A stretch of DNA of 64,000 bases from an uncultured bacterium (GTDB lineage Bacteria > Verrucomicrobiota > Verrucomicrobiia > Verrucomicrobiales > DEV007). The stretch's first letter is position 1; the number at the start of each line of letters is the position of its first letter. Under the pieces are notes generated by a model, which was not told the origin of the DNA, did no database searches, and was given only the letters and a program-made list of their open reading frames with translations. The stretch lies in contig CAXBMO010000014.1 of assembly GCA_963977015.1 (NCBI GenBank), positions 32,001 to 96,000 of the forward strand, in the 5' to 3' direction. This document shows, in pieces, positions 1 through 64,000 of the stretch. The position numbers and the translations under genes were made by a program.

Positions 1-323
1 GCCTCGGCGGTCTTCCGCCCCAGAACCACGCGCAATTGCGCCAGCAAAGCCGCCTCAAAACCCAGCAGAGCATCCCGGCTCGCCCGTTTCACCGCGTCCT
101 GCGAGGTTGTCTCAAAACGCTCCGCCTCCTTTCGCCCCTCCTCAATGATGCGGGCCGCCTCTTCCTTCGCTTTGGTTAGCATTTGCCGAGCCTGGGTTTC
201 GGCCGATTTCAAGACGCGACCAGCCTCAACCTCGGCCTCCTCGACGGCCTCGCGGCGGATCGAGTCGATCAGAGATTGGAAGGCGTTGATGGAGTCGTCA
301 GCGTGGTCGGTTGCAGTGGGCAT
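1..323 (-). CDS. V/A-type ATP synthase subunit E, N-terminal part (runs off the window start)
   Basis: Not in the ORF track. Manual translation MPTATDHADDSINAFQSLIDSIRREAVEEAEVEAGRVLKSAETQARQMLTKAKEEAARIIEEGRKEAE is the coiled coil typical of subunit E. RBS GAGGAG precedes the ATG. Confidence 0.7.
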   Translation of the reverse strand, partial: MPTATDHADDSINAFQSLIDSIRREAVEEAEVEAGRVLKSAETQARQMLTKAKEEAARIIEEGRKEAERFETTSQDAVKRASRDALLGFEAALLAQLRVVLGRKTAE

Positions 324-341
324 AAGCTCCTCAGCGCTTAA

Positions 342-366
342 AACGCCACCCTGACGAATACCACTC
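342..366 (-). promoter_or_regulatory. Putative ECF promoter GAGTG-N16-CGTT upstream of ATPase subunit E
   Basis: One mismatch to the motif repeated across the island; same 16-bp spacer. Confidence 0.55.
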
Positions 367-393
367 AAAGTTTTTTGAGGGCCACATGGCGAA

Positions 394-972
394 TCAAGAA
401 TTGATGGGTGATCCCTCCGATTTGTTGGAGCCAGGGATTTTGCAAAACCCTTGAGGCGGAATGTCGAGGGCGCTGTTGAATTTGCTGGAAAGATTTTGGA
501 AAGCGATCAGCCCGGTCAACTCGACAATGGCGTCCTCGCTGAAATACTCCTTGAGACGATCAAGCAACGAAGTATCGACTGGCTGGCCGGAGCGGGTCAT
601 GGCCTCGGTATATTCCAGGACGACCCGTTCTCGCGCATCGAAGCAATCGCTTGTCTTCCACTCCTCCAGGGCCTCCACCTTCTCCATAGACCCGGACCGC
701 TTGGCCAGGGTCATCGAGTTGATGTCCACGCAGAACCGGCACCAGTTGATCTGCGAGACCCGAACGGTCACTAGCGAACGCAGCGCCGGGTCAATGGGCG
801 AACGCCTGCGATCCAGAACTCCATAAAGAATCGCAACCGCTGCAAACAATCGCGGCACGCGTCCCCAGACTAATCCCGGAACGAGAACCTGGCCATATTT
901 GCGTTTCTGGTTCCAGAAAAACGGGCGCAGATACCAAGGGTATTCATGCAACGGCTTGGTGGAAATTTTCAT
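394..972 (-). CDS. Carboxymuconolactone decarboxylase / AhpD-like protein
   Basis: MKISTKPLHEYPWYLRPFF start; LVTVRVSQINWCRFCVD CxxC motif; EDAIVELT..IAFQN. The longer ORF-track start is antisense to glgX. Confidence 0.85.
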   Translation of the reverse strand: MKISTKPLHEYPWYLRPFFWNQKRKYGQVLVPGLVWGRVPRLFAAVAILYGVLDRRRSPIDPALRSLVTVRVSQINWCRFCVDINSMTLAKRSGSMEKVEALEEWKTSDCFDARERVVLEYTEAMTRSGQPVDTSLLDRLKEYFSEDAIVELTGLIAFQNLSSKFNSALDIPPQGFCKIPGSNKSEGSPINS

Positions 973-1036
973 CCTGATCTTGGTGAATTCATGGTTTTCT
1001 GCAGGAGGTTGGAATTTCAATCTTCCCCTTGGTTCC

Positions 1037-1061
1037 AACGCCGGACGGACCAAATCCCCTC
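1037..1061 (-). promoter_or_regulatory. Putative ECF promoter GAGGG-N16-CGTT (AhpD-like gene)
   Basis: Exact motif; one of a back-to-back divergent pair. Confidence 0.65.
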
Positions 1062-1071
1062 CGGATAAATT

Positions 1072-1096
1072 GAGGGAGCATGGCAAATCCGGCGTT
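1072..1096 (+). promoter_or_regulatory. Putative ECF promoter GAGGG-N16-CGTT (glgX)
   Basis: Exact motif tGAGGGagcatggcaaatccggCGTTgaac. Confidence 0.65.
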
Positions 1097-1116
1097 GAAC
1101 AAAGTAAAGCTGGAGG

Positions 1117-3225
1117 ATGAATATTTCCGTCTCCAACGTAAGTAACCCCATGACCACGCGCTGGCACAGCAACGAAGGATGCTCGTTTCCGGTAGGTGTC
1201 TCCTGGGTTGAGAAGGAGTCCGCCTACAACTTCGCGCTCTACTCTAAGAACGCGCACACCGTAACGCTTCAATTTTACACTCAAGAATGCCTGAACGAAC
1301 CCGTGTTCCGGTTTGAGTTCGACTACCTGAAGAACAAATCCGGGCCAATCTGGCATTGCCGGATTCCCCGCAACCGGCTTGGAAACGCGCGCTACTACGC
1401 CTACCGCATTGCCGGGCCCCCGCCGGGACCGCGATTTGAATGGCACAACTTTGACCCTGAAAAGCTCCTCCTCGACCCCTATGCCAAAACCGTCTACTTC
1501 CCGCCTGACTTTGACCGAGAGGCAGCGATAACTCCCGGCTCGAACGAAGGACGCGCACCTCTGGGGCAGCTTGAAGACATCGGCTGCGATTGCGCTTTTG
1601 ATTGGGGAGAAGACAAGCCGCCGCGTCACGACTCGGACCTCGTCATCTACGAAATGCACGTCCGTGGTTTCACCCGCCATGCCAGTTCCGGGATTGCGGA
1701 GGAAAAACGCGGAACTTTCGCCGGTGTGATCGAGAAAATCCCGCATTTGACCGAGCTGGGCGTTACGGCGGTCGAGTTGATGCCGGTTTTTCAGTTCGAT
1801 CCGCAGGAGAGCAACTACTGGGGCTACATGCCGCTGAGCTTCTTCGCTCCCCATCACGCTTACTCGGTGGATGCCGAACAGTGCCGGCAACACGACGAAT
1901 TCCGCGAAATGGTAAAGGCACTCCACGAGGCCGGCATCGAGGTGATTCTGGATGTTGTCTACAACCACACCGGAGAAGGCGATTGCACGGGGCCGATCTA
2001 CAGCTTCAAGGGGGTCGACAACACCAGTTATTACATGCTGACCGGCGATCCCGAAAATCCCTACGCAAATTTCAGCGGGACGGGAAACACTCTCCATACC
2101 GCCAACCGTGCAGTCCGGGAACTCATCATCGACAGCCTGCGTCACTGGGTGTGCGAATGCCATGTCGATGGGTTCCGTTTTGACCTTGCGTCGGTGTTTA
2201 CTCGAAAATCCGATGGCTCAGTCAGCCCGGAGGAGCCGCCGATTTTCGGAGAGATTCGCTCCCATCCCGAACTGGCGGACATTCGCCTCATCGCCGAACC
2301 GTGGGACGCGAGTGGACTCTACCAGTTGGGCCGGCATTTTCCGGGAACGATGTGGATGCAGTGGAATGGCCGTTATCGCGAAACGTTGCAACGTTTTGTG
2401 CGCGGGGATTTCGGGATGGTCGGCGATCTGATGACAAGGATCTATGGCAGCCCGGATTTCTTTCCGGACGAACGGAGCGAGGCGTGTCATCCCTGGCAAA
2501 GCATCAACTATATAGCGAGCCATGACGGGTTCACTCTCTACGACCTGGTTTCTTACAATGAGAAGAACAACTGGGCCAACGGCCACGACAACACCGATGG
2601 CAACGGAGACTTCAGCTGGAACTCCGGCTGGGAGGGCAACGAAGGCGCTTCGCCGGAAACGCTGCGGCTTCGCAAACAACAGGTGAAGAACTTTTTCTGC
2701 CTGCTTATGCTCTCCAACGGGACGCCGATGTTCCGAATGGGTGACGAGTTTCTCAACTCGCAGGGCGGCAACAACAATCCTTATAACCAGGACAATAAAA
2801 CCAGTTGGCTGGATTGGAATCAGCTCCAAATGCATTCGGATGTGTTCGGCTTTTTCAAGCGAATGATCGCGTTCCGCAAGCAGCATCTCTCCATCTCGCG
2901 CTCGCGCTTTTGGCGCGGCGACATCCAGTGGTATGGGACGGGCCGTGACGTGGATTTGTCCGCGGGTTCAAGACAGTTGGCCTATTACCTGAGCGGGGCT
3001 TCGCAAAATAACGACGATCTCTACGTCATGATTAACGCGAGCGACCGTGACACCGAGTTTAAGATTCAGGAAGGAGTTGCCGGTGACTGGAGAAGAGCAG
3101 TCGATACGGCAAAAATGGCTCCGGATGACATCCTGGAACCCGGCGAGGAGAAACCCCTGCGTTCCGCCGCCTGCAATGTAAAAGGGCGTTCAGTAGTGGT
3201 GATTATTCGGCTGATTTCATCATGA
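1117..3225 (+). CDS. glgX: Glycogen debranching enzyme / isoamylase (GH13)
   Basis: Motifs LLDPYA, IYEMHVRGFT, NYWGY, DVVYNHT, VDGFRFDLA, LIAEPWD, SHDGFTLYDLVSYN. Start may be 1150. Confidence 0.93.
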   Translation: MNISVSNVSNPMTTRWHSNEGCSFPVGVSWVEKESAYNFALYSKNAHTVTLQFYTQECLNEPVFRFEFDYLKNKSGPIWHCRIPRNRLGNARYYAYRIAGPPPGPRFEWHNFDPEKLLLDPYAKTVYFPPDFDREAAITPGSNEGRAPLGQLEDIGCDCAFDWGEDKPPRHDSDLVIYEMHVRGFTRHASSGIAEEKRGTFAGVIEKIPHLTELGVTAVELMPVFQFDPQESNYWGYMPLSFFAPHHAYSVDAEQCRQHDEFREMVKALHEAGIEVILDVVYNHTGEGDCTGPIYSFKGVDNTSYYMLTGDPENPYANFSGTGNTLHTANRAVRELIIDSLRHWVCECHVDGFRFDLASVFTRKSDGSVSPEEPPIFGEIRSHPELADIRLIAEPWDASGLYQLGRHFPGTMWMQWNGRYRETLQRFVRGDFGMVGDLMTRIYGSPDFFPDERSEACHPWQSINYIASHDGFTLYDLVSYNEKNNWANGHDNTDGNGDFSWNSGWEGNEGASPETLRLRKQQVKNFFCLLMLSNGTPMFRMGDEFLNSQGGNNNPYNQDNKTSWLDWNQLQMHSDVFGFFKRMIAFRKQHLSISRSRFWRGDIQWYGTGRDVDLSAGSRQLAYYLSGASQNNDDLYVMINASDRDTEFKIQEGVAGDWRRAVDTAKMAPDDILEPGEEKPLRSAACNVKGRSVVVIIRLISS

Positions 3226-3248
3226 GGGATCACCGTGAAAACGCCGTT
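3224..3248 (+). promoter_or_regulatory. Putative ECF promoter GAGGG-N16-CGTT
   Basis: Exact motif upstream of the small lipoprotein ORF and the oxidase remnant. Confidence 0.55.
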
Positions 3249-3284
3249 TGAATAGATGAGAGCCCTTAAAACTCTTCTCCAACC

Positions 3285-3437
3285 ATGACCCTTCGAACTT
3301 CAACAGCCGCTCTGGCCGCAGTCTTAGCCGGCCTCCTATCCGCGTCCTGCGTGACGACGCGAAACTCCACCGCAAACGCAGTTCCGCGATCCACAAGAAA
3401 GAGCCTGATATGTCAAATCGAAACCGTGGTCCGGTAG
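3285..3437 (+). CDS. Small lipoprotein-like ORF (possibly a remnant)
   Basis: MTLRTSTAALAAVLAGLLSASC signal peptide and lipobox; 50 aa; directly follows a motif copy. Confidence 0.3.
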   Translation: MTLRTSTAALAAVLAGLLSASCVTTRNSTANAVPRSTRKSLICQIETVVR

Positions 3438-3694
3438 GTCGCCTTGCCATCGTCCTAGCGCTTCTCACATCAGTTGGCTGCGGTGCCGATCCGGACTCTG
3501 CCGCTTTGACTGTGGTGACCGCCGAGCAGATCCTCCTCGACCAGTTCGAAGGCTGGCGCGACACGGTTCTGATCTGGCCGCAGGAAACGGTCGATGTCGG
3601 AGTCGTGCCACTCGACAAAGGAAAATGGCTGACCCACTGCCACATTCAAGAACATGCCGAAGCCGGGATGATGACGCTGGTGGAGGTCGAATAA
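3410..3694 (+). pseudogene. Multicopper oxidase remnant (lipoprotein signal fused to the C-terminal Cu-binding motif)
   Basis: WRDTVLI...GKWLTHCHIQEHAEAGMM; only 94 aa, all other domains absent. Confidence 0.7.
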
Positions 3695-3954
3695 ATCGAA
3701 AGCCCGCACCCGGGAGGCAGAAATAGCCGTAAGACGGTTAGCGAGACGAGCAGCACGAAGGTGGTTCTTGCTCCCCCGCGCTTTGATGATGATGCCCACC
3801 AGTAACGCACGAGGTGAGGGCGAGCGCAGCAAGAGCTATTCCAATGAAGAACAACAATTTTAGTTTCATTTTTGTATTTGTGGTGTGAATGCGCGGATTA
3901 AGGTTGTTAGGCGATCCCGGACACGAAATGCGGGTCCGCCCATCCGGTCCAACG

Positions 3955-5148
3955 TCACGCGCCGGACAATCCCTCGGAATTTTGAGTGAGCTTCAGAGCG
4001 AAGCGCCGGAAGAGCATCGGCCCGGCCAGGGTAGTCGCCACCAGAACCAGCGTCAGCACGGAGAATTGGCTCTGGGTCAGAGCGAGTGTTGTCAATCCCA
4101 CCTGCGCGAAAACCAGCCCTACTTCGCCGCGAGGGACCATTCCGCTTCCAATCGCGGCGCGGTTCAATCCGCCACCCGGAGCCAGCCAGGGAGCGGCGAT
4201 CTTCGAGCCGACGGCAATCCCCACCAGGAGAACGACGACGCCGAATTCCGCCCATCCCATCCCACCATCGAACGCGATCGAGCTTCCGATGAGCACGAAA
4301 AAGATCGGCGTCAGCAAATCCGTCAACGGCTCGAAGGCTTTTTCCAATGCGGCTTCGTCGCGCTTGGAGAAGACGAGGCCGGCGGCGTAGGAACCGATAA
4401 TTGCAGCCAAACCCACGCGTTCGGCAAGGTGAGCCATGACGAGCAGGTAACCGAACGCGAGGGCAACGAGCACCACTTCACCGCGCAGCCAGTCGGTTAG
4501 CTTGTCGAACAGGCGCACGACGTGGGGGCCCAGGGCAACGGCCGCGCCGAGAAAGAGGACTGCTTGAAACAAGCTTCTTCCAAGGGCGGGCCCGATCGAT
4601 TCCGTCTGCGCGGTGAGGGCGGTGATGACGGAGAGCAGCAGGAGCCCGAGCACGTCATCCATGACGGCGGCACCCATGATGATGCGGGCTTCGGGGGAAT
4701 CCCGGACGCCGAGTTCTTCGATCACCGCCGCCGTCACTCCGATACTCGTCGCGGTGAGGGCTGCGCCCAGGAAGAGGGCCGCCGGAAACGGCCACTGAAT
4801 CAGGAGTCCGATGCCTAGACCGAGACCGAAAGGAAGAATCATCCCGGCGGCGGCAACCGCCAGCGCCGGACGCCAGACCCGCGTGAAATGCTGGAGGCGT
4901 GTTTCCAGCCCGATCTTGAAAAGCAACACGCAGAGGCCGATCTCGGCCAATTCAAAGAAACCATTGGAACCTCCGTTCCCGTTGTCGCCGTGAGCTTCTC
5001 CCGGTTGGATCAGGCCGAGGACCATCGGGCCGAGCAGGACGCCTGCGAGGATCTGCCCCACCACTGCGGGCAATCCAGCGCGCCGGCCAAGCTGTCCGAG
5101 CAAAATTGCCGGTATTATCGCCAGTGGCAGGAGCAGGTGCAGACTCAT
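3955..5148 (-). CDS. Cation:proton antiporter (CPA2/NapA-Kef family)
   Basis: Many TM helices; LFKIGLE, ATSIGVT, GAAVMDDVLG, GMVPRGEVGL. Confidence 0.9.
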   Translation of the reverse strand: MSLHLLLPLAIIPAILLGQLGRRAGLPAVVGQILAGVLLGPMVLGLIQPGEAHGDNGNGGSNGFFELAEIGLCVLLFKIGLETRLQHFTRVWRPALAVAAAGMILPFGLGLGIGLLIQWPFPAALFLGAALTATSIGVTAAVIEELGVRDSPEARIIMGAAVMDDVLGLLLLSVITALTAQTESIGPALGRSLFQAVLFLGAAVALGPHVVRLFDKLTDWLRGEVVLVALAFGYLLVMAHLAERVGLAAIIGSYAAGLVFSKRDEAALEKAFEPLTDLLTPIFFVLIGSSIAFDGGMGWAEFGVVVLLVGIAVGSKIAAPWLAPGGGLNRAAIGSGMVPRGEVGLVFAQVGLTTLALTQSQFSVLTLVLVATTLAGPMLFRRFALKLTQNSEGLSGA

Positions 5149-5154
5149 GACCGA

Positions 5155-5844
5155 TTACTCATCCTTAGACGGGGTGTGTTGCATGCCGTCCGCCGGACCA
5201 CAGTGACAATCGTCAGTCTGAAGCTTGCCCGTCTTATCCGGAGAAGGATGGCAAGGGCATTCGTAACCGGGATCGAGAAACCTTGCCAGCAAACGTTGGA
5301 CGAGCCGGCTGGGGTCTGAATCGTAGATTACCTCCGCGCCAGTCGATTTGTGGATCTGGCTTTCGATCGTTTTCATCACATCCGAAATGCCTCCAGTCCC
5401 GGTGAGAACGCCGATCAGTTTTCCTTCATCATAAGCAATCGCAAATTCTCCCAAGGTTCCGGAACTTCCGCCGACCAGGACTACGATGTCGCTGCTGCGA
5501 ATATTGATCAGCTCGCGTCCCATGAAACCGAGACCGGTGTAAATCAACACATCGTATTCCTGCCAGGGAGAGTTGAAAGTCTCGACATGCTCCTTGAAGC
5601 TGATCGCCGGCGAAATGCCAATGGTGTGACCAGCCTCATCCTTGGCCCCAAAAGCGGCGGCTTGCGGCAGGCCCGGGCAGGCGCCCGTAAGGAGACAACA
5701 TCCTCGCCGGGCCACGGACTTTCCCAACACCCGGCAACGTTGCACAACTTCCCGGTCGTGGTCGCCACTCGCCGAACCCATGACGCCAAAGCGCACCGGA
5801 TGTCCGTTTAGGGGATTGATTCCGATGGTTGGTTGGGTTGGCAT
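5155..5844 (-). CDS. LOG/SLOG family Rossmann-fold protein (TIGR00725-like) with Cys/His tail
   Basis: FGVMGSA, LLTGACPGLP, YTGLGFMGRELINIRSSD, GGSSGTLGE. Start set at MPTQP. Confidence 0.8.
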   Translation of the reverse strand: MPTQPTIGINPLNGHPVRFGVMGSASGDHDREVVQRCRVLGKSVARRGCCLLTGACPGLPQAAAFGAKDEAGHTIGISPAISFKEHVETFNSPWQEYDVLIYTGLGFMGRELINIRSSDIVVLVGGSSGTLGEFAIAYDEGKLIGVLTGTGGISDVMKTIESQIHKSTGAEVIYDSDPSRLVQRLLARFLDPGYECPCHPSPDKTGKLQTDDCHCGPADGMQHTPSKDE

Positions 5845-5904
5845 GGCATGGAGCTTAATAAATCTCAATTTGAATTTCGTTTGTATTCCCCTTGCATTGC
5901 TTCT

Positions 5905-5929
5905 AACGCCGACAAAGGGGCCTACCCTC
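5905..5929 (-). promoter_or_regulatory. Putative ECF promoter GAGGG-N16-CGTT (LOG-antiporter operon)
   Basis: Exact motif. Confidence 0.65.
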
Positions 5930-6030
5930 AGAAAATCCGTAGAAGTCAGGGCACCAAAAGCGAGTGGCCAATAGCGCGATTTCAAAATCAAGCTGGGCAG
6001 TTCATCGGAAGGCTGCAACCAAAGGGCCAT

Positions 6031-6369
6031 CTATGAACTTCCATCACCTGCGGCTTTCAACTTCGCCAGGTATTTCTCTGGGGCTTCCTTGAAATCGTCG
6101 ATGCACGACTTGCAACAAAACTTCACGGTGGTGCCGTTGTGGTCCATGGTGATTGGGTCGCCCATGCTTCCAAGGTCTTCGTCTGAAACGACGCAGGTTT
6201 TCAAGGGGTAACCATCATCCGTGGCCGACGTTTGGGCCGTGTTGCTGGCTTGATGGTTGTGAGTTCCGTGGTTATGACCATCATCTTTATGGCCGTCATC
6301 GCAAGCGATGATAAGAAAGGCGCCGACAAGGGCTGCAATGGGGGCGCCGATTAACAGTTTCAAGTTCAT
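6031..6369 (-). CDS. His-rich lipoprotein with YHS/TRASH-like metal-binding domain
   Basis: LIIAC lipobox; HNHGTHNH; CVVS...VKFCCKSCIDDF..PEKYL. Confidence 0.8.
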   Translation of the reverse strand: MNLKLLIGAPIAALVGAFLIIACDDGHKDDGHNHGTHNHQASNTAQTSATDDGYPLKTCVVSDEDLGSMGDPITMDHNGTTVKFCCKSCIDDFKEAPEKYLAKLKAAGDGSS

Positions 6370-6390
6370 GGTCGCTGGTTTGTAGAGTTG

Positions 6391-7164
6391 TCAGGATGGT
6401 TCGATTTCGTAGATCCGGTAAACGTTTCCGAGTTCGTCTTCGCTTTTTTGGTAGAGCGGCCAAGCTACGACACGGTCACTCCTGACCCATTTTGGTGGGA
6501 TCGGAGACTGCTTCTGGAGAATGCGATGAAAGTCATCTGGGTTTGCAAATAGGACGATGATCCGGCGAGGATTTGCGCGCAGCGATGCCGCCAGGTTGTC
6601 GATCACTTTCTCCAAAACGGGCCCACGAAACGGGTTGAAGAAGTGGAGCACCGTTGCGTCCTCCGGAATCGGATATTGCGTCGCGTCTTGCTGAATTATT
6701 TCCACGGAGCCACAGCGGAATCGAACACGTTGGCTAGCAACTGCTAAATTCTGTTCCGCCTCATCAGCCAACTCGGGCAGGAACTCTACGCCGATGACCC
6801 TTCGGAGGGGCAATTTTGCGGCCTCCAACAAGACTCTTCCGCGGCCCGCTCCAAAGTCGATGAAAACGTCGTCCTTGTGCAACTCCCTGGGGCAATGGCG
6901 CAGGGCCGCGCGAAATGACAAATAGTTGGTGGGGGCGTAATCGACGTAGTCTTCGCTCTCGATGCCCAACTGGCTCAGCGGCAGGCAACGACTGGTGGAA
7001 ATCCCGAAACGTCGATCGGTCCAGCGGTCGACAGAAAGATTGACCAGGACACCAAATCCTTTCCATGCCCCGTGATGCCGAAACACCTGGACGATCCTTG
7101 CCGGATAACGAGTGAGGCGCACCAAGGGATACTGGGCCGGCTGAGCCGCTGCGGAGTCGCTCAT
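6391..7164 (-). CDS. Class I SAM-dependent methyltransferase
   Basis: FIDFGAGRGR, VIGVEF, QDAT, FFNPF. Confidence 0.8.
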   Translation of the reverse strand: MSDSAAAQPAQYPLVRLTRYPARIVQVFRHHGAWKGFGVLVNLSVDRWTDRRFGISTSRCLPLSQLGIESEDYVDYAPTNYLSFRAALRHCPRELHKDDVFIDFGAGRGRVLLEAAKLPLRRVIGVEFLPELADEAEQNLAVASQRVRFRCGSVEIIQQDATQYPIPEDATVLHFFNPFRGPVLEKVIDNLAASLRANPRRIIVLFANPDDFHRILQKQSPIPPKWVRSDRVVAWPLYQKSEDELGNVYRIYEIEPS

Positions 7165-7173
7165 GGTTGGTAG

Positions 7174-7198
7174 AACTCCGCGAATCGAGCAATCCCTC
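7174..7198 (-). promoter_or_regulatory. Putative ECF promoter GAGGG-N16-AGTT (methyltransferase-YHS operon)
   Basis: One mismatch; the ATG lies 9 nt downstream. Confidence 0.55.
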
Positions 7199-7217
7199 AA
7201 AAATTCTGTCGCAACTC

Positions 7218-7691
7218 TTATTCGGACCTGGAATAGACCGTCACCAGGAGGACTCCGCTATTGCCGCCCGGATTGGCTTCGAATGAGGTAGAATAAGCTT
7301 CCGGAGTTCCCAGGGCAATCGTAAGCCTACCATGTTGGTCCAATTGGTAGATCGCCTTCATTTCCGGGACGAGTTCGTTAGCGGGTCCCACTTTTTCGGT
7401 GAGGATTCGCATTTGATGGGGATTTTTGGATTCATCCGTCTCGATGCGGCCGCTACTGGAAAACTTTTGAGTCTTCCAATCGGCTTGGACGAACGTCCCA
7501 TCCGCATTGATCCGCATGGTCAGGGCGTTTCCGGAGGTTCTGGCCCACTGCTGCGCGGTAGCTGGCTTGCTCTGGCCAATGAGCCAATAACTCTGTGGTA
7601 TCCAAAGCCCGGTTAGCTCCTTGGGAGTCTCGGCTTTCAACGCCGGGCCGCAGCAGACGAGAATCAGGATGATGGAACGCAAGCAGTGCAT
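7218..7691 (-). CDS. Secreted TIGR03067-like hypothetical protein
   Basis: Signal peptide; ELTGLW...DESKNPHQMRI...KAIYQLD..LTIAL pattern. Confidence 0.55.
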   Translation of the reverse strand: MHCLRSIILILVCCGPALKAETPKELTGLWIPQSYWLIGQSKPATAQQWARTSGNALTMRINADGTFVQADWKTQKFSSSGRIETDESKNPHQMRILTEKVGPANELVPEMKAIYQLDQHGRLTIALGTPEAYSTSFEANPGGNSGVLLVTVYSRSE

Positions 7692-7916
7692 AAAGTTAAG
7701 ATTACGGGGAAAATGGGCACCGTCAAAAACGACAAGACAATCCTTTCGGCCGAACAGTCTCAATTTTTTAGGTGATTGGCAAAGATCGTGACGCGGTTCA
7801 GATCACGACGTTCGGCCTCTACGGGTTTGAAAAAAGCGGCCACACTACGGCGAATCGGGGGGCATTCGCACTGACTCGTTTCCAAGGTGTGGCGGACAGG
7901 TTCTGAAAACGGACGT

Positions 7917-8810
7917 TCAATACCAAAACCGAATCCCGGCGGTGGCCATGAACTCGTTTTCCAGCGAGTTTCCGTTCAAGTTTTGCGCCACCGGAATCTG
8001 AACCGCCGCTTCCGCGATCCAGCGCTGGGTGACGTATTGCAGCCCGGGCCCCAGAAACCACTGAAAGCCGCCGGAATCCCCAACCAAACCTCCGAAATCC
8101 CGGTCGCGATCCCGCCAGACCAGATTCGATTCCAGCACCGCGTAGAAAAACCCCGGAACGCCTGCGCCCAGTTCCCGCGGCCAGAGCCGGTACTGAAAAC
8201 TCAGGTCCAACCGCGCTTCGTCGCCGAATTCATAGCCGTCCGCCTGCGTGTTGAACTTCCACGAAGCGGACGCGTCCAGTTGCCATTGCAGCGTCTGCCA
8301 GGTAAACACGCTGCCCGCTATCGGATCCCAGGATCCTGAGCCGAGCTGAAGCGGCGCAGGCAATTCCCCCAATTCGTCGCGCGCGCCATTTTCGCCCGAG
8401 GGCAGTTCCAGGCCGGCGAACGCGCCCAAACGCAGGGTTTCGCCGGGCTGGTCGCGCTGCGCCAGGGTGTAGCGCGCCAACACGCGGACGTCGCCCAAGC
8501 CCGAATCGCCGCGCCTGGTTCGACCGGCCTGGTCCAGGTTTTTCTCCAGAAACGGCAGCACTCCGAAAAGCGTCAACCGCTCGCCTGCGCCGTAGACGAA
8601 CACAGTTGGGTAGGCCCAGACGCTCGCTTTTCTCCCCAGCCCGGATGGATCGCTGCCGGTTTGAAGGTAGTTGGCCTGAACGCGCACCAGCAATTCGTCT
8701 TCGCCCACGGGAAGGGCGGAGTTGGAGGTGATTGGCGCTGCGTGAAGGCCCGTCGGAATGGCTAGCGCCGCGATGAGGCGTACAAAGCCAGAAAGCCGTT
8801 GCAGATTCAT
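7917..8810 (-). CDS. Outer-membrane beta-barrel transporter (MetA-pathway/phenol degradation-like)
   Basis: Signal peptide; SGLGDVRV, LELPSG, LQLGSGSWD; aromatic C-terminus. Confidence 0.7.
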   Translation of the reverse strand: MNLQRLSGFVRLIAALAIPTGLHAAPITSNSALPVGEDELLVRVQANYLQTGSDPSGLGRKASVWAYPTVFVYGAGERLTLFGVLPFLEKNLDQAGRTRRGDSGLGDVRVLARYTLAQRDQPGETLRLGAFAGLELPSGENGARDELGELPAPLQLGSGSWDPIAGSVFTWQTLQWQLDASASWKFNTQADGYEFGDEARLDLSFQYRLWPRELGAGVPGFFYAVLESNLVWRDRDRDFGGLVGDSGGFQWFLGPGLQYVTQRWIAEAAVQIPVAQNLNGNSLENEFMATAGIRFWY

Positions 8811-9136
8811 GACTCCCTCCCTCCGGTGGTTTTCACGCCCGGGGCTACCTCAATCTTGCCTGCGGTAAATCCGGCTTTTTTCACTGCTTGGCGCAGGTTC
8901 GCCAAATCGACCTGCTTCGGTTCCAGGATTAAAACGAAGGTGCCCGTTTTCAAATCGGCGCGAACGCTCTTCACGTTGGGCACTTTTTTCAGCCGTTTTT
9001 CCACGCCGTTGACGCAAAACGGACAAGCCAGGCCATACACGGACATGCGGACGTCCGGAACCGGTTCTGCAGCCGCAAGCGGTAAAATGAACATTAACGT
9101 CAGGCTGGCCAGGAGGAATTGGATGGGTCTCGTCAT
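8807..9136 (-). CDS. Periplasmic HMA-domain metal-binding protein (MerP-like)
   Basis: Signal peptide; GLACPFC; AVKKAGF. Confidence 0.85.
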   Translation of the reverse strand: MTRPIQFLLASLTLMFILPLAAAEPVPDVRMSVYGLACPFCVNGVEKRLKKVPNVKSVRADLKTGTFVLILEPKQVDLANLRQAVKKAGFTAGKIEVAPGVKTTGGRES

Positions 9137-10179
9137 TGGTTTTCAGGTTTGGGATTGGAATTCGAAATGAAAAAGCCGCCCGGTTCAATCGCGGCCTGGA
9201 TCCCGTTGCGACTTTCTGAAACGGCATCCGGCGCCGTCAAAACGACCGTGGCCGTTTTCGCCTCAAAATTCACGCCCGCCCAGTTCACTCCGGGCACGGT
9301 TCGCAGATCCTTCGCCAGCGCGGACGCGCAGCCCGGACAAGTCATACCTTCGACGGCGAACTCGATCCCTTCCCCGGCGGGCGGGACCGAATCGGCGGCT
9401 TGCGGGGAAAATCCTGGAATGGCCGGAAACGCGGCAAAACCCGCCGCCGCGAAAGCGGAAATCCAAACAAAAGCCCGCCGCCAAGCTGCGGTCCGGCGCC
9501 GGTAAACCATCCAAAACGCCAGCCCCAGCAGCAATGCGGCCGCTCCCAGAAACCATGGACGCCACACTTCGAGAATGCTCCCCAGTGCCGCGCCGGACAT
9601 CCCGAATCCCACCAGCAAAAGCGGCGCCCAGCAGCACGCCGAAGACGCTACCGCCGCAAATACCGCCCCTGCTGAGGCCAAGGCTCCGTTGCGCGAGTTT
9701 TCCAGGTTAGGCCCGGTTTTGGCGCAGCAATCCCCGGTTGGCTCCTCGCCGCCATGAGCGTTCCTGCCTTGCGCGGCGCGAATCGCCCGGTTCACCGCGC
9801 CGAGGCAGCAAGCACCGCGCGGGCTTTTGGTTTCGCACCAGCAGCCGTCCTTCATCCGGGCGCGAATGTCGTCGAAAACGGTGGAGGTTCCGGTCCGGGT
9901 CACTTCGTCCTCGATTTCTTCGATGCTGTGATCGAAGCAGTAGCAAACTGGGCGCGGCGCTTCGGTTTCCTTGAACCCGGCTCGCACGGTGAGGTCGGGT
10001 TTTTCGAACGGGGGCAACGATTCAGCGAAGTAAATCACCTCACAGTCAGTCTCCGTGCAAAGCTGCCAATCCGCGGGCTTCAACCGCGCCTTCGCCTCCG
10101 GATTGAGCAACGATTCCAGGGTGACGAGGCCGACCTTGGCGCCGGCTTGGCCGCAACGTGGACAGGGGGTGGTGGGCAT
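9133..10179 (-). CDS. Fusion of Cys-rich CopZ N-terminal-like domain, MerT-like transporter and HMA domain
   Basis: CPRCG, CTETDC, VCYCF, CWCETKSPRGACC; ASSACCWAPLLL...WRPWF (MerT); EGMTCPGC (HMA). Confidence 0.8.
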   Translation of the reverse strand: MPTTPCPRCGQAGAKVGLVTLESLLNPEAKARLKPADWQLCTETDCEVIYFAESLPPFEKPDLTVRAGFKETEAPRPVCYCFDHSIEEIEDEVTRTGTSTVFDDIRARMKDGCWCETKSPRGACCLGAVNRAIRAAQGRNAHGGEEPTGDCCAKTGPNLENSRNGALASAGAVFAAVASSACCWAPLLLVGFGMSGAALGSILEVWRPWFLGAAALLLGLAFWMVYRRRTAAWRRAFVWISAFAAAGFAAFPAIPGFSPQAADSVPPAGEGIEFAVEGMTCPGCASALAKDLRTVPGVNWAGVNFEAKTATVVLTAPDAVSESRNGIQAAIEPGGFFISNSNPKPENQ

Positions 10180-10186
10180 GGTTCGG

Positions 10187-10624
10187 CTAGTCTTGAGGAT
10201 TCGGTTTCAATTCGGCCTGGTCCAGATGGGCCAGAATCGGGCACTCTTCGTCCGCGCTCTCCGCGCAGGACTCGGAAAGTTTTTTCAGCGCCCGCTGGAT
10301 GCTGCGCAGGGAGCGGATCTTGGCCTCGATCTCGCGCATTTTCCCGGCGGCAATCGCCCGCACTCGTTCGCAGGGATTGCTGGCCCGGGCGCGCAATTCC
10401 AGCAACTCGCGGATGTCGCTGAGTGTGAACCCCAGCTCTTTGGCGCGCAGGATGAATCGCACCCGGTCCGCGGCGGAGGCCGGATAACGCCGGTAACCAG
10501 ATTGCGCATCGCGCGGAGGCTCGGGCAGCAGTTTCTGGCGTTCGTAGAAACGCAGGGTTTCGACCCCGGCCCCGCTTTCACGGGCCAGTTGGCCGATGGT
10601 CAGGTGGTGGGTTTCCGGCTTCAC
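10187..10624 (-). CDS. MerR-family heavy-metal-responsive regulator
   Basis: LTIGQLA...VETLRFYERQKLL..GYRRY; three Cys in MerR-like positions (NPCE, ESC, ECPIL). GTG start chosen from the promoter position. Confidence 0.9.
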   Translation of the reverse strand: MKPETHHLTIGQLARESGAGVETLRFYERQKLLPEPPRDAQSGYRRYPASAADRVRFILRAKELGFTLSDIRELLELRARASNPCERVRAIAAGKMREIEAKIRSLRSIQRALKKLSESCAESADEECPILAHLDQAELKPNPQD

Positions 10625-10631
10625 GAAAAGC

Positions 10632-10663
10632 ATTCTACACCCTGTACCTAGGTACGGAGTCAA
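10632..10663 (-). promoter_or_regulatory. MerR-type promoter/operator
   Basis: TTGACT-ccGTACCTAGGTACagggtg-TAGAAT: 20-bp spacer with a perfect dyad at 10644-10655, closely resembling the Tn21/Tn501 mer operator. Confidence 0.88.
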
Positions 10664-10756
10664 GCGCCGATTACCCGTGGGGTGCCCTTCCGGCGGAAAT
10701 CGATAATCCAATTATGACTTGATTTGGAATGCCCTGCTGCGGGATAATAAAGGATC

Positions 10757-11071
10757 ATGAAATCAAAGCTCATTCGCCGCTTGGCCTTAGCGGGTGTGGC
10801 CTTGGCTTCGCTGGTTCTAACCGGTTGTTCCTACTATCCGTATGGCGGTGGCTATTCTGGCCTCGGCTACGGATATTACGGCTATGGCGGCCATCATCGT
10901 CATCATTACGCCCGCTACGGACATTATGGCCACCGCTACAGCATCCGTCTTGTAGCATCCCCTGAACGAACTTGGGGAAACCTGAGGACCGGCGTAGGTC
11001 TTTACTCCGCCCAATGCCACCCGGATTTGCGCGGCTATGCCGCGTTGGGCAGGGAACGCGATACAACCTGA
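10757..11071 (+). CDS. Gly/Tyr/His-rich small lipoprotein (3' end uncertain)
   Basis: VLTGC lipobox; YYPYGGGYSG...GHHRHHY. Confidence 0.55.
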   Translation: MKSKLIRRLALAGVALASLVLTGCSYYPYGGGYSGLGYGYYGYGGHHRHHYARYGHYGHRYSIRLVASPERTWGNLRTGVGLYSAQCHPDLRGYAALGRERDTT

Positions 11072-11304
11072 GCCAGCGTGGTCAGGCTGGTAAAGGTATT
11101 TTCGTCGATTGCTTCGTCCGGGATCATGGCACCGAATTCGTCTTCTATCTGGACGAGCAATTCGATGCTGGCCAGCGAGTCGAGCCCGGCCTGGCCGAGA
11201 TGCTGATCGGGGGCGAGATCGATTTCCGCGGCGAGAAGCCGCAGGTGCGGCCGGAGCAGCGATTCGAGGCGGTGGGTGATTTCGGTGGATTTTTGGGTTG
11301 GCAT
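11035..11304 (-). CDS. Acyl/aminoacyl carrier protein
   Basis: GLDSL phosphopantetheine motif; IEDEFG. Confidence 0.88.
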   Translation of the reverse strand: MPTQKSTEITHRLESLLRPHLRLLAAEIDLAPDQHLGQAGLDSLASIELLVQIEDEFGAMIPDEAIDENTFTSLTTLAQVVSRSLPNAA

Positions 11305-11328
11305 ATCGGATGGCGGTTTGGATGAGTC

Positions 11329-12555
11329 TTAGAAAAGCGTTACTTCCTGGTGACCGGTGGGAAGTTGGTGGATGGCGGTGACTTCGCTGTCCTGAAAGGC
11401 AATTTCGAGCGGGGTGGGCCGGCTCAGGAACCCGGTCAGGCTTCCGGTCGCACCGTAGGCGCCAACGTTGGGAATGGCGAGCAGATCCCCGGGCTCGATA
11501 GCCGGCAGAGTCAGATTGCGCGCCAGGCAGTCCAGCGGAGTGCACAACTGGCCAACGACGTCAGCCGTCAGTTCGCCGGAGCGCGGAGTCACCGTTATCA
11601 GATCGATCGCGAATCGCGGGATGCGGCCCAGTCCGGCCATGCCGCCGAGGTGGTGAATCCCGGTGTCGAGCACGACGTAGGTGCGGCCTTTGGAAACTTT
11701 GAGTTCGACGACCCGGGTCAGCAGCGTGCCGGAAGAGGCGGCCAGGTAACGGCCCGATTCGAACCACCACCGGGCATCGCGCGCGCTGCCGGCTTCAGCG
11801 TAAATCGCGGCCAGGAGCGGCCGCAAGGCGCTGAGGTCGCGCTCGCCGGCTTTGGCGTAGGGCCAGGGAAAACCGCCGCCCAGGTTGAGGAACCGCAGTT
11901 CGAATCCCAGCTTGCGGGCTACGTTTTCCGCTGTGTCCACCGCAGAGCGGAAGCAGGCGGCGAGTGCCTCGGCATCCTCGATTTGCGTGCCCCAGTAAAC
12001 GTGGATTCCGACCACTTCGACGGCGTCGGCCACCGCCTCAATCCGGTGGCGCTCGATTTCAGTCAGGTTCTCTTCTTCGAACCCGAATTGACTGGCGACA
12101 CCAGCCATGGCTAGCTTGGCTCGCGGCGCTTGCAACGGATTGACCCGAAGCAGCGCGCGGACACGGGTGGCTGCCTGGCGGGCCGCCGTGGCGATTGCGG
12201 CCAGGTCGTGCCAGGATTCCACGGAGAACTGGCGCACGCCGGCATCGATCGCCCCCCCGATTTCGTTGGCGGTTTTCCCGGGACCGCCATAGAGCGCCCG
12301 GCCGAGGTCGAAGCCTGCACGTGCGCTGGCACGAAGTTCGCCGGGCGAGGTCAGGTCCGCTTCGCAGCCCGCTCTACGCAGCTCGCCGGCAAGGGAGGGG
12401 AGGGGATTTGCCTTGAAGGAGTAAAGCAGGCGCGGTTCGGCCTGGGCCGGGAAAAGGGCCTGCAATTCGGCGGCGCGGCGGGTCGCAAGACCAAGGTCGT
12501 AGCAATAGGCCGGCGTGCCGTGGCGCTCCGCCAGTTCTTGAAAAAACGCGTTCAT
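11329..12555 (-). CDS. Type III PLP-dependent decarboxylase (DAP/Orn decarboxylase fold)
   Basis: GTPAY, YSFKANP, GPGKT, LNLGGGF, ESGRY, GQLCTPLD, NVGAYG. Confidence 0.9.
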   Translation of the reverse strand: MNAFFQELAERHGTPAYCYDLGLATRRAAELQALFPAQAEPRLLYSFKANPLPSLAGELRRAGCEADLTSPGELRASARAGFDLGRALYGGPGKTANEIGGAIDAGVRQFSVESWHDLAAIATAARQAATRVRALLRVNPLQAPRAKLAMAGVASQFGFEEENLTEIERHRIEAVADAVEVVGIHVYWGTQIEDAEALAACFRSAVDTAENVARKLGFELRFLNLGGGFPWPYAKAGERDLSALRPLLAAIYAEAGSARDARWWFESGRYLAASSGTLLTRVVELKVSKGRTYVVLDTGIHHLGGMAGLGRIPRFAIDLITVTPRSGELTADVVGQLCTPLDCLARNLTLPAIEPGDLLAIPNVGAYGATGSLTGFLSRPTPLEIAFQDSEVTAIHQLPTGHQEVTLF

Positions 12556-12556
12556 A

Positions 12557-14122
12557 TTAAGAGGCGGTGGTTTCGGATTCGAGCTGGCGTTGCAGCGATT
12601 TGCGGTCCGTTTTTCCGTTGATGGATTTCGGTAGACTGGGGCGCGGATGGACGAAATCCGGAATTTTGGCCGGTTCCAGCACCTTACTGAGCGCGCTCAA
12701 GATCGCGTTTTGGCTCAAATCGGCATCGTCGGTGCTGATGAAGAGATGCAGGGTGTCGTCCGCTACCCGTTTCAGCGCTGCGGCTTCGCTGACTCCACCA
12801 ATGCCGCAGGCTTCATTTTCGATCTCCACCGGACTGATCCGGTTTCCGCGGTGTTTGAGCAGATCGTCGGCACGGGCAGCGAAGTAGAGAAATCCCTCGT
12901 CGTCAACCCGGCCGCGGTCGCCGGTGAACAGATCAACCTGGCGGCCGCCGTTCACGCCCGTTACGCGGTAGCGACGCGCGGTTTCCTCCGGCGCCCGCCA
13001 GTATCCCTTGGCAACGTGCGGGCCGCGCACCACCAGTTCGCCTGCGATGCCCGGGGGGAGACGCCTGCCCAATTCGTCCGCGGCGTAAACTTCAGTTCCG
13101 TCGAGCGGGCGGCCCACCGAATCCGGCCTGCACTCGCATTCTTCCGGCAGAAGGATTGAGACTCGTTTGCACTCCGTCAGGCCGTACATGACGTAGACCT
13201 CCAAGCCGGAGAACATCGCCTTCAACCCGTCAATGTAGGCCCGCGGCAGCCGCTCGCCGGTGTTGGTAACGGCGCGCAGGGCCGGCAACGCGATCGGGCG
13301 GCGTTTGCCCAGCATGAGCAGTGCGGCGTAAACCGCGGGAACGCCGGGGAGGACGCTGACGCCGGCTTCCGCGAGGATGCGGGGCAGTCTGGGGCCGACT
13401 TGGTCCGGATCGCCAATGAAGAGCCGCGCCCCGGCCTGTGCCGCGAGAAATATCTGGTAGAGCCCGTAGTCGAAGGCCAACGGCAAGAAGCAGCCGACGA
13501 CGTCCTCCGGCCGGTAGTTCAGCCGGGCCTGGATGGCGGCCACCACAAACCGGATATTGGCGTGGGAAAGCTCGACCCCGCGGGGATCTGCCGTCGATCC
13601 GGAAGTGAACACGAGACAAACCGTGGCATTGCCGCTCGCCGGTGGCCTCTCCGGCAGCGTGTCCGGATCCGCCACCGCTTGTTCCCAGCCAATCCAGCCT
13701 TCCCGGGCCGTTGCCGCATCGGCGCCTGTTTGGACCCGGATGTCGATCCCGTTTCCTGAGGCGGGCTCGGTGACTTCCGCGTCGCCAATTAGCACCCGCG
13801 GTTCGGCCTGGCGAAAGATCTTTTCGACGCCTTTGGGCCGCAATTTGTCGTTCAACACCACAAACACTCCGCCCACCGCGGCAGTGGCAAACACGGCGAT
13901 GGCGACTTCCACCCGGTTACGCATTTGGATCGCGACCCGGTCGCCCGGATTCAGCCCGTTGCGGCGCAGAAACGAGGCCAGCGACCGGACTTCAGCCTGC
14001 GTTTGCGCGTAGGTGAGCGTGCGGCGCCGGTCGTCAAGAAAAACGGCGTCGGGTCGCTCCGCTGCGGCATCTTCGAGGAGGTTGGGCAGAGAGGAGAGAT
14101 TGAATTGAGAACAGGAAACCAA
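12557..14122 (-). CDS. Class I adenylate-forming enzyme (AMP-binding)
   Basis: FTSGST, LPLAFDYGL, YGLTECKR, FTGD, GKTDR. Start uncertain (TTG). Confidence 0.9.
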   Translation of the reverse strand: MVSCSQFNLSSLPNLLEDAAAERPDAVFLDDRRRTLTYAQTQAEVRSLASFLRRNGLNPGDRVAIQMRNRVEVAIAVFATAAVGGVFVVLNDKLRPKGVEKIFRQAEPRVLIGDAEVTEPASGNGIDIRVQTGADAATAREGWIGWEQAVADPDTLPERPPASGNATVCLVFTSGSTADPRGVELSHANIRFVVAAIQARLNYRPEDVVGCFLPLAFDYGLYQIFLAAQAGARLFIGDPDQVGPRLPRILAEAGVSVLPGVPAVYAALLMLGKRRPIALPALRAVTNTGERLPRAYIDGLKAMFSGLEVYVMYGLTECKRVSILLPEECECRPDSVGRPLDGTEVYAADELGRRLPPGIAGELVVRGPHVAKGYWRAPEETARRYRVTGVNGGRQVDLFTGDRGRVDDEGFLYFAARADDLLKHRGNRISPVEIENEACGIGGVSEAAALKRVADDTLHLFISTDDADLSQNAILSALSKVLEPAKIPDFVHPRPSLPKSINGKTDRKSLQRQLESETTAS

Positions 14123-14214
14123 GGTAGCAGATTGAATGAATTCTAAAAGTTATAGAAATTATACCTCACCTAAGATAACTTCAACGAATTTCCCTCTCTG
14201 TTGTTGCCTGGATC

Positions 14215-15582
14215 ATGAAGCAAAAACTTGCGGCTCTCGACCAACTCGAACTGTTCGGCGGGCGGGATCCGCTGATGCGCCGCATTCTGGCGGTCATGTT
14301 TACGGTAGGCAGCCTCACGATTCTGGTGAAGGTACTCGCATTTTCGAAGGAATTGCTCGTGGCCGGCCGGTTTGGCTCCTCGGACGTGATGGACGCCTTC
14401 GTCAGCGCATTTACGATCTGGTCGTTTCTGACCGGCGTGATCGGGGGCGCCTTGCCGGACGCGCTGGTTCCGGTTTACAGCAAAGCGAAGCAGCGCGCCC
14501 CCCAAATTGCCGACCAATTCGCCGTCAACGCCATCTGGGTTTACGTCGTGAAGCTGGTTCTCATTACCGGGGTGTTTCTGGTTTTGGGCCAATGGCTCGC
14601 TCCATGGTTTACGCACGGCTACACGGAAGAGAAACGCGCCTTGACTGTGAAATTGTTTTATTGCCTGGCCCCGTTTTCGGTGTTTTGGGGCACCTCCCTG
14701 ATCATGACCATGTTGCTCCAGGCGAACAAGCGCTTCATCCTGGCGGCGGCGGCTCCGGCGGCAATTCCCTTTTGCGCCATAATTGGCTTGCTGGCGGGAT
14801 ACGAGCTGATCGGGATCTACGCGCTGATTTTGGGCACGACAGCCGGCGCTCTCATCCAGATGGGGCTGGTAACAACCGGATTTTTCAGGGCACACTGTTC
14901 CATCCCCTTCTTTCAGTTCCGCGACTTACGGGACGAACACATGGGCGAACTGGTTCGCGCGACCTGGCCCTATTTGCTGAGCGGCGTCATCATGGGCAGC
15001 ACTATCGTGGTGGACGTGGGCATGGCCGCGGGCCTGGATCGGGGCAGCGTTTCGGTACTTTCCTACGCGGAGCGGATTTGCACGATCGGCCTCGTTCTGG
15101 CCTCGGTCATGGTCACCGAGGCCCTCTATCCGTATCTATCGGACATGGTTGCGAAGGAGGAATGGAAACGGCTCAAATACATGGTGAGCCGCTTTTGCGT
15201 CCTGATTTTGGCCATCAGCTTCCCCTGCGTTGCAACCATCTGGTGGGGCGCCGAATGGATCGTGATGGTCCTGTTCGAGCGCAACGAATTCACTCATCAA
15301 GACACCTTACGGGTTGCGGGGGTGCTGCGCTGGCTCAGCCTACAGATTCCCTTCAACCTTCTGGCGGTGCTGGGATCGCGGGTCATCTGCGCCATGCTGG
15401 CGTCGCGATTCATGCTGCTGACGACGGTCGTGAATCTGGGTCTGAACATTGCCGGCAATTACTACTTCGCGCGGTTTATGGGCGTCGAAGGGATTGCCCT
15501 CTCGACCGCGGTGGTATACCTGATTTCCGCGGCGATGCTCTACACTTTCTTCGTGATTCAGATCCGCAAACGGATCGCGTAG
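14215..15582 (+). CDS. MurJ/MviN-like lipid-linked glycan flippase
   Basis: KELLVAGRFG..DAF, ALVPVY, GSVSVLSYAER, VLFERNEF, GIALST. Confidence 0.8.
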   Translation: MKQKLAALDQLELFGGRDPLMRRILAVMFTVGSLTILVKVLAFSKELLVAGRFGSSDVMDAFVSAFTIWSFLTGVIGGALPDALVPVYSKAKQRAPQIADQFAVNAIWVYVVKLVLITGVFLVLGQWLAPWFTHGYTEEKRALTVKLFYCLAPFSVFWGTSLIMTMLLQANKRFILAAAAPAAIPFCAIIGLLAGYELIGIYALILGTTAGALIQMGLVTTGFFRAHCSIPFFQFRDLRDEHMGELVRATWPYLLSGVIMGSTIVVDVGMAAGLDRGSVSVLSYAERICTIGLVLASVMVTEALYPYLSDMVAKEEWKRLKYMVSRFCVLILAISFPCVATIWWGAEWIVMVLFERNEFTHQDTLRVAGVLRWLSLQIPFNLLAVLGSRVICAMLASRFMLLTTVVNLGLNIAGNYYFARFMGVEGIALSTAVVYLISAAMLYTFFVIQIRKRIA

Positions 15583-15594
15583 CGCTCGCCCGAT

Positions 15595-16590
15595 TTAGAG
15601 GAGCATCGAGTCGCCCTCGGACGGCTGCGCGACCTTTTCAGTGTCCCGGAGCGAAGATGGGGAAAGGTGGTAAAGATGGGTCGACCAACTTCTGCGGATG
15701 AGCCAATCCGGACGAAATCCACCGTTCAGGCTCGTCCAAGCAACCACGCTGGTTTTGGGTGGTAGCCCGCATTGACCGGGTTCGCGGGAGGCGAAATTGG
15801 CCAGCCGAAGCAAACCGGCGCCGTCTGCGTCGAAACTCGCACTTTCCATGACCCGGGCGCTCAAAAGACCGAATTTCGACTTGGTGTTGGCAATGAAATA
15901 GGCACAAAGCCGGCCGGAATCGTCACACAACCCGGCAAAGCAGAGTGGCTGGGAACCGCTCCGAATAAACCAAGCCAAGCCTTCCCGGGTAACGTGTTTT
16001 TGAAGTTTGGAAGTTTCCGGCGTTGGAATTGAGCGCGCTTCCATGGGGTCGAGCACGACATGGAAGCCCTGCAGATTCTCCCGGCGGCCGAGTGTGGCCA
16101 GCCTGACCAGGGGGACGATCCGGTAACGCTGCGCGCCCGTCCCCGTTTTCTGGAACCCGAGCCGGTCCAGAATAGCCCGGACTTCCCCGGAGGGAGTGCC
16201 GTCAACGAGGTGAAACCGCTGCGACAATCGCTTCAACCGCATCATCATCCCCAGCGCGGCCGACCGCTGGCTTTCGCGAACGAAAAACGTGGTGGAAATC
16301 AGACCCGGTATAACCTCACCGCCCTTCACATAGTCCTGCGGGATAAATCCTTGAAACCCCACAATTTGGTTCGTCTCTTGAAGCCGCAAAACGAACCCCA
16401 GCGGGGTGTCTACCCGGCTGAACGGGTTCGATGTCCACCAATGGCTCAGCCGCTTGGACCAGACGGCCGGATTCGCGTCCAACTCGGAGCCATCGGGCAA
16501 CTCGCCGTCACCAACAAAGTCCGCCAGGAAATCGGCGACCTCTTCTAATTCCGCGGCGGGCAGGCGGAATTCCTGGATTTCGTAGCTCAT
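15595..16590 (-). CDS. Hypothetical protein, probable GNAT-like fold
   Basis: WWTSNPF...GFVL...IVGFQGFIP...TTFFVRESQR...LDRLGF resembles GNAT motifs. Confidence 0.5.
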   Translation of the reverse strand: MSYEIQEFRLPAAELEEVADFLADFVGDGELPDGSELDANPAVWSKRLSHWWTSNPFSRVDTPLGFVLRLQETNQIVGFQGFIPQDYVKGGEVIPGLISTTFFVRESQRSAALGMMMRLKRLSQRFHLVDGTPSGEVRAILDRLGFQKTGTGAQRYRIVPLVRLATLGRRENLQGFHVVLDPMEARSIPTPETSKLQKHVTREGLAWFIRSGSQPLCFAGLCDDSGRLCAYFIANTKSKFGLLSARVMESASFDADGAGLLRLANFASREPGQCGLPPKTSVVAWTSLNGGFRPDWLIRRSWSTHLYHLSPSSLRDTEKVAQPSEGDSMLL

Positions 16591-16708
16591 GGGATGCACA
16601 AGTTCATGCCTCCGCGGCCACGGAACGTGCGCCGCGAGGAGTTATCTGGGAGAAAGCATGGCTGAAAACCGAAAGCAACCGGGAGGAAAGTAGCTCATTG
16701 TAACCTGA

Positions 16709-16734
16709 AACGCCATTTCTCCAGGCAAACCCTC
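16709..16734 (-). promoter_or_regulatory. Putative ECF promoter GAGGG-N17-CGTT (GNAT-like gene)
   Basis: Motif with a 17-bp spacer. Confidence 0.5.
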
Positions 16735-16767
16735 AAAGTTTTCGGATTTTCTGGATCTTAAGTTTAA

Positions 16768-19125
16768 TTAGAACCGAAGCCCCAGTCCGCCGCCGAGACC
16801 GAATTCAGAGTGATACTGGCCAATCAGGGACGCGCGTTTCCCCAAAATCCATTCCAGCCCGGCGGCCCATTCCCACTCAGACCGGGTATCGTACTGGACT
16901 TCACCAAAGATTCCGAGGCGCGGTGTGATGGGATAACCTTTGGCAGCTCCGAAGCGGAATTCGCCGTCGGTATCAACCCACGCGTAAGAATCGATCAAAA
17001 GGGGAAGTGGATAGCTGAGCCCAAATATCCCTCGATCGCCCAAATCGTTGTTCGTCAGTTCCGCCCCGCCAAATACCGAAAGGAAGCGGTTGAAGGAATA
17101 AGCCGCGGTAAGGGGGATTTCGTATTCGGTTTCGTCCACATTACCCCAGCCGATCTCCCAATTGGCATTCAGTATGGTGCGCGTGTTAGAGAGAGTCAGG
17201 TTACCCTCGGTCATGTGTGACATACCCGCTCCTTCAGCCCAGAAATACCATGGATCCTCAAAGAGCTCGTGCCGGACTGCCGCCGTTTCAGGCGCAGGCT
17301 GGAAGTTGTCATATTCGACAACGCGGGCCATGCCGCTGTGCATGTGATAGAGCAGGTGGCAGTGGAAAAACCAGTCGCCTACTTCGTCGGAGTAGAATTC
17401 GATCACCGTGGTGGACATGGGCTCCACATCCACGGTGTGTTTGAGCGGGGCGCGGTCTCCTTGGCCGTTGACTACGCGGAAAAAATGACCGTGCAGGTGC
17501 ATGGGATGGTGCATCATCGTGCGGTTGATCATGATAAAGCGCACTACTTCGCCTTCACGAATGTGGATTTGATCGGTTTCGTGAAGGGCTTTGTTGTTGA
17601 TGAACCAGACGTAGCGTTCCATGTCGCCATCCAGGGTGAGGCGGATTTCCCGAACCGGCTTGTCTTTGGGCAAAGCGGTGGAACGGACAGCGCGTAGCCG
17701 GCTGTAGATCGGCCAGGGGCGGCGCGGGTCCATTCCATCAACCGCGAGTTCACTGCGGGCGGAACCGTGTTCCATGCCATTCATGGAAGGGCCTGCTTGA
17801 CCGTTCATCGGCATTTTCATTTCCCCGTGATTCATTGGCGCTGGCGCCTCGCTTGAATCTTTTCCGTGATCCATCTTCATTCCAGGCATCCCCTGGTCGT
17901 TACCTTCACCATGATTCATCCCCTGGGACATCTTCATCCCGGACATCGCCTGATCTCCGCCCCCGCCGTGGGGCATCCCTTCCATAGTAGATCCCATTCC
18001 GCTCATGCCCATCATTCCCGGCTTGTCGAACTTCCCCGATTCAACTGCGGCGTCGTTCATCCCCATCGCGCCCGCGGGAGTCAGAGCCAGCAGTTTCTGA
18101 AGCTTGAGGCTGCCCATCGTAGCGTAGAGATCCGGTTTGGGAATGTCCGGAGCAGGATGCCGTTCTCCATGTCCGATCCAGACGGATGCTTGCCCGGAAC
18201 CGTCGTGGGCCGTGGCGCGAAACTCATAGCTTCCATGGGCCGGCACCTTCACCAATACGTCGTAGGTTTCGGCGACACCGATGAGAAATCGCTCTTCCCG
18301 GACAGGCTCGACTTCCTGGCCGTCGGCGGAGATAATCGTCATCGGCCCACCCGCATATTCGAGGAAGAAAAACGTCGTGGCTGATCCGTCGATAACGCGC
18401 AAACGCACCGTTTCACCAGGAGCTGCTTTCAACTGGGTTTCGGGTTCCCCGTTGGCCAGAAAGTGGTCGTAGGCCACATCGGAAATGTCCATTGGAGGCA
18501 TGCGTTGCAGCTCCCGCTTAAAGTAATCGCCCAATCGCCCGAGCCGGGCTGCCTCGGTCAGGCTCTGGGCGCTGCCTTTCTTGATGGCGTAGTATTCGCT
18601 GCCACGTTTCAGGGTTCGGAGGACCTCATGCGGGTTTTCATCCGTCCAATCGGATAACAAAACCACTTCGTCATGATCCGCATGATGCTTTTCACCGCCG
18701 CGGGGGAGAATGACGATTGAGCCGTAAACCCCACTTTGTTCCTGGAGACCCGAGTGGGAGTGATACCAATAGGTCCCGGTCTGCCGCAGCGTGAATTCGT
18801 AGCGAAACGTCGTGCCGGGAGCAATGGGCGGATAGGTGACGAAGGGCACACCATCCTGGTCATTGGGCAGCAGAAGACCATGCCAGTGAATGGAAGTTGG
18901 AGCGTCCATCTCGTTGGTCACGTTGATGACGGCCCGGTCGCCGTTGGTGAATTGGAGCGTTGGCCCCGGAATCCCACCGTTGATTGTCATCGCAGGCCTT
19001 GCTTTGCCTGTGAAATCGAGGTTTTGCTGGCGGATCACGAGGTCATATTCGACCGTCTCACCAAAGAGAGAGGCACTCGCAAAGGCGAGGAAAACGAAGC
19101 AGATAGCGCGTAAGGATGGATTCAT
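16768..19125 (-). CDS. Multicopper oxidase (CopA/PcoA family) with Met-rich insert and C-terminal barrel-like extension
   Basis: SIHWHG, YWYHSH, HHPMHLHGH, FFHCHLLYHM; Met/His-rich linker; ends GLGLRF. Confidence 0.92.
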   Translation of the reverse strand: MNPSLRAICFVFLAFASASLFGETVEYDLVIRQQNLDFTGKARPAMTINGGIPGPTLQFTNGDRAVINVTNEMDAPTSIHWHGLLLPNDQDGVPFVTYPPIAPGTTFRYEFTLRQTGTYWYHSHSGLQEQSGVYGSIVILPRGGEKHHADHDEVVLLSDWTDENPHEVLRTLKRGSEYYAIKKGSAQSLTEAARLGRLGDYFKRELQRMPPMDISDVAYDHFLANGEPETQLKAAPGETVRLRVIDGSATTFFFLEYAGGPMTIISADGQEVEPVREERFLIGVAETYDVLVKVPAHGSYEFRATAHDGSGQASVWIGHGERHPAPDIPKPDLYATMGSLKLQKLLALTPAGAMGMNDAAVESGKFDKPGMMGMSGMGSTMEGMPHGGGGDQAMSGMKMSQGMNHGEGNDQGMPGMKMDHGKDSSEAPAPMNHGEMKMPMNGQAGPSMNGMEHGSARSELAVDGMDPRRPWPIYSRLRAVRSTALPKDKPVREIRLTLDGDMERYVWFINNKALHETDQIHIREGEVVRFIMINRTMMHHPMHLHGHFFRVVNGQGDRAPLKHTVDVEPMSTTVIEFYSDEVGDWFFHCHLLYHMHSGMARVVEYDNFQPAPETAAVRHELFEDPWYFWAEGAGMSHMTEGNLTLSNTRTILNANWEIGWGNVDETEYEIPLTAAYSFNRFLSVFGGAELTNNDLGDRGIFGLSYPLPLLIDSYAWVDTDGEFRFGAAKGYPITPRLGIFGEVQYDTRSEWEWAAGLEWILGKRASLIGQYHSEFGLGGGLGLRF

Positions 19126-19205
19126 TGGCGCATGTTAGGGTGTGTGTTGGCCTGGGTCAAATTCGAACTTGTTGACTTCTAAAGGAGCTGAAATAACACA
19201 GCTTC

Positions 19206-19997
19206 TCAGTGATGCTTATACCAGCCCTTGCCCAAGATATCGTTCCACGAAGTGGTTTGATGGCAGAGGAAGCATTGGCTGACATCGGCGTGTGGTTTGC
19301 CCGCGACACGGGCGGAAATCATTTTGAAGTGCATCATGTAATGGCTCGGTGGAGCCATGTGACATTGGGCGCAGTCTCGCGAGGATGGGGACGGGTGCTG
19401 GAACTCGCTGATGGTCCACTTTTTGACCCCATGACAGAAGGCGCAGTCGTTTCCGAAGAGCTGAAAATGCCGGTCGTCCCGCGAATGGCAGGCCGCGCAG
19501 TTCAGCATTCTCTCCATCGGGTGCATGTCCGGCTCGGTGGGAGGCACCACGGCCCCGGCCTGGCCACTCATGATCCAGTGACGGACCAGTTGCGCAGTTG
19601 CTGCGGCTTCGCTTTCCGGGTCTGCCTTTTTGAGTTGTCCAAGGCCGATCTCAGCCACCAGCTTATGATCCATTTCCGACAACCTGGCAGGCGGATGACG
19701 ATGTTCCTGGTGGCATTCAGCGCAATTGCCGATGTCGGCGTGAAACGCGGTTGGTTGCCGTTTCAAGATGGAGGTTGCGTTGGCGTGACAGACAACGCAG
19801 TTAGCATCTTCGACCCCGCGCATGGGCGTGTGGCACGCGGCGCAGTTGTCGCCCAGAAAAGCGTGCGCCTGGGACAAAGGACCAGGATTCGTCAGAGGCC
19901 CCAGTGCTTTCCCTCCGTCGCGAAGCAAGGCCCAAGCGGCAACCGCTGTGGCTAGAATGGCGCCGGTTGTGATAAGAATCGTTTTCAGCTTAGCCAT
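19206..19997 (-). CDS. Heptaheme c-type cytochrome (class III-like)
   Basis: Seven CxxCH motifs (CAACH, CVVCH, CAECH, CAACH, CAFCH, CAQCH, CFLCH); N-terminal anchor. Confidence 0.9.
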   Translation of the reverse strand: MAKLKTILITTGAILATAVAAWALLRDGGKALGPLTNPGPLSQAHAFLGDNCAACHTPMRGVEDANCVVCHANATSILKRQPTAFHADIGNCAECHQEHRHPPARLSEMDHKLVAEIGLGQLKKADPESEAAATAQLVRHWIMSGQAGAVVPPTEPDMHPMERMLNCAACHSRDDRHFQLFGNDCAFCHGVKKWTISEFQHPSPSSRDCAQCHMAPPSHYMMHFKMISARVAGKPHADVSQCFLCHQTTSWNDILGKGWYKHH

Positions 19998-20734
19998 CGC
20001 AGTCCGTAGTAGAATTCAGAGAAAATGTGCAGCACCATCAAAAGGTAGAGCACCACGGAGATGAAGATGTGGAGCTTGAGCCATTTCGAGAAAGCCCGCT
20101 TGAAGGTTTCATGGGTGCGGAGGGCAAATTCGACATCGGCGATGGACTCAGAAAGACGAATCGCCCGTGCTTCCGTCGCATGAGGTCCTCCTTCAAAGAG
20201 CGGCTCGGCAATTCGCAGGCCGAGAGAGCGAAAGAATCCAGCGGAGCCCAAGATGGCCGATTCACCCTCGGTTCGTAGTTGGGCAACGACCAAATCGTAG
20301 TCGGCTCGCAGTTCACTGAGCACCTCCTTCTTTTCGCGGATCTCGCGCCCGATTACCGACATGAGATAGCGGCCCACGAATCCGCTCAACACAACAATCA
20401 ATGTCATTGCGGTGAGGGCGATGCCGATGGGACTTTCAAACTTGTGCCCGGTATGGATCAAAACCAGAATCGGGCCCAAAACGCCGGCATAGATGTGCCA
20501 GGCCAGCAGCGTGCGCATGGAAACGCGCTTTGTGACCGCCTTCTTTATCGGCTTAACCCGCTTGATGACCAAATAGAGCAGCGGCACTAACATAAGCACC
20601 GAACCGGCGATTCCAAACGTCAGTCCCCAGCCGCTTCCTGGAAACGAGGTGTCCGCGTGGAAAATGAAACCAAGCCAGACGACCACAAGAAATGTGACCA
20701 ATCCGCTGACGACGATTTTTTCCCGTTCCTTCAT
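19985..20734 (-). CDS. Integral membrane protein, ferric-reductase-like heme b TM domain
   Basis: About 5 TM segments with His pairs (AWHIYAG/LIHTGH, KLHI/VLHI). Confidence 0.65.
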   Translation of the reverse strand: MKEREKIVVSGLVTFLVVVWLGFIFHADTSFPGSGWGLTFGIAGSVLMLVPLLYLVIKRVKPIKKAVTKRVSMRTLLAWHIYAGVLGPILVLIHTGHKFESPIGIALTAMTLIVVLSGFVGRYLMSVIGREIREKKEVLSELRADYDLVVAQLRTEGESAILGSAGFFRSLGLRIAEPLFEGGPHATEARAIRLSESIADVEFALRTHETFKRAFSKWLKLHIFISVVLYLLMVLHIFSEFYYGLRWLS

Positions 20735-20736
20735 GA

Positions 20737-22599
20737 TTACGCGTCCACGGCGATTGGTTCGGTGGCTTTCGCCTGGCAGGCAAGAATGACCCCATCCGCC
20801 TTGTCTTCATCCGTCAGGGAATCCTCGCAATCCATCGTAACGTTGCCGGAAATCAGTTTCACCTTGCACAAGCCGCATTGGCCGGAGCGACAGGAATTGT
20901 CGATGTCCACACCCGCAGCGTCGGCCGCTTCAAGAACTGTCTGGTTTGGCGGCAACGGAGCGGATTTTCCGGACTTTTGGAAATTTACCGTGGTCGCCGG
21001 CGCGGCTTTGTCGGCGGGGACCGGTTCCGCAGGTTTCTTTGCGGGGCCAAACGCCTCGGTCAGCACTTGGTTGTCCGGCACTTGAAGCTCCCGCAACATT
21101 CCTAACACCGCTTCCATCATTCCCGGCGGGCCGCAGACGTGAACGCGGCGCGTCTGGATTTCGGGGACCAGGTGGCGGATGATCTCCGTGGTGAAATAGC
21201 CCTTCAGCCCCATCCAGACCGCTCCCGGTTCTCTCGTCATCGAGGCGTGAACGTGCAGGTTGGCATGGAGGAGTTGGAGTTGCTCGAGTTCCCGCCGGAA
21301 GATGAAATCGTTCGTCGTCCGGCAGCAATAAAGGAGAAAGATGTCGTTGCGCCAGCCAATGTCGGTGAGGTAGCGAATTACGCTCATCAAAGGCGTTATC
21401 CCAACACCTCCCCCGATCAAGACGATGCTTTCCGACTCTTTTCCGGTGAAAGTGAACTTTCCGTTGGGAGCGGCGACTTCAAGCAAGCCGCCTTCCTTCG
21501 CCTCGTCGTTGAGGTAGCGCGAAACCAAGCCTTGCTCCTCTCGTTTCACGGTGACCGCACAGTAGTGAAGCTGGGTCGGCGTCGAAGCGATCGTGTAGCT
21601 GCGCTTGACCGGCTTGCCGTCAAGATTGAGTGCGAACGTCAGAAACTGACCCGGGTAATAGGTAAACGGCAACGCAACATCGTCCGGCGCTTCCAGGCGC
21701 AACGTTTTGACCTCGGGCGTTTCCTGCAAAATGCGGCAGACTCTGAGTTGCCCCGTCCATTTCCGCTCCGGCTCAGTCCGCGAACGCATCGCAGGAAACT
21801 GGGGAGGCTCGATAGCTTCCGCGGTGGCGCGATTGCGGGGCGCTACCGCTGGAGGATCGGAAACCGGGCCTGCAGGAGGCGAAGGAGCGTTTCGGACATC
21901 GGCCGCGAGTTCGGTCAGCAACTGCGAAGCGCGCCGCATTTTGAAAAAATACATCCACAGCATCAACCCGGCGAACCCTATCAAAGCGATCATGGAAATG
22001 AAGTGAAACGTGGACATGCCCAGGATGCCGTGTCGATGCTCCGTGAATCCGCCTCCGCCGGTCAGGTTCATTTCCTTGCGAAACCACTGAAGGGCGACGT
22101 TGCGCGGCTCACTTCCCTCTGCCAATGCGCGGTGCGCCGCCAAACCGCTGTCAAGTTGGGCCAAGCCCTCCTTCATCTGATCGGTCGCCGCCTGCATTGC
22201 CGCGAAATCATCGGTGGGGGCCGCTTCGGAGAGTTTGCCGAGAGCTTTGGACATGGCATCGGCCCCGGCTTTCATCCGCTGATGGGCTTTCGCCTGAACC
22301 TCGGCTCGCTTCTCCAGAGGCAGATCTGGCAAACGCATGAGTTCGGGATAAAGCTCCAACTCTTTGGGGGCTCCCATTTTCTCCATCATCTTGTCCATGC
22401 CGCCCATCATCCCACCCATCATTCCTCCGCCTTCGCCCTTCTCGCCTTCTTCCTGCGGCCCGGAGCCCTTTTTCTGGTCGCCGGATTTGCCAGCCAGTTC
22501 GGGATGATGCTTCAGGTGCTCTTCCTGGGAAATCTGCGCCGGCGCCGGTTGAAGCGCGGCCAGCCATAGGATGATGAGGGCGAAGTTGAATCTAAGCAT
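20737..22599 (-). CDS. Membrane-anchored FAD/NAD(P)H oxidoreductase (FNR) with C-terminal 2Fe-2S ferredoxin and exported His/Met-rich N-domain
   Basis: PGQF, RSYT, GLVS, GGGVGITP, CGPPGM; CRSGQCGLC...LAC; signal peptide, EEHLKHH/MMGGMM, then a TM helix. Confidence 0.88.
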   Translation of the reverse strand: MLRFNFALIILWLAALQPAPAQISQEEHLKHHPELAGKSGDQKKGSGPQEEGEKGEGGGMMGGMMGGMDKMMEKMGAPKELELYPELMRLPDLPLEKRAEVQAKAHQRMKAGADAMSKALGKLSEAAPTDDFAAMQAATDQMKEGLAQLDSGLAAHRALAEGSEPRNVALQWFRKEMNLTGGGGFTEHRHGILGMSTFHFISMIALIGFAGLMLWMYFFKMRRASQLLTELAADVRNAPSPPAGPVSDPPAVAPRNRATAEAIEPPQFPAMRSRTEPERKWTGQLRVCRILQETPEVKTLRLEAPDDVALPFTYYPGQFLTFALNLDGKPVKRSYTIASTPTQLHYCAVTVKREEQGLVSRYLNDEAKEGGLLEVAAPNGKFTFTGKESESIVLIGGGVGITPLMSVIRYLTDIGWRNDIFLLYCCRTTNDFIFRRELEQLQLLHANLHVHASMTREPGAVWMGLKGYFTTEIIRHLVPEIQTRRVHVCGPPGMMEAVLGMLRELQVPDNQVLTEAFGPAKKPAEPVPADKAAPATTVNFQKSGKSAPLPPNQTVLEAADAAGVDIDNSCRSGQCGLCKVKLISGNVTMDCEDSLTDEDKADGVILACQAKATEPIAVDA

Positions 22600-24004
22600 C
22601 TTGAGCAGCCTGAAAAAACGTTTGGGTTCCACGAGATTGCATGGCTTCCTCCAATCGCTTGAGGGCGACCGCATAGGAAGCCGTGCGCCAGTCCGTGGAA
22701 TTTTCCTGAGTTACCCGCTCCACTGCCTGAAACGCAGCCACCATTCGTTGTTCGAGTTCGCGGTGAACTTTTTCCAAAGGCCAGGATCCGGCCCGATTTT
22801 GGAGCCATTCAAAGTAGCTCACGGTCACTCCACCGGCGTTGGCGAGGATGTCGGGCAGAACGGTGATTCCTTTGGCATTCAGAATGGCATCGGCTTCCGA
22901 GGTCGTCGGGCCATTGGCGATTTCAACAAGGTAGCTTGCCTTGATGCGACCAGCGTTCTCAGCCGTAATCTGATTCTCAATCGCAGCCGGGATCAAAATA
23001 TCGACGTCGAGCTCAAGCAGTTCCCGGTTGCTGATGTGGCTCGCTTCACAAGCTGGGCATTCGCAGTCTTCGCAACAGCACTCATGGTCAATGCTTCCAC
23101 AGTGGGAACACTGACAAACCGATCTGCCGCAATAGACGTCCTCGACAAATTCTCTCCGATTCTTGCTTTCGATGACCGCGGGAATGTCCAGGCCGCTGGT
23201 TTGAAACAGTCCGCCTTTCACGTCGCTGACCGCGATCACGCGATAACCATCAGCATGGAGGAGCGCGGCTATGCTCTGACCGGCATTGCCGAAGCCTTGA
23301 ATCGCAACTCTGACGGCGGACGGCTGCCATCCTTTTCGCGCCTCCAATTCCTTGATGCAGTAGTAAGCCCCCCGTCCGGTCGCGTCATCCCGACCCAGGC
23401 TGCCACCGAGTGGAATCGGTTTGCCGGTGATGACTGCCGGGCAGAGTTCGCGGCGAATCCGCGAATATTCGTCCATCATCCAGCCCATGATGATCGGATT
23501 GGTGTAAACGTCAGGAGCGGGAATGTCGCGGTTCGGCCCGATGAAATCCGCCACTTGCTGGACGAAGGCGCGGCTGAGGCGCTCCAATTCCATGCGCGAG
23601 AGTTGATGGGGATCGACCGCGACACCTCCTTTAGCTCCGCCGAAAGGAATATCCAACAAGGCACACTTGCAGGTCATCCAAAAGGCCAATGCCTTCACCT
23701 CGTCGATGTTGACATCGGGATGATAACGCAACCCGCCCTTGGTCGGCCCCCGCGAGTCGTCGTGGCGGATGCGATAGCCGCGAAACACGCGTTGGGAGCC
23801 GTCATCCATCCTCACACGAACGGAAACCAGAAGCGCAGCCAAGGGCTCACGCAACTGTTCCTTCACTTCGGCGCTGATTCCGGCAATCTCCGCTGCTCGA
23901 TCCAGGCGCGAGAGGGCGTCGTCGTAGATCGAACGGGTGCTGGATTTGGGTAACGTGGAGGAAGTCTCGGCAGGCCTTCCAACAGCAGTCTGAGGTGCAG
24001 TCAT
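22592..24004 (-). CDS. gdhA: Glu/Leu/Phe/Val dehydrogenase (glutamate dehydrogenase-like) with Cys-rich insert
   Basis: GPTKGGLRY, MTCK, GGAKGG, DIPAPD, ITGKP, GFGNAG, ANGP, PDILANAGGVTVSYFEW. Confidence 0.9.
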   Translation of the reverse strand: MTAPQTAVGRPAETSSTLPKSSTRSIYDDALSRLDRAAEIAGISAEVKEQLREPLAALLVSVRVRMDDGSQRVFRGYRIRHDDSRGPTKGGLRYHPDVNIDEVKALAFWMTCKCALLDIPFGGAKGGVAVDPHQLSRMELERLSRAFVQQVADFIGPNRDIPAPDVYTNPIIMGWMMDEYSRIRRELCPAVITGKPIPLGGSLGRDDATGRGAYYCIKELEARKGWQPSAVRVAIQGFGNAGQSIAALLHADGYRVIAVSDVKGGLFQTSGLDIPAVIESKNRREFVEDVYCGRSVCQCSHCGSIDHECCCEDCECPACEASHISNRELLELDVDILIPAAIENQITAENAGRIKASYLVEIANGPTTSEADAILNAKGITVLPDILANAGGVTVSYFEWLQNRAGSWPLEKVHRELEQRMVAAFQAVERVTQENSTDWRTASYAVALKRLEEAMQSRGTQTFFQAAQDA

Positions 24005-24098
24005 GGTGATGTCACTATTTCGGAGTTTGCTTTTTGGGTGGCCAACGCGAACGCACCGAGCTGTATCTGAACAAAACGATGTCCGTTAGCGCGCGGTA

Positions 24099-24656
24099 TC
24101 ACTTGTGGCCCCCCTTCATACCGTGGCCCCCATGACCGCTGCCGTGCTCTTGCATCCGCGACCACATCTGACCGTGCGAACGGCCAGCCTTCCAACAGCG
24201 ATTCCAGCCGAACATATGCCCGCCGGACACAAATCCGGGGCCATGCAAGTTGCCGTGTTGAAGCCCTCCTCCCTGCACCCAGTCTGCCCGGCCATAAAAT
24301 TGACTGCATTTACCAGCGGGGTCGGAAGCCGTGGGATGCGGCGCAAGTTCCATCGTTTTCCCATCCACTTCGATCTTCAGCGGTTCGGCATCAATTGGCG
24401 CGGGCTGTTTCAGGTCTTTGTCCCAAGTGTGGATCATGACTTCGCCGGTTTCTTGATTCGCCAATAATTCAGCGTTGACGGAGCCATCGTCGTTCGGAAT
24501 AAGGTCTCCCCCATTCGGACCGGCTTTGGCGGAGCCGCAACCGGGAAGCAAAATTGTCAGCGCGGCGAGCGCGACAACCCAGATGGCCAACAGCAGCCAG
24601 TGTTGACGGTTGGCGGAGGCAGAGTGTTCCGCAGAGTGTAAGGTTTGTTCGTTCAT
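24099..24656 (-). CDS. Hypothetical His/Met-rich lipoprotein
   Basis: LPGC lipobox; GPNGG; His/Gly/Met tail; overlaps the upstream stop codon. Confidence 0.65.
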   Translation of the reverse strand: MNEQTLHSAEHSASANRQHWLLLAIWVVALAALTILLPGCGSAKAGPNGGDLIPNDDGSVNAELLANQETGEVMIHTWDKDLKQPAPIDAEPLKIEVDGKTMELAPHPTASDPAGKCSQFYGRADWVQGGGLQHGNLHGPGFVSGGHMFGWNRCWKAGRSHGQMWSRMQEHGSGHGGHGMKGGHK

Positions 24657-25558
24657 TGGTCTGGATTTGGTTGGTGTTGATGGGCATCGGCCGGTGAATC
24701 CTGTTTGCCGGATTCATGCCCGGTTAGAGCCTTGCGCTGATCGTCACTGAGAACCTCGGCAGCCATACCAACCGCGGAGATAAAACTGAGTCTCTGCTGC
24801 GAGGTGAGCGTCCCAATCTCGGCCAACTTCGTCTGGATCGCGGCGGTATTGGGCTCAGCGACGCTGGTAAGGCTCCAGAGTTCTTCCTCCGCCTTTTCGA
24901 TCTGGCGATCGAATTCGCTCTGTTCGGCCAGCGCCTTTTCCTTGATTCCGTTGAGTTGCTGCTGTTGCTCGGTGGTCAGTTTCAGGTGCTCCAGGTGATC
25001 CAGGAAGAAACCGGTCGAGCCAATGTGGTAAATGTGTGAGGCTCCCGGGAAACCGGGCAAGGCAGAGATTTCGAGAGAAGCATCCGGAGATTTTCCCATT
25101 TTGCTCATGTGGTCCATTCCCATTCCCTGCTTCATCATCGCCATGCCCATCTTCATACCGTCCATCTTCATACCATCCATCTTCATACCGTTTATCTTCA
25201 TACCATCCATCTTCATGCCATCCATCTTCATGCCATCCATCTTCATGCCGTCCATCTTCATGCCGTCCATCTTCATGCCGTCCATCTTCATGCCGTCCAT
25301 TCCTTTGCCTTTGCCCATCGCCATTGCGCCGCCGCCTCCCTTGCCATGCGATGTGTGGTCGTGTGTGCCGGCCGCTTCATCGGCGGTTCCCCGATGATTC
25401 TTGCCAAGCGCGGCTTGCAACTTGGCAACCGTGGCCCGGAGTTCGATGATCTGGTCTTCGAGCGATGGTTCGGACGGCTTCTGATCCTGCGCTAAAGACA
25501 AAGTTGCGAGGGGAACCAGAGCGAGAATGGCGAGGCTGCGTTGAATACGAGCATTCAT
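24653..25558 (-). CDS. Periplasmic Spy/CpxP/ZraP-like helical metal-binding protein with Met-rich repeat
   Basis: Signal peptide; (MKMDG)n; LKLTTEQQQQL...VLSDDQR. Confidence 0.75.
   Translation of the reverse strand: MNARIQRSLAILALVPLATLSLAQDQKPSEPSLEDQIIELRATVAKLQAALGKNHRGTADEAAGTHDHTSHGKGGGGAMAMGKGKGMDGMKMDGMKMDGMKMDGMKMDGMKMDGMKMDGMKINGMKMDGMKMDGMKMGMAMMKQGMGMDHMSKMGKSPDASLEISALPGFPGASHIYHIGSTGFFLDHLEHLKLTTEQQQQLNGIKEKALAEQSEFDRQIEKAEEELWSLTSVAEPNTAAIQTKLAEIGTLTSQQRLSFISAVGMAAEVLSDDQRKALTGHESGKQDSPADAHQHQPNPDQ
25148..25300 (-). repeat. 15-bp tandem coding repeat, about 10 units (MKMDG)
   Basis: The unit CCATCTTCATGCCGT and its variants repeat head to tail. Confidence 0.95.
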
Positions 25559-25612
25559 GAGGATTTAGGTAGGATTTGAATTTGAGCCGCAATAGAGGCC
25601 CTTACCCGGTTC

Positions 25613-25637
25613 AACGCCGCCAAAGCAAATTGCCCTC
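25613..25637 (-). promoter_or_regulatory. Putative ECF promoter GAGGG-N16-CGTT (Spy-like to oxidase operon)
   Basis: Exact motif. Confidence 0.68.
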
Positions 25638-25696
25638 TAAGAAGTTGGCGTTTTTCACTTCTGGCAGGGATTGTGGGCCCCGCTAGACCGCCAATT

Positions 25697-26311
25697 CTAT
25701 GTGAGATGGCTCGGCAACAGCTTGCTCAGCGACTTTCTTAGTTGCTTTCGAGCACGGTAGAGCCGCATTTCAATCGTCTTAGCCGAGCATCCCACAATTC
25801 CGCCGATCTGCTGATAGGAAAGGTGCTCGAATTCAAAGAGAATCAAAGCCGTCCGTAAATCATGAGGCAGGTGACTAATCGCTTCGCTGACCAGCCGGAC
25901 GCGATCGCTGCGATCGGCGCTGTCGTCCGGGCCATCCTTTGGGCATGTCAGGTTTTGAAGCGAGTCTTGCGAGTCATTTTCTTCGTCATTTTGGCAGGCC
26001 ATGGCGCTGCCGGGATGACGCCGGCGCCATCGCGCTTCATTTCGCGCCAGATTGACTGCAATGGCAAACAACCATGCGGAAAAGGCATGGCTCGGGCGAT
26101 ACCGGCTGCGGCTCTGATAAACCCGGACGAAGGTTTCCTGGGCCAGGTCAACGGCAACGCTCCAATTGCTTGTATAGCGATACAAGAAGGAAACCAGAGG
26201 CTGCTTCCAACGCTCTATGAGGTCGTTGAGCGCCAAATCATCGCCCTCTCGCAGCCGCGCCATGGTTGCCTTGTCCAGGGTGTCCCGGTTGGATTCTTCC
26301 GAACTGGTCAC
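25697..26311 (-). CDS. ECF RNA polymerase sigma factor (cassette 1)
   Basis: DLAQETFVRVY, FSAWLFAIAVN, LSYQQI..IVGCS.KTIEMRLYRAR; GTGA overlap with the upstream gene. Confidence 0.92.
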   Translation of the reverse strand: MTSSEESNRDTLDKATMARLREGDDLALNDLIERWKQPLVSFLYRYTSNWSVAVDLAQETFVRVYQSRSRYRPSHAFSAWLFAIAVNLARNEARWRRRHPGSAMACQNDEENDSQDSLQNLTCPKDGPDDSADRSDRVRLVSEAISHLPHDLRTALILFEFEHLSYQQIGGIVGCSAKTIEMRLYRARKQLRKSLSKLLPSHLT

Positions 26312-26826
26312 TCTTCGTGTTTGTCGTAGCTCGGGGCTGCATCGTGCCGTTCCAATGGCACGGGTGATACGGCGCTGTGTTCGTGCAGACCTGCATCGAC
26401 CAGCCGGGCGGTCATCATTTCCCGGTAGCGTTTCGCGGACTCTGGATTCATCTCCTTGCTGACGTCGTAGATGTGTTTCAAGGTAGCCTTTCGGCAACGT
26501 TCCCGGAGGATCGTTGCCTCCTCGAGCGACGATTCGATTTCGGGCGTGATTTCTGTGCTTTCCCGAAGCAGTTGGAGCAGATGGCGATTACTTTTCTCCA
26601 AGGCGTCACAATATCCGAGGCATTCGACTTGATGGGCGGCATGGAGTTCGCGAATATTGGCGAAATTCTCTTCTTCAATGTGATATTCATGCCGGAGCCA
26701 TTGCAGTTCGGAGTATTCGCCGCGCGTCATCGCGGCAACCTCAGCATAAGAAGCGTTGAAAATCAGCCAATAGGCAAGCGCAGCCAGCATTGCAATAATG
26801 GTAAGGATGAAATATCCGCGCTTCAT
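26308..26826 (-). CDS. Periplasmic heavy-metal sensor (CnrX-like, Cys-containing variant)
   Basis: N-terminal TM; WLRHEY, CLGYC, RCRKATLKHIYDV; lies between anti-sigma and sigma. Confidence 0.7.
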   Translation of the reverse strand: MKRGYFILTIIAMLAALAYWLIFNASYAEVAAMTRGEYSELQWLRHEYHIEEENFANIRELHAAHQVECLGYCDALEKSNRHLLQLLRESTEITPEIESSLEEATILRERCRKATLKHIYDVSKEMNPESAKRYREMMTARLVDAGLHEHSAVSPVPLERHDAAPSYDKHEE

Positions 26827-27188
26827 CGCGAAACGGCTTTCAAATGGTTCGGCGCCAAGGGATCAATGGTAACAGCGTAGCGTTCGCCCAGTCGCTGCAA
26901 TGTATGATGGGAGGCGAGTTGGGAATGGATCTGAGCCGCGAAAGCTGTCAGCGTCAAAACCGCCAACGCGATCGACACGGCAACTCGAGGTCGGGCCATC
27001 TGTTCGCCTACAAACTCAAGCCACTTTCCCAAGCCTCGAACGTCGTCCTGCCGGGAGCTGATACGTTGCCAAACAGCGCGGTCAAAGTCCGGAGGAATCT
27101 TGGGTTCGATGTCCCAGGAATGGAGAAGCTCCTTGAGCTGGGAATCGTCTTCTTCTGTGGCATGGTTGTTTCTCGGCTTATTTTTCAT
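26823..27188 (-). CDS. Single-TM anti-sigma factor (CnrY-like position)
   Basis: LKELLHSW..PPDFDRAVWQRI followed by one TM helix; first gene of the ECF cassette. Confidence 0.7.
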   Translation of the reverse strand: MKNKPRNNHATEEDDSQLKELLHSWDIEPKIPPDFDRAVWQRISSRQDDVRGLGKWLEFVGEQMARPRVAVSIALAVLTLTAFAAQIHSQLASHHTLQRLGERYAVTIDPLAPNHLKAVSR

Positions 27189-27212
27189 GAAGTGGGGATT
27201 CTTCCCGAGTTC

Positions 27213-27237
27213 AACACCGGTGGAGCGGGATTCCCTC
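27213..27237 (-). promoter_or_regulatory. Putative ECF promoter GAGGG-N16-TGTT (autoregulatory, cassette 1)
   Basis: One mismatch; directly upstream of the anti-sigma gene. Confidence 0.62.
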
Positions 27238-27373
27238 AAGAATCGTGGACTTTTGAGGCGAAAAAGGGAATCAAATCTCGCAATTTTTGCAGAACTAGAA
27301 TTCCAACCGGTTGAGGAGGAAGTAGCCGGCCCTTTCTTGATCGGAGTCCAGCTAGCCGCAAAACAAAGCTTAA

Positions 27374-29110
27374 CTAAATAAAATAAGCCTTGGAGACATA
27401 TTGCTGAAGCATGCGCTGAGCGCTGAAAAACGAACCGTTCAGCGCAATGCAATGGCGCATCGTTTCAACATACCGGCCCCATTGGTTGTAAAAGAGTGGG
27501 ATAATCTCGTTTTCGAGCTTGTTGTAGAGAGAGTTAGCGTCATTCAGCCGGCGGTCGCCGGAACTCACCGGACTGCCAGGAAGCGAGCCAATCGCCCATC
27601 CGGTAACGCCTTCTACGCAGCCTTCAAGCCACCAGCCATCGAGCACGCTCAGGCTGGGCACCCCGTTCACGGCCGCCTTCATCCCGCTGGTGCCTGAAGC
27701 CTCCAGCGGTGGCTCCGGGGTATTGAGCCAGACATCGCAGCCGGCCACCAGCAGCTTGGCCAGTTCCATGTCGTAGTTTTCCAGGTAGGCAACCTCAATG
27801 TTTGGCGCGAGCTGAGTTCGGGCGTGAAAGATTCGGCGGATGATCTCTTTGCCCTCATTGTCCGCAGGGTGCGCCTTCCCCGCGAAGATGAGTTGGATGG
27901 GCCGGGTTGGGGAACTGAGTGCTCGCAACCGGTCGAGATCGTGGAAGATCAGGTCCCCTCGTTTGTAGGTTGCGGCACGGCGGGCGAAGCCAACAGTCAA
28001 CGCATCCACGTTCAGTTCCGAACCCTGGCTGCTGTTGACTCGGGCGATCAGATCATACTTGGCCACCGCATGGGCTCGCCAGACGGCTTGTGGAGGAATG
28101 ATGAGGGCATTTCGAAGGCTGTAGCTGTCTTCGCGCCACCCGGGTAGATAGCGGTCGAAGATTTCCTGAAACGGAGGGGCTGCCCAGGTGGCCGTGTGCA
28201 CGCCATTGGTGATCCAGTCGATCTGGTAGTTCAATTCGTCACGCTTGGGCTGCAGCATCGCGCGAGAAACTTCACCGTGTTTCTTGGCCACTCCGTTGAC
28301 GTAGTGACTGAGATTCAGGGCGAGGTAAGTCATGTTCAGGACGCCATCACAGCAGAACACCTCATGATTGTCGAAGATGTCGGCGCGTCCGAGCGCTCCC
28401 TGGGCAACGCTCAAAGGAAATTGATCGTGCCCGGCCGAGACTGGCGTGTGAGTGGTGAACACGCATTGCCGGCGAACGTGTTCCACGTCTTCGTGGTCGA
28501 ATGTCTTGCGGCCACGGGATTTCGCCGATTCGTCGAGCAATTCCAGCCCGATCAGCGCGGCATGGCCTTCGTTCATATGAAAGCGGGATACGTTGTTATA
28601 TCCCAAGGCGCGAAGCAGCCTGACGCCTCCGATGCCGAGGATCATTTCCTGCAGCAAGCGGTAGCGACCATTGCCGCCGTAGAGCTTGTCCGTCAGGCCT
28701 CGGTCGCCCTCGCAATTCTCGGATAGATTCGAATCAAGGAGATAGACCGGGACGATTGCGCCTTTGACTCCAGAGACATTGTATTTCCAGGCGCGAAGCA
28801 TGACCTCTCGCCCTTCGACAGAGAGTAATACGCGCTGCGGCAGTTTTTCCAAGTGCTCCTCAATCGGCCAATTGGCGTCGTGCTCGATCTGGTATCCTTC
28901 GGGGTTGAGTTCTTGTCGAAAATACCCGAGGCGATGAATCAACGAAACAGCCACCATGGGGACGCCGGAATCGGCTGCGGCACGGATCATGTCGCCAGCC
29001 AAAACTCCGAGGCCCCCGCTATAGGTCTTCATCGCCGGATGAAGGGCAATTTCCATGGAGAAATAGGCCACCACTGGCGAATCCGCATTTGAACTGGGTT
29101 CGCTGGCCAT
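27374..29110 (-). CDS. glgP: Alpha-glucan (glycogen/maltodextrin) phosphorylase
   Basis: AYFSME, YSGGLGVLAGD, HMNEGH, ITNGVH, GFARRAATYKR, EASGTSGMKA. Confidence 0.93.
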   Translation of the reverse strand: MASEPSSNADSPVVAYFSMEIALHPAMKTYSGGLGVLAGDMIRAAADSGVPMVAVSLIHRLGYFRQELNPEGYQIEHDANWPIEEHLEKLPQRVLLSVEGREVMLRAWKYNVSGVKGAIVPVYLLDSNLSENCEGDRGLTDKLYGGNGRYRLLQEMILGIGGVRLLRALGYNNVSRFHMNEGHAALIGLELLDESAKSRGRKTFDHEDVEHVRRQCVFTTHTPVSAGHDQFPLSVAQGALGRADIFDNHEVFCCDGVLNMTYLALNLSHYVNGVAKKHGEVSRAMLQPKRDELNYQIDWITNGVHTATWAAPPFQEIFDRYLPGWREDSYSLRNALIIPPQAVWRAHAVAKYDLIARVNSSQGSELNVDALTVGFARRAATYKRGDLIFHDLDRLRALSSPTRPIQLIFAGKAHPADNEGKEIIRRIFHARTQLAPNIEVAYLENYDMELAKLLVAGCDVWLNTPEPPLEASGTSGMKAAVNGVPSLSVLDGWWLEGCVEGVTGWAIGSLPGSPVSSGDRRLNDANSLYNKLENEIIPLFYNQWGRYVETMRHCIALNGSFFSAQRMLQQYVSKAYFI

Positions 29111-29112
29111 GA

Positions 29113-30354
29113 CTAAAGATAGGGGCAGTGAAGTCCGAAGGTTTGATACAACTCATGCGGCACCGGAAGAAGGATCGCCAGCAAAAGCGCAAACGTCGCG
29201 TAACCCAGAATCCTGCGCGGCAGGCCAACGGGCGTGATGTCGTTGGCCGGCGGAACGTCACGAGTTCCGGCGATCCAGAACACGATGATGGCCCACATGA
29301 GCAATCCCGGCCAAATGAAGAATGCCAAGAGGAAAATTCCCACCAGGGAAGCAACGCCGATCGCGTGTGCTTTGGCTGGGCCAAAGAGCGCATGAGCCAA
29401 ATGGCCGCCATCCAGTTGCCCGATCGGGAGCAGGTTCAGCGCGGTAACCAGCAAGCCAAGCCAACCCGCGAACGCCAATGGATGCAACGCTATTTGATGG
29501 CCTTCCAACAACTCGCTTCCCAGTGCAAGCTTCGAGAGCAGGGCCATGAGGAGAGACGAGCCTACATTCACACCTCCCCCGTGCATCCAGTTGGTTGGTG
29601 CGCCGCTGGTGATGAGTTCCGAGTGGCGCAGTCCGATCAACAAGGCGGGAATCGCGAAAACCAGTCCAGCGAGTGGCCCGGCAACGGCGACATCGAACAG
29701 AGCACGCCGATTTGGGCTGAGTGATTTGAGCTTGATGAACGCACCAAAGGTTCCCAGGGCGAAGGGAACGGGAATGAAGAAAGGAGGCGTGACCCTGAGA
29801 CCGTGCTTTCGAGCGGTGAAATAGTGTCCCAACTCGTGGGCACCCAAAACGAGAAGCAATCCCAGACTGTAGGGAAGCCCCTGGAGGACGGAAGCGGGAT
29901 TCTCGATCGGGTTGACTCCCGCATGCCAGGCTCCGGTCCACGTGGTGGTGCCTAACGTGAGCACCAGAAGCAGCCCATGCACCCACCATCGTGGATGCTC
30001 CGTTCTCGTCTTCGGAATACCGGGAAGCAGCAAAACGCGGACCCGGCCATCCTCGGCCTCCTGAAGCATCGGCGTAAACTCTTGATCGGAAAAAGCATCG
30101 TTCAGCTTGCTCTGCGCTTCTTCGGCATTGGCTTTCAGCTTGCCTTCAAAGCTCAAGACGTCGTTGTCGAACCGGTGGCCAGAGATTGCGAGAACCTCAG
30201 AAACCTTGTCCTGATGCAAACCGATATCATCGGGTAACGGCGGCGGAGACGATTCCGCAGAGACCGTTTGATGGCACTGTGAGGCGGAACCAAAGAGAAA
30301 TCCAATCCACAGAAACAGGAAAATGAGCAGCAACAAAAAGAAGATGGACATCAT
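29113..30354 (-). CDS. Site-2 protease (peptidase M50)
   Basis: HELGH, AGPLAG, NLLPIGQLDGGH. Confidence 0.9.
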   Translation of the reverse strand: MMSIFFLLLLIFLFLWIGFLFGSASQCHQTVSAESSPPPLPDDIGLHQDKVSEVLAISGHRFDNDVLSFEGKLKANAEEAQSKLNDAFSDQEFTPMLQEAEDGRVRVLLLPGIPKTRTEHPRWWVHGLLLVLTLGTTTWTGAWHAGVNPIENPASVLQGLPYSLGLLLVLGAHELGHYFTARKHGLRVTPPFFIPVPFALGTFGAFIKLKSLSPNRRALFDVAVAGPLAGLVFAIPALLIGLRHSELITSGAPTNWMHGGGVNVGSSLLMALLSKLALGSELLEGHQIALHPLAFAGWLGLLVTALNLLPIGQLDGGHLAHALFGPAKAHAIGVASLVGIFLLAFFIWPGLLMWAIIVFWIAGTRDVPPANDITPVGLPRRILGYATFALLLAILLPVPHELYQTFGLHCPYL

Positions 30355-30361
30355 GGCGGAA

Positions 30362-30667
30362 CTAGGATTTTCCGGTTTGGATTTTGAGGCAGCAATTGTA
30401 GACCGAAGCAATGATGACGCCCGCGAGCCAACCGAGGACGAATGTTGAAATCATGCCCAGAAAGGCTTCCAGAAAGGGAACGTTTTGGCGCAGCACCGGC
30501 TCGACATCGAGGCCGTGAAGCAGACTGTTGAAGAAAACGACCGCTTTCTCATGCGGAACCGTGGCCATCGTGATGATGCAGCCGAGATAGAAGAGCAAGG
30601 CGGTGGCCCCAATACCAAAACCGAATCGGTAGGTCGAGAGGGATGGAGTGTTTGGGCTAACGCTCAT
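30362..30667 (-). CDS. Small membrane protein (DUF5676-like)
   Basis: LFYLGC...FFNSLLHGLD...GWLAG...YN. Confidence 0.6.
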   Translation of the reverse strand: MSVSPNTPSLSTYRFGFGIGATALLFYLGCIITMATVPHEKAVVFFNSLLHGLDVEPVLRQNVPFLEAFLGMISTFVLGWLAGVIIASVYNCCLKIQTGKS

Positions 30668-30872
30668 GATGGGTTGTTGATTTGGATTGATGCTGCTCCC
30701 CGTGAAGCAGCAGCATGTGAAGGAGATGAAAGCCGAAAACCAGAAGGAGAAATCCGGTGACCGCGGCAGTGTTCCCCAGCCCGGCAAGCGGCAATAGGAA
30801 CAGGATGAGAAAGGGCAGGATGCAGCACAGAGCCATCCTGATGAGGTCTTTGTGAGAGGGCGACAAAGGCAT
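30657..30872 (-). CDS. Small Cys/His membrane protein (DUF2933-like)
   Basis: MALCCILP followed by TM helices and HLLHMLLLH. Confidence 0.55.
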   Translation of the reverse strand: MPLSPSHKDLIRMALCCILPFLILFLLPLAGLGNTAAVTGFLLLVFGFHLLHMLLLHGEQHQSKSTTHHER

Positions 30873-30918
30873 GGCGTGGGTTTGTTGGTTGGGAGGCTTT
30901 CACGCCTCTACCTACATC

Positions 30919-30943
30919 AACGCCAGAGCGGCGATTCCCCCTC
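30919..30943 (-). promoter_or_regulatory. Putative ECF promoter GAGGG-N16-CGTT (membrane proteins-S2P-glgP operon)
   Basis: Exact motif. Confidence 0.68.
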
Positions 30944-30981
30944 AGAATTTGTCAGTGCAGCGCCGAATTGTCACAACAACC

Positions 30982-31668
30982 TTAATTCGTCAGCAACAAA
31001 CGCAGCTTTTGCTTGGCGTGGTAAACCCGCATTTCCACCGTCTTGAGGCTGCAACCGAGCATTTCGGCGACTTCAGCATGGGAATACCCCTCGAGGTTAG
31101 ACAACACCAGCGCGGTTTTCAAATCGTTAGGCAATTTTTCGATCGCCTGGTGCAAGAGGGCGGTTTCCTCGTTGCGAGCCGCGGCTTCAGCGGGCGTAGG
31201 TGCTTCACCTTCGGTGTTGGCAATCACATCCATACTGTCCTCACTCGTTTCCACGGCGAAGTCTCCGGGGCGGCGCTTGCGTTTCCGCCCGTGGTCGCGG
31301 CAGAGATTGGCGGCGATGGTGAAAAGCCAGGTTCGCAGCTTCGCCTTAGGCTGATAGCGGGCTCGATTCCGATAGGCCTTGATGAAAGTTTGGCTCAGCA
31401 AATCCGCCGCCTCGCTCTCGTCTCGAATCTGCCGGTAGATGAAGCGATGCAAGGGCACTTTGTGTTGGCGAATCATTGCCTCCAGGGCAGATTCGTCGCC
31501 CGACTTGAACGCAACGACCAACTCCGCTTCATCTTCGGCGAAGACGGATTCGCTTTTTTTCTCCTCGGGGATGCCAACCGGCAACCACTGGTCCAATACC
31601 CGTTCGATCTGCCGAAAGGCGTCCGCTGGGGTGGGCAACTCAGACCCGAAAACTTGAGCATGACTCAT
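30982..31668 (-). CDS. ECF sigma factor (intact tandem paralogue)
   Basis: DLLSQTFIKAY, TWLFTIAANL, YSHAEVAEMLGCSLKTVEMRVYHAK. Confidence 0.9.
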   Translation of the reverse strand: MSHAQVFGSELPTPADAFRQIERVLDQWLPVGIPEEKKSESVFAEDEAELVVAFKSGDESALEAMIRQHKVPLHRFIYRQIRDESEAADLLSQTFIKAYRNRARYQPKAKLRTWLFTIAANLCRDHGRKRKRRPGDFAVETSEDSMDVIANTEGEAPTPAEAAARNEETALLHQAIEKLPNDLKTALVLSNLEGYSHAEVAEMLGCSLKTVEMRVYHAKQKLRLLLTN

Positions 31669-31765
31669 GAATAATCCTTTCTACTTTGTTGGCCCAAAGT
31701 GGAATCCGATTAACCCAGAATCCACGCATCGGTTGCCCTTAACTCGGCACCGGTTGACGTGAATT

Positions 31766-32370
31766 TCAGCGTTGCGGAAATTGCTGGCTTTTCAACGCTG
31801 TTCTCAGCTTCTTTTTTGCGCGGTAAACCCTCATTTCCACCGTCTTGCTGCTGCAACCCAGCATCTCGGCCGCGGCTGCATGGGAGTGCCCTTTCCTGCG
31901 AGGTGAGAAACAGAGCCGTCTTCAGGTCGTGCAGGAAGCTGCTGAATCGCTTTGCGCAAAAGTGCGGCTTCTTCGTTCTGAGCTGCCTTTTCTCCAGGAG
32001 AGGGTTCTCCGGTTTCCGCGTTGTCGACGATTTCCATGCTGGCTTCGCTCGTTGCGGACGCAAAATCGCCGGGTCGCCGTTTGCGTTTGCGCGCATGGTC
32101 GCGGCACAGGTTGGTGGCAATCGTAAACAACCAGGTCTGAAACTTCGCCTTCGGCTGGTATCTCTCCCGATTCCGGTAGGCGCGGATGAAGGTTTCGGAC
32201 GTTAGATCAGCCGCCTCCGATGCATCGCCAACATAGCGCATGATGAATCGGTAGAGCGGTTCCTTGTGTCGCGAAACGATCGTTTCGAGGGAAGTTTCGC
32301 CGCCCTCTTTGAACTGCCCGATGAGCGATAGTTCCTCCTCCGGAAGCATGAGCGATTGCGTTTTGCGCAA
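31766..32370 (-). pseudogene. ECF sigma factor with two +1 frameshifts in region 4
   Basis: Removing one base near 31932 and one near 31892 restores QQLPHDLKTALFLTSQEGHSHAAAAEMLGCSSKTVEMRVYRAKKKLR, colinear with the neighbouring sigma. Confidence 0.85.
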
Positions 32371-32376
32371 GGGAAT

Positions 32377-32832
32377 TTAGAAATCACTCAATGCGTCGCC
32401 AGCCAAGTCGAGAAGCTTCTGATACTGCTCAACGGTAAGAACCGTTTTCATTTCGACCAAATGCTCGATCGTGGCCTTTTGGAGTGCGGCCTGCGCATGG
32501 TGAATTTCCTCAATAATGGCTTCGACTCTTGGCGTGTAGGTTTGGTCCTCTTTGAGAGCGACAGTCAGTTTTGCATTCGCAGCCAGAATCGCATCGCGAA
32601 GCTCACGTTCTCTCGACTCAAAACGGGTTTCCATGTCCTTGAGCTGCTCGTGTTGCTCGTGCGTGATTCCCAGTTGATGATGCAGCCAATCGTGAGGATC
32701 GTGTCCGCTTGCGCCGTGATGGCCTCCCATGAAAAACTTGAGGGCCAGCGTGCAGCCAACAGCGCAGCCAAGCAGCGCAGCCACAAAAACGCCAAAGAAA
32801 ACGACAACCGGATTTTTGAAATTGAGCTTCAT
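32377..32832 (-). CDS. CnrX/NccX-like periplasmic metal sensor
   Basis: HDWLH...E..F...AANAKL...LQKATIEHLVEM keeps the His/His/Glu/His/Met ligand pattern of CnrX. Confidence 0.85.
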   Translation of the reverse strand: MKLNFKNPVVVFFGVFVAALLGCAVGCTLALKFFMGGHHGASGHDPHDWLHHQLGITHEQHEQLKDMETRFESRERELRDAILAANAKLTVALKEDQTYTPRVEAIIEEIHHAQAALQKATIEHLVEMKTVLTVEQYQKLLDLAGDALSDF

Positions 32833-32844
32833 CGAATGCGCATT

Positions 32845-33159
32845 CTAAGGATGAGGCAATCCGAGAGGATTCGAGCCAAATACGTCCAGCGCAAAAAGCT
32901 GGCGCATGTGTTCGTTGGATTGAGCTTTGGAATGGATGGCGGTTACCGAACCAATCATCAAACCAAGCCCAACGGCGATGACGACAACGGCGAGCCCAAA
33001 CTGCGGCAAGCTGAACCAGCCGGGCCAAATGAAGCCAGGTTGCTCCGGTTCGGCGGTTCGCACGGCGCGCAACACACGGCTTTCCAGATTCCCGGGAGCG
33101 GCAGGGATGGATTCTTCCCGAATTTCAGCAAGCAACTTGTCTAGGCGTTCTTCGTCCAT
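32845..33159 (-). CDS. Single-TM anti-sigma factor (CnrY-like)
   Basis: LDKLL...APGNLESRVLRAVR, one TM helix, LDVF tail. Confidence 0.72.
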   Translation of the reverse strand: MDEERLDKLLAEIREESIPAAPGNLESRVLRAVRTAEPEQPGFIWPGWFSLPQFGLAVVVIAVGLGLMIGSVTAIHSKAQSNEHMRQLFALDVFGSNPLGLPHP

Positions 33160-33203
33160 TTTTGGGGAGAGGATTGAGTTTGGGGATGCTCATCGTCTCC
33201 TTA

Positions 33204-33228
33204 AACGCCGGAGCGTGGCACATCCCTC
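33204..33228 (-). promoter_or_regulatory. Putative ECF promoter GAGGG-N16-CGTT (autoregulatory, cassette 2)
   Basis: Exact motif. Confidence 0.68.
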
Positions 33229-33315
33229 AAGGAGTATGGCCCGGATTCGCCTTGCTTCAATCGCCTTCTTTTTGCAGGCAACCTTCGTCGTGAAAGCAGC
33301 AGTTCACCTCAACGG

Positions 33316-34163
33316 TTACGTGAACCAGTCTCCATTCGGAAGAAAGGAGGTTTTTGTAGTGCTTTGGGGGCGGGGATGGTGGGTAGCCACTCCAATTTCC
33401 GCGGCATGAATTCCGGGTCCTATGGACCACACATGCAAATCGACGATTCGATTGTCTGCGTCATCTTCGATGCGTTCTTTGATCGTGCCGCGAATTGGTT
33501 CCGGGGCTTGGGCATCGAGAAGAACCGAGCCGTGCTCTTCAAAAGGCCAATCGACCATTTGGTGATCAGAATCGCACCAATGATGCCCATGAGCGGGGCC
33601 ATCCAAATGGCCCCGAAGTATTTCGGCAGCCAAAAGGGCAACAATTGCAAGCTCTGAGGTTAGCGCGCCTGCAATCCATGCAGGTAGGCGGCACGCGGAT
33701 TGTGGTCATGGCCTTCGTGTTCATGATCGTGTCCGTGACCGAGAACCAAAGCGGAAGCCGCATTCACAACGAGTCCAACGACCGCGACGAGGATGGCTTG
33801 ATTGAAAGCAATATCTACGGAGAACAACATGCGTTCCACACTTTCCCATGCCATGATCATCGCGAAGACTCCAAGCAAACGGCGCCGGTAAATCCCCCCC
33901 AACGCATTCACCTTTCCCATACCGAAGCTGAATCGCTGGTCGTGGGCAAGACGCCTGGCAAAGATGTAAGCGAAGGCTGAAATTCCCAGAGCGACGGCGT
34001 GTGACGCCATGTGCAGTCCATCAGCCAGGAGAGCCATGGAACCAAAAAGAATCCCGGTGGCGATTTCCACCACCATCATGTGGTTGTAATGTCGATTACA
34101 ATTAGCGTGCATGCCTCGCCGGATCGCTTTCTGTCCTGACCGAAGCTGTGCTCGTGTCGCCAA
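33316..34163 (-). pseudogene. dmeF: CDF-family Co/Ni efflux transporter (DmeF-like), multiply frameshifted
   Basis: MVVEI..G..FGSMALLADGLHMASHA, HN.RAAYLH, KYFGAIWM.PLMG and DLHVWSIGPG are spread across frames. Confidence 0.8.
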
Positions 34164-34213
34164 TCATCAAGGTTTTCAAAGTGCATCGCGTATCGTAGTT
34201 GGTTCGGAAGCAA

Positions 34214-37200
34214 TCAAGTTTCCATCGAGGTTGTATGGAATCTTGCCCTAATTTCCTCGATCCAGCAATAGAGGGTTGGCACGACGAACACGGTCAGAAT
34301 CGCCACCGTCATGCCCCCGAATGTTGGAATTGCCATGGGCACCATCACATCGGAGCCCCGCCCGGTAGAGGTGAGCACCGGGATAAGGGCCAGAATCGTT
34401 GTCGCCGTGGTCATCATCGCTGGCCGGTTGCGGCGCACGGCGGCTTGGATGGTCGCTTCGCGGATTTCTTCCACCGTCTTTGGCCGATCCTTGTTAAAGC
34501 GCTGGGTCAAATACGTCCCCATCAGCACGCCGTCATCCGTGGCGATGCCAAACAGGGCCAGGAAGCCGACCCACACAGCGACGCTGAGGTTGATGGGGCG
34601 AACCTGGAACAATTCGCGCAGGTCGAAGCCGAAGAGCGATACATTGAGGAACCATTCCTGACCGTAGAGCCATAGCAGGATGAATCCGCCGGACCAAGCG
34701 ACAAAGATGCCGGTGAATACCAAGAGCGTGGTGGTGACGTTCTTAAACTGAAAATAGATAATGATGAAAATGAGAAAGAGTGCCAGCGGGACGACCACCA
34801 TCAGCTTCTTTTCCGCGCGAACCTGATTTTCGTAAGACCCGGTAAAGCGATAGCTGACACCCGCCGGGATTCCCAACTCGCCTTCCTGTTTTTTGCGGTT
34901 CAGGTAACGCGTGGCCTCTTCCACCACATCGACCTCGGCAAAGCCAGGCTTCTTGTCAAAGATAACGTAGCCTACCAGGAAGGTGTCTTCGCTCTTGATC
35001 GCTTGGGGGCCGCGGACGTATTCGATTTCAGCCAATTGCCGGATCGGAATCTGGGTGCCGTCCGGCGCCGGAATGAGGATGCCACCGAGGCTTTCGATGG
35101 TGTCGCGCAACTCACGCTGGTAACGAACCCTGACTGGATATCGCTCGCGACCTTCCACGGTTGTCGTGACGCGGCGACCGCCGATGGCAACTTCGATCAC
35201 GTCCTGGACGCTCTTAATATGCAGGCCGTAGCGGGCGATGGCTTGGCGGTCGATATGAATCTCCAGATACGGCTTGCCCACGATGCGGTCGGCAAACACC
35301 GCCGCGGGTTCGATGGACGGCACTTCTTTCAGCAATCGTTCGATGTCTAGTCCCACTCGCTCGATCGTTTCCAGATCGGGTCCGTAGATCTTCAGTCCCA
35401 TGGGAGCGCGCATCCCGCTTTGTAACATAACGATGCGAGCCGCGATGGGTTGCAGCTTGGGGGCGGAGGTGGAACCGGGAACCTCGGCCGCGGCCACGAT
35501 CGCATCCCAAATGTCGTCGGGCGACTGGATTTCGTCGCGCCATTGCCGGAAAGGCAGGCCTTTCCGATCAGGGATGAGTTCGCCGTCCGGGTCGCGGACA
35601 AATTTCTCCGCTTTCCGGTCATATTTGTAGCGCGTCGGGTGACCGTGCTCGTCCGTCGCGAATTCTGATTTGTAGAGGATGACGGTCTCAAACATCGAGA
35701 TCGGCGCAGGGTCGAGCGGACTCTCCACGCGCCCCAACTTCCCGACCACACTCTCCACTTCCGGGATGGCGCGTATTGCTTGATCCTGGAGCGCCAAGAC
35801 TTCGTAGGCTTCACCAATGGAAGCGTGCGGCATGGCGGTGGGCATCCAGAGATAAGAGCCTTCATCCAGAGGCGGCATGAATTCCTTGCCTAGACCCGGG
35901 AAGGCGTGATAAGCGCCAGACCAAACCGGGTTGTTGCGCGCCCATTCCGGCACGAAACCAAACAAACTCGCGAATCCCTGCCAAACCATCAATCCCGTCA
36001 GGACGACGATCGAGACAAAGCCAATCAGGATCCCCTTGTGATTCAGGCTCCAGCGCAGCATGAGTGGATAAGCTCGAATAAAGAGTAACACGAAAAGTAA
36101 TAGACCGCCGATGAGCGCGATGACGAAAATGAGGTTCAAAATGCCATTCTCCGGACCGAGCGGGAGCCAACTATTAGCCAGGATGATGGCAACAATGAAA
36201 CCGACTGCAATATTGACCGCGTAAAGGCTGCGCTGACTCCAGGCTTCAGGGATGTTTTGCTGCGCTAGCCGGTATCCGGCCAGCAAGATAATGACCATCG
36301 CCGCCCACCAGGGGAACCAACTCGTTGCCAGCGATAATACGAATGCCGCCAAGATGACAGAGCCTTGCACGATCCAGGTATGCCGAGTGCGGTGTTGCGC
36401 GGCTTTCGCGCTGGAAAAGAGTAGATGCGCCAGCGGTGGGATGATGGTGAGGGCCACAATGACCGAGGCGATGAGCGCAAATGTTTTGGTATAAGCCAGG
36501 GGCCGAAAGAGCTTACCCTCCGCTCCTTCCATCGCGAAAACAGGCAAGAAGCTGATGACGGTGGTAAGCACGGCGGTCAGGACCGCGCTGCCGACTTCCG
36601 AGGATGCGCGGTAGACGACTTCAAGTCGGTTGTCTTCCGGTTTGGCTTCTTCCTGATGGTTCAGGATGTTTTCGCAAATTACGATGCCCATGTCGACAAT
36701 CGTGCCAATCGCAATCGCAATGCCGGACAACGCCACGATATTGGCATCGACACCAAACCGCTTCATTGCGATGAAGGTCACCAGGATGGCCAGTGGTAGC
36801 ATCATCGCGATGAGCAGAGAGCTGCGCAGGTGCATCACAATGAGAATGACCACAATGCAGGTAACGAGCACTTCCTCGGTCAAGGCGGTATTGAGCGTCC
36901 CCAGCGTCTCGTTGATGAGTCCGGTTCTATCATAAAACGGCACAACCGCCACTTTACTAACCGTGCCATCCGCCAATGTCATTTCCGGCAAGCCGGGCGA
37001 AATTTCGGCGATCTTCGCCTTCACCCTTTTGATCACTTCCAGCGGATTGGCGCCGTAACGCACCACCACCACACCGCCCACGGCATCGGCCCCCTCCTTA
37101 TCCAGAGCCCCGCGCCGCAAGGCTGGTCCCCGCTCGATCTCCGCGATTTGGGCAAGGGTAACCGGAACATTGTTAGACACCTTCACGACGATCTGTCGAA

Positions 37201-38008
37201 TATCGTCCAGGTTCTCGATGAACCCGAGCCCCCGGATTACGTATTCCGCCCGGTTGATCTCGATGGTGCGTGCGCCGACGTCCAGATTCGACATCTTGAC
37301 CGCGTTAAACACCATCTCCAGCGTCACGCCATAAGCGCGCATCGCATCGGGATCGACGTCGATCTGGTATTCTTTAACGAAGCCGCCAATCGAAGCGGCC
37401 TCCGCCACACCTTCGACCGATTGAAGCGCATAACGAACGTAGAAATCCTGGATACTACGCAGTTCCTGGGGATCCCAACCCGGAGCGGGGTTTCCTTCCT
37501 TATCTCGTCCTTCGAGCGTATACCAATAAACCTGCCCAAGCGCCGTTGCATCAGGCCCCAACATCGGGGTTACGCTTTCCGGCAACGTGCCCACCGGAAG
37601 GCTGTTGAGCTTCTCCAAAACCCGGCTTCTGCTCCAGTAAAACTCCGCCTTTTCGTTGAAGATGATGTAGATCGACGAGAAACCGAAAAAGGAATAGCTG
37701 CGAACGGTCTTTACCTCCGGAATGCCCAGCAGCGACACCGTGAGCGGGTAGGTGATTTGATCCTCAACGTCTTGCGGCGAACGACCCATCCACTCCGTGA
37801 ACACGATTTGCTGGTTCTCGCCGATATCGGGAATGGCATCTACCGGCACCGGATCGCGAGGCAGGCCACCGACTTCCCAATCAAACGGAGCCACGAGAGT
37901 TCCCCAAACCACGAACATGGCCAGGACCAGGAAAACGACGAGCTTGTTCTCCAGGCAAAAGCGGATTACCGCATCGACTGGAGAGAGAGGGGGGGCTTCA
38001 CTTGCCAT
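34214..38008 (-). CDS. cusA: Heavy-metal efflux RND permease (CusA/CzcA family)
   Basis: PVDAIPDIGENQQIVFTEWMGRSPQDVEDQITYPL, LGPDAT, GIAIAIG, EFMPPLDEG, RPAMMTT. Confidence 0.93.
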   Translation of the reverse strand: MASEAPPLSPVDAVIRFCLENKLVVFLVLAMFVVWGTLVAPFDWEVGGLPRDPVPVDAIPDIGENQQIVFTEWMGRSPQDVEDQITYPLTVSLLGIPEVKTVRSYSFFGFSSIYIIFNEKAEFYWSRSRVLEKLNSLPVGTLPESVTPMLGPDATALGQVYWYTLEGRDKEGNPAPGWDPQELRSIQDFYVRYALQSVEGVAEAASIGGFVKEYQIDVDPDAMRAYGVTLEMVFNAVKMSNLDVGARTIEINRAEYVIRGLGFIENLDDIRQIVVKVSNNVPVTLAQIAEIERGPALRRGALDKEGADAVGGVVVVRYGANPLEVIKRVKAKIAEISPGLPEMTLADGTVSKVAVVPFYDRTGLINETLGTLNTALTEEVLVTCIVVILIVMHLRSSLLIAMMLPLAILVTFIAMKRFGVDANIVALSGIAIAIGTIVDMGIVICENILNHQEEAKPEDNRLEVVYRASSEVGSAVLTAVLTTVISFLPVFAMEGAEGKLFRPLAYTKTFALIASVIVALTIIPPLAHLLFSSAKAAQHRTRHTWIVQGSVILAAFVLSLATSWFPWWAAMVIILLAGYRLAQQNIPEAWSQRSLYAVNIAVGFIVAIILANSWLPLGPENGILNLIFVIALIGGLLLFVLLFIRAYPLMLRWSLNHKGILIGFVSIVVLTGLMVWQGFASLFGFVPEWARNNPVWSGAYHAFPGLGKEFMPPLDEGSYLWMPTAMPHASIGEAYEVLALQDQAIRAIPEVESVVGKLGRVESPLDPAPISMFETVILYKSEFATDEHGHPTRYKYDRKAEKFVRDPDGELIPDRKGLPFRQWRDEIQSPDDIWDAIVAAAEVPGSTSAPKLQPIAARIVMLQSGMRAPMGLKIYGPDLETIERVGLDIERLLKEVPSIEPAAVFADRIVGKPYLEIHIDRQAIARYGLHIKSVQDVIEVAIGGRRVTTTVEGRERYPVRVRYQRELRDTIESLGGILIPAPDGTQIPIRQLAEIEYVRGPQAIKSEDTFLVGYVIFDKKPGFAEVDVVEEATRYLNRKKQEGELGIPAGVSYRFTGSYENQVRAEKKLMVVVPLALFLIFIIIYFQFKNVTTTLLVFTGIFVAWSGGFILLWLYGQEWFLNVSLFGFDLRELFQVRPINLSVAVWVGFLALFGIATDDGVLMGTYLTQRFNKDRPKTVEEIREATIQAAVRRNRPAMMTTATTILALIPVLTSTGRGSDVMVPMAIPTFGGMTVAILTVFVVPTLYCWIEEIRARFHTTSMET

Positions 38009-40418
38009 GGTCGTGTGATTCCTTCGGGGATGGAACTAGAGTCTCTTCCACGCTGCCACATTTCAGCATCGCCGCCCCGAAATACGGGTTGCGGATTTCC
38101 TCGCCAAGTTGCAGCCAATCGCCGCCCTGGTTATCGAACGCCATGGGGCAATGGGCGCGGAAAATTTGGTCGATCCCGGCTAGGCCGAACGATCGCAAAC
38201 TACTGATCAAGGTGTCGCTCAATGCTTTGAATTCAACGCGCGCGGTTTTGAGATCCTTGGCTCCGGCCAAATGTGCAGCAGCGGTTTTCAGCGGCTCCAA
38301 GTGCGCCATCCAGGCCATGTGGGCATCGCCTTCCAATAGGGCCATATCGACCTTTGCCAGAGAGTCGCCAACAGCGGTGGTGGCGGATTTTGCCTTTGCC
38401 AAATCATCTTCGGCCAGGGCCGTGCTCACCGCCTCGTAAGCCTGGACGACCGCACCGAGTTGCGCCTGAAAATTCGGGTCCGCCGCGTATTGATCCGGCT
38501 TTTCGGCTTGGGCCGAAATCGTGGCTTTCACGTCGCCGCAGTTCAGCATTTTGTCGCCAAAGTAAGGGTTGCGAATCTCATCGCCAAGTTGCAGCCAATC
38601 GCCGCCTTTGTTGTCGAAGGCCATGGGACAATGGGCGTGAACCAGCGACTTCTCCGGGGCGAGGGCGAAGACATGCGCTGCGCGAATCAGCGTCTGCGAA
38701 AGCGTCGAAAAAGCGACACGGGCAAGCTCGATATCCTTGGCGGAGGCGATCAAGTCAGCGGAGCCCCGGATCGGCGCGAGTTGGTTCATCCACTCCAAGT
38801 GAGCCTCTTCATCGAGCAGGTTCATGTCCACCTTCGCGAGGGCGACGGCGACGGAGTTGGCTGCCGTTTTCGCCTTTTCCAAATCGCTGGCCACGAGCGC
38901 CCTTTGCAACTCCAGGTAGGCCTTATAAACCGTGGTCAGTTGCGCTTCAAACTCCGGGCTTACGTCGTAGGTAAGCATCTTGTGTTCGCCGCGAGCTTGG
39001 CGCGGCCCGCCGTGATCGTGCCCACCGGAACCGCCTCCGCCATTGGGATTCATCATGCTGGGTTTGGCCACGATTTGCAGGGCACTGTCGATCTTGAAAT
39101 TGCCTTGGGCGACGACTCGCTCTCCTTCCATCAACCCTTCTTCAACAATATAATCGCCTCCGGCGCGGGGACCTACCAGGATTTCACGCCCTTCGTAGGT
39201 GGGCTGAGCTTGGTCGGGAACTTCCACGTAAACGACCGCGCGGCGTCCGGTGCGCAAAACGGCGGCTGCGGGCACCACCAGCGGCGCTTCTCGCTTCCTA
39301 ACGCCCGTGTAGTCCAGATCCTCGGCCTTGACCAGGGCCATGCCGCAAACCGGGCAGTCGCCAGGTTCGTCGCGAACGATCTCGGGGTGCATGGGGCTAA
39401 TCCATTTGCCCGCCAATGCCGGAGCAATCACCTTGCCTTCGCCCGCCAGCGTCGCCCTGACGGTGGCGTGGACGAACATGTCCGGCTTCAGCGCTTCATT
39501 CGGGTTTTCCGCGTTCACCCGCACCCGGATCGTCCGCGTTTTGGGATCGAGCGTGGGCGAGACAAACGAAACGATTCCCTCAAAGGTTCGTCCTGGGACG
39601 GCCTCGGCCGTAAACTCAACGGGTTGGCCGTAACGCAGCCAGGGCAGGTCGGACTCGTAGGCCTCCAGCATCACCCAGACCTTGCTCAAATCCGCGATCA
39701 TAAAGAGCGGCTGCCCGGTTTTGACATAGTCCCCCTCGCTGACGTGTTTTTGGATAACGATGCCACCCAGCGGGCTATCGATATCCAGCCGGTCGGTGGT
39801 CTCTTGGTTGCTCTCGATGGACCGGATGCGTTCGGCGGACAGGCCCCAGAGGCGAAGCTTGTCGCGCGCGACCTTTACGTTGGAACCAAAGCGCAACGCG
39901 GAAATGAGTTCGGATTGCGCAGTGAGGAGTTCCGGGCTGTAAACTTGCGCTAAATGGTCGCCCTTGCGGACGGAAATCCCGGTGTAGTCCACGTAGAGCC
40001 GGTCAATCCTGGCGGGGAAGTAGGCGGCCACGGTTTTAGTGCTGGTCTCGTCGAAGGCAACCTTCCCGACCAGCCGGATCTCCGCATCGACGAAGCGACG
40101 CTCGACCGACACAGTGGTGATTTTCGCCAATTGCCGGGCGCTCTCGGTCATCACCAGTTGACGCGGATTATCTTTCCCGGAACCGCCCTTTTTTAGCGGA
40201 ATCAAATCCATGGCGCAAATGGGACATTTTCCGGGCTTCGGCTGCTGGATTTGCGGATGCATGGAGCAGGTCCAAATCGAGACTTGTTCTCCACCGGCGG
40301 GCGAAGAACCATGGTCATGTCCGCCACCGCTAAACAAAGCGCCTAAAGTCCATCCTGCCAAAATCAAGATCGCTCCCAGAGCAAGGGTTTTCGGATTTTT
40401 GAGCAAGGTGAGTTTCAT
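37998..40418 (-). CDS. cusB: RND periplasmic adaptor (CusB-like) with two metal-binding domains and two C-terminal DUF3347 domains
   Basis: WTCSMHPQI..PGKCPICAM, YSPEL, WISPMHPE..CPVCGM, and two HCPMAFDN.GGDWLQ..IRNPYFG. Confidence 0.9.
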   Translation of the reverse strand: MKLTLLKNPKTLALGAILILAGWTLGALFSGGGHDHGSSPAGGEQVSIWTCSMHPQIQQPKPGKCPICAMDLIPLKKGGSGKDNPRQLVMTESARQLAKITTVSVERRFVDAEIRLVGKVAFDETSTKTVAAYFPARIDRLYVDYTGISVRKGDHLAQVYSPELLTAQSELISALRFGSNVKVARDKLRLWGLSAERIRSIESNQETTDRLDIDSPLGGIVIQKHVSEGDYVKTGQPLFMIADLSKVWVMLEAYESDLPWLRYGQPVEFTAEAVPGRTFEGIVSFVSPTLDPKTRTIRVRVNAENPNEALKPDMFVHATVRATLAGEGKVIAPALAGKWISPMHPEIVRDEPGDCPVCGMALVKAEDLDYTGVRKREAPLVVPAAAVLRTGRRAVVYVEVPDQAQPTYEGREILVGPRAGGDYIVEEGLMEGERVVAQGNFKIDSALQIVAKPSMMNPNGGGGSGGHDHGGPRQARGEHKMLTYDVSPEFEAQLTTVYKAYLELQRALVASDLEKAKTAANSVAVALAKVDMNLLDEEAHLEWMNQLAPIRGSADLIASAKDIELARVAFSTLSQTLIRAAHVFALAPEKSLVHAHCPMAFDNKGGDWLQLGDEIRNPYFGDKMLNCGDVKATISAQAEKPDQYAADPNFQAQLGAVVQAYEAVSTALAEDDLAKAKSATTAVGDSLAKVDMALLEGDAHMAWMAHLEPLKTAAAHLAGAKDLKTARVEFKALSDTLISSLRSFGLAGIDQIFRAHCPMAFDNQGGDWLQLGEEIRNPYFGAAMLKCGSVEETLVPSPKESHDHGK

Positions 40419-40421
40419 GTT

Positions 40422-41687
40422 CTATTTGGGACGTTTCCCAGTGAGAGTTTGGAGACGCACCAGGCTTTGGTATTGGTCGGCCACGGCGCGCCAATAGTTG
40501 CGCTCGATTTCCAAAAGAGAGCGTTCGCTGTCGATGAGATCGAGGATGCTCGCACGATCGGCCTTATAGCTTTGCTCGGTGACTTCGACGGCCTGACGCG
40601 CTTTGGGCAGCAACGTCGTGCCATACAGTACGATTCGCTCTTCGGCTTCGGCGAGATCTTGCAGTATGCGTTCCAATTGCGCGAGAAGTTCGTTTTCGCG
40701 GTTGGACAGTGTCTTCTTAGCCGCATTGTATCTAGCCTGTGCCTCGCGTTTTTCCGCTTTATACTTACCTGACCAGAGAGGGATCGAGAAACTGACCTGA
40801 ACCGCCCAGGGATCGTCGCCACTCCCCACCGTGGCCGGATTCAACGCATTGCCGGTATCGAAAGCTCCCACGCCGACAGTCGGATCTGGAATGGGGCTCA
40901 ACTTGCTCAGCTTTACCGCTTCCGCCGCCTTTTCGATACCGCTTTGCAGCGACTTCAACTCCGGGTTTTCGGATAAGAGGGTGGCGACCAATTCTGATCT
41001 GCCGGGTTGATGGCGCGGAGGACTGAGCAACGCGGGAAACTGCAGCGCGTTCGTATTACGCCGACCTAGCAGGGCGTCTATAGCCGCGCTTTGGCTGCCC
41101 CGCTGCTTTTCCAACGCTTGAAGCATGTCGCGATTCTTGGCGATTTCGACTTCCAGCCGCAACAAGGGCGCTAAATCCCCACCGCCGCGAACCTTCTCCT
41201 CCACATTCGGCTGAAGCCGCTCCAATAAGGTGAGAACTTCGCGAGTGATCTTAGTGGCCTCTCCGAGGTAGCCATAATTGTAGTAAGCAACGCCAATCTC
41301 TTTTGCCAAAGCCAGAATTTGGGCCTGGTAGAGGTGCTCGATGGCTTCAGCCTCCTTGGACGCAACTTCTCCGCGAAGCCGCCGTTTCCCAAACCAGGGA
41401 AACATTTGGCTGAAGAACACCTGGTTTTCCTGGGGGCCAGTGCGGGTCTGGATGTCTTCAACGAAGTGGGTTGCCGTCATTTTTGGATCTGGCAGGCTTC
41501 GAGCCTGGGGAATTTTTTCCAGAACAGCCTGATAGTTTTCGTATTCGGCCTGTAACCCCGGATTGTTGGCAATGCCGAATGCGAGGTAGTCGGTTAGGGA
41601 GCTAGACTCAGAAAGCGTGGCGGCCCCCCCTGTGACAGTGATGCAGAACGCCGCCAAAGAAGCGAAGAGAAAGGAAGGTGATGTCAT
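40422..41687 (-). CDS. TolC-family outer membrane efflux protein
   Basis: ANNPGL, SLPDP, SQMFPWFGK, SIPLW, LDLIDSER; directly upstream of the adaptor and RND genes. Confidence 0.9.
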   Translation of the reverse strand: MTSPSFLFASLAAFCITVTGGAATLSESSSLTDYLAFGIANNPGLQAEYENYQAVLEKIPQARSLPDPKMTATHFVEDIQTRTGPQENQVFFSQMFPWFGKRRLRGEVASKEAEAIEHLYQAQILALAKEIGVAYYNYGYLGEATKITREVLTLLERLQPNVEEKVRGGGDLAPLLRLEVEIAKNRDMLQALEKQRGSQSAAIDALLGRRNTNALQFPALLSPPRHQPGRSELVATLLSENPELKSLQSGIEKAAEAVKLSKLSPIPDPTVGVGAFDTGNALNPATVGSGDDPWAVQVSFSIPLWSGKYKAEKREAQARYNAAKKTLSNRENELLAQLERILQDLAEAEERIVLYGTTLLPKARQAVEVTEQSYKADRASILDLIDSERSLLEIERNYWRAVADQYQSLVRLQTLTGKRPK

Positions 41688-41786
41688 GTGTGCGCGTAGA
41701 ACTTTCCTTTCAAAAATCGTCTACAAGGGGAGCGAAGTCAAAGCGCCATCTGGTTGCTCGGTTAGGATTGTGAGGATTGTGGAAGG

Positions 41787-42239
41787 CTATTCTGCTTTCG
41801 GTTTTTTCGGTGCGCCACAATTCGGCATTTGGCTTCCGAAATACGGGTTTTGGACGTGAGCAGCGTGTTCCTTGCTTTGCAGCCAATCTCCGCCGCCACC
41901 CTTCACCATCGGGCAATGCATCACCACATAACCTTCACGCTTTTCGGCCATCTTTATCGCTTCAGCACTGAGCATCTTGAAATGGCCACGGGCCTCTTCG
42001 AGCGATTTAGCCGCGGCAATGGCCTCGGCATGTGGCGCGCAGGCGCTTTCCTCATCGTGATGAGCCATCTTCGCGGCCTCCGCTTTCGCCGTCTCCAGGT
42101 TGTCCTGAAAGAGAGCGTGTGCGACTTTTTGGTAGCCCTGAAGCATGTGGCCCGCATGGGCCTCATGACCTTTGTCTGCGATTGCCGTTGGGACGAGCGC
42201 GGCGCTCAGTAGGATGAGAAGAGTGGTGGTAACTTTCAT
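41787..42239 (-). CDS. Secreted DUF3347-domain protein
   Basis: Signal peptide; HCPMVKGGGGDWLQ...NPYFGSQMPNCG. Confidence 0.82.
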   Translation of the reverse strand: MKVTTTLLILLSAALVPTAIADKGHEAHAGHMLQGYQKVAHALFQDNLETAKAEAAKMAHHDEESACAPHAEAIAAAKSLEEARGHFKMLSAEAIKMAEKREGYVVMHCPMVKGGGGDWLQSKEHAAHVQNPYFGSQMPNCGAPKKPKAE

Positions 42240-42287
42240 GGATGTTTGAGTTTGGGATTTGGAGTTTTGGTAGTTGTCACCGGCTTG

Positions 42288-42312
42288 AACGCCGTCCAAC
42301 TCCCGCCCCCTC
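42288..42312 (-). promoter_or_regulatory. Putative ECF promoter GAGGG-N16-CGTT (DUF3347-tolC-cusB-cusA)
   Basis: Exact motif. Confidence 0.7.
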
Positions 42313-42391
42313 AAACTTTCTCAGAGAAAGCATCGAAGTCCTGAATTTCTAAGGTGGAAACAGCGGCTCGCGAGAATATTCAGAAAAATAT

Positions 42392-42416
42392 GAGGGATGA
42401 TTCTTTGGGCGTCGTT
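42392..42416 (+). promoter_or_regulatory. Putative ECF promoter GAGGG-N16-CGTT (small secreted protein)
   Basis: Exact motif, divergent from the efflux promoter. Confidence 0.6.
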
Positions 42417-42443
42417 GAACCCCTATGAACAACCTCTGTAACA

Positions 42444-42701
42444 ATGAAAAAACCCATCTACTTCATATCCTTCCTCGTTTTGGCAGTCGGCATCTCTTGG
42501 GCCGTGCCGCCAAGCAAGACCAACTACCAGTCCTTCCAGCGCATCCGCAAGGAGCATCAGGAAAAGGCTAGGGAAGCCAAGGCATCGGGCCAAAACGTCC
42601 AGCAATCGGCGCAACGCCAGACGACCGTAGGACTCAACGTCGGCAAGCAAGAGAGGAAACCTTCGATCATCCAAAAATATCGCCAACGCAAAGGGCACTA
42701 A
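42444..42701 (+). CDS. Small basic secreted hypothetical protein
   Basis: Signal peptide; has an upstream motif copy and a downstream hairpin. Confidence 0.6.
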   Translation: MKKPIYFISFLVLAVGISWAVPPSKTNYQSFQRIRKEHQEKAREAKASGQNVQQSAQRQTTVGLNVGKQERKPSIIQKYRQRKGH

Positions 42702-42733
42702 TTTCTCTGCCCTGCCTAACCTGACAACCAACT

Positions 42734-42774
42734 GGAAGCCGGAGCGCGAACCTGCCCTCGCGTTTCGGCTTTCC
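42734..42774 (+). terminator. Probable intrinsic terminator hairpin
   Basis: GGAAGCCGGAGCGCGA-loop-TCGCGTTTCGGCTTTCC. Confidence 0.5.
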
Positions 42775-43052
42775 GCGTTTCGAGATGCGGGCGAGGATGA
42801 TACCTGGCACTGAACCTGCTGTCTGTCGCGATCATGTGATATTCAGTCTTTGGTGTTCAGTCTGGAACTCTAAAGTCTAGAGCGAATCAGTATGGGAGTG
42901 GCGTCAGTTCGAAACTCACACTTCAGACACTTCTTGGTTCCAAAGTGCAGATCACGTCTCACTCTTGGAGAAAGGGGAAAGGGGCATTGAGTTGATCGAA
43001 GAAATGAAGAAATCGAACTGGTCTCGGGCATTCATGATTGGTTAGAAGGAGC

Positions 43053-43415
43053 TTAGATCTCTGAAATTGTTCTTTGGTCGAAGTGCAGATCTCGCTCGAT
43101 GCGGAGTCCTGCAGGGCCGCGAATTTCGAGAAGTTCTTCCAGGGAGAAGTAGCCGTATTCCTGCTCGAACCCATCGACCAGCCCGAAGAAGCGCAGGTCT
43201 TCGGGATCAAATTCGGTTGCATACCAGGTCCAGTTACTCCAAGGCGTGAAAAACTTGGCGATGATTTGAGGATCAACGACGTGCTCCTGCCGGCCGACTT
43301 GGGTGAAAGTTTCGAGCAACTCGGCATTGATCAGTTGGTGGCCGGGATGCTCGAATTCGAGCCGGGTGAGGATTTCGTCGAGTGCCGGTGAACGGGAACC
43401 ATCTTCGAGTCCCAT
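43053..43415 (-). CDS. DUF2958 domain protein (ICE/plasmid-associated)
   Basis: [15 protein letters not shown]...FFGLV...[10 protein letters not shown]...IERDLHF. Confidence 0.85.
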
Positions 43416-43516
43416 GGGAAATTGGGTTAAGAGCTAGAATCGAACTGTGGAGCTGGATAGTGGCGGGTAAGTTCCGTCCATTAAGGAAGCGAAAGCGCTG
43501 GATCTTCGTCTATGAT

Positions 43517-44710
43517 TTAATCGTCATAGGATAGAAAATCGACTGCGATCCATCCGTCCTGGATGCCAGGTGGAATGACGATGATCGTCGTCTCACCGAC
43601 TTCGTAGTTGGCTATTTCCAGTTCCTGGCGCCCTCCTCCGGCTTGGTCTTCGGCCCAGGATTCCTCGGGTGGAAACGGATGATACTCGATCGGCTCGCCA
43701 TTCACGGTGATGCCGCTACAGCCGACCTTGTGGGTCAGGGTGAAGCTAAAACCGGGCGGAATGACGATGGTCTCCCCGTCAGGATTGAGGGCTCGCTCGA
43801 AGTTGGAAAGCTGTTCCCCTGCTTCGGCCAGCATCCGCAACGCTTTTCCGCGGAGGTGGTGGATCTCCATGAAAAAGCGGAACGGATCCTGGTTCGCGGA
43901 CTCCGGGATCGTGTGAGCGGCAAATTCGTCGCCGAGATCGCGCTCCTGGAATTGTTTGCGAAGCTGGCGATGGTTGGGGCCCCCCGCTAGGGCCTGCTCG
44001 CGTCCCGGGTAATAGGTGAGGTGAACGTAAGTGCCGGAATCGACGACACCCACGTTCTGGGCATAGTCAAGGACGGCGAAATAACTGCGACCGGAAATCT
44101 CAAGCTCGGTGAACGGCTCAGACAGGAATCCGATCGGGTTTGTTTCGGTGACGTGATGGATGAAGGAAAACGCCTCGGCCCGCTCTGCCCAAATTTGCGC
44201 CATGGCGTCAGCGTGAGCCTCGAAGGCCTGAACATCTTCGAGCGAATAGGAAGCATCTTCCAGAAGTTGAGGAGACTGTTCGAATAGGACTATGCAGCGG
44301 CCAGGTTCGACCGAAAGCCCACTCCAAAGATCGGCTTCCCATTCTTCAATGGAATCATACCCGTGTCCAACCGATCCACGTGTGAGGTCGCCGGTCGAGG
44401 AAACGGCGTAGAGCATGCTGGATAGGCCATCGTTGCAGCTATGCGCGATGGCAAGCCATTCAGGATGGCCAGGGATCTGCGAAGTCGGCTCCGTCTTTAG
44501 CTGGAGAGCGTCACTCGCCTGAAGCTGGCTTGTGAGTTCGGCGAGAAAAGCGTGTCTTCGTGCGTCAGCCGATTCTGGGGAGGGCAGGTTGAATGGGTTA
44601 TTCACCCTTGTTCTACCCAAATGGTTGAAGCTGTCAATCTGTGGCAGATGGAAGCAAGCCCGGTCAAATGAAGTTGAGGCTCCAAATTGGCGAATCGCAC
44701 TCACCGACAT
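43517..44710 (-). CDS. Hypothetical acidic protein
   Basis: Long ORF upstream of DUF2958; no recognised motif; start uncertain. Confidence 0.5.
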   Translation of the reverse strand: MSVSAIRQFGASTSFDRACFHLPQIDSFNHLGRTRVNNPFNLPSPESADARRHAFLAELTSQLQASDALQLKTEPTSQIPGHPEWLAIAHSCNDGLSSMLYAVSSTGDLTRGSVGHGYDSIEEWEADLWSGLSVEPGRCIVLFEQSPQLLEDASYSLEDVQAFEAHADAMAQIWAERAEAFSFIHHVTETNPIGFLSEPFTELEISGRSYFAVLDYAQNVGVVDSGTYVHLTYYPGREQALAGGPNHRQLRKQFQERDLGDEFAAHTIPESANQDPFRFFMEIHHLRGKALRMLAEAGEQLSNFERALNPDGETIVIPPGFSFTLTHKVGCSGITVNGEPIEYHPFPPEESWAEDQAGGGRQELEIANYEVGETTIIVIPPGIQDGWIAVDFLSYDD

Positions 44711-45397
44711 TCGTAAACGATTAAAGGTTTCTGATGGTGCCGCGGTTTAAACCGCCACTCTTGGACGGTTGGACCGATTCAAATGCCCAGCCAGTGCCCA
44801 GCCGCTTTTTCAGAAACGAAAAAAGCGACTCTTGATTTCTCGGAAGTCGCTGATTGTAAGAAAGATGGGCAGGATAGGATTCGAGCCTCTGAAGGCATAG
44901 CCAGCAGATTTGCAGCCTGTTACCGACTCGATTTAGAGATAAGGCTGGCGCCCGATTGAGCGCCAGCCTGAAGTTGCATTGATTAACCGAGCTTATTTCG
45001 CTCCTCAAATTCAACGATATCAGAGAAACTGTATCTTTTGATTCTACCTGTAAGGAAGATGGGTTTTAAGTTACCCATTTTCTCCATCCTTCTCAGTGTT
45101 TCGCGGCAGCACTGCCAACGAATCATGAGGTCCTTCGTGGTCAAAAATTCCTTCTCAACCACCTTTCAAAACAGAGGGCCGTTGCCTTCTGGGCTTTGTA
45201 GCAATCAGACTGAACATCTTTTGGGTGTCCATTAGTCCACAATGCCACTTTTTTTGCTGCACTCAACATCCAATCCCTCTTTGACTCTTGAAGGACCCTG
45301 AATGGGTTCATTTCCTCTTCCAAAAAAGTGAGCACAAAGTGAGAACGGAACCCTTTGGTTGCCTTTTTGTATCCTGCGTAACTCCCTGAGAGTGAGA

Positions 45398-45445
45398 GGC
45401 GCGCTCGGAAGGATTCGAACCCTCAACCTTCTGATCCGTAGTCAT
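45398..45445 (-). mobile_element. tRNA-Arg(ACG) 3' half: att-site core, not a full tRNA
   Basis: TGACTACGGATCAGAAGGTTGAGGGTTCGAATCCTTCCGAGCGCGCC; no D-arm or 5' acceptor strand upstream. Confidence 0.85.
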
Positions 45446-45852
45446 GGGCTGGCCATTTGCACAAGTAACTGAGGTAACAATTTCGTAATCCATCTTCCAG
45501 TGCGATTTATCGCGATTATTTCGTGATAAACAATCGAGAATATGGGCAACAAAATCGCGACTATTCTGACTTATTACGGGGAGTTTTTCTGAATTCCCTC
45601 GAGAAAAACATCAGGAACGCTGCACTGGGGGTGCAGAAGCCCGTAGGTTGATTATCCCTCTAGCCGGGGACCTTTATGCTTTGCAGCTTCCCTGTAGATC
45701 CGGAAATCTCGGATTTGTCCAAGACATCATGAAAGTGAGCAAGCCAGCTTGATGTGACAAAATGTGACAAAATCTTGCCGTATTGTGGCAAGAAGTGGCG
45801 GGGTTTGGCGTCCCTGGCTTAGTTACGAATCGGGGAAATTTAGTTAGGAAAT

Positions 45853-45879
45853 CGGGTTCGAATCCCGTACGGGTCGCCA
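45853..45879 (+). mobile_element. tRNA-Glu-like 3' end: probable attR island boundary
   Basis: CGGGTTCGAATCCCGTACGGGTCGCCA (T-arm, acceptor strand, CCA); 5' part absent; TGTGACAAAA tandem repeat at 45753-45772. Confidence 0.8.
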
Positions 45880-45974
45880 TTTTTTCAGGTTATATTCAAA
45901 GTCCCGGGCAGGGACTCACGGGATCACAAAGAGCCCAGTTCTACGGATCTACACCAAAGTTTGGGGACTGCTTG

Positions 45975-46248
45975 AGATGCGGGATCTGAAAACCGGGCGA
46001 CCTCGCCAATTTGCGCGAGAAGGTGCGGAAAGGGTTTCCGTTTTTCCCGATCAATCGGCCCAAAAACCGCTCGTGACGGTAATGGTTGGCCGTGAAGCTG
46101 GAACCTACTCGAACGCCGATTTCGCGACTAACTGGATCTATTGAAAGCGGGAACTCCGCAGCGAATTTCCTGATCGCAGTTTCCAATCAGGCACGATTTT
46201 GTTAAAGATCACGATTGATAGCGATGAATTGATGTTCTGCGGAAGAAA
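45975..46248 (+). repeat. Diverged copy of RAYT 3' end and flank (other copy 51915-52205)
   Basis: Shared blocks AGATGCGGGAT, AGGGTTTCC, CGTGACGG, GTGAAGCTGG, CGAACGCCGATTTCGCGA, GATCGCAGT and TTGATGTTCTG occur in the same order. Confidence 0.75.
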
Positions 46249-46259
46249 TGACCGTCCTT

Positions 46260-47074
46260 TACGCTTCTTTTGGATTTTCGCGCTCAACATGGCCGTGGCC
46301 TTCTTCGGGGTTTACCTCCTGAAACGGCTGAATCAGGACATCTCCACGGTGATTTTCCTGGCCGTGGCGAGTCAGTTCGTGAACGTCTTCTTCTTCCGGA
46401 TCTGGGGCAACCTGGCCGATCGCTGGAACAACCGCAGCGCCCTGATCGTCGCCGGTCAGCTCTTCTTTTTCAGCGTGTTGCTCAGGCCCTTCACCACCAT
46501 GCCGGAGAAGCACGATTACACCCTCGCGATCCTGATTTTGATCCACGTGCTCGTCGGGATTTCCACCGCCGGGGTCAACCTCTGCGTCGGCAACCTGGTC
46601 CTGAAAAGCGCCCCGAAAGGCAAAGCCACCGCCTTTCTCGCCGCCAACGCCGTGGTTGCGGGAATCGCCGCAACCCTGGGACCGCTCACCGGCGGCTGGC
46701 TCGGCGACCTGTTCGAACACAGCGAACTGAAGTTCACCCTGACCTATTCCAAGCTGACCGAGGGCGAGGCGATCGACGTTCCCGCGCTCAACTTCCGGGG
46801 CCTGGATTTCGTCTTCCTCCTCTCCGCGATTGTCGGTTCCTTCGCGGTTCACCGGCTTGCCTACGTCGAGGAATCGGCCAAATCCACCGACCGGCTCGGG
46901 CTGGACACGCTCTTTCACGAAACCCGCAAGGCCATGGCGCACGTCTCCAACGTCGCCGGGATTCGCCGCCTCACCCATTTCCCCTACGAACTGCTCGTGA
47001 AAAAAGTCACGATCCGCCGGAAAAACGGAAACAATCACAACAGCGAAAAGACGGCGTCGCCGGACGGGAGTTAA
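46260..47074 (+). pseudogene. MFS transporter, C-terminal half only
   Basis: About 6 TM segments with WGNLADRWNNR; the N-terminal half is replaced by the repeat. Confidence 0.7.
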
Positions 47075-47240
47075 GCTTGGAAGCCCATCGCCTCGGCTGC
47101 GCGAATCTGGCATTCGTCCAGAACCTCGCGCGGCGCGGCGCAGGCATCGACCGTGCAGATCACCGCCCGGCCATTCCCATTTTGAAACGCGAAGGCCCGC
47201 GCGTGCAGAGGATCGTGGGCCGTCTCGCACGGTTTCGGCG
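47071..47240 (-). pseudogene. Internal fragment of a neutral/alkaline ceramidase-like N-terminal domain
   Basis: GGF...AHDPLHARAFAFQNG...ICTVDAC..PREVLD. Confidence 0.55.
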
Positions 47241-47664
47241 TGAACCCGCCGATCAGATCCACCCGTCCCGCTCCACCAGCCCAAAGCGACCGGTCTCTCC
47301 GCCCCGGGAACTCAAGCTCGACGAAGAACGCACCCTCATTCTCGACGGCGATCCGGGGCCGCAGGAGGATATGCCGGTTTTTTGGGCGAACTGACCAACT
47401 GCCTGGCCAGTCCGGCGCTGGATAGGTTTCAAAACTCTTCTTCCTGCAAGCGGGGATCGCCGCGTCGTGCCCCCATCGCGTCCAAAAACCCCGAATCGTC
47501 CCGAAATTCTGCGGGAAGGCACGTGAATCCTTGATCAGTCGCCCCAGATCTGCCATGAATGGCCATGAGGATGGCGCAAAATTCCCCTTCCTCCCCCTGG
47601 CCCCCCTCCAACCCCCGGGCAAAGGTGATTCGGACGCGGGAGGGCCAAAAGCAAATTCCTATCA
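47240..47664 (+). mobile_element. Probable right end (transposase tail and oriIS) of an IS91/ISCR-like element
   Basis: Ends AAAAGCAAATTCCTATC exactly where the sulfatase fragment begins, resembling the IS91-family oriIS (AA.TTCCTAT). A short ORF tail ends at 47394. Confidence 0.55.
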
Positions 47665-47666
47665 GT

Positions 47667-48254
47667 GACACCGCCATCGGCCGGGTCCTCGACTTCCTCG
47701 ATGAGACGAATCTCGCCGAAAACACCCTCGTGATCTGGTACTCCGACAACGGCGCCTTCCTCCTCGACGAACGCCGCGGCCTCGGTTACGCCTCCAACGC
47801 CCCCCTGCGCGACGGCGGCGTCACCCTCTACGAGGGAGGCATCCGCGTCCCCGCCATCGTCCGCTGGCCCGGCCGAATCGAACCCAGCTCCATCTGCTCG
47901 GAACCGGTCATCAGCATGGACCTCACCGCGATGTGTCTCGCGGCCGCCGGCGCCGATCCCCCCGGCGACCGCAAACTCGACGGCATCGATCCCACCGAGG
48001 TCCTCGCCGGCGAAGCACCCTCCCGCCACGACAATCTCTTTTGGCAGTGGAAACAGGGCCGCCAGGGAACCTGGCTCGCGGTGCGTTCCGGCGACCTCAA
48101 GCTCGTGCGTCCGGGAACCGAGGCCGCCTGGGAACTCTACAACCTCCGGGACGACATCGGCGAAAAAAACGACCTCGCCGCCGAACACCCCGACCGCGTT
48201 GCCGAGCTCAAATCCAAAATCGAAACCTGGCTCGCCACCGTCGTTGAAAACTGA
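47667..48254 (+). pseudogene. Sulfatase C-terminal fragment
   Basis: DTAIGRVLD..NTLVIWYSDNG..LYEGGIRVP..RWPG..ELYNLRDDIGE; catalytic CxPxR N-terminus absent. Confidence 0.85.
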
Positions 48255-48484
48255 ATCACTTTCTGTCTGCGAACTGTAGCGGCTGCAGCCCGTCCAGCGA
48301 AGCTCGAAGAAGGATCCCGCCGTCGACCGCGATCCAGCGCCCCCTTAGCAGGGAATTCACCCGCCGTCCCCGCCCCATCCCCATTCCACAACCCTTATTC
48401 CCGCCTTCCTGCCTTCCTCATTCAAACCCCGCGACCCAAGACCCTCCCATCACCCCATCCACCCCCGCCGTCCCCACCGCTCCC

Positions 48485-48585
48485 TCACTTCTTCTCCGAG
48501 GCAAAGAGCGGGAACTCCGCGCTCGTCTCGTGCTCCCGCTCCATGATCGCGTCGATCTCCGCCACGATCTCCGGATGCGCGCCCG
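48485..48585 (-). pseudogene. Duplicated sulfatase 3' tip
   Basis: GAHPEIVAEIDAIMEREHE..FPLFA.EKK*; 59 bp identical to 50965-51023. Confidence 0.85.
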
Positions 48586-48837
48586 CGACCCATCACAATC
48601 TTCTCTTTAATCACCTAAGCCGCACCACGATCTTCCCGCTCCCCCAACCGCCGCTCCTGGATCCTCGTTCGTGGTTGCTGCTCATGTGTTTATCCGTTCT
48701 TCTGCCCAAAGCGCCCACGCAATCCGGTCGAGTGCCGGATAGTTGCCCTTGAAATCAACCGGGACTTCCGTCACCTTCACCGACTTTAGATCCGTCAGAC
48801 TCCCTTTCACCAGAGCTCCCCCAACAGATTCTCCACC

Positions 48838-50793
48838 ATGATCAGACTGACCATCGCCGCTTCACTCGCCCTTGCCCTGTCCTCTTCAGCGTTTTCCCAA
48901 GGATTTGACGGCAAGGATCAGATCCACCTCCGCGACCTCCTAGAGATGGATTCCTTCGTCTACACCTCTGGAGTGGACTACATGGAAGGATACCGACGCA
49001 GCGGGCAGTTCTCCGACGCTGAGGTTCAGAAATATGTTTCCAAGGCACACCAGGACCTGAAGGACAACGTCATCTGGCGATTGAACCATGTCTTGCCAAA
49101 GCTGAATCCCGAGCAAGAGATTCTGCTCGGTCAAATCGAACACTGTTTCAAGATGCCACGGGGCACCCAGTTCGAAGTGCAGAGAGCCAAGTCGGAGATT
49201 GTGGAGTGGCTTGCGACGCAGAAACCGGAGGCGAGTGATCGGGACTTCGCCTACTTCATGGCTGCGGATGGCTCCAACTACGACTTCGACAGCAAGGCCT
49301 TCGCCTTTTCAACCATGCCCATCACCTGGGGAGAGACTGATTTCACCTACCTGCTCCCGAGAGATCTTCCTCTGACTTCCATGAACGTTCTCTCCGGCGC
49401 CCAGGACCTCCGCCGAGAGTTCCGACTCTTTCTCGGGGAGGAAACTGTTTGGGATGGAAGAGTCGAGTGGAAGATTCCGCCAAGCATCAACCCGGAAGAA
49501 GTGGCCAATCGATTGGCTGACAGGGAAAAACTCGTCCTGCTCATCGAAGGCTCCCGAGCGGGAGCAACCTTCACGAAGATATCCCCCGAACAGCTTGCGC
49601 GCCACAACGAGGTCCGCCCCACGAACGCGGTGGCCGTTTCCCAGGTCTCCCTCTGGCTCTTCAACAAGGAAATGGCGACTTTTGAGCGCGTCTCCAACCC
49701 GATCTCACTTGCCGAGGCAACCGTCGACATGAAGACCGTTTCCGTTGAGGCCCCTGAGTACTTCAATCGGTTGGCCTTCCTCTACAAGGAGGGAGACTTC
49801 GCCCCCCGCCCTCCCGAGCAACCCGCTATGGACCTTGCCGCGGAACCCTTTCCCTCGCTGCCAGACCAGGTTGGCCTGATGCAACTTCTTCAAGACGAGA
49901 GATCCCGGATCACCCAGAGCTTTCTCTACGATTTGAAAACCGTCGCTCTGGACAAAACCTTCTTTGCGGCAAACGAGCCGGACTTCGCTCGCGCCGTCTT
50001 CAAGGAGCTATCTTCGAAGATCGCCTCGAATCAGGTGAGGGACTTTCCCTGGCATTTTGACATTTCGAGTCGTCTCGTCAGACCAGACCTGAAAACGAAA
50101 GCCATGGATCGAGCGATTCAGGAGTGTTTCGAGATCAAAAAGGGCACCGACCTGGAGGAAGCAAAGCGTGCCGAAATTGCCGCCTGGCTCGAAGAGATCG
50201 GACACCATCCTCCTCTCGACGAACAATGGCTCCTCGTCGGGTTCAAGCTCGATGACTACGACACGGATCGTAAGGCCTTCAAGATCAATAGAAAGATTAC
50301 CAAACTCGAACAGGAGATTGTGAAGAAGTACCACCTTTCGTCTGCCAGCCGTAACCTGGACCTGGCCCCGGCAATGTCCAAGGTTGCCGGTTTCGACGAG
50401 TGGCCGTTTCTCGATCACACGAAAATCACGACCACCTGGAGACTGATCCTCAATGACCAGCTTCATGACCGGGTGGAGTTTTTTCTGCCCATGAACGAGG
50501 AAGAGGCGCCCGGATTCGCTGAGCGGTTTGGACAAAGGCCCACTGAAGGCCTCTTTGTGATTCTTCAGGGGAAAGTAGAGGGAGTGCATCCTTCGGAGAC
50601 CACCTCCATGATTCACGGGGAGCATATGGACCTCGCTTTCAATGTTCACCGCGTCTCCGCCTGGAGTCTCGATCCCAAAGGATTGATTGCCACGAAAATC
50701 GGAGATGATCTGGATCCGGATACCGTCCTGATTCCAACTGGCGATAGTGACGATTACTTCCCTGTTCCCGGAGGCACCGAGGCTTCAGAATAG
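48838..50793 (+). CDS. Secreted hypothetical protein with two internal repeat domains
   Basis: Signal peptide; HCFKMPRGT..EIVEWL..YDFDSKAF versus ECFEIKKGT..EIAAWL..YDTDRKAF. Confidence 0.75.
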   Translation: MIRLTIAASLALALSSSAFSQGFDGKDQIHLRDLLEMDSFVYTSGVDYMEGYRRSGQFSDAEVQKYVSKAHQDLKDNVIWRLNHVLPKLNPEQEILLGQIEHCFKMPRGTQFEVQRAKSEIVEWLATQKPEASDRDFAYFMAADGSNYDFDSKAFAFSTMPITWGETDFTYLLPRDLPLTSMNVLSGAQDLRREFRLFLGEETVWDGRVEWKIPPSINPEEVANRLADREKLVLLIEGSRAGATFTKISPEQLARHNEVRPTNAVAVSQVSLWLFNKEMATFERVSNPISLAEATVDMKTVSVEAPEYFNRLAFLYKEGDFAPRPPEQPAMDLAAEPFPSLPDQVGLMQLLQDERSRITQSFLYDLKTVALDKTFFAANEPDFARAVFKELSSKIASNQVRDFPWHFDISSRLVRPDLKTKAMDRAIQECFEIKKGTDLEEAKRAEIAAWLEEIGHHPPLDEQWLLVGFKLDDYDTDRKAFKINRKITKLEQEIVKKYHLSSASRNLDLAPAMSKVAGFDEWPFLDHTKITTTWRLILNDQLHDRVEFFLPMNEEEAPGFAERFGQRPTEGLFVILQGKVEGVHPSETTSMIHGEHMDLAFNVHRVSAWSLDPKGLIATKIGDDLDPDTVLIPTGDSDDYFPVPGGTEASE

Positions 50794-50922
50794 GCAACAC
50801 CGCCGGCGATCCCAAACGGTTGGCCTGGAGCGGGTGCTCAAGGCAGGGAAAGCTCGCCCACAGCGCAGCAAAGAAGTCCCCACTCCACATTACGCCGTTG
50901 CGCCGTTGCGGGAGGCTCCCGC

Positions 50923-51441
50923 CTACTTCTTCTCCCTCGCAAAGAGCGGAAAGTCCGGGTTCACCTCGTGCTCCCGCTCCATGATCGCGTCGATCTCCGC
51001 CACGATCTCCGGATGCGCGCCCGAGACATCGGTCGTCTCCCCGAGATCCTTTTCCAGGTCGTACAACTCCATCGGCGACTCCAGGTTCTTCATCACGTCC
51101 AGCCGCACCGCCTGCTTGCCTCCGCGCTCCGTGAACTCCCAGTAGAGGTGCGGATGCTCCGCCTGCTTCCCCCCGCAAAGCTCCGGCAGAAACGAAATCC
51201 CGTCGCTCGCTTCCGGCGCCGCCACCCCCGCCAATTCGCAAACCGTCGGCAGGACGTCCCAGAAAGCCGAAACGTGGTCGCTCCGGCTCCCCGCGGCAAC
51301 CCGGCCCGGCCACCAGGCGATCATCGGCACCCGGATTCCGCCCTCGTAGAGATCGCGCTTCACGCCCCGCAGCGGTCCCGTGCTGTTGAAAAACTCCGGA
51401 TCCGCTCCGCCCTCCACGTGCGCCCCATTGTCGCTCGTGAA
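50923..51441 (-). pseudogene. Arylsulfatase C-terminal fragment
   Basis: FTSDNGAH.EGG..PLRGVKRDLYEGGIRVP..LYWEF; truncated at the 46-bp repeat. Confidence 0.85.
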
Positions 51442-51446
51442 CGGGA

Positions 51447-51492
51447 CTGGACCCCCTCCACCCCCCGGGCAAAGGTGATTCGGACGCGGGAG
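51447..51492 (+). repeat. 46-bp copy of the IS91-like subterminal sequence (other copy 47597-47642)
   Basis: CTGG.CCCCCTCCA.CCCCCGGGCAAAGGTGATTCGGACGCGGGAG, 2 mismatches. Confidence 0.9.
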
Positions 51493-51970
51493 TGAATCCG
51501 GTAAGAGCGGGGCTGGTGCGCGATCCGAAGGATTACCGCTGGAGCGGCTACGGGGAGGCGGTCGCCGGCAAGGCCCGGGCTCGCGAGGGGCTCACTCGCC
51601 TGGACGACGCGAATTGGGATGACGGGGGGACGGAGAGCTGGAGATCGGTGCACCAGGTTTACCGGTGTTGGCTCTACGGCGACGAGCGCGAGCGGCTCGA
51701 TGACGAGGGCAAGGTGACCAAGCGCGGGTTTTCGGCTGAGGCGTCCGAGGCGGTCATCGAGCGCGAAGAGGGCGCCTTGGCCAGGGGATACTGGTTAAGG
51801 CGCGGATCCGCTATTTCAGCGAAGGGGTGGCGCTGGGCACCAAGGGGTATGTGGAGGAGGTGTTTTGCGAGCGGCGCGAATAGTTCGGGCTGAAGTGGCT
51901 CAATGGGCCGCGCAAGATGCGGGATGTGGATTGGGGTGGGCTCGTCAATATGCGCGATTTGCGCGGAGGG
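51492..51970 (+). pseudogene. REP-associated tyrosine transposase (RAYT/Y1) C-terminal remnant
   Basis: NPVRAGLV.DPKDYRWSGY, then frameshifted RIRYFSEG.ALG...VEEVF...MRDLR with an internal stop. Confidence 0.8.
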
Positions 51971-52534
51971 GTAAAAAGCGGTTCCAGGGTTTCCATTTTC
52001 TCCGATGAACCAGTCCAAAAGCCGCCCGTGACGGGACCGGCTGGCTGTGAAGCTGGCAAATCTTGGCAACCTGACCCGAACGCCGATTTCGCGAGTAACT
52101 GGAACGCTTGAAGCTAGGAACACCTCGGCGAGTACGCCGATCGCAGTCTTCTTCCAGAGGGTCTTTTGTCAAAGACCAGAAGAGATTGATGTTCTGTGTG
52201 AGAAAGTCCTGTCCCTCCAATTCGTGTATGACCCTCCCGCGTCCGATTCATCGTAGAGAAGCTGCGGAGTGGGACTTCGCGAAGCCGATCGGAAAAATGC
52301 CGACATTTTGAGGACCTGGATTATCTTTGTTTCTTAATTGTTAAATTCTCTGAAAGAAATATTGATAATCAAGTGGCTGGGTCTAATTTTGGTTCCACGC
52401 ATGGTAGTGATGCCCCTGGTCCCGTTGCTGATTGAATGGAGGAACCGGATGGTAAATCGCCAGTGCGACGTTTCGACAGCCCCTGCAGGCAGCACTATTT
52501 GGGCGGGTTCATTACAATACACACTAAAAATGCC

Positions 52535-53767
52535 ATGAAAAAAGCACTTGCCACATTTGTAATCGCAACGTCGTGGGGCGTCGCTTTTGCGGGAGAGACA
52601 ACCCCGGAAACCTCGGATGAACCTGCACCGGAAGCCTGGTATGAACGCGAGCGACTTCTCGGAACGTTTGATACCCTGGAAGATGCAGGTATTTCCCCAT
52701 TCCTCTATTTTGATTCAATCGCTGCGGCAAGCGTAGACGGTGGACTTGAGTCCGCCCAGAACTTTACGGTGCAGACTTATGCCGGTGTTGATCTCGATCT
52801 CGAAAAGTTGTTAAACTGGAACGATACCACCGTTAAACTTTCGATGGTTGATCGGGAGGGTCTTGGTATTTCCAAGGACGTCGGCGGCATTTATGACCCC
52901 ATGACAATCAACGGCGGCGCCGACGGACAGGTGACCTGGTTGTATCAGGTCTGGCTCGAGAAAGTCTTTGCAGACAAGTGGGCGGTTAAACTCGGCCGGA
53001 CATCCATGGATGAGGATTTTGCGGAGGGCGGTCTGAACCGTTACTCTTTAAGCACATCCATCAATGGTCCTATCCGATCCATGATGCTTGAGAATCCCCA
53101 GATTTTTTCCTTCCCATTGGCTCTATGGGGAGGCCGGCTCAAGTATACTCCGAACGATGAGCATCAGTTCATGCTTGGAGCTTACCAGATTAACGACAAT
53201 CCGTTTGGGACTCACCTCAAAGGAACCGACTGGAGTATCAACAGCGGTGACGGGGTGACCATTATGGCGCAGTATGACTGGACGCCGGAGGTGTTTGGCC
53301 GCCCGGCCCGCTTCTATGCTGGTCTTGCCGATTCCATCTATGACGTCAATGACTTCGATGGTGGAGTAAGCTCGAACATGCTGACCTTCTATGGGCGAGG
53401 CGAAGTTGAAGTGATCGACGACCTGAAGCTGTTCGCTTTCGCTTCATACAACTATCAGGATGAATCGGCCAAGATTCCGCTGCAGATCAGCACGGGTGCA
53501 AACTGGAAAGGTTTGATTCCTGGTCGTGAGAACGACCACACAGTGGCCTTTGCCACCTATGGTAAGATCAGCGATGTTTATGGTGAATTTGTTACCCAGG
53601 GGGATGTAAATGAAGAATTCGTCTTCGAACTCGGACATCGTATCCAATTGATCCCATCCACCTACATTCAGCCTGCCGTTCAGTACATTGTAAATCCCGG
53701 CGGCGGGACCAATGGCGATATCGACGACGCAGTCGTCATCGGTGCCTGGTTCGGAGTCACCTTCTAA
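52535..53767 (+). CDS. Carbohydrate-selective porin, OprB family
   Basis: Signal peptide; GVDLDLEKL, WLYQVW, GLIPGRENDH, FELG, IQPAVQYIVNPGG; C-terminal Phe. Confidence 0.88.
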   Translation: MKKALATFVIATSWGVAFAGETTPETSDEPAPEAWYERERLLGTFDTLEDAGISPFLYFDSIAAASVDGGLESAQNFTVQTYAGVDLDLEKLLNWNDTTVKLSMVDREGLGISKDVGGIYDPMTINGGADGQVTWLYQVWLEKVFADKWAVKLGRTSMDEDFAEGGLNRYSLSTSINGPIRSMMLENPQIFSFPLALWGGRLKYTPNDEHQFMLGAYQINDNPFGTHLKGTDWSINSGDGVTIMAQYDWTPEVFGRPARFYAGLADSIYDVNDFDGGVSSNMLTFYGRGEVEVIDDLKLFAFASYNYQDESAKIPLQISTGANWKGLIPGRENDHTVAFATYGKISDVYGEFVTQGDVNEEFVFELGHRIQLIPSTYIQPAVQYIVNPGGGTNGDIDDAVVIGAWFGVTF

Positions 53768-54803
53768 ACTGGGTTCCGTTTTACGACTGAATTGCGAAGC
53801 GGCAAAGAACAGAAGATCGCGGACTTCTTTCGCAAATTCGGCGTTGCTCGTCAGTTAGTGAGACCGCCTTCCTCCCGTCTTGAACTTGGAAGTAAAAAAA
53901 GGTTCCTCGCGAATTTCATTTCCCAACTTCGTTCTCACAACGCCGGAGAATCACTGGCAGGCGCTGGTGGAAGTGCGTGATCCCGGGAAAAATCCGTTGA
54001 TCGGCGCGCCAGATTCCGACTTTGAAGGTCATGGTTTGGGACTTTCTGTTCGCGCGTTGGCGAATCGAACTGGCGATAGCAAGACTCCTTAGAGTCACTA
54101 AAAATCGTAAAATTGTTAAAAATGGCGCGTTTCCAGTTGCTTTCTTTCGGTGTTTTCCGCTAGAAACGGGGCGATTTCGTCACATTTGGCGTTCTGGATA
54201 CAATCTGCGATGTAGCCGGAGCTCTATCATCTGTGTAGCGATTCGGTTGCAGCGGAGAAATTTGGAACAAACCCCTACAGTCTATTACAGCACTGCCGAA
54301 ACGGCGGATGTTTACACTTCTGTCGAAACTGAGGTTTCGAGGGAGTGGTTTAGCGTGCCTGGGGATAAGGAGGAGCGTTCAACTCTGAATTCGGGGCCCT
54401 CTGGTCGGCCTTTTAAGGCTCAATCTGTCGCGAGATCCCGTTTTGTGCTCTATTCCTGGCATCAGGTTCCAAGGGAGAGGGTTACATTGCGTCGGATTTG
54501 CACGCCTCTGCAGATTCCAGTCGATTTTCGCCTCGGTCGCATTGGTGTTTCTCAGCTGCTGACCAGTTATGTCTGGCTTTTTGGCGGCAATTCTGATCCC
54601 GGCAAGGGACGTTCCAACCTTGGTGCTAGGATTTGCCTTTCGATTTGTTCATGCCTGTTCGGCTCTTTGCGACGCGATGCGTTCGCGGGATCTGGCGGGC
54701 CTTTCTTGTTTTTAGCGAAGATGAGCTCACGTGTCCGGCCCCATTTCGATTCTTATCCAGGGCACCACGGGCTTTCCCCGAAACTTTTTTGCGTTCCCAC
54801 CCC

Positions 54804-57800
54804 ATGACCGACAAGACCCCACCTCAATCTCGTAAGAGTAACCGATCTGAGAATGACGAAGCCCGCAAACGCAGGGACCTTCATTTCGAGCCGTTGGAAG
54901 CGCGGATTCTCTATTCCGCAGCCCCGGTGGATCCTGGTGAGGCCGGTCCCGAAGCGGAGGCGATGCCGACAGCCGCACAGCACGCTGCGCCTGCTTCGGA
55001 AGCTGCGTCCCCCGTAACCGAGGAGGAAAGCTCTGCGCCCGAAACGTCTGTGCTCGATACCGAGGTTGTTGTGCTGGCAGAAGAAAGCGATTCGACTCTC
55101 ATTGGGGATGAGCAGGTGGCGGGCGAGCCGGATGGCAAAGTCGGTTCGTCTTCTGATTCAGCAGGGAACACCCTGACGGCTGAACAGTTGGAGGAGATCG
55201 CCGAGGCGGCAGCCGAACGCTGGCGGATGACAGGGCTGACTGAGGAGCAATCTCTCGCGTTGGCCAACGTCTCTTATCAGATTGCGGATCTGGACGGGAC
55301 CTATCTTGGAGTGGCGGAAGGCAACGTCATTACCGTCGACGTTAACGGGGCGGGAAGGCAGTGGTTCGTCGACGAAACTCCGCTCGAGGACGAGGAATTC
55401 ATCTCGGTGGGGAGTCAGAGCACGGTGCAGGCGGCCGCAACGCCTGAGGCCATCGGCCGGATGGATTTGCTGACGACGCTGATCCACGAGCAGGGACACA
55501 TTCTGGGGCTCTCTCATGACGGCTCCGCGTTGATGGAGGAAACACTAGGAGCAGGCGAACGCAGGGGCTTGACTCCAGGCATCGCAGAAGGCGCCGAGCC
55601 GGATTCGTTGGAAGAGGCGCATTATTTGCAGGCTGAGTCCAATGTGTCCCCGAGCGAACTTTCCGGAATGCAGTTGTTGTACGGCACCGACAGCTTTTCG
55701 AATTTCGACAATGCGCACAATTACGATGTCGACAACTCAGGGAGTATACCGACAGGTTCGTTCGATCGCGTTGCCTATTACCTCGAATTGGATTCCTACT
55801 GGGTGTGGGTGTCGATGGACGCGTTCCAGACCGACCCCGCATTGGTCGGCGTTCCCGCAGACAACAGCGGAATTGTCGAAAACGGAACTGTCGTCACCAA
55901 TCTGGTGATCGAGTCGAATCACCCGAATGTGACTTCACGGGAAATCGACCAGGGGATTCTCGAGTTTTGGGCCAGCAACTACGGTACCAGTGGCGGCGGT
56001 CTGTTCAATTCGAACGATGGTCAGTTTGACTGGAAAGACAGCGGTGGTTCCACAAGCGGCGGACACGGCGCCATGCAGGTGGCGGACATCACTCCAGGAT
56101 CCGAAGAGATGATTTTCTCCATAACCGGCAGTGGCATCGGCATTGGCAACCAGCCAAGCGGTCATCCGGATTGGACCTTCGGCCCGAATTCCTACGGAGT
56201 GCGTAATCTGGAAATTTGGGTCGGCAACGCGAATGAAGCACCGGTGGTGACGGCTGATGCGGGAAGTTTGTCTTACGATACCGTCACGGCGGGAGCCCAG
56301 ACGGTAAATTCGGGGATCACGGTGACGGACGCCAATGATGCGGATCTCACAGGGGCCGTCGTGGCCATTGCCGAAGGACATGTGGCAAGTGAGGACGTGC
56401 TTGATTTTGTGGTTCAGGGAGGCATTTCCGGCAGTTTTGATTCGGTTGCCGGAACCATCACCTTCAGCGGAACGGCATCCGTGGCGGATTATCAGGCGGT
56501 TTTCCGCAGTGTGACTTACGAGAATACCAATAGCGTCGATACCAACACCCAACCTCGGCGCATCAGCTTCACGGTGACCGATTCGGAAGGCGCCATGGGT
56601 TCGGACGACGGCTTCGTCACGTTCGCGAACCCGGTCATCTCGAACACCTATGTTTGGGACAACAACTCGGGTAATTCCGACTGGAGCGACGCCACGAACT
56701 GGGATCAAAACGTCGGTGCGCCAGACACGAGCGGGGAAATCGCCGTCTTTCGTGGCGTCGACGGCGTGGTGGATCTCGGCGGAGCGACGATAACGGCCGG
56801 TGAAGTGCGGTTCGAGCATTCGGGCACTCTGACGCTTACCAATGGCACCCTAATCGCCAATACCATCACGATGACGGGAAGCGGGACGGCGGATTTATTC
56901 GTGGAAATCGATACCCCGACTACGTTCAACCTCACCGGCGGTCAGTTGAATCTCCACAACGAGAACAATGACCTCACCGGCACGGTCAATGCGAGCAATG
57001 GAGCCACGTTCGGCGCCGTCCTGAATGCCACCGGCGGCGCGGCGGGGAATCTCAACGTGAATCTGAATGGAGGTGCGTTCGAGTTTCTGGCCGGAACCGT
57101 TCCGGGCACGTTGAATGGCACGATCACGGCTCTCTCCGACTCCGCGATCAACGTTGCGAGCGGTGCTCAAGATGGGACGATTTCCAATCTGGTTACGGCC
57201 GCGGGAATCACCCTCGGCTCCTCCTCGTTTTCTTCTGGCCAAAAATGGACGGCGGCGAACGTCGAGACTGCGGGCGATCTGAATTTGAGCGGGGACAACG
57301 CGGTCCACGTCGTCTTAGACAACATCGGCGAGACCGCCGCCACGAATCTCAGCTTCGAGGGCAATGGTGTTTTCGAACTGGCCACCTCCAACTCCTACAC
57401 GGGGAATACCACGGTGAACGATGAAGCGTCGCTGGTAGTCGCTCATCTTGGGGCTCTCAGCGGTTCCGGAACGACCGTGAATTCGGGCGGCGCGTTGGTC
57501 CTGACGGTGGACGAACTTGCTGAGAATATCACCATCAACGGAGCTGGTAACTCAAACTACTCCGCTGCGTTGACCGATGACACCGGTTCCTCCATCGATT
57601 TCAATGGAACGATCAACGTGGCCAGTGATGCCACGATTCAATCGCAAAATGGCGGCGAACTCGACCTCAACGGCGCGGTCACAATCGCTTCCGGGCAGAC
57701 CCTGTCGCTCGACGCTGACAGCACCCTGGACTTTGACACCACCATCACTGGCGATGCGTCCACGCAACTGCTCATCACCGGAGGCAGCGGCTATGCCAGA

Positions 57801-60800
57801 ACCTTCCGGAGCAATCCGGATTTCCATGGGACAGTCACGGTTCAGAGTCAGGGCCGATTCGATGTTTATGCCGCGCAAGGCTTTGGCACGGGCGATGTCT
57901 ACGTCACTGGAAACGACGCGAGCGTTTTCGTTCGGAACAATCACACTCACACCAACAACTTCTTCATCGAAGGAGATGGGCGCGGAACGGAAGGTGCAAT
58001 TCGCAGCGAAGGCGGCGACAACACGATTACGGGCATCGTAACCCTCACCGGCGCCACGACGATCTACGTCAACAATTCTACTCTGACCCTGACACAGGGG
58101 CTCCAGGCCGGGGGCAATGTGTTGAGCAAAACCGGCGGTGGTGCGACGAGCCGTTTGAGCCTGGGGGCGGACAGCGTCAATCTCCCGAACATCGATTTGG
58201 TTCACGGCCAGATCCGGGTCAAAACCCCGGGCGGTTTGGGCGGAACATCGACGTTGGACTTGAATGCCGACATGGGGGTCGAGTTCGATTTCGGAGCGAT
58301 CGCGCCGCAGACCTTTTCCAGCACGACGACCTTGCACACGCTGAACGTGAATAACGGGGCCATCGAGGTGATAAGCGGAGAGGTGACTCTCGATTCGACC
58401 TTCACGATCAACCAAAATCTGTTTGGCGACCTGTTCATCGGTGGCGACGGAACTCTCAACGTGGAAACTGGCCTCGGAAACGGCAGCGATGCGATTCTTA
58501 CCGGACTGGACCACTACGGATTCCACGTTAGCAGCGACACTTGGCTCGATTTGGACGGCAATGGCGGGATGATGGGAGGCGGCGATCCCTCGACGTTCAC
58601 GTATTTCAACGGCGCTTCCGTGCTGACGGATGGGCCGGGTTCGCGCGGGCTCGATTTCGACAACGACAACGATTTCATCAACACCGGCTCGATTGGTCAA
58701 TCGGACTATTATTCCAACCTCTGGGTCGGGTATTTCACGCCGGATGCCAGTGGGACCTGGACCTTCCGCGACGCCCGGAACGACGATCGCGGGGGAATTT
58801 GGCTCGATCTCGACCAGGACGGTGTCTTTGAATCCTCTTCCTCGGGACTGGGCTCGGATCGTGGCGAGCAACTCGCCTGGGAAAACACCTCGGCCAAAAC
58901 GGTGAACCTGACGGCTGGCGAAAGCTACTTGGTCGCCTTTACCCATCGGGAAGGGGCCGGTGGTTCCTCGGTGGATTTCCGGTTGAATTACACCGGCACC
59001 GGAACGTCGGCCATTACCGGCGAAGAAGTCGTTAAACCGACCGATCCGGATCAGGCTGGGATGTGGTCGCCCTACCGGCTCACCTCTCCGCAAAACGACA
59101 TCGTCAAAGTGGGTTCCGGAGTCACCACCTTTTCCGTTGCCAACACCTATAATGGCACCACGACCGTCGAGGGTGGGGCGCTCGTCGTGGCTGACCCTGC
59201 TGCGTTGGGGGGAACTGCGGGTAGCATGGTGACCGTGCAGAGCGGCGGGACTCTGGCGTTCGATAACCCCGGCGATTCCACGACCGTGGACCGAGTTTTC
59301 ACCATTAGCGGAACCGGAGCCGCTGGCCAATTGGGGGCGCTGGTGAATTTGGCAGGCGATCACGAAATTACCGGAACGATCACCGGGGTCGGGGGTGAAA
59401 TCGGCATTGGATCCGACGCGGGCACGATCACCATCAACAAAACGATCGATCTGGGATTTGGGAAGCTCATTTTTGATGGCGACGGAGACATCGACGTGTC
59501 CGGAGATATCAGCGGCGATGTTACTCCCGGTTTCACCGCGACGACTCCGAACACCATCAGCGGTCTGGAAGCCTGGTATGACGCCTCGACGTTGAACCTG
59601 AACGACGGTGACGGCGTTACCGCGTGGGCCGACCTTTCCGGCAATGACAGGCATCTCGAAACCTACACCGGAACCCCGACCTTTGAAGCCAACGAGATCG
59701 GCGGACTGCCGGCTGTCCGGTTCGAATCCAACGAAAACCTCCAAATGGTGGCTACCGGCACCGAATATTTCGCCGGAGACGTCTATCTGGTTTTCCGCTC
59801 GGGCAACGGGGCAACTTTCGGTCCCGATTGGGGGGCTCCCATTGGAGTCAAGAATGAAGCCCCCGATGCTGACCGCACCTGGATGTTTCAGGGTGGCGAG
59901 GACCGGTTCTGGAGTAGTGAATTGCCGGCTTCGGTCACCCGAAACGGCGCGGAGATCTCTTCGTCCAACAGTTTTGATTTGGGGAATGTCGACACCAGCG
60001 AATACATGGTGTTGCAAGTCGCAGCCGGGCCGAACAACGGAACTCAGGCCCGCGAATACATTGTGGGCACCCGGACTGACGCTTGGGGCAATTCCCTGTT
60101 CGATACCGCCGAGATCCTCGCCTTCGACCATGCTTTGAGCGATAGCGAGAAGGAGATCGTTCAGGCTTACCTCGCCAGTAAATACTCGATCGGGGGCAGT
60201 TTCACCGGCCTGGGAGCTCCGAACTACTTTTTGGAAACCTGGATCGAAGGCTCTTCCACCGTTTCCAATGACGTGGTCAAACAGGGGAGCGGAACAGTAA
60301 CGCTTTCCGGGAACAACTCCTACGCGGGCGTGACTTCCATTGACGCGGGCACGCTGGCTGTGGACGGATCGATTGGTCTGGGCGCAAGCACGGTCACGAT
60401 CGCCAATGGAGCGACCTTAGGAGGCGGCGGAACCGTCAACGCAGACGTCTCGACGGATTCCGGTGGGGTGAATCCGGGTGGAATCGGCGCGACCGGGAAT
60501 TTGATCATCGACGGTGATTTGAACTTCGGCGCGGGCTCCGCGGCCGATTTTGACGCCGAATTCGACGCGGCGACTGGTGATTCAGTCACGGTGACGGGCT
60601 CGGTCAACCTGACCAACGTGGATTTGAACGCGGCGGCGCTTTCGGGCTATGCACCAACCGATGGCTCGCAGCTGACGTTGATCGACAACCAAGCCGTGGG
60701 CGCGGTCACTGGAACCTTCAACGGGCTGGCCGATGGAGCTGAGATCACCTCGTTGGCCAGCGGTAACGTCAAAGCCTACATCAGCTACTTTGGCGGCGAT

Positions 60801-63800
60801 GGGAACGACGTCACGATTTCGTTCATCGACACCGTCACTCCGGGCACGGTCACGGTGGGTGACGATCCCGCGTTGGACAACAACACCGCGTTTTCCTTCC
60901 AGATTCAGGGTGGCACGCTTCAGGTATTGGCAAATGGCCAGATCGTCGAGTCCCGTCCGCTGGACGCGGTTAAAAATCTCGTGATCAACGGGGATGACGC
61001 CACTCTTGGCAATGAAGGCGATGACGTCCTTACCATCGACTACACGGCGCACCCGGAGCTGCTGAACGTCGACATCACTTTTAACGGCAACGGACAGGCC
61101 ACGGCAGCGGGTGATACCCTCGTCGTGACCGGCGGGACGTTCGGCACGGTGACGCACAACCTCGTCAACGGCACGGACGGCAACCTCCATATCGACGGGG
61201 ACGGCCTTGCGGACATCACCTACACTGGGTTGGAGCCGGTGGACATGACAGGCAGCACCGCGACGGATTTTGTGTTTAACCTGCCGACAGGTGCGGATAA
61301 CGCGCAATTGAGCGACATCGGCGGCGGAGTGTTGCGTTTGGAAAGCACGGATGTCGCGCCGACATTTGAGAGCACCGATTTTGTCTTTCCGAGCGGTTCG
61401 GTCACCATCAACGGCGGCACCGGCGACACGGTAACCGTCTCCAACGCAATCACGATGCAGGGAGACCTCACGATCATCTCGGACACGGTGAACATTGTCG
61501 GCAATGTGGATTTGGGCGACAACACCCTGACCATTGAAAACGCGGTGGACGGCACGGCTTCCGGTGTGCTGAGCGGAGTGGGTAGCGTTGTCAAGCAGGG
61601 AGCAGGGACGTTGATGGTAACCGGGGCCAACACCTACACCGGCCAAACCACGATCGCCGCAGGGGTCTTGAAGTTGAGCGTGGAGCGAGTCGGCAACGTT
61701 AGTTCCGCCTTGGGCGCCGATACTGGGTTAACCGTAGTCCAGGACGGCGGGACCTTGGATATCAATGGAATTTCCGTCGTGGGTGAAACGATTGAGATTG
61801 AGGGAGCGGGCCACAATGGAATCGGAGCGCTGGCGAACTATGGGCCGGCCGATACGAACGCGTTCAACAACGTGACGCTAACCGGAAATGCCACCTTTGG
61901 CAGCGCCAGCATCCGGACAGACATGGTTGGAAGCCTCGACATGGGCGGCTTTACTTTGACGAAGATTGGCGGTGGCCAGCTTTACCTGAAAAACCTCACC
62001 GTCACCAATACGGGCGACATCGACATTCAGAGCGGGCGTGTGGATCTCGAAACGACGACGTCTTTCGACGCGACGATTGATGATACCGTCACGGTTCGCA
62101 GCGGAGCGACCTTGGAATTCAACCGGAACCCGGCCGTTCACGATTTCAGCCTCGTGTTGGAAAACAACAGCACCGTGACGAACCGGACCTACGGTTCGGT
62201 CGACACCACGAGCGAGGTGACCGGCAACGTGACCCTGGTTTCAGGCACGGCGATCATCGCGGTATCAAATACGGGCGGAAACCCCATCACGGTCCTTTCC
62301 GGAGCCATTAGCGGCGCGGGGAGCCTTCGCAAAACCGGACCGAACACCCTGATTCTCAATGGTGACAGCGACTACGACGGCACCACCCAGATCACTGCGG
62401 GCACGGTCGTGGTCAACGGCGACAATTCTGGCGCGGAAGGCGCGGTTTCAGTCTCCAGCGGAGCGACCTTGACGGGAACGGGGACTTTGGGCGGAGTGGT
62501 CACGGCCTTGGCAGGCTCGAACGTCGAACCGGGTGTGGCAGGCGTGGGAACGCTGACGGTAGAGGCGAATATCTCGTTGAGCGGTGATTTGGAAATCGCG
62601 ATATCCGGAGCGAATGCGAGTCAACTTGATGTAGATGGGGATAGCACCACAGGAACGGATGTGACCTTGGGCAGCACGTTGACGCTTGTCGCCACGGGGC
62701 CAACTGCGATGCTCTACACCATTGTCGATAACGACGGCACCTCCGACGCGGTGAGCGGAATTTTCACCGGTTTACCGGAGGGGTTTACGATCGACATCGA
62801 CGGGGTGGATTACAAAATTTTCTACGGTGGCGGCGACGGCAACGACGTGGTTTTGGCGAATGTCACCATGACCCACTCCACGGTCTACGTGGACGACAAT
62901 TGGGCTGCGGGAGGAAGTGAACCGAAGAATAACGGTCAGATCATCGCCGATGCGGACCTGGGAACGGCCGGGGCCGCCGGTCAGGATGCCGTTTTCGGAA
63001 TCAACGCCTTCGCCTCGGTTGCGGATGCCTTCGCGGCAGTGGTCGATGGGGGAACCATCATCATTAACCAAGGCACCTACACCGAGAATCTGAATCTCAC
63101 CAAGAACGTGACCTTTGAGGTGACGGGGCCGGATGTCGCGCAATCAGCGGTGATCAGCGGGCAGGTATCCGGCGCGGGGACCTTGACCAAAACCGGTGAC
63201 GGGACCTTGGTCTTGAGCAACACGGGCAACGACTACTCCGGCACGACCACGATCAACGCAGGCTCGTTGGAAGGCGTTGGTGGCGGCAACTTAGGCACCT
63301 CGAACATCGTGCTTGATGGCGGGGATTTGCGACTGGATGGGGATGCGGTTCCGACGCGTTCGACGTTGTTGCTGGATCAGATTAATGGCGCTAACCCGGG
63401 AGATCCCGCCAATGGTATTTACGATACTTCGGGAGGCAATAATTCCCGGTTGCGCGCGGATGTCGCAAACTCAGGAACGGTCGTTGCCGGCTACGTTGGC
63501 AACTGGGACACCACCTGGACAGAGGACGGGGGGAAAAGTGGTGAAATCACATCCAATGCGCGGACACGGGACGGGAGTTTAACCTATACCGCGACGGGAT
63601 ATTCGCCGGCTTCCGGAGGGGGGCACGTCAACTACTTCAAGAATGTAAACAACAACTACAATCTGGGGCGTGAGTTGAGTTTGGGCGAAGACGACAGCAC
63701 CATTGCCTACTACTTCAGCGTGATGGTGGAAGTGGACAACAATACGGAGAACAACTTTGGCGAGTTTGTTCTCAACTTCAGTTCGGACATCAACAGCACT

Positions 63801-64000
63801 GCTAACAGTGTAAAATTCGGCTTTGATGATGATGCTTCTGGATATCACAGCTACCTTGAAGTGGGAGGAAGCCGGGTGGACGCCAATGACGGGAATTTCA
63901 CGCCCAACACGGACACCTCGAACCGAAACACCCATCTGATCGTGGGCAAAATCGAAGTGAATCGCTCCGGCAACGAGACGGTAACCATGTGGCTGGATCC
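54804..64000 (+). CDS. Giant LEPR-xLL adhesin/autotransporter-like passenger (>3000 aa, runs off the window end)
   Basis: Absent from the ORF track, consistent with no stop in the window; frame spot-checked at start, 55485 and end. FEPLEARILYS; HEQGHILGLSH; several K.G.GT..L...NTY.G.T repeats; PA14-like (~58600-59050) and LamG-like (~59550-60190) segments. Confidence 0.9.
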   Translation, partial: MTDKTPPQSRKSNRSENDEARKRRDLHFEPLEARILYSAAPVDPGEAGPEAEAMPTAAQHAAPASEAASPVTEEESSAPETSVLDTEVVVLAEESDSTLIGDEQVAGEPDGKVGSSSDSAGNTLTAEQLEEIAEAAAERWRMTGLTEEQSLALANVSYQIADLDGTYLGVAEGNVITVDVNGAGRQWFVDETPLEDEEFISVGSQSTVQAAATPEAIGRMDLLTTLIHEQGHILGLSHDGSALMEETLGAGERRGLTPGIAEGAEPDSLEEAHYLQAESNVSPSELSGMQLLYGTDSFSNFDNAHNYDVDNSGSIPTGSFDRVAYYLELDSYWVWVSMDAFQTDPALVGVPADNSGIVENGTVVTNLVIESNHPNVTSREIDQGILEFWASNYGTSGGGLFNSNDGQFDWKDSGGSTSGGHGAMQVADITPGSEEMIFSITGSGIGIGNQPSGHPDWTFGPNSYGVRNLEIWVGNANEAPVVTADAGSLSYDTVTAGAQTVNSGITVTDANDADLTGAVVAIAEGHVASEDVLDFVVQGGISGSFDSVAGTITFSGTASVADYQAVFRSVTYENTNSVDTNTQPRRISFTVTDSEGAMGSDDGFVTFANPVISNTYVWDNNSGNSDWSDATNWDQNVGAPDTSGEIAVFRGVDGVVDLGGATITAGEVRFEHSGTLTLTNGTLIANTITMTGSGTADLFVEIDTPTTFNLTGGQLNLHNENNDLTGTVNASNGATFGAVLNATGGAAGNLNVNLNGGAFEFLAGTVPGTLNGTITALSDSAINVASGAQDGTISNLVTAAGITLGSSSFSSGQKWTAANVETAGDLNLSGDNAVHVVLDNIGETAATNLSFEGNGVFELATSNSYTGNTTVNDEASLVVAHLGALSGSGTTVNSGGALVLTVDELAENITINGAGNSNYSAALTDDTGSSIDFNGTINVASDATIQSQNGGELDLNGAVTIASGQTLSLDADSTLDFDTTITGDASTQLLITGGSGYARTFRSNPDFHGTVTVQSQGRFDVYAAQGFGTGDVYVTGNDASVFVRNNHTHTNNFFIEGDGRGTEGAIRSEGGDNTITGIVTLTGATTIYVNNSTLTLTQGLQAGGNVLSKTGGGATSRLSLGADSVNLPNIDLVHGQIRVKTPGGLGGTSTLDLNADMGVEFDFGAIAPQTFSSTTTLHTLNVNNGAIEVISGEVTLDSTFTINQNLFGDLFIGGDGTLNVETGLGNGSDAILTGLDHYGFHVSSDTWLDLDGNGGMMGGGDPSTFTYFNGASVLTDGPGSRGLDFDNDNDFINTGSIGQSDYYSNLWVGYFTPDASGTWTFRDARNDDRGGIWLDLDQDGVFESSSSGLGSDRGEQLAWENTSAKTVNLTAGESYLVAFTHREGAGGSSVDFRLNYTGTGTSAITGEEVVKPTDPDQAGMWSPYRLTSPQNDIVKVGSGVTTFSVANTYNGTTTVEGGALVVADPAALGGTAGSMVTVQSGGTLAFDNPGDSTTVDRVFTISGTGAAGQLGALVNLAGDHEITGTITGVGGEIGIGSDAGTITINKTIDLGFGKLIFDGDGDIDVSGDISGDVTPGFTATTPNTISGLEAWYDASTLNLNDGDGVTAWADLSGNDRHLETYTGTPTFEANEIGGLPAVRFESNENLQMVATGTEYFAGDVYLVFRSGNGATFGPDWGAPIGVKNEAPDADRTWMFQGGEDRFWSSELPASVTRNGAEISSSNSFDLGNVDTSEYMVLQVAAGPNNGTQAREYIVGTRTDAWGNSLFDTAEILAFDHALSDSEKEIVQAYLASKYSIGGSFTGLGAPNYFLETWIEGSSTVSNDVVKQGSGTVTLSGNNSYAGVTSIDAGTLAVDGSIGLGASTVTIANGATLGGGGTVNADVSTDSGGVNPGGIGATGNLIIDGDLNFGAGSAADFDAEFDAATGDSVTVTGSVNLTNVDLNAAALSGYAPTDGSQLTLIDNQAVGAVTGTFNGLADGAEITSLASGNVKAYISYFGGDGNDVTISFIDTVTPGTVTVGDDPALDNNTAFSFQIQGGTLQVLANGQIVESRPLDAVKNLVINGDDATLGNEGDDVLTIDYTAHPELLNVDITFNGNGQATAAGDTLVVTGGTFGTVTHNLVNGTDGNLHIDGDGLADITYTGLEPVDMTGSTATDFVFNLPTGADNAQLSDIGGGVLRLESTDVAPTFESTDFVFPSGSVTINGGTGDTVTVSNAITMQGDLTIISDTVNIVGNVDLGDNTLTIENAVDGTASGVLSGVGSVVKQGAGTLMVTGANTYTGQTTIAAGVLKLSVERVGNVSSALGADTGLTVVQDGGTLDINGISVVGETIEIEGAGHNGIGALANYGPADTNAFNNVTLTGNATFGSASIRTDMVGSLDMGGFTLTKIGGGQLYLKNLTVTNTGDIDIQSGRVDLETTTSFDATIDDTVTVRSGATLEFNRNPAVHDFSLVLENNSTVTNRTYGSVDTTSEVTGNVTLVSGTAIIAVSNTGGNPITVLSGAISGAGSLRKTGPNTLILNGDSDYDGTTQITAGTVVVNGDNSGAEGAVSVSSGATLTGTGTLGGVVTALAGSNVEPGVAGVGTLTVEANISLSGDLEIAISGANASQLDVDGDSTTGTDVTLGSTLTLVATGPTAMLYTIVDNDGTSDAVSGIFTGLPEGFTIDIDGVDYKIFYGGGDGNDVVLANVTMTHSTVYVDDNWAAGGSEPKNNGQIIADADLGTAGAAGQDAVFGINAFASVADAFAAVVDGGTIIINQGTYTENLNLTKNVTFEVTGPDVAQSAVISGQVSGAGTLTKTGDGTLVLSNTGNDYSGTTTINAGSLEGVGGGNLGTSNIVLDGGDLRLDGDAVPTRSTLLLDQINGANPGDPANGIYDTSGGNNSRLRADVANSGTVVAGYVGNWDTTWTEDGGKSGEITSNARTRDGSLTYTATGYSPASGGGHVNYFKNVNNNYNLGRELSLGEDDSTIAYYFSVMVEVDNNTENNFGEFVLNFSSDINSTANSVKFGFDDDASGYHSYLEVGGSRVDANDGNFTPNTDTSNRNTHLIVGKIEVNRSGNETVTMWLD

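Follow-up and report, generated by a model that had tools for sequence, protein, structure and literature searches.

Gene content of the island

The window, by which we mean the whole 64,000-nucleotide stretch of DNA that was analyzed, comes from a marine Verrucomicrobiota genome, and its sequence features indicate that a mobile metal-resistance island of ~60.6 kb lies here. A tRNA-like direct repeat occurs twice on the contig (C14), and its copy at 44834..44912 is the probable right-hand att site of the island; a search for an intact tRNA at the island found none. The motif GAGGG-N16-CGTT recurs in front of about 15 of the island's transcription units. Motif sites and genes are given below in window coordinates, except where C14 marks contig coordinates.

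C14:16346-16424, tRNA-like direct repeat, beside the tyrosine-recombinase gene
C14:16546-17862, tyrosine-recombinase gene (PF00589, 2.4e-9)
1..323 (-), 5' part of a V-type ATPase operon, subunit E (Pfam, NCBIfam)
116..140 (-), exact motif match inside the V-ATPase E coding region, with no A/T-rich upstream flank and no GG before CGTT
342..366 (-), site, GAGTG variant; ATG of V-ATPase subunit E 18 nt downstream
394..972 (-), AhpD/CMD-family, YciW-related protein (PF02627, 4e-10; NF053654, 4.6e-40, below its cutoff)
1037..1061 (-), exact promoter-like site, divergent from 1072; in-frame ATG 972, 64 nt downstream
1072..1096 (+), exact promoter-like site; ATG 1117, 20 nt downstream
1117..3225 (+), GlgX-like glycogen debranching enzyme (TIGR02100, 4e-179, 596.9 bits, just under the 640.9 cutoff)
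3224..3248 (+), weakest promoter-like site; ATG 3285, 36 nt downstream
3285..3694 (+), 50-aa signal-peptide-like ORF, then a 94-aa fragment in another frame matching the C-terminus of a multicopper oxidase
3738..3869 (-), 43-aa lipoprotein-like ORF, His/Cys-rich
3951..3975 (-), exact intergenic site; ATG 3869, 81 nt downstream
3955..5844 (-), unit of a LOG-like SLOG/TIGR00725 protein (5155-5844, first gene) and a CPA2 monovalent cation:proton antiporter (3955-5148)
5905..5929 (-), exact promoter-like site; ATG 5844, 60 nt downstream
6031..7164 (-), unit of a SAM-dependent methyltransferase (6391-7164) and a YHS/TRASH-domain protein (6031-6369)
7174..7198 (-), site, GAGTT variant; ATG 7164, only 9 nt downstream
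10187-10711, MerR-family regulator gene
15595..16590 (-), 331-aa protein, no Pfam match
16709..16734 (-), exact site with a 17-nt spacer; start codon 16599 or 16590, 109 or 118 nt downstream
16768..25558 (-), eight-gene operon: Metal_resist-domain protein, two unknowns, glutamate dehydrogenase (GDH, 22592-24004), FAD/NAD/2Fe-2S (flavin) reductase (20737-22674), one unknown, multihaem cytochrome c (19206-19997), CopA-type multicopper oxidase (16768-19125)
25613..25637 (-), exact site, 63 nt after the SigA stop codon; ATG 25558, 54 nt downstream
25697..27188 (-), cassette 1: anti-sigma candidate (26823-27188), CnrX-like sensor (26308-26826), ECF sigma SigA (25697-26263)
27213..27237 (-), site, GGTGTT variant, autoregulatory promoter-like, heading cassette 1; ATG 27188, 24 nt downstream
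27374..30667 (-), unit of a DUF5676 2-TM protein (30362-30667), an M50 site-2-type metalloprotease (29113-30411) and an alpha-glucan-family phosphorylase (27374-29110; TIGR02094, 6e-169, above its cutoff)
30919..30943 (-), exact promoter-like site upstream of the 27374..30667 unit
30982..33159 (-), cassette 2: anti-sigma candidate (32845-33159), CnrX/NccX homolog (32377-32832), ECF sigma SigB (30982-31668)
33204..33228 (-), exact site, autoregulatory promoter-like, heading cassette 2; ATG 33159, 44 nt downstream
33660..42239 (-), heavy-metal efflux operon: DUF3347 protein, outer-membrane factor, adaptor, RND pump, CDF
42288..42312 (-), exact promoter-like site; ATG 42239, 48 nt downstream
42392..42416 (+), exact and best-scoring site; ATG 42444, 27 nt downstream
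42444..42701 (+), 85-aa secreted or membrane protein, no family match
43053-43415, DUF2958, adjoining the right-end repeat
44834..44912, tRNA-like direct repeat
44983-45162, HTH_17 excisionase-like gene, adjoining the right-end repeat

Most gene identities proposed in the initial annotation stood (GlgX, phosphorylase, GDH, CPA2, AhpD, LOG, methyltransferase, Cus pump, oxidase and V-ATPase). The remaining one, a GNAT, is an Atlas lead: the 331-aa protein gave TM values of 0.74-0.79 to Atlas clusters whose members have Acetyltransf_1 in 58-100% of cases, and is GNAT-like only by such feature and structure leads. GDH shares the 16768-25558 operon with the oxidase, flavin reductase and multihaem cytochrome. 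The V-ATPase operon is not part of it: it starts at 323 (-) and runs off the left edge of the window, where subunits A, B, D, I and K are encoded at C14:25023-32000 together with a DUF2764/C-like gene. The genome has another GlgX copy on contig C4, to which the island's GlgX-like enzyme is 39% identical. The interval 3285..3694 looks like a broken or remnant gene. Since ATG 7164 lies so close to its site, the mRNA of the methyltransferase unit is predicted to be nearly leaderless. The efflux operon encodes a CusB/CzcB-like adaptor with HMBD and DUF3347 domains, a CusA/CzcA RND pump and an apparently truncated DmeF-like CDF.

The motif is concentrated in the island

Thirteen copies of the motif had been listed by eye in the initial annotation, and all 13 are present where they were placed. 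Ten are exact (1037, 1072, 3224, 5905, 16709, 25613, 30919, 33204, 42288 and 42392), the one 17-nt spacer is at 16709, and single mismatches occur in three (342, GAGTG; 7174, GAGTT; 27213, TGTT). The count itself needs revision to 14-15 candidate promoters, with 14 intergenic sites in the window and one 7 kb to its left. Two exact window matches were absent from the list, 3951(-) and 116(-); the latter, within a coding region, is probably a chance match. As proposed, the sites are oriented toward nearby start codons, with every site except 116 facing an ATG-initiated ORF 9-118 nt downstream.

The window contains 12 exact matches to GAGGG-N16/17-CGTT, compared with 1.44 ± 1.23 expected from 100 dinucleotide shuffles, in which the maximum was 6 and none reached 12. 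The whole genome (6.89 Mb) contains 56 copies of GAGGG-N16-CGTT, a density of 0.52 per 64 kb, and spacers of 12-21 give 44-77 matches each, indicating no genome-wide spacer preference. Comparison of motif density inside and outside the island showed that the motif is not equally common throughout the genome: the 60,567-bp island holds 12 of the 56 N16 matches, with 0.39 expected (Poisson P = 1.8e-14).

When each of the 13 sites was scored with a leave-one-out matrix, the values ranged from 14.6 bits (3224) to 29.4 bits, with 25.1 for 1072, 25.6 for 342 and 18.0 for the cassette site at 27213. The number of positions outside the island that equal or exceed a site's own score is 0-10, and 26 for the weakest site. 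The top matrix matches beyond the training set are C14:24845, in the island, and a variant family on contigs C42 and C8, where the sites adjoin paralogous cassettes; these two loci are the only places outside the island with comparable (variant) sites. The extended consensus is A/T-rich-tT-GAGGGr-N12-cGGCGTT-gaA. It is non-palindromic and consists of two short blocks, the downstream one containing CGT, at a fixed spacing of 16 nt (17 once). Because the spacer itself is unconserved, the copies represent a bipartite motif rather than repeated DNA. The data support a motif of two blocks at fixed spacing that faces genes and is restricted to the island. The sigma and anti-sigma genes and the regulon's motif copies are all located within the island, and the motif is rare outside it.

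Two anti-sigma/sensor/sigma cassettes

Two of the sites had been described as lying directly upstream of anti-sigma/sensor/sigma cassettes, and those at 27213 and 33204 do so. The cassette-1 sensor has a CxxxC motif and only marginal similarity to known sensors (NccX, E 0.03; Pfam Metal_resist, below cutoff), whereas the cassette-2 sensor aligns end to end with CnrX/NccX (E 7e-15 and 6e-14), including the His, His, His and Met ligand positions. Cassette 2 also holds a frameshifted sigma copy (31710-32370), SigB being intact. Among solved structures, the sigma is nearer to AlgU/RpoE-type proteins (E 5e-28 to 2e-24) than to CnrH (4cxf, 2e-9). The description of the system as CnrH-like fits the gene order and one sensor and is less apt for the sigma, as judged by these solved relatives.

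The anti-sigma candidates are 104-121 aa long with one TM helix, the cassette-1 protein being single-pass, and share a conserved VWxxI motif; searches found no Pfam match and no sequence similarity to CnrY or any solved chain. Fold models that paired sigma with the first 64 residues of the upstream ORF gave ipSAE values of 0.69, 0.69 and 0.66, compared with 0.00 for the best control; the partner pLDDT was 66, and the runs share at least 89% of contacts. In calibration, the mark was reached by 116 of 157 solved complexes and 2 of 215 mismatched pairs, counts that are rough since our own alignments were used. The models support binding of the anti-sigma candidate to sigma, although the pass may reflect likeness to the solved CnrH-CnrY complex.

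Conservation in other genomes

The anti-sigma, sensor, sigma order is also found in 14 orthologous loci. Among 17 SigA-ortholog loci (43-62% identity), nine carry a match scoring 12 bits or more that lies 874-1344 nt ahead of the sigma start, where it stands before the three-gene cassette; at the same position four of the 17 have a weaker match and four have none. A site of at least 10 bits lies 20-72 nt past the sigma stop in 6 of the 17, comparable to 25613 here. In 30 Verrucomicrobiota loci from GTDB genomes, which partly overlap the 17, a relaxed pattern gave 45 matches compared with 10 for the reversed control, and half of the loci (15/30) have a site 700-1500 nt upstream. The exact pattern shows no enrichment over its reversed control in 24 related genomes. 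The comparisons of cassette loci support retention of a related motif at a syntenic position upstream of orthologous cassettes in other Verrucomicrobiota.

The second base of the pentamer varies with the sigma-4 helix. Helix Y (R-L/I/V-Y-R/K/H-A) goes with A in 13 of 13 cases, helix A (RLAKAR) with GGGGG in 3 of 3 and helix R (R-x-R-R-A-K) with GTGGG in 4 of 4, a covariation that rests on about two independent evolutionary events. The SigB lineage usually combines GTGGG promoters with Arg in this helix; the island SigB carries Tyr, and the promoter in front of it reads GAGGG, like the SigA lineage.

The large regulon is not a conserved feature, since related loci hold just 0-5 sites per 7-20 kb. 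Orthologs of the island glgX, found in 7 of 120 genomes searched, have the upstream motif in 0/7 cases, and the single V-ATPase ortholog found (1 of 120 genomes) has it only as a coding-region match (0/1 upstream). From these results the expansion of the regulon appears to be specific to this island, and the proposed coupling of metal response to metabolism is, judging by these genomes, not conserved.

A probable ECF regulon expanded across a mobile island

The reading that we favor, with a probability of about 0.8, is that the island carries an autoregulated CnrYXH-style ECF regulon, the motif being the target promoter of the island's own ECF sigmas, expanded across the mobile element. The -35 element would correspond to GAGGG and the -10 element to CGTT, or GGCGTT in its longer form; the motif before each cassette would provide autoregulation, and about 12-13 further transcription units are fronted by it. 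By analogy with CnrYXH, a periplasmic signal, probably a metal ion, would reach the sensor, the anti-sigma would then let go of sigma, and sigma-bearing RNA polymerase would transcribe the whole set. The proposed set comprises RND/CDF efflux, the oxidase operon with GDH, flavin reductase and cytochrome, and a P-type ATPase and amino-acid permease encoded beyond the window's left edge. It also includes the V-type ATPase, the CPA2 antiporter, the GlgX-like and phosphorylase glucan enzymes, the M50 protease, and small or unknown proteins. Transcription would presumably start at the sites, each read by one sigma or both; metals as the signal are suggested by the CnrYXH analogy, and the metabolic genes may serve energy or pH homeostasis under stress.

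It is unlikely, though worth weighing, that these are genuine ECF promoters read mainly by a sigma encoded elsewhere, or that few of them function. The genome has dozens of ECF-like candidates (52 at first look), and the SigA paralog on C42, 60% identical to SigA, has GAGGG...GGTGTT before its own cassette; yet all of the sites lie in one island that bears two matching sigmas. If few were functional, the cassettes and efflux operon would be active, and the glgX, phosphorylase, V-ATPase and small-ORF sites would be weak or silent look-alikes. The lack of the motif at glgX and V-ATPase orthologs elsewhere is consistent with this, as is the weak site at 3224 before an apparently broken gene, but metabolic-gene sites, for example 1072 and 342, score as high as cassette sites, and all sites are correctly oriented and spaced to start codons.

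Much less probable is that the motif serves as the binding site of a regulatory protein, whether activator or repressor, or as some repeat or structural element. The island does encode a MerR-family regulator, but the segment linked to it (7218-16599) has zero motif copies. Other features that argue against such a site are the two short non-palindromic blocks across a fixed, unconserved spacer, the constant gene orientation, the A/T-rich upstream flank, the CGT of the downstream block, the covariation with the sigma-4 helix, and the position before ECF cassettes in many genomes. A chance or compositional cluster is effectively refuted: a pentamer and a tetramer are short, and ~0.5 matches per 64 kb arise by chance, but the Poisson and shuffle results, the conserved flanking positions, and the intergenic, gene-oriented placement all speak against it.

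Within the favored CnrYXH-style reading, a more specific version is tentative and, in our view, rather doubtful. It holds that this is a host-independent two-input stress regulon, in which two modules of different ligand chemistry, one sensor His/Met CnrX-like and the other of the CxxxC subfamily, would share one promoter type across ~15 operons. If this version is true, a promoter type placed before operons of unrelated origin (V-ATPase, glucan catabolism, the GDH-reductase-cytochrome-oxidase chain and efflux genes) would wire captured cargo to the element's own transcription system, and the sigma-4 residue (Y, A or R) would specify base 2 of the -35 element by a simple code.

Comparison with known systems

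RpoE/AlgU-type (ECF02) systems resemble the island in the best solved-sigma matches and in the M50 site-2-type protease of its regulon. They differ in their promoter, for which Table 4 of PMC13492112 gives the consensus TTGAAC / GTCTAA, not GAGGG/CGTT; in addition, the island is without an RseA/RseB-type partner, and its anti-sigma genes lie upstream of sigma rather than downstream.

A close parallel is CnrYXH-CnrCBAT of Cupriavidus metallidurans (ECF291, formerly ECF20), with its single-TM anti-sigma with a short cytoplasmic N-terminus, CnrX-type membrane-anchored periplasmic sensor and ECF sigma, and with predicted promoters before the cassette (here 27213 and 33204) and before the RND efflux operon (42288). 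The cassette-2 sensor is a clear CnrX/NccX homolog. In the supplement of PMC7826278, ECF291 is defined by an anti-sigma at -2 and a CnrX-like heavy-metal resistance protein at -1, an order that both island cassettes match, and its neighborhoods include multicopper oxidase and P-type ATPase genes, as do those of the island cassettes. A passage of PMC13492112 describes cnrYp as CCGAGG plus a verified CCGTATA element, a promoter type similar to the island motif. Unlike the CnrH regulon, which a passage of PMC6851896 gives as two promoters, cnrYp and cnrCp, there are ~15 here, including those of non-metal genes. ECF291 is reported from Proteobacteria (98.45%) and Cyanobacteria (1.55%), whereas the island sigma subfamily was detected in Verrucomicrobiota and has more remote relatives in Acidobacteriota. 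Further differences are a sigma not closest to CnrH among solved structures, a cassette-1 sensor subfamily with conserved CxxxC and marginal CnrX similarity, and anti-sigma candidates dissimilar in sequence to CnrY.

The initial annotation did not recognize such a program as described. That an island can carry its own self-contained ECF regulon has, as a general idea, already been published, in the account of Streptomyces coelicolor GI 6 outlined in bioRxiv 10.1101/247056; this particular large regulon is itself not conserved in related loci. As outlined there, GI 6 is likewise a horizontally acquired island with an ECF sigma, anti-sigma factor(s), a contiguous regulon and common -35/-10 motifs, read as a transferable, self-contained transcriptional unit. 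That account has sigma-induction expression data, whereas the island described here is known from sequence alone. The two also differ in phylum, in sensor type and in cargo, which is small-molecule metabolism in GI 6, while the present island combines two sensor/sigma cassettes with metal-resistance cargo, a V-ATPase and glucan catabolism.

Density of the GAGGG-N16/17-CGTT motif

We searched the window for exact matches to GAGGG-N16/17-CGTT and found 12, compared with 1.44 ± 1.23 (maximum 6) in dinucleotide shuffles, none of 100 of which attained 12 matches. All 13 sites that the initial annotation had listed are real: an exact search and a one-mismatch search together recover them, with the latter recovering the variant sites 342 (GAGTG), 7174 (..GAGTT) and 27213 (..TGTT), where sites are named by their window start coordinates. 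Two exact matches were absent from that list. Of these, site 3951(-) falls between genes, 81 nt 5' of a 43-aa His/Cys-rich lipoprotein-like ORF, and site 116(-) lies within a coding region, has no flanking consensus, and is probably a chance match. An additional good copy is found at C14:24845(-), on the same contig and within the island, 7 kb to the left of the window.

The window corresponds to C14:32001-96000. Across the assembly (6.89 Mb, 51 contigs, 56% G+C), the N16 form occurs 56 times, or 0.52 times per 64 kb, and spacers of 12 to 21 nt yield 44-77 copies each, indicating that the spacing is not generally preferred. A comparison of motif density inside and outside the island, which the initial annotation had proposed as a check, came out in favor of a cluster: the 60,567-bp island segment holds 12 of the 56 N16 copies where 0.39 would be expected (Poisson P = 1.8e-14). 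Since a genome scan with a matrix built from the 13 sites is circular for those same sites, we replaced it with leave-one-out scoring. With a matrix made from the other twelve, the sites score 14.6-29.4 bits, and positions outside the island with a score at least as high number only 0-10 per site, or 26 for site 3224, the weakest. High scorers outside the island belong mostly to a variant family, TGTGGGGT-N13-CGGCGTTTAAG, on contig C42 and at one locus of contig C8, where its copies adjoin paralogous sensor/sigma cassettes and metal pumps. The observation of a motif cluster in the island is confirmed.

Anatomy of the sites and the genes that they face

When the sites are aligned, an A/T-rich stretch with a final T lies 5' of GAGGG and a purine lies 3' of it, while the spacer is not conserved; cGG precedes CGTT and gaA comes after it. 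All sites but 116 face an ATG-initiated ORF 9-118 nt away. The genes downstream of each site are as follows.

Genes downstream of the motif sites (window coordinates unless a contig is named)
Site 342: V-type ATPase operon from 323(-), running past the left edge (E, a DUF2764/C-like gene, A, B, D, I, K)
Site 1037: AhpD/YciW-like protein
Site 1072: GlgX-like debranching enzyme
Site 3224: short exported ORF and a multicopper-oxidase C-terminal fragment; appears broken
Site 3951: small lipoprotein
Site 5905: LOG-like SLOG protein and CPA2 antiporter
Site 7174: methyltransferase and YHS/TRASH protein
Site 16709: 331-aa protein, GNAT-like by Atlas leads only
Site 25613: eight genes, namely a Metal_resist protein, two unknowns, glutamate dehydrogenase (GDH), FAD/NAD/2Fe-2S reductase, one unknown, multihaem cytochrome c and CopA-type oxidase
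Site 27213: cassette 1
Site 30919: DUF5676 protein, M50 protease and alpha-glucan-family phosphorylase
Site 33204: cassette 2
Site 42288: DUF3347 protein, outer-membrane factor, CusB/CzcB-like adaptor, CusA/CzcA pump and DmeF-like CDF
Site 42392: 85-aa secreted protein
Site C14:24845: small ORFs, amino-acid permease and P-type ATPase with heavy-metal-binding domains

The gene identities given in the initial annotation are largely correct, but their placement required revision, as the V-ATPase lies outside the 16768-25558 operon and GDH is co-operonic with the oxidase.

The geometry of the sites is that of a predicted two-block promoter, and it does not fit a palindromic operator. A repeat element is ruled out given that neither the spacer nor the flanks past about 8 nt are conserved. 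Likewise, a housekeeping promoter is ruled out by the motif's lack of genome-wide enrichment. The best-supported explanation of the motif set is an ECF sigma factor regulon, with the corrections to the initial account given here, and we place the probability of this reading at roughly 80%. The flanks of the -10 block may fall into two sub-classes, ..GTTgAAC and ..GTTtAAG, each seen at few sites, a pattern suggestive of a possible separation between targets of SigA and targets of SigB, the ECF sigmas of cassettes 1 and 2, respectively.

Several features of the cargo were observed in addition. The island segment 7218-16599 has no motif copies; its genes, in 7917-14122 (-), include those for a MerR regulator and for a fusion of CopZ zinc-finger, MerT and HMA parts, as well as a decarboxylase/acyl-CoA ligase pair whose best models are 'exosortase A system-associated'. 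An outer-membrane protein of MetA-pathway-like type and an HMA protein are encoded there too. Within 33316-34163 (-), the ORF of the DmeF-like CDF is only 167 aa long and spans positions 27-155 of a model with 309 positions, and the 105-aa ORF that comes after it has no family match, which makes truncation of the gene probable. In the operon behind site 25613, the FAD/NAD/2Fe-2S reductase (20737-22674 (-)) is extended at its N-terminus by some 300 residues that match no family. Given that its gene is flanked by those of GDH on one side and the multihaem cytochrome plus oxidase on the other, the operon may specify a route by which electrons pass from glutamate to the periplasm. The M50 (site-2-protease family) peptidase, 29113-30411 (-), is flanked by the DUF5676 protein and the phosphorylase within the putative regulon, and could provide positive feedback by processing anti-sigma factors.

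Sigma, sensor and anti-sigma cassettes

Each of the two cassettes encodes an anti-sigma candidate, a CnrX-like sensor and an ECF sigma.

Cassette 1 (25697-27188)
26823-27188: 121-aa single-pass protein, anti-sigma candidate
26308-26826 (-): 172-aa membrane-anchored protein with weak NccX similarity (E 0.03) and a CxxxC motif
25697-26263 (-): SigA, 188-aa ECF sigma

Cassette 2 (30982-33159)
32845-33159: 104-aa single-pass protein, anti-sigma candidate
Next element: 151-aa CnrX/NccX homologue, clear (E 7e-15, full length)
31710-32370 (-): frameshifted sigma copy
30982-31668 (-): SigB, intact

This gene order matches cnrYXH and also the arrangement that Casas-Pastor et al. 2021 give for the ECF291 group in their supplement (PMC7826278). 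In the cassette 2 sensor, the His, His, His and Met ligand positions align with those of CnrX/NccX. In the SigA-clade sensors (the cassette 1 protein and its orthologues in relatives), similarity to CnrX is marginal and LHxxYxPxCxxxC is conserved; these proteins may form a subfamily of the CnrX fold that senses soft metals or redox state through thiols. Among solved sigmas, SigA matches those of the AlgU/RpoE type best (5e-28 to 2e-24), with CnrH at 2e-9. The tandem sigma gene of cassette 2 requires at least two frames, with region 2 intact and region 4 split between frames. It is 63% identical to SigB over residues 2-137, and is either a pseudogene copy of SigB or the product of an assembly error.

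Searches of the anti-sigma candidates against CnrY, solved chains and Pfam gave no sequence matches, CnrY included. Fold modeling of SigA together with residues 1-64 of the ORF upstream of it produced ipSAE values of 0.69, 0.69 and 0.66, compared with 0.00 for the best of three controls; the partner pLDDT is 66, the runs share at least 89% of contacts, and the contacts fall on sigma-2 and sigma-4 alike. In a rough calibration that used our own alignments, the ipSAE mark was reached by 116 of 157 solved complexes and by 2 of 215 mismatched pairs. Because the structure of CnrH-CnrY has been solved, passing this mark indicates likeness rather than proof of binding, and the modeled binding of SigA by its upstream ORF is to be read as a likeness to CnrH-CnrY.

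A sigma-4 residue covaries with the putative -35 block

Differences in block sequence between sigma clades track a single residue of the sigma-4 recognition helix.

Recognition-helix residue and the pentamer at the sigma's own promoter
Tyr (R-L/I/V-Y-R/K/H-A): GAGGG or AAGGG, 13 of 13
Ala (RLAKAR): GGGGG, 3 of 3
Arg (R-x-R-R-A-K): GTGGG, 4 of 4 (SigD of contig C42, the contig C8 sigma, and sigmas in genomes G010 and G002)

SigB belongs to the Arg lineage by sequence (51-53% identity), yet it has Tyr in the helix, and its own promoter has GAGGG. Since the covariation reflects about two independent changes, it is suggestive rather than statistical proof, yet it agrees with what would be expected from direct recognition of the -35 block. 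A further implication is that SigA and SigB may both read the same sites.

Orthologous loci in relatives

SigA-like sigmas are common among relatives, with matches in 37 of 41 genomes at E <= 1e-20, a threshold that paralogues also pass. We examined the 17 loci with the closest SigA matches (43-62% identity), and the three-gene cassette is recognizable at 14 of them. A site of at least 12 bits lies on the sigma strand, 874-1344 nt 5' of the sigma start and thus ahead of the anti-sigma gene, at 9 of the 17; a weaker match occupies the same position at 4, and no upstream site is found at the other 4. At 6 of the 17, a site of at least 10 bits lies 20-72 nt 3' of the sigma stop, as site 25613 does here. 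In a second set, made up of 30 Verrucomicrobiota loci in genomes that represent species, 45 matches to a relaxed pattern compare with 10 for a reversed control, and 15 of the 30 have a site 700-1500 nt upstream; some contigs in this set end before the upstream region, and some loci overlap the set of 17. The exact pattern is not enriched over the reversed control in 24 relatives because orthologues use variant blocks (AAGGG, GGGGG, GGTGTT, GGCATT, GGAGTT). In the search that gave the species-representative set, the closest relatives of SigA (44-56% identity) are Verrucomicrobiota nearly throughout, and matches at 34-39% are Acidobacteriota.

Near orthologous sigmas, relaxed-pattern sites number 0-5 per 7-20-kb stretch in 16 stretches (27 in total, versus 8 in the control). 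The genome has another copy of GlgX on contig C4 and another of GDH on contig C2, to which the island copies are 39% and 55% identical, respectively, and the V-ATPase is single-copy in the genome, on the island. Among 120 other genomes of the order, none of the 7 with an orthologue of the island GlgX has the motif upstream of it, and in the 1 with a V-ATPase orthologue the only motif match is in a coding region. The promoter wiring was therefore not inherited with these genes, and the connection of glgX and the V-ATPase to the motif promoter seems particular to this island.

The source genome has a second metal-resistance locus on contig C42 (28.8 kb; loci L002 and L003), with two more anti-sigma/sensor/sigma cassettes. 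Its cargo of two RND pumps, a CDF, a P-type ATPase and a DOT1-like methyltransferase is fronted by TGTGGGGT-N13-CGGCGTTTAAG, as is the single cassette at C8:85723-89265 (L004).

Boundaries of the island

A tyrosine-recombinase gene lies at C14:16546-17862, and a tRNA-like stretch beside it is a direct repeat with a second copy at window positions 44834-44912. DUF2958 and HTH_17 excisionase-like genes are located at the right end of the island. Together, these features mark an integrative element of ~60.6 kb that encloses all motif copies. The base composition of the island is the same as that of the genome. ARAGORN found no intact tRNA or tmRNA at the island ends (window plus 20 kb to its left), and Rfam gave no match in 42000-48000; tRNA-like fragments are all that the ends hold. 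Two unlike tRNA-like 3' fragments near one another, at 44870-44990 and 45400-45470 (-), were called by neither program, and the pair suggests remnants of nested or successive integrations. Outside the island, an open frame of at least 3122 aa (54633-63998 (+)) continues past the right window end. A search of public runs with window positions 25500-33300 listed 5 DNA runs, from marine metagenomes (share 0.05-0.40), and 0 RNA runs.

Significance and comparison with known systems

ECF sigma regulons are usually small and local. If the regulon reading is correct, the island would show with unusual clarity how, in nature, a mobile element can bring along sigmas and sensors of its own and have a matching promoter in front of most of the cargo, and its expression would then be independent of promoter recognition by the host. 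We infer what the predicted regulon is for, namely to link metal stress with ion pumping and with the catabolism of carbon and nitrogen compounds, as well as what the signal is and how SigA and SigB share the work. The hypothesis that this offers for an uncultured marine phylum is a coupling of metal or envelope stress with ion pumping by the V-ATPase and CPA2 and with the breakdown of glucan and glutamate. The island also offers a candidate -35 specificity rule, in which one sigma-4 residue corresponds to one base, a putative CnrX-like sensor subfamily with a conserved CxxxC, and a source of orthogonal sigma, promoter and anti-sigma parts.

The ECF291 group is reported from Proteobacteria and Cyanobacteria in the supplement cited earlier (PMC7826278), with multicopper oxidase, CopB and E1-E2 ATPase among its contexts. 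Its consensus is printed as ATACGC / CCCTCA in Table 4 of a 2026 paper (PMC13492112), which also gives CCGAGG and a verified CCGTATA element for cnrYp, and promoter strings are printed as TCTCC/TACGCA in the ECF291 entry of the supplement (PMC7826278). On the opposite strand, ATACGC / CCCTCA would read TGAGGG / GCGTAT, close to the island motif. Both printed forms resemble reverse complements of GAGGG-/GGAGA-type -35 and CGTA-type -10 blocks, and the published consensus, as printed in these sources, may be on the wrong strand.

Our literature search, limited to CnrH, CnrX and ECF20 topics, returned no description of a regulon with V-ATPase, glycogen enzymes and GDH. An island with a self-contained ECF regulon is described in Streptomyces coelicolor by authors who knew of one other case (bioRxiv 10.1101/247056). 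CnrH itself (ECF20, now ECF291) is described as controlling two promoters, cnrYp and cnrCp (PMC6851896), whereas the island has about 15 candidate promoters.
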